The translations under genes were made by a program, and so were the position numbers. 56,090 nt of DNA from Ferruginibacter sp. (lineage in GTDB: Bacteria > Bacteroidota > Bacteroidia > Chitinophagales > Chitinophagaceae). The stretch covers positions 1-56,090 of the forward strand of contig JBMOEQ010000001.1 in the NCBI GenBank assembly GCA_049314655.1, read 5' to 3'. The notes under the pieces were generated by a model that had not been told where the DNA came from, searched no databases, and saw nothing but the letters and a program-made list of their open reading frames with translations. This document shows, in pieces, positions 1-56,090 of this stretch (its first letter is position 1; every line of letters starts with the position of its first letter).

Positions 1-330
1 ATTGAGGCTGAAATATTGGAAGTTCCAGAGGTAACAATTGCAAGTTATACATTAGAAAATGTACCTACTTTGTTGGCAAATGAAACTAATGCAGAATCTG
101 AATTTGAAGACGGCGTAATTGGTATTGGTTTGCAGTCAAGATTTAATTTCATAATAGACTATCCAAATGGCAAAATGTACTTAAAACCAAGCAAATATTA
201 TAATGACTCGTTTAAAAAAAAAGATAACACTGATGTGAATTTAATTGTTGGACTTTCAATAGCAGTATTACTTTTAGGTGGACTTTTCATTATGTATAAA
301 AGAAGAAAAAATCATACTACAATCATATAA
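1..330 (+). CDS. C-terminal part of a retropepsin-like aspartyl protease family protein with C-terminal membrane anchor (5'-truncated by window edge)
   Basis: Frame open from base 1. DGVIG..LQSRFNFIIDYPNGKMYLKP matches the end of bacterial retropepsin-like domains. A hydrophobic helix followed by KRRK ends the protein. Confidence 0.65.
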   Translation: MEAEILEVPEVTIASYTLENVPTLLANETNAESEFEDGVIGIGLQSRFNFIIDYPNGKMYLKPSKYYNDSFKKKDNTDVNLIVGLSIAVLLLGGLFIMYKRRKNHTTII

Positions 331-348
331 ATTAATTCAGAAAAGAAC

Positions 349-846
349 ATGAAGAATATAAAAACTTACTTACTACTAATCACAATAATTCCGACTTTTA
401 TGATTTCGTGTAGTTCAACAAAAAAAACCTATTCTATTACTAAAAACTACAAACCCGATGACCCTCAACTTTATGAAACAATTGTAAAATTAGACAGCAT
501 TTTTTTTGGTGCTTACAATACCTGTAATTCTAATCTTGAAAAATACGGTTCTTTTTTCTCTGAAAACATTGAATTTTACCACGACAAAGGCGGTTTAATG
601 ACTTCAAAACAAGAATTAATTGATGCTACAAAAAGAAACATTTGTGGTAAAGTAACAAGAGAACTTGTAAAAGGAAGTATTGAAGTATATCCAATAAAAG
701 ATTTTGGAGCAATTGAAATTGGGTTGCACAAATTCCATAATAATCAAGAGCCAGTGGGTACACCCTCAAATGTTGGGCGGTTTATGATTATTTGGGAAAA
801 CAAAAATAATGATTGGAAAATAAGCCGAGTTGTAAGCCTGCATTAA
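349..846 (+). CDS. NTF2-like / DUF4440 family lipoprotein
   Basis: Lipobox-like MISC. LDSIFFGAYNTC, EFYHDKGG, RELVKGSIEVYPI and WKISRVVSLH are typical of the family. Confidence 0.85.
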   Translation: MKNIKTYLLLITIIPTFMISCSSTKKTYSITKNYKPDDPQLYETIVKLDSIFFGAYNTCNSNLEKYGSFFSENIEFYHDKGGLMTSKQELIDATKRNICGKVTRELVKGSIEVYPIKDFGAIEIGLHKFHNNQEPVGTPSNVGRFMIIWENKNNDWKISRVVSLH

Positions 847-865
847 AATTGTCGAAAAATATATA

Positions 866-2296
866 ATGAAAAAATTATTAATCATCTGTTTTATACTATT
901 CAAAATTAGTCCTGTTACTGCACAAGACGGTAATCTAGTATCGCCTAAAATTGCAAATAAACATTCGCTTACTTATAAAGAATTGAAAGAATATGAAGGA
1001 CTTTATCAGTACATTAATAACACAACGCTGAAAATTGCGGCATCACCAATAGACACTACATTACTTTGCATTATTAACGAGAGCAGATACCCATTTACTA
1101 CAATAAGCAAAGACATATTTTTAAATCCAGTAAAAGATAGCGTTGTCTTTTTAAGGAATAACCTAAATAAAGTAATAGGCTATAAATCAGGAAAAGATAC
1201 TTTTAATTTATTGCCGCAAAAAGTAAGTTTCCCAAAACAAATGTGGTATCCAAAACTTAATGTTCCTAAAAATTACATCTATTCTTACCAACAACCCAAG
1301 AATGACAATGACGGCTTGAAAACAGGCAATTTAGAAAACACAGGATTAAACAAGGAACTACTCAGCGAAATGGTGCAAAAAATCGTTGATGGCACTTATC
1401 CTAATGTTCATAGCGTTTTGATAATAAAAGATGGCAAGTTGGTTTTTGAAGAATATTTTTATGAACATGATAAAAATAAACTTCACGAACTTCGTTCAGC
1501 AACCAAAAGTTTCATTTCGGCACTCACAGGTATTGCCATTCAAAACGGTTATATTAAAAATAAAAATGAAAAAGTGCTGCTATATTTTCCTGAATACAAT
1601 TTTAAAAATAATTTAGATTTAAAAAAGCAAATCACTATTGAAAACTTATTGACCAATCAAAGCGGACTTGATTGTGATGTTTATAATCCAAAAGCAGTAG
1701 GAAATGAATCTCAAATGGCTTACGAAAATGATTGGATTCAATATTCACTTGACTTGCCTATGATAGATAGTGCAGGCGGAATAGGTCAATATTGTTCGAG
1801 TAACCCAATCATAATGGGTAGAATTATTGAAAAAGCAACAAAAATGATTTTGCCAGAATTTGCAAAACAAACGCTTTTTAAAGGAATTGGAATTAAAAAT
1901 TATAATTGGCAGTTCAAACCAGACCGATCAAGTGGAGAAACGTTTTGTCAATTAAATTTGAGGTCAAGAGATATGGCAAAATTTGGTTTATTATACCTCA
2001 ACAAGGGCTTGTGGAATGGGAAACAAGTAATTTCAAAAGAATGGGTGGAGCAATCGTTAGATAAACATTCCGTAATTGCAGGGCTTGATTACGGTTATTT
2101 ATGGTGGACAAAATATTTAGATGCAAACGGAGTGAGATATTATGGAAAATTGGCACAAGGAAATGGCGGACAAAAAATTTATATTTTCAAAGAACTAAAT
2201 TTGGTTACAGTAATTACAGCAGGGCATTACAATATGCAATCGTCAAGTAACGAGCTCAATGCAAAATATATTTTGCCTGCGTTTAACAAAAAATGA
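866..2296 (+). CDS. Serine hydrolase, beta-lactamase class C-like (AmpC/penicillin-binding superfamily)
   Basis: SxxK motif (LRSATKS), Y-x-S motif (QYCSS), YGYLWW and AQGNGGQ; N-terminal signal peptide. Confidence 0.88.
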   Translation: MKKLLIICFILFKISPVTAQDGNLVSPKIANKHSLTYKELKEYEGLYQYINNTTLKIAASPIDTTLLCIINESRYPFTTISKDIFLNPVKDSVVFLRNNLNKVIGYKSGKDTFNLLPQKVSFPKQMWYPKLNVPKNYIYSYQQPKNDNDGLKTGNLENTGLNKELLSEMVQKIVDGTYPNVHSVLIIKDGKLVFEEYFYEHDKNKLHELRSATKSFISALTGIAIQNGYIKNKNEKVLLYFPEYNFKNNLDLKKQITIENLLTNQSGLDCDVYNPKAVGNESQMAYENDWIQYSLDLPMIDSAGGIGQYCSSNPIIMGRIIEKATKMILPEFAKQTLFKGIGIKNYNWQFKPDRSSGETFCQLNLRSRDMAKFGLLYLNKGLWNGKQVISKEWVEQSLDKHSVIAGLDYGYLWWTKYLDANGVRYYGKLAQGNGGQKIYIFKELNLVTVITAGHYNMQSSSNELNAKYILPAFNKK

Positions 2297-2742
2297 AAGT
2301 ACAAATGGAGCTTCAACCTATAGAATTAAATGTTGACAAGTCGAACGAAATGTATGCCTCGTCTAACTGCCAAGAATTAATAAATTCTATGAACGAATTT
2401 TATCCAAAAATTGGGTTCAACAAACCATGGGTTGGATATTTCGTTTTAAACAATAATCAAGTTGTAGGGACTGGTGGTTTCACAGGACAGCCTAAAGATG
2501 GGAAAGTTGAAATTGCATATTGGACATTTAAAGAATTTGAACAACAAGGAATAGCTTCTTTCGTTTGTCAACAACTTATTAAAATAGCAAGAGCTACCAA
2601 TCCAGATATAATAATAACAGCTAAAACAGCACCCGAACATAACCCTTCAACAAAAATTTTACAGCATAACAGATTTACATTTACCGAAATAGTAAATGAT
2701 GATGAAATTGGCGACGCTTGGCTATGGACTCTTGAGAAATGA
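2293..2742 (+). CDS. GNAT family N-acetyltransferase (RimJ/RimL-like)
   Basis: VGTGGF, VEIAYWTF, acetyl-CoA loop QQGIAS, NPSTKIL. 4-bp ATGA overlap with the upstream gene. Confidence 0.85.
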   Translation: MKVQMELQPIELNVDKSNEMYASSNCQELINSMNEFYPKIGFNKPWVGYFVLNNNQVVGTGGFTGQPKDGKVEIAYWTFKEFEQQGIASFVCQQLIKIARATNPDIIITAKTAPEHNPSTKILQHNRFTFTEIVNDDEIGDAWLWTLEK

Positions 2743-2770
2743 AAATTAACCAACGAGAAGAAAACTTAAC

Positions 2771-2825
2771 TACAAACAGCGGCAATTAATAAAATTGGTA
2801 CTTAACAAAGTTACATCGACATCAA
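2771..2825 (+). repeat. Left half of the intergenic cassette-spacer element (truncated)
   Basis: aacagcggcaattaataaaattggtacttaacaaagttacatcgac (2775) aligns with aacagcggttttccgaaattggggataaacaagaatacatcaac (9364). Confidence 0.55.
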
Positions 2826-2832
2826 TTGACAT

Positions 2833-3690
2833 CTACTCTATAACAAATTTGTACCCCCTACCATGTACATTAATAAATTTAATAGAATTATCGTCGCTTA
2901 ATTTCTTACGTAATTTAGATACCAATACATCCACATTTCTACTGATTACAACTATACCATTATCTTCCCAAATTTCTTTCATCAGTTTTTCCCTTTCTAC
3001 AATTTGATTGATATTGTCTGCAAATATTTTTAGTGCTTTTGATTCATTATCAGATAGTGTAATACTTTTATGCCCAATTTTAAGAACATTATTTTCTGTG
3101 TAAAATTGATAATTCCCTAATGGCATATATTCATTATTATCAAAGATCGATGCTGGCACTTCTTTTTTCAGAAACTTATCTTTCATATAAAAACCAACAA
3201 TACTTAATGGAATAATCAATAGCAACAACCAAAAGAAATTAAATTGGGCTTTCTGCAAAAATTCAATTTCAATAACATAACAACCCACTTCCAACTTACG
3301 GCCCCTGCACGGTGTTAAATCGCCGGTATGGCTATTTATTTCGAATGCAAAAACAGCTTCCTTTTGATTACAACTCCTCAGATTCACTATATAATCTTTT
3401 GATTGCGCATTGTTTTGAAATGTTCGTTGAATTAAATTAATGAGTGTATCTGATATAAAACCAAAATCATTTTGAAAAGAAATTTGGTATTTATGTTCAT
3501 CTATTTTCTTAACCGGCATCACCCTAGAAGAAGAATCTTTCGCTGAAAGCAACAATTGATGTCCTATATTACGCAATACCACTTCCAAATGATTTGGAGG
3601 AATCTGCTGTTGTTTATTATTAAATGCAAAAACAGTAATCAAAATACCAACTACTATAATTGAAGATCCAAAAAGAATAAATCGCTTCAT
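2833..3690 (-). CDS. Membrane-anchored transcriptional regulator with C-terminal OmpR/PhoB-type winged helix
   Basis: Two hydrophobic segments flank a Cys-containing extracytoplasmic domain. C-terminus has VEREKLMKEIW..SRNVDVLVSKLRKKL..INVHGRGYKF (Trans_reg_C). No receiver domain. Confidence 0.85.
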   Translation of the reverse strand: MKRFILFGSSIIVVGILITVFAFNNKQQQIPPNHLEVVLRNIGHQLLLSAKDSSSRVMPVKKIDEHKYQISFQNDFGFISDTLINLIQRTFQNNAQSKDYIVNLRSCNQKEAVFAFEINSHTGDLTPCRGRKLEVGCYVIEIEFLQKAQFNFFWLLLLIIPLSIVGFYMKDKFLKKEVPASIFDNNEYMPLGNYQFYTENNVLKIGHKSITLSDNESKALKIFADNINQIVEREKLMKEIWEDNGIVVISRNVDVLVSKLRKKLSDDNSIKFINVHGRGYKFVIE

Positions 3691-3695
3691 ATGTG

Positions 3696-3703
3696 CAAAA
3701 TTA
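3696..3703 (-). promoter_or_regulatory. Bacteroidota -7 promoter element (TAATTTTG) for the wHTH regulator
   Basis: Exact TAnnTTTG on the - strand, 5 nt before the ATG at 3690. Confidence 0.5.
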
Positions 3704-3728
3704 TCAATTACACAGCAGTTTAAGGATA

Positions 3729-3766
3729 TTTACAAACGTTTTACACTTGTTTTACATCTTTTTACT
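3729..3766. promoter_or_regulatory. Tandem TTTAC(A) direct repeats, candidate OmpR/PhoB-type operator
   Basis: TTTACA at 3729, 3740 and 3751, TTTACT at 3761 (11/11/10-bp period), inside the divergent promoter region. Confidence 0.6.
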
Positions 3767-3835
3767 ACTAAAAAGCTGCCCAATAATTGGCACCGGATAT
3801 CTTTACTTTATTATTTCACCAAATCAATTAAAGTT

Positions 3836-4978
3836 ATGAAGTTTATCTATCCCCTAGTTTTTTTGTGGTCCATCCCTGTTATTTCGACGCTCCTTTTTCA
3901 ACCCTTCTCTTCCTGTAACCAGGAGGTAAAATTGGCACCGTCTTCCCTTACAGATAGTGTGTTAATGCAAAAACGAGAAAAGTCTGGAGTAGCAAACATC
4001 GTTTTAAAATCCACTGATAATGGACAATCATGGCAGAACATTAGCGAAGGACTACCCAAACCTGTGCAGCAAATAAGTGCTGACGGCATAAATATTCTTT
4101 TTGCAGATGACGCTGGACTCTGGTTCTCTGCTGCGGATGGGATTTATCACAATAAATCAAATACTAAAGGTCCTTTTTGGGAAAAAGAGACTATTCCCGA
4201 AAATCATACCAGTATTGCACCCGGAAAGACAGGGATATATGCTTACAATTACGGAGGTGCAGGAATTTTTCACAAAACAAACGGATCGAGTGTGTGGACG
4301 CCGGTATTCCCCAATTTCAAGGAAAACAGCATATTCAACGTTTTTGAAACTGCCGATGGTACAATTTTTATTGGGACTTACAGGGGGCTTTTCAAATCTA
4401 CGAACAATGGAAAATCATGGAAACAACTGCCCATAGGAGGCGGTGGTAAAATAATAGAATCAAATGGTGTACTCCTTGCTACTAACGAAGCCGGTATATT
4501 AAGATCAACCGATGATGGTGAAAACTGGGCTGTGGTGATCGGTGAAGAAGGTGTGGGCATCGATGTAGAACGCATCGAAGGCGGATTCGCTGCTATTAAT
4601 TACAGTACAGCCGCAAAAACCAGAAGAATAAGAACATCGTACGACGGCGGCAAAACCTGGAAACCCATTGATGTAGGATTCCCGGGGCAAACTATAATAG
4701 ACAATATATGGATACGAAATAATGAAGATCAGCTGGCACAAGGCAATGTCGACTCTAATTGGCATGCTAAAGAAGCTCCCCATCCTCAGCTAGAGTACAA
4801 AACCACAATCATCCAAGTGGGTGAAAACTTTTTTTGTGGTCATACTAACGGCATTTACAGGTCATCAGATAAGGGTAAAACATGGAAACTGGTACGTTGT
4901 GCTGAAGAAGGAAAGATGTTTAAATTATTTGTTTCCGGCAATGTAATTTATGCAATACAAACGGCGGCACATTGTTAA
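3836..4978 (+). CDS. BNR/Asp-box repeat beta-propeller protein (YCF48/sialidase-like), probable lipoprotein
   Basis: Repeated Asp-boxes STDNGQSW, STNNGKSW, STDDGENW, SYDGGKTW, SSDKGKTW; FSSC lipobox-like sequence. Confidence 0.8.
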   Translation: MKFIYPLVFLWSIPVISTLLFQPFSSCNQEVKLAPSSLTDSVLMQKREKSGVANIVLKSTDNGQSWQNISEGLPKPVQQISADGINILFADDAGLWFSAADGIYHNKSNTKGPFWEKETIPENHTSIAPGKTGIYAYNYGGAGIFHKTNGSSVWTPVFPNFKENSIFNVFETADGTIFIGTYRGLFKSTNNGKSWKQLPIGGGGKIIESNGVLLATNEAGILRSTDDGENWAVVIGEEGVGIDVERIEGGFAAINYSTAAKTRRIRTSYDGGKTWKPIDVGFPGQTIIDNIWIRNNEDQLAQGNVDSNWHAKEAPHPQLEYKTTIIQVGENFFCGHTNGIYRSSDKGKTWKLVRCAEEGKMFKLFVSGNVIYAIQTAAHC

Positions 4979-5034
4979 ACCAGCTTAAAACTAAATAATA
5001 AAAAAAATAGTTAGATTATTTGTACGAATAGTTT

Positions 5035-5061
5035 TGTAACACCTTCCAGTTTTTCCATCTA
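5035..5061 (+). promoter_or_regulatory. Candidate ECF sigma promoter (TGTAAC-N15-CATCTA)
   Basis: AAC-type -35 and CATC/CGTC-type -10 spaced 15 nt apart, 20 nt upstream of the ATG at 5082, in the same gene run as an ECF sigma gene. Confidence 0.4.
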
Positions 5062-5081
5062 ATTGTCATAAACAAAAAAAT

Positions 5082-5741
5082 ATGAAAATGACAACTTTAG
5101 AAAATTGGATTATGTTATCAATATTTGCAGTAAATGTTTCGGCTTGCGGTGCCGAAACATTTAATTATTCTAATAACGTTAAAAACTTTGCTAAAAGCGA
5201 TACTTCCGCACTCACAACCTTAACAATTACAAAAGTGAAGAAGCCTTGGTATGCTTGGAAGGGCTTGGTTGTGGGTAAGATGAAAAAGTCATTTCCAGAA
5301 TATTCTGCTGTAAAAGGATTGGAACACAAATACTATTCCTTTACAGAAGATCACCATTATTTTGGTGGCGTTTATCTTTGGAAATCTGAACAAGATGCTA
5401 AAAATTGGTTCAATCAGGCTTGGTTTGATAGAACAGAAAAAAAATATGGAGAAAAAGGCATCGTGCAAAGTTTTCAAATTCAGCACATAAAAACAATTTC
5501 TATTCCACCAAAAAATGAAGGCCATTATTATGCGGTATTATCGTATTCAAAACATACATCAAATGACTTTAATGCCAACACAAAAGGCCTGTTTCAAATA
5601 ATTGAATTGACAGATTCAAATCAAAAACGCTGTTACCTAACTGTTTGGGAGAATATGAAAATGGCTCGTTCCTTTTTCAATTCTAACGCATTTGATAATG
5701 AATATTATGAAGTGCCACTGGTATTAAATAATGGAAAATGA
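5082..5741 (+). CDS. YdhR-like putative mono-oxygenase domain protein
   Basis: GLEHKYYSFTE..FGGVYLWKSEQDAKNWF is the YdhR/dimeric alpha-beta barrel signature. Confidence 0.7.
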   Translation: MKMTTLENWIMLSIFAVNVSACGAETFNYSNNVKNFAKSDTSALTTLTITKVKKPWYAWKGLVVGKMKKSFPEYSAVKGLEHKYYSFTEDHHYFGGVYLWKSEQDAKNWFNQAWFDRTEKKYGEKGIVQSFQIQHIKTISIPPKNEGHYYAVLSYSKHTSNDFNANTKGLFQIIELTDSNQKRCYLTVWENMKMARSFFNSNAFDNEYYEVPLVLNNGK

Positions 5742-5958
5742 AAACAATTCTAAAAATAGTTGCATCTTCTGATTTAGTAGCAAGGCAATATCATCCAAGA
5801 AAGTAGACGAAAAGATATTTTAAGCTATATCCAACAAAAAGAAATGTCGAGGTATTCGGTTGGTAACATTCAATCGCTTATGTTGAATAATTTTAGACAA
5901 ATACTACCTTTAAATTCTTTGTTGAATAAAAAAATAAAGAATTAAAAAATAATAAAGC

Positions 5959-6774
5959 ATGTTTAGTGAAAAATATAACCCAAATCTTGACGTTGAATTA
6001 ATTAAAGAGTCAGTTGCGGGGAATAAAACTTCTTTGGAGAGACTAATTCATATTCATCAAGATTATATCTATAACATTTCCCTGAAACTGTTTTCAAATC
6101 CTGACGACGCCCTAGATGCAACACAAGAAATCTTGATAAAAGTTATTACATCATTAAAGACATTTAAAGGAGAAAGCCAGTTTCGTACATGGTTATATAG
6201 AATAGCATTGAATCATTTTCTCAACACACCTAAACAGAAAATGGAACTTTTATTAGAGCTTAATTCATCCCATTATTCTGGTTTTTCTGATGAGATTGAA
6301 AAAGATGAAATAAACGAAGAAGAAATCGAGGAAGTGAGACTTCTATGTTCAACTGCCATGTTGATGTGCCTTAACAGAGAACAGCGATTGCTCTATATCA
6401 TTGGCGAAATCTTTGGAGCAGATCATAATTTGGGTGCAGAACTTTTTGATCTTACACCTGCAAATTATCGTGTAAAATTGCATCGTGCAAAATCTGATTT
6501 ACTAAGTTTTGTTTCAGGTAAATGTGGCATTATTAATCCCAATAATTCTTGCAGATGCCCAAAGAAAGCAAGAACCTTGATAGAGAAAGGCATTGTAGAT
6601 AAAAATGATTTAAAATTTAATTCAGATTATTCAAAAAAGATTAATGAAATTGTTGTAAGTCAAAAAAATGAATTAAGCGACAAGATTCAATTACAGCTTC
6701 AAGGATTATTTAAAGATAGTCCATTCCAAATCAAAGCAGAGCTTGATCAACTGGTTAATGAAATTGTACAATAA
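5959..6774 (+). CDS. ECF-type RNA polymerase sigma factor with Cys-rich C-terminal extension
   Basis: Region 2 DALDATQEILIK..FKGESQFRTWLYRIALN; region 4 LNREQRL..YRVKLHRAK; extension CGIINPNNSCRCPKK. Confidence 0.9.
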   Translation: MFSEKYNPNLDVELIKESVAGNKTSLERLIHIHQDYIYNISLKLFSNPDDALDATQEILIKVITSLKTFKGESQFRTWLYRIALNHFLNTPKQKMELLLELNSSHYSGFSDEIEKDEINEEEIEEVRLLCSTAMLMCLNREQRLLYIIGEIFGADHNLGAELFDLTPANYRVKLHRAKSDLLSFVSGKCGIINPNNSCRCPKKARTLIEKGIVDKNDLKFNSDYSKKINEIVVSQKNELSDKIQLQLQGLFKDSPFQIKAELDQLVNEIVQ

Positions 6775-7044
6775 AATACTAAAAAAAGAAAAATGAACTA
6801 AGAGAACAAAGGATAATCTCTTAAAAAATATACCTATTGTAGAAACTTGACCTCATGTAAGCTTCTCGTTATTAGGCCGAGATAGCTTAGAGTTAAAACA
6901 CTTTTTTTACCTCAAATATTTTAGTGAAATTTAACCTGATGTTTTTACAGGTTATTTTAGTATGTTTAGTAACAAACTAAGACAAATACACAGCATCTTT
7001 TGTCTCACTTTTAAAAGAACTCCCCCAACGGATTAAATTGATTT

Positions 7045-8046
7045 ATGAAAAAAGTAATTGTATTTGTAAGCGTAAGTTTACTCATTGTAAAAATAATAGT
7101 TGCCCAACAAAGTATGGCTACTATACAAGCTACAAAACAAGATATACTTTTAAAATTCAATTCTGATAGTATTGTTTGGCGTATTGAACCTCAAAAAAAT
7201 CCTGATATATTTTATGTTGAAAGTTCACTAAAACGTAAGCAAGCATGGTTTATTACAGATGTTGATTCACTGTATTTTGATATTGAAGCGGGTAAAAAAT
7301 ACGATTTCATAATTCAATATAATAATCAAAATTGTTACAGTCGAATAGAAGCATTAGAAAATCCGATTTTATTGAATAGATATTTTGGCTTTACTATTTT
7401 ATGCTTAGTGTTATTAATTGTAGCAATCATTTTTTATAAGGCAATTTCTATTCCTTCAAATAAGCTAACTCCATTTGGTTTAATTACACCGCTTTTATTT
7501 TGGTTATTTACAATTATAGCTGGATTTATACACGGCAATTATAATCACCTTAAAAACGCTGTTAGCAACCTTGGAGAAATTGGAAGTACTTCGGAAATTA
7601 TTATGGCAATTTTTACATTTATCTTAGCAATTTCTTCCATGTTATTTTCTATAGGTTTTTACAAAGAAAGTAAACAACATAATCAAAATGTATTGCCCGC
7701 AGTTTTAAGTTTTGCCATGGCAATTTCATTTCTATGGGCAGCTATATTTCCGGCTGGGCATCAGATGCATGGAACTTTAGGTCCTTTACCCATTTTAATT
7801 ATTATTGGCGCATTGTTACTTGCATTGTTTTGGAAAAAAACCAATCCATCTTATAATATAAAATTATGGAGTGTTGTAAGCTTTGTATTTATGTGTCTTT
7901 TTGTTCTAAGATTTATACCTTCAATTCAACAACACTATGAAGGCGCTATACAAAGAACTTTATATGTAGGATGGAGCACTTGGTTTATTTCGATCTATGT
8001 TTATTTTAAAACTTTAAATAAACATAATACTATGGAAATCCACTAA
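7045..8046 (+). CDS. DUF998 family membrane protein with extra N-terminal soluble domain
   Basis: YNHLKNAVSNLG, IFP..HG and GAIQR motifs of DUF998 with about 6 TM helices, preceded by a signal peptide and a ~90-aa beta-rich domain. Confidence 0.7.
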   Translation: MKKVIVFVSVSLLIVKIIVAQQSMATIQATKQDILLKFNSDSIVWRIEPQKNPDIFYVESSLKRKQAWFITDVDSLYFDIEAGKKYDFIIQYNNQNCYSRIEALENPILLNRYFGFTILCLVLLIVAIIFYKAISIPSNKLTPFGLITPLLFWLFTIIAGFIHGNYNHLKNAVSNLGEIGSTSEIIMAIFTFILAISSMLFSIGFYKESKQHNQNVLPAVLSFAMAISFLWAAIFPAGHQMHGTLGPLPILIIIGALLLALFWKKTNPSYNIKLWSVVSFVFMCLFVLRFIPSIQQHYEGAIQRTLYVGWSTWFISIYVYFKTLNKHNTMEIH

Positions 8047-8188
8047 AATTTATTGTGAAATACAATTTCACTATTTGCTTCATAACTGTTGAAGATCAGT
8101 AAGATTTTTCAATCTGATAGATTACAATAGAACTAGAATAGAAGCCGTTATTTCAGGTACAGTTTCAAAAACAAAAAGCTTGGAAGAC

Positions 8189-8284
8189 TGCAAGTTGACA
8201 TAACGAGAAATGTTATTTTTTACAATTCACCATGTTGTACATCATTACGAAACATCAAAACAACACTTGAAACAATATCAATAA
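8189..8284 (+). pseudogene. DinB-family gene relic (C-terminal fragment)
   Basis: Translates CKLT*REMLFFTIHHVVHHYETSKQHLKQYQ*, resembling the GKLTxREMLxFTxxHxxHH end of DinB-like proteins. In-frame TAA at 8201-8203. Confidence 0.6.
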
Positions 8285-8402
8285 ATGGCTGCCCACCAAC
8301 ATCAGCTCATTTTTTTAATAGGGCTTTCAAGTTCTCATTAGTCAACTACTCTACTTCAGTAGAGCCGCATGATTAATGCGTAAATAACCAATAAATCAAA
8401 AA

Positions 8403-9344
8403 ATGAAATACAATAAATACTTAAAAGACTCAACTCTAGTTTCTGAAATTGGACTTGGCGCATGGCAGTTGGGTAATAATTCAGGATGGAAAAGTATGTT
8501 GGAGAAAGATGCAATAGAACTAGTAAAAAAATCATTAGAATACGGTATAAATTTTTTTGATACAGCACCAAATTATGGACATGGAACTGGAGAAGCCAGG
8601 CTTGGTAAAGCACTTAAAGGTGTTGACAGAAGTACAATAGTAATCAATACTAAGTTTGGACATACCGATACAGGTGATATAAATTTTAGTGCAGATAATA
8701 TTCGGAAATCTTTGGAGGGCAGTCTTAAAAGATTACAAGTTGATTATGTTGATTCGCTTCTAATGCATAATCCACCTGTAACATATTTAGATGGCGAACA
8801 AAATAAGCATTACGAAATTCTTGAGCGATTAATTGAGGAGGGAAAAATAAAAGCCTATGGCGCCTCTCTGGATACTTCCGAAGACATAAAATTGTTACTG
8901 AATACTACAGGAGCAAAAGCCATTGAAGTTTTTTTTAACATACTGCACCAAGATACCGCTCAAGCATTTGTTATGGCAATCGAAAAAGAGGTTGGTATAA
9001 TCGTTAAAATCCCTCTCGACTCTGGTTGGCTTTCAGGGAAATACAATGCTGAAAGCACATTTAATGACATTAGAAGTCGTTGGTCCAAAGAAAGTATTCA
9101 AACGAGAGCACATTTGGTAAATAGAGTAAAAGAAATTATTAACGAAAAAGTTAATCTTGCACAAAAAGCTTTATCATTTTGCCTAGCTTATAAAGCTGTA
9201 TCAACCGTTATTCCGGGGAATATAAATACTGCACAGTTAAAAAATAATGTAGAAAGCGTTAATAACCCAATGACATGTGAAGTCATTAAAAATTTGGAAG
9301 ATTTTTATTTAAATGAAGTTAAACACCTTAATCTTCCTTGGTAA
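8403..9344 (+). CDS. Aldo/keto reductase
   Basis: VSEIGLGAWQLG, GINFFDTAPNYG, INTKFG, SLKRLQVDYVD.LLMH, VSTVIPG. Confidence 0.95.
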   Translation: MKYNKYLKDSTLVSEIGLGAWQLGNNSGWKSMLEKDAIELVKKSLEYGINFFDTAPNYGHGTGEARLGKALKGVDRSTIVINTKFGHTDTGDINFSADNIRKSLEGSLKRLQVDYVDSLLMHNPPVTYLDGEQNKHYEILERLIEEGKIKAYGASLDTSEDIKLLLNTTGAKAIEVFFNILHQDTAQAFVMAIEKEVGIIVKIPLDSGWLSGKYNAESTFNDIRSRWSKESIQTRAHLVNRVKEIINEKVNLAQKALSFCLAYKAVSTVIPGNINTAQLKNNVESVNNPMTCEVIKNLEDFYLNEVKHLNLPW

Positions 9345-9454
9345 ATAACATTCATTAGCAAGTAACAGCGGTTTTCCGAAATTGGGGATAAACAAGAATA
9401 CATCAACTTTAGGTTGCTATTCAACTTCAGTTAAAGGCTTGTCAGATTCTTAAA

Positions 9455-9493
9455 TTTCTTAAAACTTCACTTCAACATTATTTCCTACATTTA
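9455..9493 (+). repeat. 40-bp intergenic core motif, copy 1
   Basis: tttcttaaaacttcacttcaacattatttcctacattta. Confidence 0.8.
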
Positions 9494-9616
9494 ATTTACG
9501 TTTACGGGCTAATGGAATTTTAAACAACAACTGTACAAAGTTATCAATGTTGTTTGCTCTTAGAAAAAAATTTGCTACATCTAATCATAACTAATTTTTA
9601 CAAGAATAATAAATAT

Positions 9617-10255
9617 ATGATTAAAAAGTATTTGGTTTTGATATGCTTGCTTGCTTCAGTGCTATTCATAGTAATAGCAACATTTTATTATCCAGGCGGT
9701 TCATTGCTAGACAAAAATTCAATAGGTTTTGATTGGTCAAAAAATTTTCTAAGCAATTTGTTTGTTACGAAAGCGATAAATGGTTCGGAAAACCCTGGTT
9801 GGATTTGGGCACTTATTGGCATGGCATTTCACTCGGTTGGATATGGATTTTTTTTTATCAATATGTCGAAAAAGATTGCTCCAAAAAAATGGGCTTATAT
9901 TTTAAAAATTATAGGTGTAGCCAACATTATATTTATTTTCTTAATCGCAACACCTTTGCATGACCTGGGAACAATATCAATCATTTTAACATTGTTTGGT
10001 TTATTTACTATCACTGTATTTATCCTAAAGTCAAAACTACATTTACTTAAATTCTGCTGTATTTTTTGCTTATTGACTTATTATTGTTTCTTTGCTCTTA
10101 TAGGATTTGGATATTTAGATTTGTCATTCATAATGCAGAAAGTATATATAGTAAGCTCTATACTTTTAGTTTTAGGACTTGAGTATTTTACCAAATATGA
10201 AGACTTTATACAAATTAATTCGGGAGAACAAAAATTAGAAAAGACGAACGGCTAA
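9617..10255 (+). CDS. Multi-pass membrane protein (DUF998-like N-terminus); ATG 9617 preferred over TTG 9554
   Basis: YYPGGS..GFDWSKNFLSNLF motif and about 6 TM helices. The stop codon lies inside GGCTAAC at the left end of a spacer element. Confidence 0.75.
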   Translation: MIKKYLVLICLLASVLFIVIATFYYPGGSLLDKNSIGFDWSKNFLSNLFVTKAINGSENPGWIWALIGMAFHSVGYGFFFINMSKKIAPKKWAYILKIIGVANIIFIFLIATPLHDLGTISIILTLFGLFTITVFILKSKLHLLKFCCIFCLLTYYCFFALIGFGYLDLSFIMQKVYIVSSILLVLGLEYFTKYEDFIQINSGEQKLEKTNG

Positions 10256-10295
10256 CATCGACTATTCGCACAATGGATGCATCTATGCCCTCAAG

Positions 10296-10335
10296 TTTCT
10301 TAACCTTAAATATCAAAATTAATTTCCTACATTTA
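10296..10335 (+). repeat. 40-bp intergenic core motif, copy 2
   Basis: tttcttaaccttaaatatcaaaattaatttcctacattta. Confidence 0.9.
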
Positions 10336-10424
10336 ATACGCGTTAATGGTCAAACGAAATACTTATTCCACATCTGCTTAAACCGTTAACGATATTTGTA
10401 AGCATTTCAAAACACCTCTACTAA

Positions 10425-11463
10425 ATGCATAAGAACAAGAAAGCAGGAAAGATTATCCAGTGGGCAATTTTAATTTTACTTTTTGTTTTTTTGTATAAAG
10501 TTTTCTGGCCTAGGCATTACAATGTACAGTTGAGAGAAAAGGATATAAATAACTCATTTTGGCAGTTATCTTCTGGGTCTACTATAGCTTATACATACAT
10601 ATCCTCAACTTCAAAAAATACTCAAACGTATCCAATCATTTATCTGCATGGCGGACCAGGTGGCGCTATATCTAAGCGAGTAATTGATGATCTAACACCA
10701 CTTAGTGCCAATGGCTTTGATGTATACTTTTATGATCAAGTGGGAAGCGGCGCATCTAGTAGATTAAATGACATTTCTGAATATACTGTTCAAAGACAAG
10801 TAGAAGACTTGAATGCAATAATCACAAAAATAAATTCAGGAAAAGTTACATTAATTGGACAGTCGTGGGGCTCTGTATTAGCTGCTGTATATGTTTCAAA
10901 GCACCCCGAAAGGATTGACAAAATAATTTTTACAAGCCCTGGTCCAATTTATCCAATAAATAATACAGAGATAAACATACCGGCTCCGGATAGCTTAAAA
11001 TTACGACCTCCATTTTATACAAATAAAGCAGCAAATGAATCTTCAACGAATATTCGAATTAAAGCAATTACATTTTTCGCTACTCGCTTTGGTAAAAAAA
11101 ATCGCTTCTGATAAAGAAGTTGACGAATACGCCAACTTTCTTGATTCTAAAGCATATAAATCGGCTTTGTGTGACACCTCAGTAAACTTGGAAAATAGGG
11201 GTAGTAATGGATTTTACGCAAGCACAATGACATATAAAAGTGTATTACTTATGAAAGATTTCAGAGAGAAAATTAAAGGTTTAAATATTCCAGTTTTAAT
11301 TTTGAAGGGCCAATGCGATAATCAACCCTGGGGCGCTACCAATGAATATTTGAGTCTTTTCCCTAATCATAAATTTGTACTAATACCAAATGCAGGACAC
11401 TTCATAAATGTTGAGCAGCACGAAATGTATCTCCGTGCAATTAAAAATTTTCTACTACAATAA
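10425..11463 (+). pseudogene. Alpha/beta hydrolase (proline iminopeptidase-like) split by a frameshift in an A8 run (real or sequencing error)
   Basis: ORF 10425-11111 has YLHGGPG, YDQVGSG and GQSWG (nucleophile). ORF 11035-11463 has GQCD (Asp) and NAGH (His). Removing one A at 11094-11101 joins them. Confidence 0.85.
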
Positions 11464-11469
11464 TGCTTG

Positions 11470-11647
11470 CACATATCAGGTAATTTTGCTAAAGTTAGAC
11501 TGAAGAAAGCACAGTCAAAATGTATATTTCTATATAACTTTTGTCCAAACTTGACGAGCAACATTCAACTTTATGTTTTAACTTCAACTTTAGGCTAACG
11601 GAAAGCAATTCCCTACCCTTCAATTATACCTGCTCGTTAGCAGAAAC
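11470..11647 (+). repeat. Spacer element variant lacking the 40-bp core, with imperfect inverted ends
   Basis: Left caggtaattttgctaaagttag is partly complementary to right ctacccttcaattatacctg. Shares the ggctaacggaa..attccc block and ends in cGTTAGCA. Confidence 0.55.
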
Positions 11648-11689
11648 AGTAAAAAATATAATAACAAACAAACAGTTGAAAATACAAAT

Positions 11690-12391
11690 ATGACAGAATC
11701 GATTATCCCCTTACTTTCCTTAATTGCCCTAGAAGTAATTCTTGGCATTGACAATATTATTTTCATTTCAATATTGGCAGATAAATTACCCGATAACCAA
11801 AGAAGCAAACTTCGTTTTTGGGGAATAGGTTTGGCAATGGTAATGAGGCTATGTCTATTAGCCTTTATAGCTTGGATTTTAAAGCTAGACCAAACACTCT
11901 TTACGCTTTACGAAATTGACTTCTCTGGCAAAGGCTTAATACTCATTTTAGGCGGACTTTTCTTAATTTATAAAAGCACAAAAGAAATTTATCATAAATC
12001 TGAAATTGCCAATGAAACGCAACCCAATGTTCCAAAGAACAGTAGTTTTAAAAAATTACTTTCAGAAGTAATTATTTTGGATTTGGTTTTTTCTATTGAT
12101 TCAATTATTACAGCGGTGGGTATGGTTCAAGAACTTTGGGTAATGTACACAGCCGTAATTGTAACTGTTGTCATTATGCTATTTGCATCAAAACCCATAA
12201 GCGATTTTATTAGAAAACATCCTTCTTTTAAAATATTAGCCTTGTGTTTCTTAATGATGATTGGGGTTTCACTTTTGGCAGAAGGCTTTCATTTTGAAAT
12301 TCCAAAGGGTTATATTTATTTTTCTATGGCATTTGCATTTTTAGTAGATGTAATTCAAATGAAAACAATAAAACAAAAAAATACGCATTGA
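11690..12391 (+). CDS. TerC family membrane protein
   Basis: LEVILGIDNIIFI, GGLFLIYKSTKEI, DLVFSIDSIITAVGM, IPKGYIYFSMAF. Confidence 0.95.
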   Translation: MTESIIPLLSLIALEVILGIDNIIFISILADKLPDNQRSKLRFWGIGLAMVMRLCLLAFIAWILKLDQTLFTLYEIDFSGKGLILILGGLFLIYKSTKEIYHKSEIANETQPNVPKNSSFKKLLSEVIILDLVFSIDSIITAVGMVQELWVMYTAVIVTVVIMLFASKPISDFIRKHPSFKILALCFLMMIGVSLLAEGFHFEIPKGYIYFSMAFAFLVDVIQMKTIKQKNTH

Positions 12392-12514
12392 GATGAATGA
12401 AACACGCATTCACTCAGCTCAATGTAGTAAATAAATTTCAAAATTTCGATTGAATAAAATCTACAAACTTGATAAAAAATCAAACAACAACTATAAGCCA
12501 TTAAATTTCCCTCT

Positions 12515-12670
12515 ATCAAAAAATATTCAACAATATTCCTTCAAGGAGTGCTTGTACTTATTGGGATTATAGCGCTAGCAGCTTTAGTTCGATTTCCTTT
12601 AACAGAAGGCAGATCCCAAACATTAAACATCTGGAGCATCTATACCGATCCTTTCATATTATTGGTATAA
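12515..12670 (+). pseudogene. DUF2975-like gene relic (N-terminal fragment, start codon lost)
   Basis: Translates IKKYSTIFLQGVLVLIGIIALAALVRFPLTEGRSQTLNIWSIYTDPFILLV*. ATC stands where an ATG is expected and the fragment ends after ~50 aa. Family call is from recall of similar N-termini. Confidence 0.6.
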
Positions 12671-12770
12671 TATACAGGGTAAATTTTATCCCTTAGGTAG
12701 CACTCAAAAATAAATAACGACACAAGAAATCAGCACTCATCATCAAGCATAGACTTATCTACTCAGAAAG

Positions 12771-12810
12771 TTTCTAAACTTTCAATTTCAATATTATTTT
12801 CCTACATTTA
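12771..12810 (+). repeat. 40-bp intergenic core motif, copy 3
   Basis: tttctaaactttcaatttcaatattattttcctacattta. Confidence 0.88.
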
Positions 12811-12951
12811 ATAAGCGTTTCTGGATTTAATAAATTCAAGTCCCAAGCCTTCGCTAACATGCAATCTTAAGTTGCTTACGCATTGTATTGCTTGTTAAAA
12901 GCATGTACTGCAAAGGTTATAATAATCAACATTTAATTAAACTAGTTTAAA

Positions 12952-15060
12952 ATGAAATGTATACAATTATATTTTTTATTTTGTTTTGTATTTAACCAAT
13001 CGTTAAAAGCACAAAATAGTGAAGATGTAGTAAGAGATGTAATACGTTTTACAAATACCGAATGGTTTCAATCTCTTGCTCAACCAGGCAAAAAAAAATA
13101 TAAACCACAGCCGGTTGATAGCGTACTTATTGAATATGTGAATAAAGTAGAACGCAAAAAAATACTAGTTCAAACCATACAGTATATAGGGGAATTTAAA
13201 AATGGGCTTTTTCATGGCAAAGGAAAATTGTTGTTAAAACTCTATAGTCATCCTTTTCAAGAAAACAAACCGGGCACTTTTACCTACGAAGGAGATTTCG
13301 AAAATGGAGCTGCAAATGGGAAAGCGTTTTTAAACTATTCGTGGATGTATACCCCTTGGGAAATGAAGCCAATTTTAGTGAAAATGAATTGTCAGGCAGA
13401 ATTTGAAAATGGTCTCTTAAAAAGAGGCCTATTAAGAGCCGACCACACGCTGAACGATGTACCTGTATTAACAAATTATTATAGTGGAGATATGTATTTG
13501 AAAAACCTAAATCCGGTTTTAAACGGAATGGGAATTCTATATATATCTAAAAATAGTCCCGGTAGCGAAATGGCAAAAAGATCCCCTGGCATTGATGGCG
13601 GTTTTTATGCCGGGAGTTTTTTTCATGGGGAAAATACAGGTTATGCGATATGCAATAATTTTAATGCAGCAAAAAATGAACTCAGCAACTTATTGCTTGG
13701 AATAGTAGGTAAAGGAGAACTCATTCATACTTTTTCAACCCTACCGGTTAAGCATGATTGGAGTTACAATGAAGTACCTTCTACTCAAAATAAGTCTGAA
13801 AATTTTTCAAAACTATTTGGGAATTTCAAAGAAGTTAAAAAAGCCACCATCTATCTTGATAAAGAAAATAAATACACCGGTGGTATAAAAGATGATTTAC
13901 CGCACGGTATCGGTTACATAGAAAATGGAAATGGATTTTATGATCTTTCATTTTGGAATGCAGGGAAACGACTTTCAGTAAAAGAAGTGCTAGGCAGTTT
14001 GCTGGACGATAGCTCAATGATACATATGAAAAGATTTGAAAAGAAAGTAACAAAAGAATATACTTCCAATAAAGGAACAAGGAAGGAAAAACTTATTTTA
14101 AAAGCAGATTATTTCGGAAAAATCAATCAAAATGGGCACCCCGAAGGATGGGGAATTTTGTTAAATAAAAAGGATTATGATGAAGACTATCATATGCACT
14201 ATGATTCAGCAGAATATACAGTAGAAAGATCAATAATTGGATATTTTAATGGGCTTGATATTTATGAAAATTACACCCAAACAAACATGAGCCATCTTAT
14301 AAAAGACGAATATAAAGACAAAGCGTTCATTGTTGGCTTAAGGGAAAATGATATTTTTCGAACCTATGCATTTCTTCCTAGTTACATCAAAATTGGAGAA
14401 ATGTTTCCAAGGATAACAGAATATTACAGCTATACAACACCAACAATAGCTGTTTTAGAAACCGAAAGTTTTAAAGAAGATATATATGCTTATCAGAAAA
14501 CAAAATATGCTGAAATGACTTACATCTCCAATAGGAAATCCATTGAAATATCTAAAGTTTACCTTTCCTCCATCAGGGGAAATAGTTACATAGAATCATC
14601 GCTTGGTACAATTAAATTGCAAGAACTACCAGCAGATGAAATCAAATATGGAGATTTTGTTTTATACAATGATGTTTTTTACGAAGTAAATAGAGCGGGC
14701 ATGTTAAACGATTACATTGCTCCAAATCCCAACAACCCACACCTTTCAGTCGCTGAAGCCTTTAAGAACAAAGTAGGATATGTACTCAAAGGTTACTGGA
14801 TGGTTGCAAGGTATGAAACCGACCCAAATAAAGTTTGTGTTTACTGTGGAGGTAAAGATCCCGGAAAATCAACCTATACAGGTGTAGGATATACAGGTAG
14901 ATATGAAACTAATAAGTACAACAACAACTCGGGCGGTATTAGTATTGTTACAAAACCCATTACAACCATTACCACTGTTACTGTAGAAAATAAACCCTGT
15001 AAATATTGTAAGGGTAATGAAGCAAAACGGAGGGTAAGTGCTAATATTATAAGAGATTAA
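12952..15060 (+). CDS. Secreted protein with MORN-like repeats and C-terminal split CxxCxG zinc finger
   Basis: Signal peptide; YIGEFKNGLFHGKG, YEGDFENGAANGKA, YTGGIKDDLPHGIG; CVYCGG...CKYCKG near the C-terminus. Confidence 0.7.
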   Translation: MKCIQLYFLFCFVFNQSLKAQNSEDVVRDVIRFTNTEWFQSLAQPGKKKYKPQPVDSVLIEYVNKVERKKILVQTIQYIGEFKNGLFHGKGKLLLKLYSHPFQENKPGTFTYEGDFENGAANGKAFLNYSWMYTPWEMKPILVKMNCQAEFENGLLKRGLLRADHTLNDVPVLTNYYSGDMYLKNLNPVLNGMGILYISKNSPGSEMAKRSPGIDGGFYAGSFFHGENTGYAICNNFNAAKNELSNLLLGIVGKGELIHTFSTLPVKHDWSYNEVPSTQNKSENFSKLFGNFKEVKKATIYLDKENKYTGGIKDDLPHGIGYIENGNGFYDLSFWNAGKRLSVKEVLGSLLDDSSMIHMKRFEKKVTKEYTSNKGTRKEKLILKADYFGKINQNGHPEGWGILLNKKDYDEDYHMHYDSAEYTVERSIIGYFNGLDIYENYTQTNMSHLIKDEYKDKAFIVGLRENDIFRTYAFLPSYIKIGEMFPRITEYYSYTTPTIAVLETESFKEDIYAYQKTKYAEMTYISNRKSIEISKVYLSSIRGNSYIESSLGTIKLQELPADEIKYGDFVLYNDVFYEVNRAGMLNDYIAPNPNNPHLSVAEAFKNKVGYVLKGYWMVARYETDPNKVCVYCGGKDPGKSTYTGVGYTGRYETNKYNNNSGGISIVTKPITTITTVTVENKPCKYCKGNEAKRRVSANIIRD

Positions 15061-15181
15061 TAAGTGGATTCGTTTAAGCTAAATTTTAACTGTTGAAATG
15101 GATAATTTGAAACTCATTTTAAAAATAAAAAATGTTCACAAATAGTAGCTTTAAGAAATTAGAGATTAGATACTCCACAAG

Positions 15182-15221
15182 CTTCCTAACGATTTAAATC
15201 AAATTTATTTACCTACATTTA
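15182..15221 (+). repeat. 40-bp intergenic core motif, copy 4
   Basis: cttcctaacgatttaaatcaaatttatttacctacattta. Confidence 0.8.
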
Positions 15222-15350
15222 AAGGGCGATTTTCTGTTTAATTAATATGAATTCCCATTTTGCAAAATGCTATCATTGGAAATCGATAGTATAATCGAAT
15301 TTCTCTTAGCTATTAAAATAATAAAATCATCAACTTAAAATCTAATCAAC

Positions 15351-15782
15351 ATGGCGCAAATCAATCCGCATATAAACTTCAATGGAAATGCAGAAGAAGC
15401 ATTTAATTTTTACAAATCTGTATTTGGAGGAGCGTTTGCGCAAATAATGCGTTTCAAAGATTTAGCCAGTGATGAATTTCCAGTTGCAGAAAATGAAGCC
15501 AATAAAATAATGCACATTGCTTTACCCATCGGCAATAGTATTTTAATGGCGAATGATGTACCTGAAATAATGGGAAGAACCAACGAAAATGAAAATAGAA
15601 GTAAAATTGTGATTAGTGCAGAAAGCAAAGAAGAAGCCGACAAATTATTCAATGGACTTTCTGAAGGCGGACAAATTGAAATGCCTATTTCCGACAGCCC
15701 TTGGGGCTCCTATTTTGGCATGTTTAGAGACAAATATGGAATTGAATGGATAGTAGATTTTGCATCGAATAATAAAGGATAA
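15351..15782 (+). CDS. VOC family protein (PhnB/glyoxalase-like)
   Basis: INPHINFNGNAEEAFNFYKSVFGG, IMHIALPIG, PWGSYFGMFRDKYGIEW. Confidence 0.95.
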   Translation: MAQINPHINFNGNAEEAFNFYKSVFGGAFAQIMRFKDLASDEFPVAENEANKIMHIALPIGNSILMANDVPEIMGRTNENENRSKIVISAESKEEADKLFNGLSEGGQIEMPISDSPWGSYFGMFRDKYGIEWIVDFASNNKG

Positions 15783-15890
15783 ATTTAGAAGGAGAAAACA
15801 ATAATCGTCCAAAGTATTTTTTTTATTGGCACAAAACATTGTTTTTCAATTATAATTATAAATTCAGTAAAAAACCAATCGATTCGCAAG

Positions 15891-15930
15891 TTTCTTAACA
15901 CCTATTATCAAAATTATTTTACTAAATTTA
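15891..15930 (+). repeat. 40-bp intergenic core motif, copy 5
   Basis: tttcttaacacctattatcaaaattattttactaaattta. Confidence 0.85.
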
Positions 15931-15992
15931 GATTGCTTTATCAATTTGTTTGAACCGAATCTTAGTATTGCTTTAAGGCTTAAAAAACGTAA

Positions 15993-17051
15993 GTGCATAA
16001 TACTAATTTCTACGATGTGAAAAGTATTAATATTTTCTTTTTTTCAGGCACAGGAAATGCAAAACGTATTGCCTTATGGATATATGAACTGTCGCAAGAA
16101 AAAAACATTGATTGCCATATAAATAATATCGCCAACTTCGCTCCATCAAAAATTGAAAGCATTGACAAAGAGGCTTTAATTGTTTTTATTTCGCCAATAC
16201 ATGGATTTAATTATCCAAAAATCACTTTAGATTTTATTCGGAATTTTCCTAAAGGAAAGAACAAAATTTTGCTACTGAATACTCGTGCTGGCATGAAAAT
16301 TGGCAAATGGGTTACTCCGGGTTTAACAGGTATTGCCTTTTTTATAAGTTCGCTTTGGTTACGAAATAAAGGATATAAAATTATTGGGCAAATTCCCTAT
16401 GACATGCCTTCAAATTGGATTTCAATTCACCCCGCATTAAATGAACAAACAGTTCAATATATTCACAGGGCAATTAAAATTAAAGTAAACAATCATTTTA
16501 CTAGAATATTTCAAGGAGACAAATTATTTCTATCGCATAAAGAAATCATACAAGATATTTTAGTGACCCCAATTAGTTTGCTATATTATATAATAGGAAG
16601 ATTTATTATTGCAAAAACATTTTATTCAACACACCTATGCGACAATTGTGGCATTTGTATAAAAGAATGCCCAGTATCAGCAATAAAACTAGTAGACGAC
16701 AAACCATTTTGGACAATAAAATGTGAAAGTTGTATGCGGTGTATGAATTTTTGTCCAAAAAAAGCAATTGAAACTTCACATGGATTATTGGTTTTAATTT
16801 TTCTTCTTTACCCTATATTAGTTGGCTTAGTATACAAATTTATACTAACTGGGATAGAACTTTCTGGCTTTGCAAAATTTTGCTTAAGTAATTTAATTTT
16901 TTTTATTACACTAATTGTACTTTATAGAGTACAACACTTACTTTTAAAAAACAAGTTTCTATCAAAATTAATTTCCTATACTTCTTTAACTTATTATAAA
17001 TTTTGGGGGAGATATAAATCAATAGCTGATAAAAATTGGAAAGATAAATAA
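15993..17051 (+). CDS. EFR1-family flavodoxin/4Fe-4S ferredoxin fusion with C-terminal TM helices (start may be GTG 16017)
   Basis: FFSGTGNA flavodoxin loop, MPSNW, CDNCGICIKECP and CESCMRCMNFCP. Confidence 0.9.
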   Translation: MHNTNFYDVKSINIFFFSGTGNAKRIALWIYELSQEKNIDCHINNIANFAPSKIESIDKEALIVFISPIHGFNYPKITLDFIRNFPKGKNKILLLNTRAGMKIGKWVTPGLTGIAFFISSLWLRNKGYKIIGQIPYDMPSNWISIHPALNEQTVQYIHRAIKIKVNNHFTRIFQGDKLFLSHKEIIQDILVTPISLLYYIIGRFIIAKTFYSTHLCDNCGICIKECPVSAIKLVDDKPFWTIKCESCMRCMNFCPKKAIETSHGLLVLIFLLYPILVGLVYKFILTGIELSGFAKFCLSNLIFFITLIVLYRVQHLLLKNKFLSKLISYTSLTYYKFWGRYKSIADKNWKDK

Positions 17052-17053
17052 TA

Positions 17054-17135
17054 CTGCCGTCAACAAGGTAATTTGCAAATACAGGACAGCATACTCAATA
17101 TCACCTTTCGCCTATAACTAACTTTGGAGGAATTT
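17054..17135 (+). repeat. Short or eroded spacer element left end
   Basis: ctgccgtcaacaaggtaatttgc follows the stop codon directly and resembles atcaggtaattttgc at ~11474. Confidence 0.35.
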
Positions 17136-17167
17136 TAAACTGTACGAAACATTAATATGATTTTACT

Positions 17168-18976
17168 ATGATAAGATTGATACTCATTGGCATTTTATTA
17201 ACAGGTAAAATTGCATGCGCACAGGAAAACAATTCGTTACAAAACATCTATAATAGGCAAATTAAAAGCTTAAATGGCAAGTGGAATTATATAGTTGATC
17301 CATACGAAACAGGCTATTATAGTTTTCATTTGGATGAATATGATAAAAGAAAAAATTTTCAAATGGGGGCATTTTTTAATAATTATCATTCCACCAATAA
17401 ACAAGATCTTGTTGAATATGATTTTGATAAATCTCCTGAAATGAATATACCCGGTGACTGGAATTCGCAGGTTAAAGAATTATATTATTATGAAGGAACA
17501 GTTTGGTTTAAAAAATCATTTAATTATACCTTAAAAGAAAACAAGCGATTATTTTTGAATTTCGGAGCCATAAACTACAGAGCTGATATATATTTAAATG
17601 GAACGAAATTAGGTACTCATGTGGGTGGATTTACTTCTTTCAGTTTTGAAGTATCAAAGATTATAAAAGACAGAAACAATTATTTAGTTGTAAAAGTAGA
17701 TAATAAAAGATTTAAAGACGCTGTACCAACAACCAATACCGATTGGTGGAATTATGGCGGCATTACCCGTGATGTAAGTTTAGTGGAAGTTGAAGGTGCT
17801 TTTATTGAAGATTATTCTATTCAATTGGAAAAAAATAATCTTACCAAAATAATCGGTTTCGTGAAGGTTAACCAAGCTAATACTAATGAGGATGTAACTA
17901 TAAAAATCCCTGAACTAAACATTAATTTAAAAGAAAAGCTAGATACAAACAACATAGCTGAATTTGAGATACGCAGCAACAATATAAAGTATTGGACACC
18001 GAAAAATCCGAAATTATACGAGGTTATTTTATCGTATAATAATCAAACCCTAAAAGATAAGATTGGATTTAGAACAATAGAAACAGCTGATAAAAAAATA
18101 ATTTTAAACGGTGAACCCATTTTCTTAAAAGGAATATGTATGCATGAGGAAAATGCTTCTGGTGGAAGAGCAAACTCTAATGCGGATGCAATCCGATTAT
18201 TGAATTGGGCAAAAGAATTAGGTTGTAATTATGTAAGGTTGGCTCACTATCCTCATAATGAGTATATCATTCGATTAGCAGATGAAATGGGGCTACTCGT
18301 TTGGGAAGAAATTCCAGTATACTGGACAATTGATTTTAAAAACGAAGCAACCTATAAGAATGCCGAAAACCAATTAAGTGAAATGATTTCTAGAGATAAA
18401 AATAGGGCGAGCGTAATTATTTGGTCAATGGCAAATGAAACGCCTTTATCAGAAGATCGAACAAATTTCATAACAAATCTTATCAATGTTACCAGAAAAA
18501 AGGACCCTACCAGACTAATAAGCGCTGCTCTTTTAACTGACAATAATAACGGCATCAATACCATTAACGATCCTTTGGGTGAGCATTTAGATGTAATTGC
18601 TGTTAACCAATATTTAGGTTGGTACGGAGGAAATTTAGAAGATGCTGAAAAAATAAAATGGATAAGTAAATACGCTAAACCTTTGATCGTTTCGGAATTT
18701 GGGGGTGATGCCAAACAAGGGCTCCATGGAAATAAAAATGAACGGTGGACTGAAGAATTTCAGGAATACTTATATATTCAAAATTTGAAAATGATTGATA
18801 AAATGCCCAATTTGTCGGGATTATCCCCATGGATATTAGTTGACTTTCGTTCTCCGAGACGGTTGCTTCCAGGAATACAAGATGGCTACAACAGAAAGGG
18901 ATTAATATCTAATAGTGGTAAAAAGAAAAAAGCCTTTTTGGTAATGAAAAAGTACTATAACAATAAGTATAACTAA
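17168..18976 (+). CDS. Glycoside hydrolase family 2 (beta-glucuronidase-like)
   Basis: SLNGKW, DWWNYGGITRDV, NYVRLAHYPH, WSMANE (acid/base), VSEFG (nucleophile), YNRKGL (NxKG motif of glucuronidases). Confidence 0.93.
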   Translation: MIRLILIGILLTGKIACAQENNSLQNIYNRQIKSLNGKWNYIVDPYETGYYSFHLDEYDKRKNFQMGAFFNNYHSTNKQDLVEYDFDKSPEMNIPGDWNSQVKELYYYEGTVWFKKSFNYTLKENKRLFLNFGAINYRADIYLNGTKLGTHVGGFTSFSFEVSKIIKDRNNYLVVKVDNKRFKDAVPTTNTDWWNYGGITRDVSLVEVEGAFIEDYSIQLEKNNLTKIIGFVKVNQANTNEDVTIKIPELNINLKEKLDTNNIAEFEIRSNNIKYWTPKNPKLYEVILSYNNQTLKDKIGFRTIETADKKIILNGEPIFLKGICMHEENASGGRANSNADAIRLLNWAKELGCNYVRLAHYPHNEYIIRLADEMGLLVWEEIPVYWTIDFKNEATYKNAENQLSEMISRDKNRASVIIWSMANETPLSEDRTNFITNLINVTRKKDPTRLISAALLTDNNNGINTINDPLGEHLDVIAVNQYLGWYGGNLEDAEKIKWISKYAKPLIVSEFGGDAKQGLHGNKNERWTEEFQEYLYIQNLKMIDKMPNLSGLSPWILVDFRSPRRLLPGIQDGYNRKGLISNSGKKKKAFLVMKKYYNNKYN

Positions 18977-19080
18977 AAATACGCCTTATAGCTGCTCCTA
19001 TACAATTGCAGTTATTCAAGGTTAGATCCGCATTATTCTACACCAGTCATCTTCCATCATCGGCTGTGCTGCAGCAATTG

Positions 19081-19120
19081 TTTCATAACATTCAATATCA
19101 AAATTAATTTCCTAAATTTA
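19081..19120 (+). repeat. 40-bp intergenic core motif, copy 6
   Basis: tttcataacattcaatatcaaaattaatttcctaaattta. Confidence 0.9.
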
Positions 19121-19228
19121 GTTTTCGTTATCGAGCAGACTAAATTTTAATGTTCCAGTACAATTAGCAGAGAACGTTGTGCGCTAAACTGAAAAGGAGC
19201 ATTGCCTCATCAATAGCATAATTTCAAA

Positions 19229-20194
19229 ATGAAAGCAAGTGTATATACAAAATATGGGCCACCGGAAGTAGCCAAAGTATTGGAAGTACCCATGCCGTTG
19301 CCAAAAAACAATGAAGTATTGGTTAGGGTTTATTCTTCTACTGTAAACAGAACAGATGCTGGCTTCCGTAGTGCAGCATATTTTATTTCAAGATTTTGGA
19401 GTGGACTTTTACGCCCTAAGTATCAAATATTAGGATGTGAGTTTGCAGGTATTATTGAAGATATTGGGACTGCTGTAACAACATTCAAGAAAGGCGACAA
19501 AGTTTTTGGCTTTAACGATAAAACTTTTGGTGGACATGGCGAGTATTTAACGATTGCTGAAACGGAGGCAGTAACAATTATGCCAGACAACTTTAGTTTC
19601 GATGAAGCGGCAGCGCTTACTGAAGGAGCCCATTATGCCTTAGTAGATATTAGAGCAGCAAAAATTCATCATGGACAAAACGTTTTAGTATATGGAGCAA
19701 CAGGAGCTATTGGTACAGCTGCTATTCAATTATTAAAACATTTTGGTGCAATAGTAACTGCAGTTTGTAATACAAAAAATATAGCACTCGTAAAATCACT
19801 AGGTGCCCATGCAGTAATTGATTATCAAACACAGGATTTCACAAATACAGCAATAAAATTTAACTTCATTTTTGACGCTGTTGGTAAAAGCTCATTTAAA
19901 CAATGCAAGCCATTATTAACTGAAAATGGAATTTATATTTCTACCGAACTTGGAAAAAATGGCGTAAACATACTTTTGGCACTTATAACACCATTATGGG
20001 GAGGCAAAAAACTATTATTTCCAATGCCCACTATTACAAAAGATGATGTAATTTTTTTAAAAGAATTAGTCCAAAAAGGAGAATATAAATCTGTGATAGA
20101 TAGGACATATAAGTTAGACCAAATTGTGGAGGCCTATAAATACGTTGAAACTGGACAAAAAACAGGAAATGTTATTCTAAAAATTGTTGAATAA
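19229..20194 (+). CDS. NAD(P)-dependent MDR-family oxidoreductase (quinone reductase/ADH-like)
   Basis: YGPPEV, ILGCEFAG, FKKGDKVFG, YGATGAIG, GQKTGNVIL. Confidence 0.95.
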   Translation: MKASVYTKYGPPEVAKVLEVPMPLPKNNEVLVRVYSSTVNRTDAGFRSAAYFISRFWSGLLRPKYQILGCEFAGIIEDIGTAVTTFKKGDKVFGFNDKTFGGHGEYLTIAETEAVTIMPDNFSFDEAAALTEGAHYALVDIRAAKIHHGQNVLVYGATGAIGTAAIQLLKHFGAIVTAVCNTKNIALVKSLGAHAVIDYQTQDFTNTAIKFNFIFDAVGKSSFKQCKPLLTENGIYISTELGKNGVNILLALITPLWGGKKLLFPMPTITKDDVIFLKELVQKGEYKSVIDRTYKLDQIVEAYKYVETGQKTGNVILKIVE

Positions 20195-20295
20195 TACTAG
20201 ACACGAACATCTACCCTATTCAATTATGGCTTGACAAAGTTATTTCAGCAACAAGCTTCAAATCTACTTCACCCCTCAGTTATTTTGCTCCCTAT

Positions 20296-20334
20296 TTTCT
20301 TAACTTTCAAAACAAACTTATTTCCCTAAATTTA
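20296..20334 (+). repeat. 40-bp intergenic core motif, copy 7
   Basis: tttcttaactttcaaaacaaacttatttccctaaattta. Confidence 0.8.
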
Positions 20335-20518
20335 AAAATTGATTATAGTTTTTCAGAATGCTTATACCATACCTGTAATACAATTAAACGCTATTGAATA
20401 TTCTTATATATTACTTTTATTTTAGTATAAATCAACTTATATATTCCTAACTTGCACTTCAATTTATATCGGACTAACAATACACTACTATTTTAATTTA
20501 TGCAATACGCTTACTAAT

Positions 20519-21973
20519 ATGGAAAGTCTTAAACAACTACAACACGATTTGCAAGTGCTTGAAAAGAAAATAACCAATGCAACTGTAATTCATAAAAAGA
20601 CAATTTCTAAGCTACATGAATTGCAACAAAAAAGCGCATCTAATTTAATCCAATATTTAGCTTTAAGAAATGAAGACATTCGTTTATTGCAAGACAATTT
20701 GCATCAAGCAGGTTTATCTAGTTTGGCCAGTTCAGAAAGTCATATATTAAAGCAAGTTCAATCTATACGGCAAAGACTAGGCGCCACAATAAAAGAAAAG
20801 GAATTATCAAGTTTTGATTTTTATAGTGCTCAAAACCAATTAAACAGGGTTACGACTGACTTATTTGGATTTAAAAAAGATCATTCTATTCCGCATATAA
20901 TGGTTACGCTTGATACTTCTTTTGAACACAACTTACCCATTATTAAAAAATTAATTGAAGCAGGCATGAATGTAGCACGCATTAATTGTGCTCATGGTGA
21001 TGAAAAGAGCTGGCTATTATTAATTGAAGCGGTGCGCAATGCTGTAGAAAAAAGTGGGCGCCCTTGCAAAATATACATGGATATTGCAGGCCCCAAAATG
21101 CGTGTTGATTTACCCGGAAAAGGAAAGGAAAAAGGTACTCTACAAGTAAAATTAGGAATGGAAATTTTATTGGTTGAAACTGGTGAAGAAGTAACAGATG
21201 ATGAAAATGCAATAGCCTGTTATGAAACCGGTGTATTCTTAAACCTGAAAGCCGGTGAAAGAATAATAATAGATGATGGAAAATTTGAAGGAATAGTAAT
21301 CAAAAAGAATGACAAGACTTTTTTAAAAATAACTCGAATTTCTTCAAAAAAGCCTTTTATAAAAAAGGAAAAAGGAATAAATCTACCTGATACTCATATA
21401 GACCTACCTGCACTTACCAAATCTGATTTAAAAAATATTCCCTTTATTGCCAAATATGCAAATTTAGTTGGATGTAGTTTTTTACGAAACACAAATGACC
21501 TAAAGCATGTTAGAAAAATATTCAATAAATTTAAAGTAAAGCCAAAGCTAATTCTCAAGATAGAAACGCCAGATGCAGTTATTAATTTACCATCATTATT
21601 ACTTGAAGCCATGAAAGAAGAATCATATGGCGTAATGATTGCAAGAGGAGACCTCGCTGTTGAAATTGGTTTTGAAAGATTAAGTGAAATTCAAGATGAA
21701 ATTTTATGGATATGTGAAGCTGCTCATGCACCAGTGATTTGGGCAACTCAAGTACTCGAATCTTTTAGCAAATCGGGCATTGCTACACGCGGCGAAGTTA
21801 CAGATGCTGCTCATGCCGCTAAAGCAGAATGTGTAATGCTTAATAAAGGCGATTACATTGTAGATACTATAAAGCTTTTGAAGAAAATTCTAAACAAAAG
21901 TGGTGGACATCGGCAAAAAAAACGGTACAGTATGCGTCCTTTAAATATTGCAACACATTTTTTTAATCAATAA
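20519..21973 (+). CDS. pyk: Pyruvate kinase, atypical architecture (N-terminal helical extension, no C-terminal allosteric domain)
   Basis: GMNVARINCAH, MDIAGPKMR, KGINLP, LKIET, MIARGDLAVE, WATQVLES, TRGEVTD, ECVMLN. Confidence 0.9.
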   Translation: MESLKQLQHDLQVLEKKITNATVIHKKTISKLHELQQKSASNLIQYLALRNEDIRLLQDNLHQAGLSSLASSESHILKQVQSIRQRLGATIKEKELSSFDFYSAQNQLNRVTTDLFGFKKDHSIPHIMVTLDTSFEHNLPIIKKLIEAGMNVARINCAHGDEKSWLLLIEAVRNAVEKSGRPCKIYMDIAGPKMRVDLPGKGKEKGTLQVKLGMEILLVETGEEVTDDENAIACYETGVFLNLKAGERIIIDDGKFEGIVIKKNDKTFLKITRISSKKPFIKKEKGINLPDTHIDLPALTKSDLKNIPFIAKYANLVGCSFLRNTNDLKHVRKIFNKFKVKPKLILKIETPDAVINLPSLLLEAMKEESYGVMIARGDLAVEIGFERLSEIQDEILWICEAAHAPVIWATQVLESFSKSGIATRGEVTDAAHAAKAECVMLNKGDYIVDTIKLLKKILNKSGGHRQKKRYSMRPLNIATHFFNQ

Positions 21974-22057
21974 TAAGCCAATATAACTTTAGCAATTGTA
22001 ATTTACCAATATTATATTGACATTAGTTGGCATTCCATTTTCAACAAGTAACATTAC

Positions 22058-22096
22058 ATATCTTTCAGATTGACTAACTGTCAATCTGAAAGATAT
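22058..22096. repeat. Perfect 17-bp inverted repeat (hairpin), possible terminator of pyk
   Basis: atatctttcagattgac-taact-gtcaatctgaaagatat. Confidence 0.85.
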
Positions 22097-22242
22097 AATA
22101 CATTTACTATGCTTTAAAGTCATACAGAATTAAATTGATCAATTACTTTATACTTATAAAGTACCTAAAAATTATATATGAGCTGCCATTTTAATTAATG
22201 CTCATTTCAATAAATTTATAGCACAGTTTTCTGACTTTGAAA

Positions 22243-22467
22243 ATGCAAGTGTACCAAAACCTAAAAAATATTGTATCTACAATTCTGGCAATTTGTATTG
22301 TTACCATACTACCTCATCTAGTAAATTTTCCATTTCCATTTGGTTAAGTAATTCCAATCATCTTTTTTATTGGCCTGTACTTGAAACTTAATAAAGATAA
22401 CTTCTCGACATTAGGGTTCAACTTCAAGGCTTTTACTTCCAACAGCAATACGAATTGGCTTCAATAA
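22243..22467 (+). pseudogene. Membrane-protein gene relic (resembles the N-terminus of CPBP/CAAX intramembrane proteases)
   Basis: MQVYQNLKNIVSTILAICIVTILPHLVNFPFPFG*VIPIIFFIGLYLKLNKDNFSTLGFNFK with in-frame TAA at 22345-22347. Family call is from recall; the catalytic part is absent. Confidence 0.5.
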
Positions 22468-22590
22468 TTTTACTGAAGCATTCAAACCAAAATAAAACCA
22501 ATCTGCCAAAATTGAATATTCATTTATATTTTGGCAAGAAATTAAATTTTTTTTAACTCACTTCATTGGCTGAATTGAATAATCGTTAAT

Positions 22591-22630
22591 TTTCTTAACA
22601 CTAAATTTCAAAATTAATTCTTTAAATTTA
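22591..22630 (+). repeat. 40-bp intergenic core motif, copy 8
   Basis: tttcttaacactaaatttcaaaattaattctttaaattta. Confidence 0.82.
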
Positions 22631-22763
22631 TTTCCTAATTAAAGGAAAACGGAATACATATTCCTAAGCTTAATTTCACAGATAAGATAATTTTAGGCCG
22701 ATATCTTAAAAAATATCGGCATGTTAATAAGAAAATAATTAATAGCTATTTTATATTATTAGT

Positions 22764-23624
22764 ATGAAAAATCTCCTTCTTTTGCTAATAGTGATATTGT
22801 GCCAAAATATGTACTCATTTTCACAAACAAATCAAGCGCAAAATCAAAAAAAATATTTAACACGCTTAAAAGGCAGTTGGACTTTATCAGATTGGCGTGA
22901 TCGTGATAAAAAATACAGAGATGAGGATGGTTACTTTATTTTTTCAGACAATAATATAGTAACAGCTATATATAGGAATGACACTATAAGAGGTTCATTC
23001 GTTTACAATGCTCAGAAAAATCCTCATTGGATAGATTTTAAGTGGAAATCTAACACAGGGAAAATAACTCAAACACATGGGATTATTAAATGGCAAGATG
23101 ATGTAACTGCTAGATTAAATTTGGTTCAAAAAAATGTATTACGTCCAACCAAATTTGTTGATGATCCTGATCTTGACAAATCTGGTATTCTTAGAAAACA
23201 AGGAAACACTTCTGGTAATTCAAACAATAGCTTATTGAAAGAAAACCTAATTAAAGGCAAATGGGATATTACGCTTTTATATGAAGCCGATAAATATAAA
23301 TCTGGCAAAAAATATCAAACTTATACCTTTCATGAAGATAATAGGTATATTTTGTCAGGCACAGGCTTTATTCCAGGAACATCGGGTGGTGGTCGTTACG
23401 AATTGAATACAGATAAGTTTCCATATTGGATAGATTTTTATCCAGATGAAGGGGCCAAAACTATGGGTTTAATACAAGAGTACTTGAATGGCTATAAACT
23501 CCAAATTTTCAATAAACATTTTGAAGATGGCCACCCAATTAGATTCTACGACGTTGAATATAATGACCCAAGTATTATTAATTTCAACTCCAACTTTTTA
23601 TACATCGAACGCTCTTCAAATTGA
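22764..23624 (+). CDS. Secreted protein with two tandem lipocalin-like (TIGR03067-like) domains
   Basis: Signal peptide; internal duplication LKGSW..KNPHWIDF..GII and IKGKW..KFPYWIDF..GLI. Confidence 0.6.
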   Translation: MKNLLLLLIVILCQNMYSFSQTNQAQNQKKYLTRLKGSWTLSDWRDRDKKYRDEDGYFIFSDNNIVTAIYRNDTIRGSFVYNAQKNPHWIDFKWKSNTGKITQTHGIIKWQDDVTARLNLVQKNVLRPTKFVDDPDLDKSGILRKQGNTSGNSNNSLLKENLIKGKWDITLLYEADKYKSGKKYQTYTFHEDNRYILSGTGFIPGTSGGGRYELNTDKFPYWIDFYPDEGAKTMGLIQEYLNGYKLQIFNKHFEDGHPIRFYDVEYNDPSIINFNSNFLYIERSSN

Positions 23625-23657
23625 AATAATAAATAACACAACTATAAGTACTGCAAA

Positions 23658-24341
23658 ATGAAAAAAGAATTTTTTATTGTAAGCGCTGTTATACTCGTTT
23701 GCTTTACACATATTTCTTGGACTATAAGTAACCGGGATTTAAAAGAAAAAAAATATTGGGCAGAAGTAAGAATTGGCAATCAAACTTGGATGGCAGAAAA
23801 CTTAAATGTTTGTACTTTCCGAAATGGGGATACCATTCAAGAAGCTAAAACTTTAAATGAATGGAGATCAGCTGCAAAAAAGAAAATACCTGCATGGTGT
23901 TATTTCAATAACGATAGCAGTAATGGATTAAAACATGGGAAGATGTATAATTTTTATCCAGTAAATGATTCAAGAGGATTAGCACCAATCAATTGGCGAA
24001 TACCAAGTGGAGAAGATTGGAAACAACTGTCCAATTATTTAGGGGGTAAATTAATTGCTGGCGGCAAAATGAAAAGCACGAGCGGTTGGCACGCAAATGG
24101 CAATGGAACAAATTCAAGTGGCTTTAACGGTTATGCCAGTGGTTCACGAGAGCTTGCAATGATTACTAAAAATGAAGGATTTTTAAGCCTAGGTAGTATT
24201 AGTTATTGGTGGAGTAGCACAAAAGATAAAAGAACAAATGAAGTTTTAGTTTTTTCAGTAAGTTGGAATAATAATAAACTATTGCCTATTTGGGATACTT
24301 TTAGTTCTGATGGTTATGCTGTTCGCTGTATCAAAAATTGA
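23658..24341 (+). CDS. Fibrobacter succinogenes major paralogous (FISUMP) domain protein
   Basis: VRIGNQTWMAENL, FRNGD.I, PAWCYFNND, LAP..WRIPS..DW, NSSGF, YWWSST, GYAVRCIK. Confidence 0.92.
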   Translation: MKKEFFIVSAVILVCFTHISWTISNRDLKEKKYWAEVRIGNQTWMAENLNVCTFRNGDTIQEAKTLNEWRSAAKKKIPAWCYFNNDSSNGLKHGKMYNFYPVNDSRGLAPINWRIPSGEDWKQLSNYLGGKLIAGGKMKSTSGWHANGNGTNSSGFNGYASGSRELAMITKNEGFLSLGSISYWWSSTKDKRTNEVLVFSVSWNNNKLLPIWDTFSSDGYAVRCIKN

Positions 24342-24655
24342 AATTGAACAAAACAATTTTTAATTGTCTAAATACGCATTTATTTGCACAGATGAAATTG
24401 AAATAATCTATCAAAACGCTAACACAGGCTTAACTAGAAAAAAGTCCTATAGACATTGTAGTTGAATTTGACTAAACTATACTCCTTGATCTTGATTTCG
24501 TTAATTTGAAATTAAAGCAAGAAGATAAACTTCATTAGAAAGTTAATCTTTTATCAAGTAATTTAATTACAATACATATCCCAATGTTTGGCTATTGTTG
24601 TTTCACTTCGATTAAATTTATCCTACAACCTCCGTTTTAAAAAAAATGAAATAAT

Positions 24656-25186
24656 ATGTGTAGATATGCTATTCCATATAAACCGCATTATGCTTGTTTT
24701 AAATGCAGAAAAACATTTAAACGCAGGTTGATGTCGGACATTGTACGAGGATCAAGAACGATATTTGAAGCAAAGTGTCCGGAATGTGGAGGATTGATGG
24801 CGAGCATGGGACTAGATTTTGAATCGCCCAAAAAAACGGATACTAAAGCGTGGACACATATGGAAAGACTTTATTCAGTAGGTGTAACATTTCATTCTTG
24901 TGGTTGTACCGGGCCGGGTTATATCCCTAGTTCAAAAGAAAAACTGATTGAGTATTTTGAAAAAATCATTTGTATTTATCAATCCAACTTAGCATTCTGG
25001 CGCCAAAGAACCGAACCCTCAACAGAAAGAGAATTACAAAGAGAAAAAAGTAAGTATTGGAAATTTTTAAGTAAAATACCACAAACGATAACCCCCAAAA
25101 AAGGTGCAATTGCAACAGATGACGCAAAAAAATATTGGCTTGATAAAATAAAACAAGTGGAAGAAAAAATATTATCTATTCAATAA
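24656..25186 (+). CDS. Hypothetical Cys-rich (zinc-ribbon-like) protein
   Basis: YACFKCRKTF, KCPECG, MGLDF, FHSCGCTGPGYIP. Confidence 0.75.
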   Translation: MCRYAIPYKPHYACFKCRKTFKRRLMSDIVRGSRTIFEAKCPECGGLMASMGLDFESPKKTDTKAWTHMERLYSVGVTFHSCGCTGPGYIPSSKEKLIEYFEKIICIYQSNLAFWRQRTEPSTERELQREKSKYWKFLSKIPQTITPKKGAIATDDAKKYWLDKIKQVEEKILSIQ

Positions 25187-25248
25187 GCACTTTCAAATTC
25201 TTTTGTATTCTTCATCTGCTATTAATGCATTATTAAAATTAGCTACAA

Positions 25249-28200
25249 TCAACTTTGCGCATTATTAGCTCTCCATTCTTGTGGTGTTAAACCGGTTTCT
25301 TGTTTAAATACCCTTGCAAAATAACCGGCATCATTGTACCCACAATCCAATGCAATCGTTGCAATGCTTATTGTAGGATTGGTTAATAATTCCTTGGCTT
25401 TGTTGAGGCGAACAGTTCTAATAAATTTATTGGGAGAACAACCCGTTAGTGCATCTAACTTTCTATGCAATTGAGAATGACTCATGAAAATCAATTTACA
25501 CAACTGCTCTACATTAAATTCGTAATTCGTAAAATTATCTTCTACAATTGATTTCACCTTTATAACAAAAGCATTTTCAATAGTAGCAGATGAAACGGGT
25601 TCAACTTGTGTTGTTATAGAATTGTTTACAACATCCGCAATACCAATTTGATTACTATAGTACTGTTGTAAATGTTTGCGGTTTTCTAATAATTTTTTTA
25701 TTCGAAGCAAAAGCTCTTCTTTATGAAAGGGCTTTTCTAAATAAACATCGGCGCCTGTTTCAATACCTTGTAATTTACTTTGCATATCGGCCTTAGCAGT
25801 AAGCATAATAATGGGGATATGACTGGTACGTACATCCAATTTCAATTGCCTACACATTTCAAAACCATCCACAAAAGGCATCATTACATCTGTTATAATT
25901 AAATCGGGTACTATATTCACGGCTATATCAAAACCCTCTCTACCATCTTTACCAACAGAAAGTTTATACTCGGGTAAACAACTAGCCGTGTATGCAACTA
26001 CATCGGCATTGTCTTCTACCAATAAAACCAATGGCATCTCACTTGCAGCACTTGTAGATTCAATAGTAGGTTGAAGCAAATTGCGTTCAGCTAACCGCAG
26101 TGTTTTGCTATCACTATATGTTGTAATAGGAATAGTGATTTCTTCTACCTTATTGGCAAGATTCAATGGAATACTGATGATAAACTCGGTTCCTTTAACA
26201 GCACCAATAGGTGGACTTTTAACTTCAATAGTACCATTCATAAGCTTTACCAATTCTTTGGTAAGTGCTAGGCCAATCCCTGTACCGCCGGTTTTACGCG
26301 TATGGCTGTTATCTAATTGGTAAAATCTTTCAAATATATGCTGCAGTTGATTTTCGGGAATGCCAATACCGGTATCTTTTACTTTTAAGATTAAAGCTGT
26401 TTGTTGATCATTATCAGTATTTTCTTGTGAAACACTAACATACACATTGCCTTGTGCTGAAGTAAATTTTAATGCATTTGAAAATAGATTGGTAATAATT
26501 TGTCTTATTTTTTCTGCATCAAAGGCAACCACCAATTCATCTATATCAGATAAAAAATGAAATTGTTTTTGCTGACTAGCCGCTAATGACTGAAACGACT
26601 CAACAATATACCTTAGGAATGCAATAACATCTGCATGGACTAGATGCAAAGGCATTTTTCCATCTTCTAATTTAGACAAGTCGAGCATTTCATTCACCAA
26701 ATTCAATAAATTTTCGCCGTTACGAATAATCATATCTACACCACTGTTTAGGTGTTTCTCCGGATCGTTTTTAACTTGATTCGACATGCCTAAAATTACC
26801 GTGAGCGGGGTTCTAAATTCATGCGTAATATTGGCATACAATTGCGTTTTGATGGTATCCAATTCTTTAATACGTTTGGCCTCTTGTTGTTCGAAATTCA
26901 ATTGAGATTTTAGTTTTTCGCGATTAATGGTAAACTTAAAATATGCTCTAACGGATAAAACAATCAAAAGCAGATAAATTAAATAAGCCCACCAAGTACG
27001 CCACCAAGGAGGTAAAACAATTATTTTAAGTTCGGTTATTGCAGCATTCCAAATACCCAAACTATTGCTGCCCTGCACTTTAAAAATATAAGTACCCGAT
27101 TGCAGTTTACTATAGGTTACATTGCGCCTGTTTCCACTCTCTACCCAATCTTTGTCGATACCAACCAATTGATACCTGTACATATTTTGATCGGGCGCTC
27201 TAAAATCGAGTGTTGAAAATTCTAACGTAATAACATCTTGAGTATAGCTTAATTGTATCGTATTGGTAGATTCAATTGAAGCAGATAAAATTCCACTGGC
27301 ATCATCAACGTGAACAGGTTTATTACCAATAAGTATATTTGTAATAAAAGTTTTAGCAACAAAACTATCAATCAAAATTTCTTTAGGATTAAAAATATTT
27401 AGTCCGTTTACGCCACCAAATGCCAATAATCCATTCGATAGTTTTGCAAATGCACTTGTATTAAACTCGTTATCCTGCAGCCCTGTAGCTTTTGTAAAAT
27501 GCCTAAACTGCCAATTGCTTTGCGCATCTTTTTTATTATTCAACAAACAAAAAATTCCATTATTGGTACTACCCCAAATATTGCCTGCATCATCAGAAAG
27601 TATTCCATAAACCACATTATTACACAACCCTTCGAGTGTAGTAATATGCGTGAATGTGTTCGTTACTTTATCAAGTCGGTTAAGTCCGCCTCCTTTTGTT
27701 GCAACCCATAAAATGTTTTTATCCAAGGGATCATCCAAAATACTGGAAACTAATCCATAATTCATTGCCGATTTTTCGTTCGAATTATTTTTATACCAAA
27801 TGACTATAGGTGCTACTTTACTATTGCTGTTAAAAAAAATCTTAGCCAATCCTCTTTCTGTACCTGCCCAAAATACCCCACTATTATCTTCATATAATGC
27901 TGTAATGGTTACTCCATTAATATTTTTTGCTATTTCATTTGTATGTAGAGCAATCTCTTTAAACAAACCAGATTTAGGGTCAAGCACAAGCATGTATCCG
28001 CCAACACCTTTTAACCAAATATTACCGTTATGATCTTCTAATTTTATATCATTTAATTCATGTATTTTATCAACCTCAATATTGTATGTTTTTTTAGATT
28101 GGGTTACAGGATCGTAATTGATAATAATTTCGCCTTTCACATTTGGCAAATTTTTCTTTTCTGATTGAAGCATCCAAATGGTATTATTCCGGGCAATAAA

Positions 28201-29385
28201 AACACTTTCATGTCTACCTAATTTTATATCGGCCTCAGTGGTAATAACATTTCCTTCAACATCAATTTTGTTAATTGTGCCAATATCAAAATAATAGAGT
28301 TGATTTTCGAAAGGAATTATTTTAAGCACACTGGCCCCTACAGCATAATGATGAAATTTATCAACGCCACTAATGTATTTCCTTACACCATAGCCATTGG
28401 TTCCTACCCATATTGAGCCCGACTTGTCTTTATAAAATTTAGAGGGTGTAATATCTGAATAGCTAGCAATGCGCACCTGATTTGGATCGAGTGGATGTCC
28501 CCTTTGCCAATTTCTGGTGTCATAAATTTCCATACGTCCCGAATCGGTAATGCCTACCCAAAATCTTTGCTTATCCTTTTCATGTAGAAAAAAACAACCG
28601 TGCTTTTTAACAATATCCTTGGTGAAAATGGGATAAAGAACAGTATCTTCTATTTCGCTGAAATAAGTATCATTGGTACCTAAACTGCCATCCGTATTTA
28701 AATGGGATACAACAAAGTAGGCATTTTTCTTTCTTAAAACCACCGATAAATCTTGAGGAATAAATTCATATAATTCTTGACCAGTAATTACAATCCATAC
28801 CCTACCCTTGCTGTCTTTATAAACATTTTCGATATTCTTTCCCTCCAATACATTTAAACGTAAAATTTTTGCCGGCTTATCATCTTCAAGAAAATCTTCG
28901 GGTATCGTAATTACATTAAAGCTGTGTTGATTGGTACTTACTAAAAATCTACCGTCGGGTAATTCAATAATCGGCAATTGTACTTTTGCTCCGGCAAGAC
29001 TATTGGTATTATTGGGATCGTATAAAATCCTTTTAAAATGATCTTTCTTCTTATCATAAATATTTAAGCCGTCATTTGTTCCAACCCACAAACGATGTTT
29101 ACTGTCTTCAAAAAGCCGCTTTACAGAATTGTTGCTTAAAGAATGTTCGTCGTAACTATTGAAAGTGTATACTTTAAATTTATAGCCATCAAAACGATTC
29201 AGTCCATCTTTGGTACCCAACCACATGAAACCATCCTTATCCTGCAGCATATCATAAATATACCCTTGCGATAGTCCATTAGAAGTATTCAATAAATCGT
29301 ACTTCAGTTGACTCGATGCCGACATTTGAATACAAAGAAGCAAAACAACGATAAAGCAACAGGACATTCTGCGATTTACTTGCAT
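25249..29385 (-). CDS. Hybrid two-component system (HTCS) sensor kinase/response regulator
   Basis: Reg_prop repeats (QDKDGFMWLGTKDGLNRFDG), Y_Y_Y domain, TM helix, HisKA (ITHEFRTPL), HATPase (NLFSNALKFT, DTGIGI, GTGIGL), receiver (LLVEDN, DVMMP) and AraC HTH. Confidence 0.97.
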   Translation of the reverse strand: MQVNRRMSCCFIVVLLLCIQMSASSQLKYDLLNTSNGLSQGYIYDMLQDKDGFMWLGTKDGLNRFDGYKFKVYTFNSYDEHSLSNNSVKRLFEDSKHRLWVGTNDGLNIYDKKKDHFKRILYDPNNTNSLAGAKVQLPIIELPDGRFLVSTNQHSFNVITIPEDFLEDDKPAKILRLNVLEGKNIENVYKDSKGRVWIVITGQELYEFIPQDLSVVLRKKNAYFVVSHLNTDGSLGTNDTYFSEIEDTVLYPIFTKDIVKKHGCFFLHEKDKQRFWVGITDSGRMEIYDTRNWQRGHPLDPNQVRIASYSDITPSKFYKDKSGSIWVGTNGYGVRKYISGVDKFHHYAVGASVLKIIPFENQLYYFDIGTINKIDVEGNVITTEADIKLGRHESVFIARNNTIWMLQSEKKNLPNVKGEIIINYDPVTQSKKTYNIEVDKIHELNDIKLEDHNGNIWLKGVGGYMLVLDPKSGLFKEIALHTNEIAKNINGVTITALYEDNSGVFWAGTERGLAKIFFNSNSKVAPIVIWYKNNSNEKSAMNYGLVSSILDDPLDKNILWVATKGGGLNRLDKVTNTFTHITTLEGLCNNVVYGILSDDAGNIWGSTNNGIFCLLNNKKDAQSNWQFRHFTKATGLQDNEFNTSAFAKLSNGLLAFGGVNGLNIFNPKEILIDSFVAKTFITNILIGNKPVHVDDASGILSASIESTNTIQLSYTQDVITLEFSTLDFRAPDQNMYRYQLVGIDKDWVESGNRRNVTYSKLQSGTYIFKVQGSNSLGIWNAAITELKIIVLPPWWRTWWAYLIYLLLIVLSVRAYFKFTINREKLKSQLNFEQQEAKRIKELDTIKTQLYANITHEFRTPLTVILGMSNQVKNDPEKHLNSGVDMIIRNGENLLNLVNEMLDLSKLEDGKMPLHLVHADVIAFLRYIVESFQSLAASQQKQFHFLSDIDELVVAFDAEKIRQIITNLFSNALKFTSAQGNVYVSVSQENTDNDQQTALILKVKDTGIGIPENQLQHIFERFYQLDNSHTRKTGGTGIGLALTKELVKLMNGTIEVKSPPIGAVKGTEFIISIPLNLANKVEEITIPITTYSDSKTLRLAERNLLQPTIESTSAASEMPLVLLVEDNADVVAYTASCLPEYKLSVGKDGREGFDIAVNIVPDLIITDVMMPFVDGFEMCRQLKLDVRTSHIPIIMLTAKADMQSKLQGIETGADVYLEKPFHKEELLLRIKKLLENRKHLQQYYSNQIGIADVVNNSITTQVEPVSSATIENAFVIKVKSIVEDNFTNYEFNVEQLCKLIFMSHSQLHRKLDALTGCSPNKFIRTVRLNKAKELLTNPTISIATIALDCGYNDAGYFARVFKQETGLTPQEWRANNAQS

Positions 29386-29467
29386 ATGCTTATAAAGATA
29401 ATAGCATTATACTTTTTTAAAAATTTTGACAGTTAAGAAAATAGATACGCAAGGGTAAAATGATGAA

Positions 29468-29501
29468 TTTATCCTGTTGTTGCACAGTTTATCCTGTTGT
29501 T
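29468..29501. promoter_or_regulatory. Tandem 14-bp direct repeat TTTATCCTGTTGTT (20-bp period), candidate HTCS/AraC operator
   Basis: Exact copies at 29468-29481 and 29488-29501, in the divergent intergenic region. Confidence 0.65.
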
Positions 29502-29620
29502 TGGTGAAAAAATGCACTTTAAAGGTGGATTGTTACATACAGCGCAATCAGTTTCGGTAGAGATTTGTACTACACCATAAATGGTACATCTATCTAAATC
29601 TCAACTAAAAAAAACGAACA

Positions 29621-30364
29621 ATGAAACAAAAATTAATGTCAAATTTCAATGCGTTCATACTTATCTGTATGCTTTCGCCGGTATTTGTGTTAGCGCAAAC
29701 CAAAAATGTAATTTCTACCCAACGGCTATTCCCGAAAGTAGATAAAGTACAAGAATTTGAAAAAGCACTTGCAGCGCATGCCCAAAAATACCATACAGGT
29801 GATGTTTCGTGGAGAGTGTTTGCAATTCAATCGGGTCCGGATGCGGGCGGATATCATGTAACCGAAGGTCCAACAAGTTGGGAAGGTGAAGATGCTCGTG
29901 GCGATTTAGGTGCAGCACATACAACAGATTGGAACAAATCAGTAGCCATCTTTCTTACCGACAGATATTCGGGTGGTTACTCGGTATATATTGATTCGTT
30001 GAGTACAATTGCATTAGATGATTTTACCGACAAAATCAACATTTCGCATATATACCCTAAAATTGGGAAAGGCGACGAAGTGGTAAAAATCATTAAGCGA
30101 CTGAAAAAAGCATGGGCGGCTTCGGGTGTTACTGTAGCCGTATATTCAGCAAGTTCTTCAGGCAAAGCTCAATACACTTTGGTAACCAGATATAAGCAAG
30201 GATTAAAAGAAAGAGCATCGGGCTTTAGAAAACCATTTAAGGAAGTGTATGAATCAGTAAATGGCGAAGGTTCTTATGCACAATACATGAAAGATATTTC
30301 GGAGTATTTAAATGATAGCTGGAGCGAACTGCTTTTCATGCGTAAAGATTTAAGTTCTAAATAA
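29621..30364 (+). CDS. Secreted hypothetical protein (possibly two ferredoxin-like halves)
   Basis: 247-aa ORF with signal peptide (VLAQ), divergent from the HTCS and followed by its own terminator. Confidence 0.8.
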   Translation: MKQKLMSNFNAFILICMLSPVFVLAQTKNVISTQRLFPKVDKVQEFEKALAAHAQKYHTGDVSWRVFAIQSGPDAGGYHVTEGPTSWEGEDARGDLGAAHTTDWNKSVAIFLTDRYSGGYSVYIDSLSTIALDDFTDKINISHIYPKIGKGDEVVKIIKRLKKAWAASGVTVAVYSASSSGKAQYTLVTRYKQGLKERASGFRKPFKEVYESVNGEGSYAQYMKDISEYLNDSWSELLFMRKDLSSK

Positions 30365-30398
30365 TTTTTTGCATAAGCATTAATTCGTACCCTATTCA

Positions 30399-30434
30399 AC
30401 AGGCTTTGCATAATGCGAAGCCTGTATTTTTTTT
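30399..30434 (+). terminator. Rho-independent terminator
   Basis: acaggctttgca-taa-tgcgaagcctgt stem (one G.U pair) followed by a T8 tract. Confidence 0.85.
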
Positions 30435-30670
30435 CCCTATAAGCTAACAAAATTTAAGATAAGCGATGAAAATTAAGGAATGGGGCGTTGCGCTTATTTG
30501 CTCCATAAATTTTTAAATACTATAATAGGTTTATTAGTTATAATTTTTATATTTAGAATATTGTACTATAAGATTGCACATTTTCGGGCTTGTATTATTT
30601 CAGGCACAAAAATGTTATACCAACTATTTTTAAATCACGGAACAAATATTAACGCCCCATTACATAAACT

Positions 30671-31843
30671 ATGACCGTAAATCAAACCAACAGAATAGCC
30701 ACAATAGATGTATTAAAAGGCTTAGTAATGATCATAATGGCGCTAGATCATATTAGAGATTACTTTCACTATTCGGCATTTTTTTTCGACCCAGCAGACC
30801 CTACACAAAGCACGTTGCCCATATTTTTCACGAGATTTATTACACATTTTTGTGCCCCCATTTTTTGTTTACTCGCCGGCACATCTGCATTTATGGTTGG
30901 CAAAAGAAAAAGCAAAAAAGATTTATCCATTTTTCTTTTAAAACGTGGACTGTGGCTGGTGTTTATTGAAATGACCATTGTAAACTTCGGATGGTATTTT
31001 GATGTTTATTTTAGAAGTCCGGGCTTATTGGTGATATGGTCATTAGGAATCAGTATGATAGTTTTAGCTGCCCTCATTCATATGCCTCGAAAATATATTT
31101 TAGTGGTTAGTTTGATCTTAATTTTTGGACATAATCTTTTAGATACGGTACACTTTGAAGGCAGTGTAACTTGGTCCATTCTACATGAATTTAGCTTTTT
31201 CAAAATAACCGATCAAGTAGAATTTGTAGTAGGCTATCCCATCATTCCATGGATTGCAGTAATGTCGTTGGGATATTATTTAGGCGCTTTTTATGATGTG
31301 TCGGTAGCAGCAACAAGTAGAAAAAAACTATTTAACTATATTGGCATTGCTGCGCTCTTGCTCTTTGTTATTTTACGATACAGTAATTTTTATGGCGATC
31401 CATTCTTGTACAAAGATTATGGCAGTTTATCGAAAAATTTGATTGCATTTTTAAATCCCAATAAATATCCCCCATCGTTAGATTATTTACTAATGACTAT
31501 TGGCGTTGCCTTGCTTTATTTAGCCAATACAGAAAAACTTAAAGGAAAAGCGATTGATTTTTTAAGCACTTTTGGAAGAGTGCCCTTTTTCTACTACATC
31601 ATTCACCTTTACCTAATTCATCTTATTGCAGTAGCATTTGCAGCATTCTCTGGCTTTGGTTGGAGGGTGATGATTTTAGAAGATTGGGTAACAGAATCTC
31701 CCTCTTTAAGAGGTTATGGATATCCACTTTGGGTGGTGTATGCTGTTTGGATATTGGTGATTGCTCTATTGTATCCTGTTTGTAAAAAGTTTGATCGTTA
31801 CAAACAAGCCAACAAAGAAAAATGGTGGTTAAGTTATTTATAG
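30671..31843 (+). CDS. DUF1624 / heparan-alpha-glucosaminide N-acetyltransferase-like membrane protein
   Basis: RIATIDVLKGLVMIIMALDHIRD, TRFITHFCAP, KYPPSL, FGRVPFFYYIIH. Confidence 0.9.
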   Translation: MTVNQTNRIATIDVLKGLVMIIMALDHIRDYFHYSAFFFDPADPTQSTLPIFFTRFITHFCAPIFCLLAGTSAFMVGKRKSKKDLSIFLLKRGLWLVFIEMTIVNFGWYFDVYFRSPGLLVIWSLGISMIVLAALIHMPRKYILVVSLILIFGHNLLDTVHFEGSVTWSILHEFSFFKITDQVEFVVGYPIIPWIAVMSLGYYLGAFYDVSVAATSRKKLFNYIGIAALLLFVILRYSNFYGDPFLYKDYGSLSKNLIAFLNPNKYPPSLDYLLMTIGVALLYLANTEKLKGKAIDFLSTFGRVPFFYYIIHLYLIHLIAVAFAAFSGFGWRVMILEDWVTESPSLRGYGYPLWVVYAVWILVIALLYPVCKKFDRYKQANKEKWWLSYL

Positions 31844-31906
31844 TTAAAGTCAAGAAAAAAAGTAGTACTGTTCATAAAACTGCTTTAATATAAAATAACT
31901 TTGGCT

Positions 31907-32635
31907 ATGCGTAAACGATCATTAATAAGTCTATTACTTTTCATAGGATACCTGCAAATTTTTGCACAAACAGAAAATCCAAAACTTAAAATTGAACAAT
32001 TAACCGGCAACTTTTTTGTATACACAACCTATAATACGTATCAAGATAGCCAGGTGCCCGCTAATGGCATGTACCTTGTTACTAATGAAGGTGTAGTAAT
32101 GTTTGATACCCCTTGGGATACCACCCAATTTCAACCTTTATTAGACAGTATAAAATTTAAACACCATAAGAAAGTAGTGCTATGTTTTGCAACACATTGG
32201 CATAGCGATAAAACTGCCGGATTAGAATACTACAACCAACTAGGCATTAAAACCTATACTACAGTACTTACCGATGCGCTAAGCAAAAAGAACGATAAAA
32301 AAAGGGCTCAATTTTTAATGCAGAAAGATACTGTTTTCAATATTGCGCAATACAGCTTTGAAACGTATTTTCCGGGAGAAGGGCATACCAAAGACAATAT
32401 TATTATTTGGTTTAAAAATGAAAAAATACTTTACGGAGGTTGTTTAATCAAAGGTGCCGATGCAGATGATTTGGGTTATTTAGATGATGGCAATAAAAAA
32501 GCTTATGAAACAACACTTAAAAGGGTACAAAAGAAATGCAAGGATCCAAAATTTATTGTTATTGCACATAGCGATTGGAGAAATATTGGTTCATTGAAGC
32601 ATTCCTTAAAAATGGCTAAAGCATTAAAAAAATAA
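31907..32635 (+). CDS. bla: Subclass B1 metallo-beta-lactamase (BlaB/IND/MUS-like)
   Basis: Signal peptide, ANG.YLVT..GVVMFDTPW, and Zn ligands H-x-H-x-D (THWHSD), GHTKDN, GGCLIK, IAHS. Confidence 0.9.
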   Translation: MRKRSLISLLLFIGYLQIFAQTENPKLKIEQLTGNFFVYTTYNTYQDSQVPANGMYLVTNEGVVMFDTPWDTTQFQPLLDSIKFKHHKKVVLCFATHWHSDKTAGLEYYNQLGIKTYTTVLTDALSKKNDKKRAQFLMQKDTVFNIAQYSFETYFPGEGHTKDNIIIWFKNEKILYGGCLIKGADADDLGYLDDGNKKAYETTLKRVQKKCKDPKFIVIAHSDWRNIGSLKHSLKMAKALKK

Positions 32636-32733
32636 AATCAAATATAGTCAAGGTACTTTTAGTGCAGTTTTAAGTTCACATCATTAAATTGAGTTATTGC
32701 TTTTAAATTAACTGTTCACCATGTTTATAATTT

Positions 32734-33276
32734 ATGCTTGTTCCTACAAAAAATAATTCATCCATTAGCATTACTACACTTACACCTGATGCTATTGAAC
32801 AGCTATCCGAATATCTTCAACAACTTAGCGAAACAACAAAAAAGCGATTTGGTCCACACCCTTACGATGCTTATGCCATAAACCAATTGTATAATTCATC
32901 TGAAAAATATATTGGATATATTGCTAGAGCAACAAAAACAAATACCATTGTTGCCTATGCTATAATTAAAATTGGGTATATAGACCATGATAAAAACAGA
33001 TTAGCATCGTATGGCTTAAACATTGATCATGATAAAGCCTGTACGTTTGCGCCTTCTGTACACGATAATTGGCAACATCAAGGAATTGGACAATTGATGT
33101 TTCAATTCATTCTTTCTAATTTAAAATCAATGTTTATTGAAAAAATAATTTTATGGGGCGGTGTTCAGGTAAATAATGAAGCGGCAGTAAATTATTATTT
33201 AAAAAATGGATTTAAAGTTTTAGGCAAGTTTGAATATTATGGCGACAATTACGATATGATTTATGAAATTCAATAA
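32734..33276 (+). CDS. GNAT family N-acetyltransferase
   Basis: FAPSVHDNWQHQGIG and NEAAVNYYLKNGF. Confidence 0.88.
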   Translation: MLVPTKNNSSISITTLTPDAIEQLSEYLQQLSETTKKRFGPHPYDAYAINQLYNSSEKYIGYIARATKTNTIVAYAIIKIGYIDHDKNRLASYGLNIDHDKACTFAPSVHDNWQHQGIGQLMFQFILSNLKSMFIEKIILWGGVQVNNEAAVNYYLKNGFKVLGKFEYYGDNYDMIYEIQ

Positions 33277-33505
33277 TTACTTCATTTCTTAATTAAATTA
33301 AATATTGAAATATTAACATTTAATTATATCTCCTATATCTATTTACTATTAAATACCTTATTGAGTTGAGCATTGAAAAATGAATAAGGTAGCCCATTCA
33401 ATAATTACTTAAATTTATAGGAAGGTAATACGCCCAATGTCTATTTAAACTATTATTGAAAAGACAAATTCACTTGTTGAAAAATCAACATAAATCAAAT
33501 GCCAG

Positions 33506-34228
33506 ATGAAGCAATATCTTACTGCGCTGCTATGTACATTTTTATTAAATCAAACCCTTAATGCACAAGAATGTTTTGTTGGAGTAGAAGCACTAAAAGG
33601 AACATACTCCGGAGATTGTAAAAAGGGAAAAGCCAATGGTATTGGAACAGCAATTGGAATAGATACATTTATTGGCCATTTCAAAAATGGCTACCCAAAC
33701 GGACAAGGGAAATATACCTGGAAAAATGGTGATGTTTATGAGGGCTCATGGAAGAACGGCGTATTTGAAGGCTATGGTATTTTTATACAACAAAGTACAC
33801 CTGATAGCATTACCAAATTTGCCGGATATTGGGAAAAAGGAAAATATAAGGGCGATTTTGAACACCCCTATATGGTATCATTTTTAACCAACAATTTCAG
33901 TGATTTTAATATAAGAAAGCAAGATGAATTGAAATCGCAAATATCATTTACCATCAAAAACAGCACCGCCGGAGGATCTGCAATCGACAATCCTGTTTTA
34001 CCAAAATGCATGCTTACTGATATTCAAATTATAACCGGAAATTTTGAAGACAAACTAACAGATACCTCAACCCATATTGCAAGCAGGTATATTTTAAGAA
34101 AGGTTATTTTTCCTTTTACAGCAATTTTAACTTTTGAAATTGTGGGCAAAAAAATTTCCGTAGAACGTGCTAAATTAGAAATCAATGAAAAAGGCAATTG
34201 GTTGATTTATGTAAATATTGAAAACTAA
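33506..34228 (+). CDS. Secreted MORN-repeat protein
   Basis: YSGDCKKGKANGIG, FIGHFKNGYPNGQGKYTWKNGDVYEGSWKNGVFEGYG. Confidence 0.85.
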   Translation: MKQYLTALLCTFLLNQTLNAQECFVGVEALKGTYSGDCKKGKANGIGTAIGIDTFIGHFKNGYPNGQGKYTWKNGDVYEGSWKNGVFEGYGIFIQQSTPDSITKFAGYWEKGKYKGDFEHPYMVSFLTNNFSDFNIRKQDELKSQISFTIKNSTAGGSAIDNPVLPKCMLTDIQIITGNFEDKLTDTSTHIASRYILRKVIFPFTAILTFEIVGKKISVERAKLEINEKGNWLIYVNIEN

Positions 34229-34285
34229 ATGCTGCCTATTATACTAAATCATGATAAAAATTAAAACGAAAATCGAATCCATTTT

Positions 34286-35224
34286 ATGAAAATAATATAC
34301 CATTGCTTTCTATTGATTTTTCTTTCAACGCAAAATATATTTTGTCAGCCTGCCAATCTGCCTGTCAAAAGTTATGTTGGTCATAAGGAAGCCATTTTAG
34401 GCATTGCACAATCTAGCGATGGCAAATACGTACTTTCAGGCAGCGATGACAATCTCGCATTTTTATGGGATGAAAATGGCCAAATTATAGATACCATAGC
34501 TGTACATTTAAAAAGTGTAAATGACGTTTGCTTTTCGCCCGATAACAAAAGATTTATAACAGCCGGATCGGAAGGCGATTTTGTAATTTGGGATATCCAA
34601 GGAACAAAAGTTAAATCTGTATATGCTGATCAGTATTATGTAAAAACCGTTTGCTACTCGCATGATGGAAAATATATTTTAAGTGGCGGTGGCGATAATA
34701 CAGCCAAACTTTGGACAGCCGATGGCAAGTTGGTAAGAACATTTAAAGGTCATACTTGCACCATATATAAAGGCGCATTTTCACCCGATGATAAAACCAT
34801 CGTATTGGCCAGTTGCGATAATACCGCATCGTTATGGAATATCAACGGCAAAAAAATTAAGGTATTAAAAAAACATTCCAGTGGCGTGAGTGCTGCAAGT
34901 TTTTCACCGGATGGAAAAAATATTCTTACAGCAAGTTTTGATAAAACAGCAGTTCTATGGACAAGCAACGGAAAGCCAATTATAACTTTAAAAGGCCATA
35001 CAGATGAAATCAATCAAGCTACATTTTCTCCTAGCGGAAAATTAATTATAACCGGAAGTGAAGATGGCACTGCAAAATTGTGGAGCATCGGTGGCAAACT
35101 ATTGCAAACCTTTGAAGAAAAAAATACAGTAGAATATACTGCTGCTATATTTTCAACAGATGAAAAGTTTGCAATCGTATCTTCTAAAAATAATACAATA
35201 CATTTTTGGAATTTACCTCTATAA
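34286..35224 (+). CDS. Secreted WD40-repeat protein (about 7 blades)
   Basis: Repeated GH...FSPDGK.ILTAS.D.TA.LW units; signal peptide. Confidence 0.93.
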   Translation: MKIIYHCFLLIFLSTQNIFCQPANLPVKSYVGHKEAILGIAQSSDGKYVLSGSDDNLAFLWDENGQIIDTIAVHLKSVNDVCFSPDNKRFITAGSEGDFVIWDIQGTKVKSVYADQYYVKTVCYSHDGKYILSGGGDNTAKLWTADGKLVRTFKGHTCTIYKGAFSPDDKTIVLASCDNTASLWNINGKKIKVLKKHSSGVSAASFSPDGKNILTASFDKTAVLWTSNGKPIITLKGHTDEINQATFSPSGKLIITGSEDGTAKLWSIGGKLLQTFEEKNTVEYTAAIFSTDEKFAIVSSKNNTIHFWNLPL

Positions 35225-35350
35225 AGAACAACGCATCTAAACGAATTGAACGTATATGGCTAACCAAGTTGTTGTATATACTACATTTAACCGATAACAA
35301 TTCATTATAGTGTATCAAATGTGTACTTTCAATTGATTTAATACCCAAAT

Positions 35351-35992
35351 ATGAAAAAGACCAGTTGCTTAATGATACTACTGTTTGGTGTAATGTTTTG
35401 TACAGCACAAACTATGGAATTCAATAAAAATAGTTTTAAGAAGAAATTAAAACTGACTGATGTTCATTGTCTTTCATTGATCAATTATGCGCATGGAATA
35501 AGTACAGGAGAATATATCTACAGGAATTATAAAATTCAAACCAAATGGGATGAATTTTTAATAGAAGCCGAAGATCAAAACAAAGTGCCCTATTCATGGA
35601 AAATCCCCTATCCGCTTCAAGCCAAAGATAGTACTGCATTGAAAAATACGCCGCCGGCATTTTTGGAAGATAAAAAAGTTCATTATTATTCCGAAATAGA
35701 AATTTACACCATTGATGGCGTGTCGTATAACATTTTCAAACACATCAACTACAATTGTTATGATGCACGTTGTGGCGTAAAACACAATCATATTTCATCC
35801 CCAACTGGTGTAACTTATTTTAGTGCCGATTTTGGCGTACTCGTTCAAATAGACAATCAAAACATGCAATACGATTTAATGTGGACTATAAAAGAAAAAA
35901 AAGTACCCTACGCATTAATCATTGAAATTCTTAGAAAAAGAAAAGCAAGTGAAAAAATCATTCAAATGTATGAGTCAAAAACGCATAATTGA
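35351..35992 (+). CDS. Secreted hypothetical protein
   Basis: 213-aa ORF with signal peptide (CTAQ); no recognisable domain. Confidence 0.7.
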   Translation: MKKTSCLMILLFGVMFCTAQTMEFNKNSFKKKLKLTDVHCLSLINYAHGISTGEYIYRNYKIQTKWDEFLIEAEDQNKVPYSWKIPYPLQAKDSTALKNTPPAFLEDKKVHYYSEIEIYTIDGVSYNIFKHINYNCYDARCGVKHNHISSPTGVTYFSADFGVLVQIDNQNMQYDLMWTIKEKKVPYALIIEILRKRKASEKIIQMYESKTHN

Positions 35993-36035
35993 ATAACAAA
36001 ATACAGCCATTAAAAACTGATATAAGAAAATTTAG

Positions 36036-36554
36036 ATGAAAGTAGATTTCGACAATATTTATACCCATATTATTCCGATGCCGGACTTTCCTTTAAAGAT
36101 GCGGTTTACAAACAGTCCGGAAAATGCGATACCCGAAATTCATTTAAATCAACTTAAGCCTTTAGATAAAATTGCAGCCAAATTTTTATGGGATTATATT
36201 TTTGAAACACAATTGCACGACGATGTACCTTTTAAAAAAGGCTTTTTCCAAAACATTGATAAAGCAAAGATTTTATTAAACAATGAAGCAACCATTAAGA
36301 AATGGCTTTATCATCGTGGGCTTCCTTTTAACAAACCCGTATTTCTTTCTTGGCAACCTTACGAAGCCATGGTTGTTCCTTGGAAACTTTTTATAAAATA
36401 TTTTGAGTGTTTTTATTATGCAGATGACTTAACTATTTTTGACCAAAGTTTAACTTGGGCCTTACTTTTTTACCATGAATCTGAAATTTATTTTGGCACC
36501 AATAAAGATTTTAAGCCAAGCGATAATTTTAATGACTATTCATTTATATGGTAA
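36036..36554 (+). CDS. DUF2947-like protein
   Basis: HLNQLKPL..AKFLW, VFLSWQ..AMVVPWKLFIKY, WALLFYHE. Confidence 0.65.
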   Translation: MKVDFDNIYTHIIPMPDFPLKMRFTNSPENAIPEIHLNQLKPLDKIAAKFLWDYIFETQLHDDVPFKKGFFQNIDKAKILLNNEATIKKWLYHRGLPFNKPVFLSWQPYEAMVVPWKLFIKYFECFYYADDLTIFDQSLTWALLFYHESEIYFGTNKDFKPSDNFNDYSFIW

Positions 36555-36706
36555 AGTAATAAGTTGCAGAATAAGTAACACATTTTTAAACGAACAGCAT
36601 ACAACAACTTAGTGATTCCTCAAAAATCAATCGCCGATATATCAAGCAGAATAAGAAAATCTACTGATACACAATTCAACTATTTAACTGCAAAATTGAG
36701 GAACAA

Positions 36707-36913
36707 TTAATCTGCCTTAAATTCTAAAATATCCGCAGGCTGACAATTCAATATTTTGCATATGGCTTCTAAAGTAGAAAATCGGATAGCTTTTGCTTTG
36801 CCAGTTTTAAGGATAGATAAGTTAGACAATGTTAAGCCCACTTTTTCCGATAATTCATTTAATGACATTTTCCTTTTTGCCATCATCACATCTAAATTTA
36901 CTATAATAGCCAT
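36707..36913 (-). CDS. XRE-family HTH transcriptional regulator (YozG-like)
   Basis: MAIIVNLDVMMAKRKMSL.ELSEKVG.TLSNLSILKTGKAKAIRFSTLEAIC..LNCQPADIL. Confidence 0.95.
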   Translation of the reverse strand: MAIIVNLDVMMAKRKMSLNELSEKVGLTLSNLSILKTGKAKAIRFSTLEAICKILNCQPADILEFKAD

Positions 36914-36916
36914 ACA

Positions 36917-37471
36917 TTAAATAGTTAAATCGTTTTCAGATTGAATTTCAATTCCACGCTTAAAAACCTGCGCAATAACAAACAGTATGATGCCCATAAA
37001 TATCCATACATCTGCGCCTCCAAATCCTAAACTTTGTACATCGGGCAATGCTATTCCTTTTGTGCTAAGCCATTGGATTTGCTTTGTTCCCCAATAAGCA
37101 AAAAAACCAATGCCAATAGCTAAATATGAAAGCGTAAAAATGAATCGCTTAATATCTTCATTAAAAGGCTGCGTGAAACTTAATTTCTTATTATGCAATA
37201 TGCTTACAATACTGTAAAAAAGTATGGCTTTCAAAATGGCAACAATACTCATCAAAATGATGATGGTTATAAAATACCCTTTATCATATTCCAATAAAGG
37301 TGATAAATTAATGCCTTTCCAAAAATTGATTGCCGCAATTGGTTTGTACCCCACAGCATATACCGCATTGAAAACTATGCCTCCGGCTTCTACACAAAGG
37401 CCAATAAAAACGATCCAAGCAAGTACATACAGTACTTTTAAAATTTGTTTTGTGGTGATTTTGATTTCCAT
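36917..37471 (-). CDS. DUF2975 family membrane protein
   Basis: Four TM helices, PFN, and C-terminal VIAQVFKRGIEIQSENDLTI; the usual partner of the YozG-like regulator. Confidence 0.93.
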   Translation of the reverse strand: MEIKITTKQILKVLYVLAWIVFIGLCVEAGGIVFNAVYAVGYKPIAAINFWKGINLSPLLEYDKGYFITIIILMSIVAILKAILFYSIVSILHNKKLSFTQPFNEDIKRFIFTLSYLAIGIGFFAYWGTKQIQWLSTKGIALPDVQSLGFGGADVWIFMGIILFVIAQVFKRGIEIQSENDLTI

Positions 37472-37490
37472 TTTTTTAAATTTGATACTG

Positions 37491-37532
37491 CAAACATAAT
37501 AAATATTTATTGATAAACAACAAATATTTATC
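37491..37532 (-). promoter_or_regulatory. Promoter (-7 TATGTTTG; -33 TTG/TTTG) overlapped by a palindromic operator candidate
   Basis: caaacata at 37491-37498; caa/caaa at 37518-37524; perfect palindrome ATAAATATTTAT at 37499-37510; AAATATTTAT repeated at 37501 and 37522. Confidence 0.55.
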
Positions 37533-37775
37533 TTTTATTGATTTTTAGAAAAATGAATTGAAGCCAAATAAATACCCTTAAATAGCAATCTCGTAGTTAT
37601 AAATAAAGAAGCTGTATTGTATTTAAACTGTCCAAATTAGTTTAAACAAGCACTTGATTGCAATGCCTTTAATCATAGTAATGGTTACTAGAGCCTTGAA
37701 ATAGAAAACACTATAGAAGTGTAATAAGTATACCTTCACCACCTTCCTCAATAATCATGCTTCAAAAAATACTTA

Positions 37776-38366
37776 TTGGAAAAAACATTCAACACTTTAA
37801 TAGATAGTTTTATTGCCAATAAAATTGGAATAGCCGATAGCTTCGTAAGTAATGCCTTATCAAAAAACTTAAAAGCCAATTTGATAGCTTTATATGCTGC
37901 ACAACAATTAAAATCTGCCGGAACCGGTAATATTGAAAAAGTTACCCACGATCAACTATTTAGAGGCGATAAGATATATTGGTTGGATAGAAAACATAAT
38001 GACGAGCATGAAAATGCATTTTTCGATTTAATAGATGCATTTATTGTATACCTCAATGAAACTTGTTATACAGGCATCACCGGATATGAATTTCACTACA
38101 CGCTTTACGAAAAAGGAACGTTTTATAAAAAGCATATCGATCAATTTAGAAATAATGATAGTAGAAAATATTCCATGATTACCTACTTAAACAGCCAGTG
38201 GCAAAAGGAAGATGGGGGCGAATTATGTATCTATCAAAATGGCAATTCTCAAAACATTGAACCCAATAGCGGCAAAACGGTTTTCTTTCAAAGCAATGCA
38301 TTACAACATGAAGTACGCATCACCCATCAACAAAGAATGAGTATTACCGGTTGGTTAAAATGTTGA
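37776..38366 (+). CDS. 2OG-Fe(II) oxygenase (prolyl 4-hydroxylase/EglN-like)
   Basis: RGDKIYW, FYKKHID (HxD), YLN..W...DGGEL, HEV, RMSITGW. Confidence 0.92.
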   Translation: MEKTFNTLIDSFIANKIGIADSFVSNALSKNLKANLIALYAAQQLKSAGTGNIEKVTHDQLFRGDKIYWLDRKHNDEHENAFFDLIDAFIVYLNETCYTGITGYEFHYTLYEKGTFYKKHIDQFRNNDSRKYSMITYLNSQWQKEDGGELCIYQNGNSQNIEPNSGKTVFFQSNALQHEVRITHQQRMSITGWLKC

Positions 38367-38508
38367 AATGAAAAAGTAGGCGTATTAAAAATAATCCAGC
38401 CTCAAAAAAATGAATTAATATGCTTAAATTACTGTTGTTATATTGATGATTCAACAAACAATATATGCTTCCCAAAAAATTACTTAAATTTTTCTTGCAC
38501 AATTAAAC

Positions 38509-39033
38509 ATGAAAAAATACACGATTATTGTATCACTAATTGTTGTAGCAGTGCTAATCGTATTTTATACATGGACGGCCAATAAGGCTCAACAAGAAAC
38601 TGCACGTTTACTTTCAAACTTTAAAGAAATAGATCGTCATTTAACAGCTTCTTTAGATAGTAACTTGCAACAAAAAGGATTGGGAGCAGCCAATACATTA
38701 TATGCGATTGCAACTCAAAAATCGAAAATTATATTAAGCATCGATAGCCTTGTCGCCAGTATTGATAAATTTAATGAACCAATAATTTCAAAAAAAATGT
38801 TACAACCCTATAAAAATGACCTTATAGCGCTTGTACAAAATATTCAACAATTCAATACACTTAAATCAAGCACAATTGAATCTGCTCAACCAGATACCAT
38901 CAAGTATTGGTCTTCGGCTTCCGAAAAATTTAATACGCAAATATGGCTTGAAACTTTCTTTTATAACAAACCTAAAGAAGCCATTATCACTTATTTAAAC
39001 TTCTTAAAGCACCAAACAACTAGCAAGTATTAA
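38509..39033 (+). CDS. Hypothetical membrane-anchored helical protein
   Basis: N-terminal TM helix, 174 aa; no confident family. Confidence 0.65.
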   Translation: MKKYTIIVSLIVVAVLIVFYTWTANKAQQETARLLSNFKEIDRHLTASLDSNLQQKGLGAANTLYAIATQKSKIILSIDSLVASIDKFNEPIISKKMLQPYKNDLIALVQNIQQFNTLKSSTIESAQPDTIKYWSSASEKFNTQIWLETFFYNKPKEAIITYLNFLKHQTTSKY

Positions 39034-39085
39034 TACAATTATCTATCTGCATTAAATTGAAAAAACTGTATACATTTGAAGTATT

Positions 39086-40513
39086 ATGTTATCAAGAAAA
39101 AAATTTATACAGCAATCTGGCTTAGGACTTGGATACGTAATATTGCAATCACATTTTAGCGCTTTGAAATTAAACGGATTTATCTCTCAACGTCCCGAAC
39201 TATCTAAAAGAAAATTCACCTCAATTGCAGTAGAAAATAAAATAAAAAAAGTTAAGGCCGCCATAGCCGATGAAGAACTAGCGTGGATGTTTGAAAACTG
39301 TTTTCCCAATACACTAGATACTACTGTTACCCATTATACAAAAAACAACAAGCCTTATACCTATGTTATCACCGGCGATATAGATGCCATGTGGTTACGT
39401 GATTCTTCTGCACAAGTTTTTCCTTATTTAAGTTTGGCCAATGAAGATGAAGCCTTAAAAAATGTATTAAAAGGTGTTATCAATAAACAAATTGAATTTG
39501 TACAACTCGATCCCTATGCCAATGCTTTCTATGATGATTCGCAAAAGATAAGTGAATGGAAAAATGATATTACCATAATGAAACCCGGCGTGCATGAAAG
39601 AAAATGGGAAGTAGATTCTTTGTGTTATGTAATCAGGTTATCGTACCATTATTGGAAAACAACAGGCGATGCATCCATCTTTGATGAAGATTGGAAAAAT
39701 GCTATGCAATTAATTGTACAAACTTTTATAGCACAGCAGCGCAAAGAAAATAAAGGGCCGTATAAATTTCAACGCGAAAACGGCAATCCTTTAGATACGC
39801 AATTTGGAAACGGATACGGCAATCCTACACAAAAAATTGGATTAATTCATTCGATGTTTAGGCCATCAGATGATGCTACGTTTTATCCCTTCTTAATTTC
39901 ATCTAATATGTTTGCGATTGTTTCATTGAAACAGATTGTAGAAATATATTCAGCGAATTTTAAAGATGTACAATTCGAAAATACTTGTACCGTTTTAGCG
40001 CATGAAATAGATGCCGCTATTCAAAAATATGCTGTATTTCATCGCGAGGGTTTGGGCAAAATATATGCATTAGAAATAGATGGATTTGGCAATGCCTTAT
40101 TTATGGATGATGCCAATGTACCCAACTTACTCTCCATTCCTTATTTAGGCTATGGCACTTATCAAGATGCCTTGTATATAAAAACCAGAAAATTTTCACT
40201 CAGTGATGGCAACCCTTGGTTTAATGCAGGTAAATATGCAAAAGGAATTGGCGGCCCGCACGTTGGTGAAAATAAAATTTGGCCAATGGGTTTAATCATG
40301 CAGGCATTAACTACAGCAGATGAAAAGGAAATAACATACTGTTTACGTACCATAAAAGCTACCCATGCCGGAACCGGATTTATTCATGAATCTTTTGATG
40401 TAAACAATCCTAAAGATTTTTCGAGAAGTTGGTTTGCATGGGCCAATACTTTATTTGGCGAATTAATAGTGCATCTTTACGATCAAAAACCACACCTTTT
40501 AAAACAATTGTAA
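39086..40513 (+). CDS. Glycoside hydrolase family 125 (exo-alpha-1,6-mannosidase-like)
   Basis: FENCFPNTLDTT, ITGDIDAMWLRDS, ERKWEVDSL, FRPSDDA, MDDANVP, HESF, WFAWAN. Confidence 0.95.
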   Translation: MLSRKKFIQQSGLGLGYVILQSHFSALKLNGFISQRPELSKRKFTSIAVENKIKKVKAAIADEELAWMFENCFPNTLDTTVTHYTKNNKPYTYVITGDIDAMWLRDSSAQVFPYLSLANEDEALKNVLKGVINKQIEFVQLDPYANAFYDDSQKISEWKNDITIMKPGVHERKWEVDSLCYVIRLSYHYWKTTGDASIFDEDWKNAMQLIVQTFIAQQRKENKGPYKFQRENGNPLDTQFGNGYGNPTQKIGLIHSMFRPSDDATFYPFLISSNMFAIVSLKQIVEIYSANFKDVQFENTCTVLAHEIDAAIQKYAVFHREGLGKIYALEIDGFGNALFMDDANVPNLLSIPYLGYGTYQDALYIKTRKFSLSDGNPWFNAGKYAKGIGGPHVGENKIWPMGLIMQALTTADEKEITYCLRTIKATHAGTGFIHESFDVNNPKDFSRSWFAWANTLFGELIVHLYDQKPHLLKQL

Positions 40514-40539
40514 ATTAACCCTATAAAATTTGAATAAAG

Positions 40540-41319
40540 ATGAAAAATACAGCATTAATAACAGGAGCATCAAGTGGCATAGGATTAGCCTTAGCAGAAA
40601 TTCATGCAGCCAAAGGTGGCGATTTGGTTTTAGTAGCAAGAAACAAAACTAAACTAGATGCACTTAAAGCAGATTGGGAAAAAACGTATAAAGTAAATGT
40701 GTATACAATTGGTAAAGATCTTTCTGCCCCAGAATCGGCACAAGAAGTTTATGCCGAAACTACAAGAGAAAATATTGAAATTGATATTTTAATCAACAAT
40801 GCAGGCTTTGGTGACTTTGGCATGTTCGAAAAAACCGATTGGAATAAAGAATTGCAAATGATTAATTTGAATATCACCACACTTACTGCTTTTACCAAAT
40901 TATATCTTCAAGATATGATTAAACGTAAAGCCGGTAAAATAATGAATGTTGCCTCAACAGCGGCATTTCAACCCGGGCCAACAATGGCTGTGTATTGTGC
41001 AACCAAAGCTTATGTATTAAGTTTTTCGGAAGCCATTAGCAATGAAGTGAAAGATAAAGGCGTATCGGTGACTGTACTTTGTCCAGGTGCAACCGAAAGT
41101 GGCTTTCAAGCAGCGGCAGCAATGGAAGATAGCAAATTGGTGAAAGGCATAAAAATGCCCAGTTCTAAAGAAGTGGCCGAATATGGTTATGCGGCCATGA
41201 TGAAAGGTACTACCGTTGCCATCCATGGAATGATGAATTATATAATGGCCAATTCTGTACGATTTATTCCAAGAGCAATGGTGCTAAAAGTTTCTAGGAA
41301 AATTTTGGGTAAAGCTTAA
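40540..41319 (+). CDS. Short-chain dehydrogenase/reductase
   Basis: TGASSGIG, NNAG, YCATK (YxxxK). Confidence 0.95.
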   Translation: MKNTALITGASSGIGLALAEIHAAKGGDLVLVARNKTKLDALKADWEKTYKVNVYTIGKDLSAPESAQEVYAETTRENIEIDILINNAGFGDFGMFEKTDWNKELQMINLNITTLTAFTKLYLQDMIKRKAGKIMNVASTAAFQPGPTMAVYCATKAYVLSFSEAISNEVKDKGVSVTVLCPGATESGFQAAAAMEDSKLVKGIKMPSSKEVAEYGYAAMMKGTTVAIHGMMNYIMANSVRFIPRAMVLKVSRKILGKA

Positions 41320-41390
41320 TTTAAAATTTGAAAAGCATTGTTACTTTTCAAATTATTTTTAAAAATGTATTACATAATAACATCGCATAA

Positions 41391-41774
41391 ATGAACACAT
41401 CTAAAAAACCTTTGATGATATTAGTTGCAGGGCCATATCGTTCTGGCACAAACGATATACCAGAATTAATTGAAGCCAATGTAAAGGCTATGACAGATAC
41501 GGCTTTGGAAATATATCGAATGGGACATATGCCGGTTTTGGGCGAATGGTTTGCACTTCCACTGATAGAAGCGGCAGGTTCTAAAGAAGTTGGCGATGCC
41601 ATTTTCAATGAAATATTTCATCCTATAGCCGTTCAATTGATTGATCATTGTGATGCTGTATTAAGAATTGGCGGTGCTTCATCTGGTGCCGATGAAATGG
41701 TAAAAACCGGAGAAGCAAAAGGTAAAATTATTTTCCATAATAAGCATGCTATTCCATTCGTGGGTAAACAATAA
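41391..41774 (+). CDS. DUF4406-like / nucleoside deoxyribosyltransferase-fold protein
   Basis: ILVAGPYRSG, GH.PVLGEW, CDAVLRIGGASSGADEMV. Confidence 0.75.
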   Translation: MNTSKKPLMILVAGPYRSGTNDIPELIEANVKAMTDTALEIYRMGHMPVLGEWFALPLIEAAGSKEVGDAIFNEIFHPIAVQLIDHCDAVLRIGGASSGADEMVKTGEAKGKIIFHNKHAIPFVGKQ

Positions 41775-41792
41775 CTTCAATACAATTTTAAG

Positions 41793-42563
41793 TTGAATAT
41801 TTCATTTCAATGGATTGGCGGAGCAACATTTATTTTAAATGTTGGCGATTTAAAAATTGCCTGCGATCCTGTTTTATGTGAAAAGGGAACAGTGCAAGAT
41901 TATTTTTGGTTCAAATCAAAAAGATTAGAAGAACCGATATACGAAACCACCACTTTCAATAATATCGACCTTTGGCTTATTACCCACAATCATGAAGATC
42001 ATTTGGATACAATTGGATTATCTACAATTCATTCCAATTGTACTGTTGTGAGTAATGGCAATGCTTCTACAGTTTTAAAAAAGTCTGGCATTTCCGATTT
42101 AACCATTTTAGATTGGTACAACACCAAGCAATTTTCTATCAATGGATATACAATTAAAGTTGAAGCTATACCTGCAATCCATGGTGTAAATCCGGTGAGT
42201 GCGTTTTTTGCAGGAAAAGTAAACGGATATTATTTAACCATATCAAAAGGTGAAGAAATATTTAATTGTTATATAACCGGCGATACGGTTTATAAAAACA
42301 AAGTGATACAAGCATTGAAAGGCAAAGCAATAGATCTGCTGGTTGCCAATATGGGAGCCGCAAAAGCAGGCAGTTGGATAATGACTTTAACCTTAAATGC
42401 AAGCATGTTAAAAAAGATGATTCAAGTGCTTCAACCCAAAATGGTTATTCCTGTACATTACGGCACTTTTGAACATTATAAAGAACCAATCACAAAAATT
42501 GAAGCTATTAATGATGAGCGCATAAAATTTGTTAAACTAGGTTCAACCATTGTTTTGCATTAA
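41793..42563 (+). CDS. MBL-fold metallo-hydrolase (UlaG/Lactamase_B_2-like)
   Basis: ITHNHEDHLD (HxHxDH), PAIHG, YITGDT, IPVHYGTF; TTG start. Confidence 0.88.
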   Translation: MNISFQWIGGATFILNVGDLKIACDPVLCEKGTVQDYFWFKSKRLEEPIYETTTFNNIDLWLITHNHEDHLDTIGLSTIHSNCTVVSNGNASTVLKKSGISDLTILDWYNTKQFSINGYTIKVEAIPAIHGVNPVSAFFAGKVNGYYLTISKGEEIFNCYITGDTVYKNKVIQALKGKAIDLLVANMGAAKAGSWIMTLTLNASMLKKMIQVLQPKMVIPVHYGTFEHYKEPITKIEAINDERIKFVKLGSTIVLH

Positions 42564-42669
42564 ATTAAAAGCATTTTGGCTAAAGTGCACATGAAATTCA
42601 CACACACATCAACCAAAATACTCCGCTTAGTTTATTGATAAAAAAGTACCGCTTACCCAAAACATAGAT

Positions 42670-43615
42670 TTACAAATCGGTAAATTTCTCAAATAAAGTA
42701 TCCAAAGGACTAAATACTCTTTCTTTATCCAATTGGCAAATATGCAAATAAACTAAAGTTGTCTCTAAGCGGATATGCCCCAGCAATTCTTTCACTGAAA
42801 TAATATCCAAACCGTCTTCAATTAAGTGTGTAGCATAGGTATGCCGTAATGTATGAACATGCACATCTTTTAAAATTCCTACTTTTTTACATAAACTTTG
42901 AATTACCCATTGTATACCACGCTGACTATAACGGCTATCAAAATCACCTCCAAATTTTCGACTAGATTGTCCATTAAACAACCAATCTTTTGGCTTAGTC
43001 TTTTTAATAAATGTTTTTATGCCTCTTATTAAATGCTTTGATAGCGGTAAATACCTATCCATTTTCCCTTTTCCTAAAACAACATGTAATTGTTTTCTAT
43101 CAAAGTCTAGGTCTCTCAATCTTATATTTCTAACTTCTCCACAACGAAGTCCACACCCATACAATAAGCCAATCAAAATTCTATGTTTTAATAATTTTGC
43201 ACCTTTTAGCATACGCCAAACCTCTTCCTTACTTAATACTACCGGCAGTTTTTTTATTGTTTTAATTGGAGGCAGATTTAGAAAACTATACGGCAATCCC
43301 TCTGTTTTAAGTAAAAAACGCAATCCATAAATAGTGAACTTAAAAAACGTTTGAGAGGGTGTTTTTGAACGCTGTTGCAATTCAAATAGATAATCTTGTA
43401 TTTGTTCTGAATGAAGATTTAAGGGTAAACACTTAAAATGAAGCGCAAGGGCTGCAATATTTCTAGCATACAATTCATAGGTTCTTTCACATCTGCCCAA
43501 TAAACTTATATTACGCCGAAAACGTAAAATCATTAATTCAAATCCGGGAACTTCTCTACAGGCCCTAACAAGTACGTTATCTCGATGCGCTGTAATAGTT
43601 ATTTTTTTTTGTCAT
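42670..43615 (-). CDS. Tyrosine recombinase/integrase with N-terminal SAM-like domain; called ORF starts at 43533, probable true start 43615 across a frameshift
   Basis: Catalytic R (GLRCGE), K (GKGKMDR), HxxR (HTLRH), H (LLGH) and Y (LVYLH); KKLPVVLS.EEV; C-terminal FSPLDTL. The frame stays open upstream to 43611. Confidence 0.93.
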
Positions 43616-43848
43616 ACTAATAAAATTTAAGCTTCGAAGTAATTGCATTTTTATGATTTCAAAAAAAGAAAACATTCATTAAAAAAATGTTAGCAAATAA
43701 GCATGGCTAAGCGGTAAAGAAATGCTTTATTTTATATAGAATATACTTGAAGTATAACACCAATAAAGAAAGTAAATACAATTATACCTTAATATTCAAG
43801 AGAAGTGAAATGAATAAATATTTAGCCAATTCAAACATACTTTAACAT

Positions 43849-43878
43849 AAAAAAGGCCCAACCAAAATAGGTTAGGCC
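43849..43878 (-). terminator. Rho-independent terminator of the 1105-aa gene
   Basis: On the - strand: ggcctaacc-tatttt-ggttgggcc followed by T6. Confidence 0.75.
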
Positions 43879-43905
43879 AAATATGATTAATGAATGTGTA
43901 AAATA

Positions 43906-46900
43906 TTAACCGCCAATTTTACGCCAAGTAGTTCCATCCGAAATTACTTCCATAGTATTAGAACCAGAACCATTAGCTAAAGTATTGGCAGTAGATCCAT
44001 TAGCTACTGTAACAGCCGGACTAATATTCATACTAGTAGTACCATGATTGATAAGTTTATATACTCTTCCCGTACAACCACTTGCTGTTGGTAAAGTTAT
44101 GGTAGGCGTACCTCCACCGGTATTGATAACAATATAATCAGTTGCTGTTATGGTGTAACTTCCGGTACCAGAACGGTAACGCATGGTTATAGAACCATTA
44201 ACCGATAAAGATGAATTAGGTGTTGGTGTACCTATACCTACATATCCGGTATTTCCATCCAAACGCATCCTTTCAGTATTATTGGTTGCAAAGAACATAC
44301 TGGCAGTAGTGTTGGTTGCAAAATAGAAATTACCAGCATATGAAGAGGCACCACTATTTGCATAACCTACATTACCAACCTGAACGCCATTGTTATCCAA
44401 AAAATCGAATGAAGTATAACCATCGGCAGCAGTATTTCTAAACTGCATCAAGCCTCCAGTTGCTGCTAAATTATAAACAATTTCTAAAGGCTTTTGTGGC
44501 GTTCTGGTACCTAATCCCATTCTACCTAAACTATCAATCACCATTCGTTCTACATTATTTGTTCTAATACGCAAACTTCTTAAATCGGTTGTACCTAAAA
44601 ATTGATTGCCTGAGTTAATACCGGTATTTCCTGCGGTAGACCATCCTGCACTTCCTACTAAACTGCTTACTGATAATCTGCGTAATAAACCGGTTGCGTC
44701 TGCTGTTACTACAAAATCGGTAGTAGCCCCTGCACCTAAGGTAGAAGCCGTAATTGAACTTCCAAATGCGGCTGCACCCGCAACAGATACTGCTGCATTT
44801 AAAGCTGCCGAACCGGCAACAGTTAATGTACTATTTAAAGTAGTAGATCCACTTACTGTCATGCTTGTTGAAAAAGTTTTAGCACCTGCAATGGTTTGTG
44901 CACCTGTTGTAATTACTCCTCTATTGGTTGCAGAAGCGTCGGGTACATTTAATGTAATAACAGGAGTAGTTGTTCCGTTAGCTACGGAAGAATTTAAATC
45001 CGTTCCTGAAGTGCCTAAAGTTAAAGCCGACACTGAAGATACTGTGCCTGATGTACTACTTGCATTAGTCCAACTTAAAGTGCCAGTCCCATTGGTAGTT
45101 AATTGCTGGCCGTTTGAACCGTCTGCACTTGGCAAAGTGTAAGTTGTAGAACCTGCTGCTGCGGCGGGTGCAAAACCAACATAGCCGCTAGTTGCTCCAG
45201 ACAAACGAAGGGTTCCTTTAACATCTAAAGTTGAACCGGGCGTTGTTGTTCCAATACCCACATTACCACTTCCCAACATTGTCATTACTGTAGCGTTGGG
45301 TGTTCCTGTGCCGCCCAATCCTAAAACAAAATCCATTTGTGTATTTACATTTGATCCACCAGCAACTGCATCACCTATTTTCAAGTCAAAAGTTGGGTTA
45401 TATTTTAAATTAAAAGTGCCTGGCCTAATCAATCGCAGCGCTGTTTCAGGAGCAGTTGCAGCCGCATTTGAAGTGATTTGTGTTGGAGAAAAAATATTAG
45501 TAATGTTAGTTCCCAAACTGCCAGATGCTGTACCGGATTGTACCCCCAAACAAGTGCCACCATTGTTGTGAAAAGTGGTCAATGGCGAAATAGTGGCAAT
45601 GCCCACATTACCACTACTGGTGATACGCATTCTCTCCGTATTGTTTGTTTTGCTTACAAAGTCAACTGCATCGGTGGTACCAATAAAATGGGTGCCCGCA
45701 GTGGTGCCACTGTTGCCTGTTCTGCTCCATGCTACGGAATTGATGGCAGGAGTTAAGTTAAGTGCAGTAGCCGATACACCATTTACGGTTGTAGTAAGGT
45801 TTGCGCCCGACAAAGAGGTTGCATTGCTATTTATAATATTGACAGCAGTTCCTACAACACCATTGATGGTTGTAGTTAAGCTGTTAACACTAGAAGTATT
45901 GCTTACAGAAGTTGCCCCAGACAAAACGTTGGAGATGGTTCTTCTGTTAACTGCACCAGTAGCTGCATTGATGGTCAACACACTATCAGTAGCTGCACCG
46001 GTTGTTGTTCCGGTAAGTCTCACTGAGTTACTAGCTGTTAATGCGCCGCTTATAGTTGTTGCTCCTGTAAGCGTTTTATTTCCTGCCAAAGTTTGTGTAC
46101 CTGTAGTTACCACACCTCTCGCAGTTGCTGATGCATCTGGTACGTTGATGGTATGTAAAGTTCCGGTTGATGCAATATTAACATCAGTTCCAGTTGTTCC
46201 TACCCCGATGGTTTGAACCGATCCGGTTAGGCCGTTTAAGCTGGTAATGGCTGCTCCGCTTAAAACACTTGCTAATGTTCTTCTACGAGCTAATCCACCT
46301 GCAGTTAAAGTAAGCAAATCATCTCCTACTGCACCTGTAGCTAAAGCCGAAAAAGTAACAGATGCATTGCTCACAGCAAATGTACCTGAAACAGTTGTTG
46401 CTCCGGTTAAAGTTTTAGCACCTGCAATGCTTTGAGTTCCTGTTGTAATTAAACCTCTTGCTACAGTAGAAGCATCGGGTAAGTTTAAAGTATGTATGGT
46501 GCCGGAAGATGACCAAGTTGCATCATTACCGGTTGTACCTAATGCAAATGTTTGAGTTGATCCGGTTAAGCCATTTAAACTGGTAATAGTACTGCCACTT
46601 AATAAACTTGCCAATGTACGTTTACGCACTAAACCTGCACCGGAAATTGTCATTACCTCATCGCCTACTACACCAGCGCCTAAGCTTGTTAAATTGATAG
46701 ATGTATTACTTGCAGTAAATGTTCCCGAAACTGTTGAAGCACCAGTGAATGTTTTTGCGCCTGCAATTGTTTGTGTACCGGTAGATACTACACCTCTTGC
46801 AGTTGCTGATGCATCCGGTAAATTAAACGTATGTGTGGTACCGGTAGAATTTATTGCAAAATCATTACCGGTTGTTCCTGTTGCAAAGGTTTGGGTTGCG

Positions 46901-47223
46901 CCGGTAAGTGCATTCAATGAAGTAATACCGCCAGTACCGGTTGCCAACTGCACCCAATTGGGCGTACCAGATGTACCGATATTTACAAAAAATGCATTAG
47001 AGGTGGTATTATATACCATCAAGCCTTTAGCAGGTAAAGGAATTGCATTCATTTGCACGGTGGTTATTCGTGGTGCAAGAAACCCTTTGTTGGTGCTGCT
47101 TACATCAAGCATTGCACTGGTATCGGGCTGGTTACCGGTTTCATTTATCGCAATGTTTTGAGCTTTGATTTGAGTAACACTCATTAAAGCTAGTCCAATA
47201 AGAATAATGCGGACGAATTTCAT
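43906..47223 (-). CDS. Large secreted Thr/Gly/Ser-rich beta-strand repeat protein (fibre/adhesin-like)
   Basis: Signal peptide; [27 protein letters not shown] head; three 113-aa repeats; [17 protein letters not shown] units. Confidence 0.85.
45910..46926 (-). repeat. Three tandem 339-bp (113-aa) intragenic repeats
   Basis: ITSLN starts at 46926, 46587 and 46248, exactly 339 bp apart. Confidence 0.85.
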
Positions 47224-47420
47224 AATCTTGTTTTTAATAGTTTGGATATTCGAATAGCCACCAATTATGAGAATTGGGCTCAGCTATAAACGAATATAGC
47301 ATAGCCCTTATTGTTTAAATTGATGAAAAATATGAATATCGATTATTGATTTTCAATTTGTTAATAAACATATTGCTCTTCCAATTCGGGCATTGGTTTC
47401 AATCAATACGTTGATGTACG

Positions 47421-47606
47421 TTAGTACAGCTTTGGAGTTGAAATTTTATCTATTGATTTACAGTTCGTTTGAACGGGTATTGTACATAAATAAGTGTTGG
47501 CAAATCTATTATCTTGATGCTGATTACGCTGCTGAAGTACCTTATCTAACAATTCTGCTAATCTGTTAAATAAAGACTGAAACAATGGGGTTAAAGTTGG
47601 TTGCAT
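47421..47606 (-). CDS. Small hypothetical protein (61 aa)
   Basis: ATG start, same strand as both neighbours, amphipathic N-terminal helix; it fills an otherwise empty gap. Confidence 0.4.
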   Translation of the reverse strand: MQPTLTPLFQSLFNRLAELLDKVLQQRNQHQDNRFANTYLCTIPVQTNCKSIDKISTPKLY

Positions 47607-47695
47607 TTTTCTTGGAGTTTGTATACTTTACTAACAAATATGTGCCAATTACATAAATTTATAAAAGTCAACTTGTTGCATCCATTACTATATAT

Positions 47696-47737
47696 AAAAC
47701 TGTCTGTATGGTGGAAGTTTTTCCAAAATACAGACAG
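47696..47737 (-). terminator. Probable intrinsic terminator after the T9SS gene
   Basis: ctgtctgtat (47700-47709) pairs with atacagacag (47728-47737), with an inner tggaa/ttcca pair; T4 follows on the - strand. Confidence 0.7.
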
Positions 47738-47755
47738 CTAATTCGAATGAATGAT

Positions 47756-50017
47756 TTATTGAACTAAGAAGGATTGGCGATATACTTTTTGGTTTGCAGT
47801 ATGCAATTCTAACCAATATTTACCTGTAGGCAGCTCCAATGTAGGACGATAAGTAGTAGTTCCATTTACAGCATTTATTGCAATATTGCCGGTGGAAACC
47901 CTTTGTCCATTAGCCGCTATAATTACCAATTGTGCACTTACATCGGCAATACCTTGCCATTGAATATTCAATTGATTTCCTGTAATTGGATTGGGATAAA
48001 TTTGAATACTGGCTTGTTGCTTTCCAATAAATTTCGCTTGTGCAACAGAACTGTATCCGGTTCTTCCATCTGCATCAACCGATTGAATTCTGTAAAAATA
48101 AGTACCTGCAGTTAAGACTTGATCTTGATGATTGTAAACTAAATGTGCAGTTCTGTTGCCTTGTGCAGCTACTTGAGCAATTGGAAGAAAATTTCTTCCA
48201 TCATTACTGCGCTCAATAACATAATGTGCAACATTGAGCTCTTGCGCTACTTCCCATTGTACATCAATATTTTTTTGAACAGGTGTTGCGGTAATGCGTA
48301 TAAAATTAACCGGCAAAATATAAACTGGTTTAAATACTAATCGAAACCTATCTGCTACTGCCGATGCTGCATTGCCCGTTATTGAAAAATTAACCAATGT
48401 TGGCGTTTGAAGCGATACAGGTGTTTGTGTATTCAAAAATTTATCTTCAAGAATTCCTTGAAACGATCCAACAGGAATATTATTTGGAACAAATTCAAAT
48501 TGATACTGACGTGCAGATGTTCGCGAAAGTCGATAAAATAATGTATCGGTTACTTGTAATGGTGGTCTACGTTCGGCCGTTAAAAGCGATCCTCTTCTAA
48601 ACAATCCAATTGTTTCATTTTGATTGGTTAATTTAATGGCATCATCTAAATTAACACTATCCGTAAATAAAGCATTGAACTCCGCCAAATTACCATCTGC
48701 CAAAGTTTTTGTGTCATTAGATTCTAATAAATACAAATTGGTGTAAATAGCAGGTGTTAAACTCAATGCTTGTCCATTATCAACAGTAGTTTCGGGCGAT
48801 TGATAGGTGTTTGACGGACGAAATACGAAGTTGTTGTTGTTACTCGATTTATAGGTTTCTTGAAATTGAATGGAAGCCGATCCATTACTTTGGGTTTCTA
48901 CAAAAAACGCTTGTGTAGATTGAACATGTTCTGTTTGCTGGCTACTCAATAAAGATTTTGTCCATATGCCATCATTGTCTAAATCATCCAACATCACATA
49001 TGCGCCTAACTGATTTACCTGTGGATCCCAAACATAAATTCTTTTAATAAGATTTGTACGCGTAACCAAATTCATATTTACCGGAGAAGGATAGGGATTA
49101 CCTACCAATGTAAATTGACCAATTCTATTTGCCGCAGTAAAACTTTGATTTCCAGTTTGTAACACTCCGGTAGTAGTTAATGTTGTAATATTTGTATTGG
49201 GTACAAATGTATTGGCAGGGTTTCTATCGCCACGCACAAAAATAAAATACCCAGCATTATCGCCCGATCCAGCACTTCCTGGAGATATAGGTAAATGCGT
49301 ATTGGAAATATTTGAAAAACTTTGTGTAGCATGATTCCAACGACGTAAAGAAATATTGTTCATGGAACTAGTATCTAAACCATTTCCTGCTGCACCTGTT
49401 GGGCTAGACCCTGTAACAAGCGTACCTATACCCGGTGTATAAACGCCATTATTTTGCCAAGATTGAAAAATAGTTTTTGTTGAAGTTTGTGGTGCAGTCA
49501 TCAATCGCCAAGCTCGTTTTGCCGGTACATATCTTTCTACTCGAGCAATACCGGTAATTTGTGCAGTACCTGTTAATGGTGCAACTCGTGCGGTTAAATT
49601 GGCATCCGATTTTAATACCAAATTACTATCACTTACCAATCTGCCATTTGTTATAGAAAGTACTGATCGTACATTCATGGTAGAACGTAATAATATAGAA
49701 CTGTTGCCCGATTTATTGACTTCAAAATTATAAAAAGTAGATACCCCATTTACAAAAGTGCGAGATGAATCTAAATGACCAGAAATTGAAACGGTACTGT
49801 TTCCAGCAACAAAATTACCTTGATTAATAAAACTGCCATTACGTACTACCATCGTAGGTGCTCCCTTCATAACCAATGATGTACCCGGACGAATTAAAAT
49901 GCCCTGTGCAGATGAATACAAGGTAAATGAAGTTATCATTACCAGTATAAAAAAATACCGTTTATAAAACAGACTATAGGTCGAACAATTAAATGCTGAA
50001 CGTTTGTCGAAACACAT
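47756..50017 (-). CDS. T9SS type-A C-terminal sorting domain protein
   Basis: VERYVP..RAWRLMTAP, LVGNPYPS, ILPVNF (LPV.L/F domain), and CTD IQIYPNP..G.Y.L. Confidence 0.9.
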   Translation of the reverse strand: MCFDKRSAFNCSTYSLFYKRYFFILVMITSFTLYSSAQGILIRPGTSLVMKGAPTMVVRNGSFINQGNFVAGNSTVSISGHLDSSRTFVNGVSTFYNFEVNKSGNSSILLRSTMNVRSVLSITNGRLVSDSNLVLKSDANLTARVAPLTGTAQITGIARVERYVPAKRAWRLMTAPQTSTKTIFQSWQNNGVYTPGIGTLVTGSSPTGAAGNGLDTSSMNNISLRRWNHATQSFSNISNTHLPISPGSAGSGDNAGYFIFVRGDRNPANTFVPNTNITTLTTTGVLQTGNQSFTAANRIGQFTLVGNPYPSPVNMNLVTRTNLIKRIYVWDPQVNQLGAYVMLDDLDNDGIWTKSLLSSQQTEHVQSTQAFFVETQSNGSASIQFQETYKSSNNNNFVFRPSNTYQSPETTVDNGQALSLTPAIYTNLYLLESNDTKTLADGNLAEFNALFTDSVNLDDAIKLTNQNETIGLFRRGSLLTAERRPPLQVTDTLFYRLSRTSARQYQFEFVPNNIPVGSFQGILEDKFLNTQTPVSLQTPTLVNFSITGNAASAVADRFRLVFKPVYILPVNFIRITATPVQKNIDVQWEVAQELNVAHYVIERSNDGRNFLPIAQVAAQGNRTAHLVYNHQDQVLTAGTYFYRIQSVDADGRTGYSSVAQAKFIGKQQASIQIYPNPITGNQLNIQWQGIADVSAQLVIIAANGQRVSTGNIAINAVNGTTTYRPTLELPTGKYWLELHTANQKVYRQSFLVQ

Positions 50018-50600
50018 GATAAATGGATATTGGATAAAACAATCGAGTTATTCTTGTAGAAAAACAACTACACCGTTTTCGAATTAAACGACAATTGAAT
50101 AAGCATATTGTGTAAAAGATGAAAAAAATCAACTGAATATCATGACGTTAAGATCATTTCAAAATTTGTTTAAAAAAATATATTTAAAGTAAATAAAAGT
50201 TTAAACTCATATGTTACCCTGTTGGTAGAATTAATTCTATCTGAAATTTACCGAGTGCAGTTATACCAGTTTCTCATTTCTAATTAAAAGCTAATCGTAT
50301 CCTATCAAACAACTCCTTTAGAAGTGCCCAATTAAATACTCTATAGAATTCTTTGAATTAGAATTTGAATAATCATGATTGTTTTATTGTGTATAAGTAA
50401 TTAATTCTGATATCTGCAACCCTTCAAATAATTACGAAATACATCAAAAAGCAGCGTACCTAATATATCTTACAATAGCAACAAAATATCTTAAATTTGA
50501 CCATATGCATAGATACAGGCAACATTTATACCCTTTTTGGAATCCTTACTAATTGCAGTTAAATAAATTGGCCTTTTTATCATAAACTCAATTCAACAAT

Positions 50601-52712
50601 ATGAACAAATACATGCCCATATTATTTTTCATATTGTTTTGTGCTAATAGTAAGGCGCAAATAAATTGGCAACGAACCCCATCGCCCAATGAAAACGTAA
50701 GTTGCTTAACAACTGATAGCACTATTATCTATGCCGGAACTTATACCTATGGTGTTTTTAAATCTATTAATGATGGAACTAGTTGGAGTAATATCAGTTT
50801 AGGGCTTGCAGATTCTAACATCAATAAAATTCAATCCTCTACCGATAATAAAATTTTTGTTGGTACCGGTACGCATGGCGTTTATCAGTATAATGGTGTG
50901 AATTGGATTGCCATCAACAATGGTTTACCGGCCAACAATTTAGTAGTAACTGCATTTGCAAAAAGCGCAGGAGGTGTTATGTTTATGATGGCCACTACAG
51001 GAAAAATTTACAAATGGGATGGTAACAGTTGGACAGACATCAGTTTTAATTTTCCTTCTTTAGGCAGAGACATTTGCATAAGTTCAACAGGAAGCTTATA
51101 TGCTTCGGCATTTGCATCTGGGATTTATAAATTTGATGGCGTTAATAATTGGACAATTGTAGGAGGAACAATGCCCAATAATTTCGTTACACGATTTACG
51201 ATTAGCAATAACGATACTATTGTTGTGGCCTGTAATAGTAATAATGTTTTTAAATGTGCAACTTCGGGTGGTACGTGGGTGAGTATTAACAATGGATTAC
51301 CAGCAGTAAATGTAAATGCCATATTATCCGACAATCAAAATAATTTAATAATTGCAACTGCTGCGTCTAATGGCGCTATTTATCGTTCTATTAATGGAGG
51401 AATAAACTGGACGCTCATTTCATCTGCATTATTTACAACCAGTTTCAATTGCTTAACAAATGGCATCTCCGGTAAACTTTTCGCAGGTGCATCCGGTGTT
51501 TTTAAAACTCAAGATATAGGCAACACATGGGTAGATCTAAATCCGGGGATGGTTGCCCCAAAATCTGTGAGCAGTTTTTTATGTACACAAAATGGAACAT
51601 ACTTTTGCAGCACTATTTATGGCCCATGGCGATCTACCGACAATGGAAATACTTGGCAATTGAAAAATACCAATATTGCACATTTTTATGTTTTGCAAAT
51701 CATTGAAAATGCTGCCGGAGATATTCTATTACATGCCCGTAACACTGTACCCAAAGGAGCCATTTATCGGTCTACAAACAATGGCGAAAGTTGGACGCAA
51801 GTTGCTGCCAATGGTTGCGATAGGTATACAAAATTAAAACAACACAAAGCCGATACCATTTGGGCAGCTTCTCAATTTAGTGGCGCTACTACCCTATCTT
51901 ATTCCATTAACAATGGTGCCAATTGGGTAAATAATCCGCTAACCATTTCCGCTATCTGGGATATAGATTTTAGTAAAGACCATACCATTTTTATAGGCAG
52001 TGAAAGCGAAGGTGTTTCTCGGTCTTCCAATGGCGGACAAACCTTTACATTAGGTGTTGGCAATACCATTCCCTGGTACGGCAATGTTATTGAAATAGAA
52101 ACCGATGCTAATGGTGTAATTTTTGCTGGCAGCGATTGGTGGACGAATACGCTATGGTTTTCGAGTGCAACAGAAAATGGTGATGTATGGACAAAATTTA
52201 CTGACCCCGATTTAATTGTTTCAGGATCGCAAGACTTGATTTTCGATTTACACAACAATGCCTATTTAGCCTGCGAAAACAATGGCATCAGAATGGCTTA
52301 CAATACCATATGGAATGCCAATACCAATTGGATAACCAGTAATAATGGATTGCCTTCGCCAACCAGCTATGTGAATGAATTAAATTTTGATACGAGCGGC
52401 TATATGTATGCCGTATGCTACGTAGGAAATGGCCATAACGGTGGATTATATAAAAGTACAACCGTAATAAACCCGCCCCTTTCATCTACCTATACATTTA
52501 CAGGCAATGGTAATTGGAGCGATGCTTCAAATTGGAAGAACAACTCTATGCCACCTCCTAATTTATCGGGCAATGCCATCATCATCATTAATCCTATTTC
52601 TACCGGCGAATGCATTGTTGATGTTTCCCAACAAATTTTAAATGGAGCTATATTAAAAGTTGTTTCCGGAAAGAAAATTCGAGTTAATAGCAGCTTAACA
52701 ATAACCCAATAA
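50601..52712 (+). CDS. Secreted BNR/Asp-box double beta-propeller protein with a distinct ~75-aa C-terminal domain
   Basis: SINDGTSW, SINGGINW, STDNGNTW, STNNGESW, SSNGGQTF and W...NNGLP repeats; C-terminal TYTFTGNGNWSDASNW. Confidence 0.85.
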   Translation: MNKYMPILFFILFCANSKAQINWQRTPSPNENVSCLTTDSTIIYAGTYTYGVFKSINDGTSWSNISLGLADSNINKIQSSTDNKIFVGTGTHGVYQYNGVNWIAINNGLPANNLVVTAFAKSAGGVMFMMATTGKIYKWDGNSWTDISFNFPSLGRDICISSTGSLYASAFASGIYKFDGVNNWTIVGGTMPNNFVTRFTISNNDTIVVACNSNNVFKCATSGGTWVSINNGLPAVNVNAILSDNQNNLIIATAASNGAIYRSINGGINWTLISSALFTTSFNCLTNGISGKLFAGASGVFKTQDIGNTWVDLNPGMVAPKSVSSFLCTQNGTYFCSTIYGPWRSTDNGNTWQLKNTNIAHFYVLQIIENAAGDILLHARNTVPKGAIYRSTNNGESWTQVAANGCDRYTKLKQHKADTIWAASQFSGATTLSYSINNGANWVNNPLTISAIWDIDFSKDHTIFIGSESEGVSRSSNGGQTFTLGVGNTIPWYGNVIEIETDANGVIFAGSDWWTNTLWFSSATENGDVWTKFTDPDLIVSGSQDLIFDLHNNAYLACENNGIRMAYNTIWNANTNWITSNNGLPSPTSYVNELNFDTSGYMYAVCYVGNGHNGGLYKSTTVINPPLSSTYTFTGNGNWSDASNWKNNSMPPPNLSGNAIIIINPISTGECIVDVSQQILNGAILKVVSGKKIRVNSSLTITQ

Positions 52713-52734
52713 AATACAACAATCTAAATTATTC

Positions 52735-53211
52735 ATGATTCAAAATGCTAATGAAATAAAACCTTTAGTTCAACAACAATTGTTTCAAATTGATGACGAT
52801 TTAATTAAAACTACAATAGAGCAAATTTTGATTGAGCCAAACAAACATTTTAGAATTTGGGAAAATAGCACTACTGCAGAAGAAATTGAATGTTGGACAA
52901 TTGCCATTGACAAAGAAAATAATTCATCTATTGTATATGCTGAATTGGGATTTGGGCCAAATCATCCATGGGGATTGGTATCTAATTCATCCCAATTTGT
53001 AGGCATAGATTCTGGGTGGCTCAAGAATTTAAAAGATTGTTTTCTAGATTCTTTTAAAGCCGCTGAGTTACCCATTTGGATTATTGAAAAAAGAGTTAAT
53101 GCTGAGCAACACGAACAAATTGCTGAAAACATTACAATGCAACAAGCGTTTGAAATAATTAACAAGCTAACCACTGATAATAAAATTTATCATGTGTTGG
53201 TAAGAAAATAA
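52735..53211 (+). CDS. Hypothetical protein
   Basis: 158-aa ORF with CWTIA..IVY...GFGP.HPWGLV..G.DSGW motif; no family assigned. Confidence 0.7.
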   Translation: MIQNANEIKPLVQQQLFQIDDDLIKTTIEQILIEPNKHFRIWENSTTAEEIECWTIAIDKENNSSIVYAELGFGPNHPWGLVSNSSQFVGIDSGWLKNLKDCFLDSFKAAELPIWIIEKRVNAEQHEQIAENITMQQAFEIINKLTTDNKIYHVLVRK

Positions 53212-53411
53212 ACCAAGTTTGCTTATGTTAAAAAACAGCAATTTATTCCCTTATCACACAAATTATTATTGGCAATTAACTTACTGTGGAAACAACAGCT
53301 ATATTTCTAAAAGTCTGCAATGAAATTTCAACAATATCAATAGGTTAAAAGCAAGCTAAAAATAAACCTAGCCTTATACGATTTCAGTAATATGTGCATG
53401 TTGAAAAAGAA

Positions 53412-55058
53412 TTAATCAATTTCTGTTTCAGTTGTTTTTTTCACGATTTCGCGGATAATTGTATCCAATTGTTCTGCTGAATCACTAATATAATTTACAA
53501 GTGTTTCATCTTTTAATACATCCCTATTTTTGTCTTTCATTAAACTAATCAATCCCATCAAATTGGCTAATGGAGCCCTTACCACATGCGATTGTGTCCA
53601 AGAAATATCTTTCAATGCCTTATTTTGAACTTCAATTTTATGCAAGCGATCCAAGGTTTCTGTTAAATCTATCATAGCACCTAAAGCACGTATTGCTTTG
53701 CCATTTGCATCTCTAATGAAAACACCTTTGTGTTGTACATAGGCTATGGCTTTATTGGCTTTATAAAATCTAAACTCAGCCGTGAAATATTGTTTACTAG
53801 GATCATTTAAAGCTTGAAACAAAGCCTCAAGAACCCTAGGCCGATCATCGGGGTGTATATTTTTTGTCCATAATTTATAATCACTTTCCTTTAAATCATA
53901 TCCAAATATTGTTGAAAATCCTTCACCCCATAAAACCTTGTTATTTGCAATATCCCAATCTATAATGGCCTCAACAGTGGCTTTAGCTAATAACTCAAAC
54001 CGTTCATTGCTTTCGGATAATGCTTGTTCATGTAGTTTACTCTTTGTAATATCTAATGTAATGCCTTGCAGCTTGATAGCCTTACCCAGATTATCTTTCA
54101 TTAAATATTGTCGCTCAAAAATCCATTTTACATTTCCGGAAGGCGTAATAATTCTTTTCTCTAATTCAATGATTGATGTATGTTCAAATATTGTATTGAG
54201 ATCGGTATAAAAACTTTCTTGATCTTCGGGATGAAATGCAGCAACAATATTTTCAAATTTCAAATCAAAAGATTTTGAATCAACTTCAAATATTTTATAC
54301 ATTTCATCCGACCATTGAATGGAAGATTGAATTAAATCATTTGTCCAATATCCTAAACTGGCAATTTCACTCGCCAATTGAAGTCGCGAATTGGTTTCTT
54401 TTAATTGATTTTGAATTTCTATTTCTGCAGATACATCAACTGCTGATGCCAATCTTACTTTTCTACCTTCAAATATTAAAAAGGATGTTTTCACTTTTAC
54501 ATGAATCATTTGTCCATCTTTCTTCTTATGCCGAATGATTCTTGGTATAGAGAATGTATCCGATTCTACAGCAATTTCAAACACTTCATTCAATTTAGCT
54601 TCATCTTCTAAAAGTTTAATGTCCATTAAAGTGAGTTGCGCATACTCTTCTGCTGTATATCCATAAATATTACAAGCAGCTTCATTTATGAGTATAAACT
54701 GAAGTGTTTCAATATCTATAATCCACATAGGCAATGGACTATGGTTGAATAAATGCATATACTCCTCTCTTGAATGATTGAGCTTAATATCAGAAATATG
54801 TTGCACATCGATAATTTGCTGATAATAATTAGAAGTGGTATCTATATAATGTTTCACTAAAAAATACAACATCAATGCCGTAATTAAAATAAAACCCAAA
54901 CCTTTAAATGTTTGAATTTTGGTGAGCAATTCAATGTCGGAAGTGAAAATTTTTAAAAAATAATCTGAAGCATAAATATATACTGCACTAAATGCTGAAT
55001 AAAAAAGCACAATTTTAAAGGAGAAAAATTTACTCCTCGAATGAGTTGAACTATCCAT
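53412..55058 (-). CDS. Membrane-anchored triple-PAS protein ending in a HisKA helix pair, without an ATPase domain
   Basis: Two TM helices, three PAS/PAC domains (FNHSPLPMW, FHPED, IHPDD), SHVVRAPLAN H-box, stop about 55 aa later. Confidence 0.88.
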   Translation of the reverse strand: MDSSTHSRSKFFSFKIVLFYSAFSAVYIYASDYFLKIFTSDIELLTKIQTFKGLGFILITALMLYFLVKHYIDTTSNYYQQIIDVQHISDIKLNHSREEYMHLFNHSPLPMWIIDIETLQFILINEAACNIYGYTAEEYAQLTLMDIKLLEDEAKLNEVFEIAVESDTFSIPRIIRHKKKDGQMIHVKVKTSFLIFEGRKVRLASAVDVSAEIEIQNQLKETNSRLQLASEIASLGYWTNDLIQSSIQWSDEMYKIFEVDSKSFDLKFENIVAAFHPEDQESFYTDLNTIFEHTSIIELEKRIITPSGNVKWIFERQYLMKDNLGKAIKLQGITLDITKSKLHEQALSESNERFELLAKATVEAIIDWDIANNKVLWGEGFSTIFGYDLKESDYKLWTKNIHPDDRPRVLEALFQALNDPSKQYFTAEFRFYKANKAIAYVQHKGVFIRDANGKAIRALGAMIDLTETLDRLHKIEVQNKALKDISWTQSHVVRAPLANLMGLISLMKDKNRDVLKDETLVNYISDSAEQLDTIIREIVKKTTETEID

Positions 55059-55337
55059 CTCAAGTTAGGATTAAGGCACTAAACGAAACAATCCTCAAAG
55101 TTAAAATAATATGTATACTTATAGCGTGGATATGACAGCAATCATAATTATTGGCAATAAACCGGTTGACTGAATCATGTAAAAGAACGGAAAAATGACA
55201 TTCATTATTTTATAATTGTTTGCAAATCAATACGCATTAAAAAACAATCTACAGAATCGAAATAAGATGAAATAAATTTAAATTGTAATCAGGTTTAAAA
55301 TCCTCAATTTAGTACATTCATTCATTGATCTAATACT

Positions 55338-55906
55338 ATGTCCAAGCAAACATCAAAAAAATTAACTGCACATGAAGTCAATTCAATTTGTGCAATTTTA
55401 AAAACACGTTTCAAAAAAAAATGAAACGTCATAAAGATTTAGATTGGAGTAAGATTGAAAATAAACTCCTAAAGCATGCAGATAAATTATGGTCGCTCCA
55501 CATGATGGAAGCTACCGGCGGCGAACCCGATATTGTAGATTACGATAAAAAAACCGACACCTACACTTTCATGGATTGCGTCGACGAAAGTCCTAAAGGA
55601 AGAAGATCGGTATGCTACGACAAAGCTGCACTAGATGCCCGTAAAGAGTTTAAACCCGAACACAGTGCAATAGAAATGGCCCATGAAATGGGGATAGAAT
55701 TGTTATCGGAAGAACAATACAAATATTTACAAAAATTTGGAAACTTTGATGCAAAAACTTCAAGTTGGATAAAAACACCGGATAACATTAGGAAATTAGG
55801 CGGTGCGCTATTTGCCGATTACAGGTATGAAAACGTTTTTGTGTATCATAATGGCGCAAGTTCTTATTATGCTGCTAGAGGATTTAGAGGATGGCTTAAG
55901 ATCTAA
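55338..55906 (+). CDS. DUF4256 family protein, N-terminus frameshifted at an A9 run
   Basis: ATG 55338 gives MSKQ..LKTRFKKK*. The second frame continues MKRHKDLDW..MEATGGEPD..ESPKGRRSVCYD..YHNGA.SYYAARGFRG. Confidence 0.85.
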
Positions 55907-55985
55907 ATCCTTCTTTAGGCTTAACCTTTCAAATATTCAGCATTTAATATTAGTATGGTATTCTAAAGTATTTAAGTAATTAATT

Positions 55986-56090
55986 ATGGATGCACTTATT
56001 TCAATTCGCCCCTTCATAGCTTCAAAAGATTACACTTTGTCAAAATCATTTTATAAAGATGTAGGCTTTGAAGAAATTGTATTGAACCCT
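55986..56090 (+). CDS. Glyoxalase-like protein, N-terminal fragment (runs off the window)
   Basis: MDALISIRPFIASKDYTLSKSFYKDVGFEE; frame open to the window end. Confidence 0.7.
   Translation, partial: MDALISIRPFIASKDYTLSKSFYKDVGFEEIVLNP

Follow-up and report, generated by a model that had tools for sequence, protein, structure and literature searches.

The window analysed here, a stretch of 56,090 nucleotides from Ferruginibacter sp., raises the question of why a long row of genes reads in a single direction and is separated by spacers that resemble one another. A sequence-only reading had interpreted the region as a degenerate, integron-like gene-capture array. Our comparison with related genomes points in the same direction. 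The region is likely the frozen remnant of a Bacteroidota integron-like array, with cassettes that were probably inserted by a recombinase that this genome appears to have lost. The earlier interpretation is supported by an intact homologous site of 190 nt, covarying arms, matched cassette ends, and two cassettes that are found as discrete units elsewhere.

All 17 credible genes between 3836 and 25186 are on the plus strand, as had been claimed (18 open reading frames, of which 10425-11111 and 11035-11463 make up one frameshifted gene). The minus strand frames in this interval are at most 120 aa long and each overlaps a plus strand gene. Co-orientation alone is not diagnostic, because 14 of the 15 genes at 29621-42563 are also on the plus strand, in a region without a convincing site. 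The core of about 40 bp that had been noticed inside longer spacer units was recovered as a core of about 45 nt in eight spacers, all in the plus orientation. Alignment identifies these spacers as decayed copies of a 190-nt AAC...GTT site that is intact on a metagenome contig (L092:1881-2070). That site was itself found via the core pattern and is followed by a one-gene cassette (121 aa) with ends that match at 12 of 13 bases. Fifteen copies in the genome of the window align to the L092 site, and their majority base agrees with it at 167 of 190 positions. A ninth spacer carries a related site, from a subfamily that lacks the core.

A degenerate core pattern fits six of the eight window copies with at most three mismatches and finds no match in 100 shuffles, but this comparison is circular, because the pattern was derived from the same copies. 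A covariance model built from the sites of relatives alone, with no sequence of the window genome, ranks six window spacers first, all on the plus strand and with E values of 0.03 or better. The Rfam search returned a single, chance-level match and no family for the spacers. When 18 spacers between 2743 and 25248 were scored against a library of sites (12 shuffles each), eight exceeded a z score of 5, the spacer 15061-15350 came close, and weak remnants were found at 2775 and 8298. One of 15 control spacers outside this region reached z 5.6, by matching an AT-rich library member. The four spacers between 3691 and 7044 yielded no site in the library alignment. The array had been proposed to extend from 2.8 to 25.2 kb; its well-supported extent is about 8.3-22.7 kb. 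Single copies of the repeats are also present on at least six other contigs of the assembly.

Table 1. Sites, cassettes and genes assigned in the window.
Feature	Position	Strand	Remarks
Probable left-hand site remnant, AAC start	2775..2838	+	Cut short by minus-strand regulator gene; aligns to L092 site positions 1-59, z 3.5; weak
Partial site reduced to left end and left interior by deletion of core and right arm	8298..8385	+	L092 blastn 8336-8360, E 0.004; AAC at 8298, z 2.6; weak; right end approximate
Aldo/keto reductase (AKR) gene, cargo upstream of site 9364	8403..9344	+	PF00248
Best-kept long site, 188 nt, AAC...GTT, core 9452-9493	9364..9551	+	End-to-end L092 alignment z 30; covariance model E 2.6e-12
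Cassette with 212-aa gene 9617-10255, no Pfam/NCBIfam family	9549..10256	+	Intact cassette in G417
Short site variant, 140 nt, GAT end instead of GTT, core 10293-10335	10254..10393	+	83% identity to L092 core and right half
Cassette with frameshifted alpha/beta hydrolase gene 10425-11463, break near 11096	10391..11477	+	Own ends match 11/13; PF00561
Related-subfamily site without 45-nt core, 164 nt, ATC...GTT	11475..11638	+	Covariance model E 8.9e-09; z 8.2
TerC-family membrane protein gene	11690..12391	+	PF03741; pN/pS 0.10
Decayed long site, core 12768-12810	12674..12873	+	Approximate ends; z 10.9
702-aa gene with MORN repeat	12952..15060	+	PF02493
Strongly decayed short variant, 137 nt, core 15179-15221	15141..15277	+	Core match E 1.3e-11; z 4.8
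VOC/glyoxalase-family gene	15351..15782	+	PF06983, PF00903; pN/pS 0.08
Decayed long site, core 15888-15930	15800..15991	+	Approximate ends; z 12.1
4Fe-4S domain protein gene	15993..17051	+	PF00037
Glycoside hydrolase family 2 (GH2) gene	17168..18976	+	PF02836, PF02837
Decayed long site, 189 nt, AAC changed to AGC, GTT kept, core 19078-19120	18990..19178	+	z 26; covariance model E 2.2e-4
Zinc-binding dehydrogenase gene	19229..20194	+	PF13602, PF08240
Decayed long site, AAC kept, GTT decayed, core 20292-20334	20206..20392	+	z 15.3; covariance model E 0.0076
Pyruvate-kinase-like gene	20519..21973	+	PF00224; below NCBIfam cut-offs
Most decayed long site, core 22588-22630	22500..22690	+	Approximate ends; core match E 4.9e-07; z 6.0
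Tyrosine recombinase gene, remnant of integrase and IS91-transposase element, outside array	42670..43533	-	Homologues (58-68% identity) followed by IS91-family transposase

Six of the AAC/GTT ends that had been proposed (9361, 10250, 20204, 9547, 11635 and 19173) coincide with ends from the intact homologue or from the relatives-only model. AAC motifs are likewise present at 17059 and 24417, but no recognisable site accompanies them (z 1.1 and z 1.8, the latter on the wrong strand). The complementarity noted between 15141 and 15250 fits the two decayed arms of the 137-nt variant, albeit weakly (15 of the first 30 bases are shared with the intact left arm). Both triplets are intact in the window only at 9364-9551, and the length of the site at 10254-10393 is consistent with the loss of the 50 nt that separate internal boxes 1 and 2. 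The fit to RYYYAAC/GTTRRRY is loose in the window, as had been stated, but not in intact relatives, where GTT is present at all 227 sites and AAC at 224 of them. We therefore attribute the loose fit to decay.

Of 100 genomes of the same genus, 92 carry related intact sites. The closed genome G417 has at least 150 of them, with array sizes near 100 cassettes. The sites of relatives are about 185-200 nt long, with three internal repeat boxes and fixed mismatches. Cassette-end matching and profile searches took the place of an over-strict end-pairing detector (4 sites in 20 loci). In intact arrays, 177 of 204 cassettes have two ends that agree with each other at 11 or more of 13 positions, a level that random pairs reach in 1.8% of cases, and the longest open reading frame is co-oriented in 188 of 204. 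Arm pairing was assessed on 19 intact sites: 87.5% of the arm cells are paired, against 35-46% when the register is slid, and compensatory changes are seen at 14 of 18 stem pairs. This result leans towards pairing, since the sites had been pre-selected for duplex energy and the arm structure was picked out visually. The minimum-energy fold of the whole L092 site shows no end-to-end folding (z -0.84 for the bottom and -1.43 for the top strand), and the bottom-strand duplex is more stable at 24 of 36 sites, a weak preference. Further afield, the tight core pattern had no match in 300 other genomes of the order, and a shorter pattern matched once each in 5 of 150 genus genomes, no more often than its reversed control. 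Viral contigs gave no matches, and plasmid and phage collections none to the intact site. A phylum-wide blastn search found the right part of the site only, in 2 of 400 other genomes.

The sequence-only reading named three outcomes that would count against it: a conserved gene order, breakpoints away from the spacers, and the marks of a MITE or IS such as target-site duplications. As far as the data allowed, each of these tests favoured the reading. Neighbours of the window genes vary; homologues of the gene 9617-10255, for example, occur in four genomes and in four different neighbourhoods. Two of the 17 genes are found as discrete cassettes elsewhere, with homology that stops at the mapped GTT/AAC ends. 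For the cassette 9549-10256, the 3' end agrees with that of the G417 cassette at 12 of 13 bases, and the 5' leader lines up in register with the GTT of the copy in G365. In the case of the cassette 10391-11477, a 3356-nt contig of another organism shares window positions 10393-11466 only (105 differences, 1 gap), with GTT and AAC ends at the same points. This is also the one cassette of five tested in the window with ends that match each other. The GAT and ATC at its ends were considered as a variant crossover triplet. They are absent from the 227 intact sites, and the C30 copy lacks a matching end, so that we treat them as decay. Homologues of the AKR, GH2, dehydrogenase, VOC and TerC genes mostly have no intact site beside them in the loci that were read. 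In the genome G410, the order of the VOC and GH2 homologues is the same, and other genes fill the roughly 2 kb that separate them.

Intact arrays are headed by a tyrosine recombinase of about 345-410 aa without the IntI insertion, which lies 0.8-3.1 kb before the first site in four of five genomes tested, and it is by this position that we assign it as the putative cassette enzyme. The gene runs in the same direction as the cassettes. In the L069 protein, 24 residues are present where IntI4 has 66 (about 42 fewer). None of the five genomes, including closed G417, encodes an integron integrase above the TIGR02249 cut-off; the scores of four proteins, 175-212 bits, fall short of the required 265. 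In relatives (L069, L072, L086, L087), the recombinase gene is followed by a lone GTT that matches the distal end of the first cassette at 12 of 13 bases. No attI-like GTT is present in the window, and the array-head gene was found neither beside the window array nor elsewhere in the assembly (93.7% complete, 493 contigs), where it could be unassembled. The assembled contigs examined contain no excision joints; contigs drop rare forms.

Could the spacers have a more conventional origin? A MITE or REP-like repeat that inserted between pre-existing genes would account for the single copies on other contigs and for ends that form imperfect inverted repeats. We consider this extremely improbable, as the orientation is fixed in intact arrays (244 of 244 matches on one strand) and the genes travel with their ends between organisms. 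No target-site duplication is seen, because the flanks of a site match the far end of the adjacent cassette and not each other: the mean match is 11.35/13 for the two ends of one cassette, and 7.3/13 for the flanks of one site, against 7.2/13 for random pairs. Ordinary integron leftovers are another candidate. CALIN are described, in the accessible text of PMC9024848, as clusters of attC sites without integron integrase that are likely degraded integrons. The window array is likewise an orphan, decaying cluster without an enzyme, with the AAC/GTT ends, single co-oriented genes and matched cassette ends of integrons, and the standard-tool survey in the same text lists a single complete integron in Bacteroidetes proper. 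Yet a canonical IntI, encoded elsewhere or since lost, is a very unlikely source, in view of the unreached TIGR02249 cut-off even with the abundant intact sites of G417, and of the shorter array-head recombinase with its different gene direction. Moreover, the parent system of the window array does not appear to be IntI-based, and no Rfam family matches.

The array could also be genuine and its cassettes be moved by an IS91-linked recombinase, or by the HUH transposase of such an element, with 42670-43533 as the cognate enzyme. This gene is on the same contig, retains an open frame with the catalytic H-x-x-R-H and Y motifs, and is the only non-XerC/D-like tyrosine recombinase of the assembly by the query used. 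Its homologues insert at the AAC end of cassette sites. They do so antisense within arrays, in the manner of a parasite, and belong to IS91-linked elements with a transposase above the NF033538 cut-off. The gene was considered as the array integrase and rejected. A search of the assembly found neither the IS91-family transposase nor the left-end motif for this gene, which is an element remnant. It is convergent and about 20 kb from the last site, the window sites have decayed despite its open frame, and intact arrays begin right after the other recombinase, all of which makes the IS91-linked alternative quite improbable.

Another proposal, compatible with a frozen array, is that the core serves chiefly as a promoter or as a binding site for a regulator, and that selection has preserved it for the separate expression of each downstream gene. 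The Bacteroidota -7 promoter consensus is TAnnTTTG. TAnnTTTA, one base off, is kept in 8 of 8 window copies and in 3 of 7 elsewhere (p 0.026, post hoc), and the core has stayed closer to the intact site than the rest in both base classes (A/T 81% vs 72%, G/C 72% vs 54%). Against this, copies and reference were found via the core, so that its conservation is ascertained, the last base deviates from the consensus, and a -33 element is not apparent. The context scores range from -1.8 to 3.2, in overlap with those of the antisense null (-1.4 +/- 2.3), and two site remnants lack the core. A mainly regulatory role is rather unlikely.

For the array of captured cassettes that we favour, the mechanism may be sketched on the model of integrons. 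A single strand of a site would fold so that its two ends form a duplex, and the recombinase would cross over at G/TT. A cassette (TT, gene and next site) could then be excised as a circle, in which the two 13-base ends pair, and be re-inserted at an attI-like GTT shortly after the recombinase gene. After loss of the recombinase, the sites of the window genome may have drifted by G/C to A/T changes and deletions, while useful genes would have been kept in place and at least one became a pseudogene. In the copies of this genome, G is retained at 51%, C at 61%, and A and T at 75-76% of positions. At three window sites with correctly placed ends the arm duplex amounts to -4.7 to -6.2 kcal/mol; 24 intact long sites average -17.1. 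The cargo genes are under purifying selection, with pN/pS of 0.08-0.35 in all eight tested and of 0-0.11 for window-private changes in the five that permitted the test. The window may thus show the end stage, in which a cassette array is becoming ordinary fixed chromosome. Its copy is dead and of modest value as a single locus, and relatives are the better experimental targets.

More broadly, we lean, with some reserve, towards a second, widespread integron class in Bacteroidota. Its IntI sister recombinase, without a domain that is held to be required, would recombine folded sites of about 190 nt and stock arrays of 100 or more cassettes, and the sites would be parasitised by a site-specific IS91-integrase element. 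After loss of the enzyme, the array would be domesticated, with arm decay, genes under selection, and the internal box kept as a promoter. Should the array-head recombinase prove active without the IntI insertion, the range of integron-type capture and the accepted domain requirement would need revision. Our literature search, which was mostly without subscription papers and supplements, found no published description of the system. The preprint bioRxiv 10.1101/542381 describes an "integron-like" subgroup among the tyrosine recombinases, to which enzymes of IS91 and IS3 elements belong. The enzymes discussed here are similarly IntI-related and lack the insertion, and 42670-43533 belongs to an IS91-linked element, but the accessible part of that preprint makes no link to cassette arrays or to insertion into attC-like sites. 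The analogy drawn earlier to integrons holds for the array, the sites and the co-oriented cassettes, and not for the recombinase associated with the arrays of relatives, which is no canonical IntI. Sedentary chromosomal integrons (IntI, attI, Pc, attC), as in Vibrio cholerae, share the long rows of co-oriented one-gene cassettes, AAC/GTT ends, paired arms, a tyrosine recombinase at the head and genome-specific site families. They differ in the properties of the recombinase given above, in the length and three-box organisation of the sites, and in the 13-base end match with its recurrent mismatch at position 11, which is found in 46 of 54 selected cassettes.

The locus in all probability works like a degraded integron array. 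It does not belong to the canonical integrons, since the associated enzyme lacks the integrase domain by which these are defined. According to the available parts of the sources, Bacteroidota are among the integron-bearing phyla (PMC8618304), with one complete integron in Bacteroidetes noted in the paper that defines CALINs (PMC9024848), and promoters can be borne by cassettes (PMC8876359). The analogy drawn here is to the integron mechanism as described in PMC11023631. One source takes an additional domain as the criterion for IntI (PMC2426708), and another groups the IS91 recombinases with integron-like enzymes that have no IntI insertion (bioRxiv 10.1101/542381). The available parts of PMC8565304, PMC6391281, PMC13616975 and PMC13674405 do not describe this array system, and no description of it was listed in literature searches.

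Every gene between 3836 and 25186 lies on the + strand, as the sequence-only reading had claimed, and the accessory functions are unrelated to one another. A core of about 45 nt is present in eight window spacers, and at least six more clear copies are found on other contigs of the assembly (3.59 Mb, 493 contigs, 93.7% complete), in which the window is contig C1. Its flanks align more weakly, across about 190-200 nt. Rfam has no match to the repeat, and the core subfamily is rare, since the tight core pattern had no match among 300 other genomes of the order. The array had been proposed to span 2771..25186. In a library comparison, 8 of the 18 spacers in this range scored at z>5 and one more at 4.8, weak remnants were seen at 2775 and 8298, and no site was detected at 17059 or 24417; the supported array is the part from about 8.3 to 22.7 kb. 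Single decayed sites of the same and other subfamilies occur on contigs C2, C17, C22, C30, C47, C143, C205 and C355 of the same genome, and C47 terminates within one. The further co-oriented gene runs of the window may be older, fully eroded array parts.

A metagenome collection contains one exact core match, inside an intact 190-nt site on contig L092. The site starts with AAC right behind a stop codon and ends with GTT; next come a gene for 121 aa and then another site, and the two ends of this cassette agree at 12 of 13 bases. The intact copy settles the identity of the window repeat. Used as a query, it finds 15 places in the Ferruginibacter sp. genome at E 1 or better, with 78% identity in the core and 58-62% outside (35-58% for shuffled targets). 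The majority base of the 15 copies equals the intact site at 167 of 190 positions, and decay is greater at G/C than at A/T positions. Long sites (L092 and alignment A3) carry a short internal box three times, at offsets 22, 72 and 144, and the lengths of the 140-nt and 137-nt window sites are consistent with the loss of the 50-nt stretch that separates box 1 from box 2. More intact members of the family are seen among loose ends from two freshwater runs.

A custom covariance model, suggested by the sequence-only reading and built from 19 sites of relatives without any sequence of this genome, placed six window spacers in the top ranks, all on +. It matched 92 of 100 same-genus genomes, with best scores of up to 199 bits there versus 51 bits here. 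The closed genome G417 has at least 150 sites; all 150 candidates scored there lie on one strand and, by hand count, fall into one cluster of about 98 and another of about 52. The second cluster has no adjoining array-head recombinase and is probably served in trans. The possibility that the sites are MITEs was addressed by matching 13 bases at two cassette ends in fetched arrays of five genomes, where AAC is found in 224 and GTT in all 227 full-length sites. A cassette's own ends match at 11.35 bases on average, versus 7.29 for the two flanks of one site, which is near the 7.19 of random pairs. End complementarity thus follows the gene, not the site, and a MITE is excluded. The anticipated arm covariation was seen in relatives' sites for 14 of 18 pairs, for a structure that we named ourselves and on pre-selected sites. 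Whole-site folding of the intact site was not significant, and the bottom strand was slightly favoured (24 of 36 sites). Judged from these comparisons, the family behaves like cassette sites in relatives.

Movement of window genes as cassettes is shown for two genes. Homologues of the 9617-10255 gene occupy four different neighbourhoods, in three of which DNA similarity ends at 10256-10258. An intact site flanks the G417 copy on each side. Leader and end line up in register with the window GTT at 9549 and AAC at 10254. The second case comes from another organism, on a contig with a depth of 29.9 versus about 5. This contig has 10393-11466 in common with the window and nothing beyond. It carries GTT and AAC ends at the limits of the shared segment, and the additional base responsible for the frameshift in the window copy is missing from it. 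The expectation of differing gene contexts with breakpoints at site ends was borne out for these two genes. Against movement as cassettes, the homologues of five other genes mostly lack adjoining intact sites, and in genome G410 the VOC and GH2 homologues are in the same order as in the window.

At three correctly delimited window sites the arm duplex is predicted at -4.7 to -6.2 kcal/mol, versus a mean of -17.1 for 24 intact sites. The cargo genes have pN/pS of 0.08-0.35 (8 of 8), and their window-private changes 0-0.11 (5 of 5). We read the array of the window as a frozen one in which useful genes have been retained. As to a possible promoter role of the core, all 8 of 8 window copies preserve the octamer TAnnTTTA, versus 3 of 7 elsewhere, among copies themselves located through the core; its context did not score as promoter-like.

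In relatives, a tyrosine recombinase of 345-411 aa precedes the co-oriented cassettes. In four of five genomes tested, its distance to the first site is 0.8-3.1 kb; the fifth has only a broken match. Relative to IntI4, this recombinase is missing about 42 residues of the insertion, and none of the five genomes encodes a protein that scores above the integron-integrase cut-off. No gene for it was found in the 93.7%-complete assembly studied here. The window recombinase has its closest named homologues in Bacteroidota, several from Chitinophagaceae, and is the remnant of an integrase and IS91-transposase element. Its homologues (loci L023-L040) form such an element, which sits where these attC-like sites begin with AAC and runs antisense to the cassettes; a common left end is seen in 15 of 17 loci (10 assemblies). 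An upstream ATG out of frame with the recombinase, followed by 8-9 A, is present in 18 of 18 copies (the window and 17 loci), for which programmed slippage or frameshifting is likely. Solo IS91-type recombinases (44-49% identity) without an intact adjoining transposase ORF occur at L064, L065 and L066 of the same-genus genomes G001, G005 and G007, and are possibly domesticated.

Positions of features in the window and in two reference sequences
Position	Strand	Feature
16-2742		co-oriented accessory-gene run
866-2296	+	gene of serine beta-lactamase family
2293-2742		acetyltransferase; G417 homologue begins 62 nt past an intact site
9364-9551		only window site in which both AAC and GTT persist
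9449-22645	+	range of the eight core copies
29621-42563		co-oriented accessory-gene run
31901-32635	+	metallo-beta-lactamase-fold gene; gives the impression of subclass B1; no site detected beside it
42670-43533	-	recombinase
about 43600-43615	-	ATG and A-run upstream of the recombinase
43906-47223	-	1105-aa protein; ~339-nt repeats, BppL_N matches
L092:1881-2070		intact 190-nt site
G417:C1:1964711-2019297		second array, about 52 intact sites (hand count)
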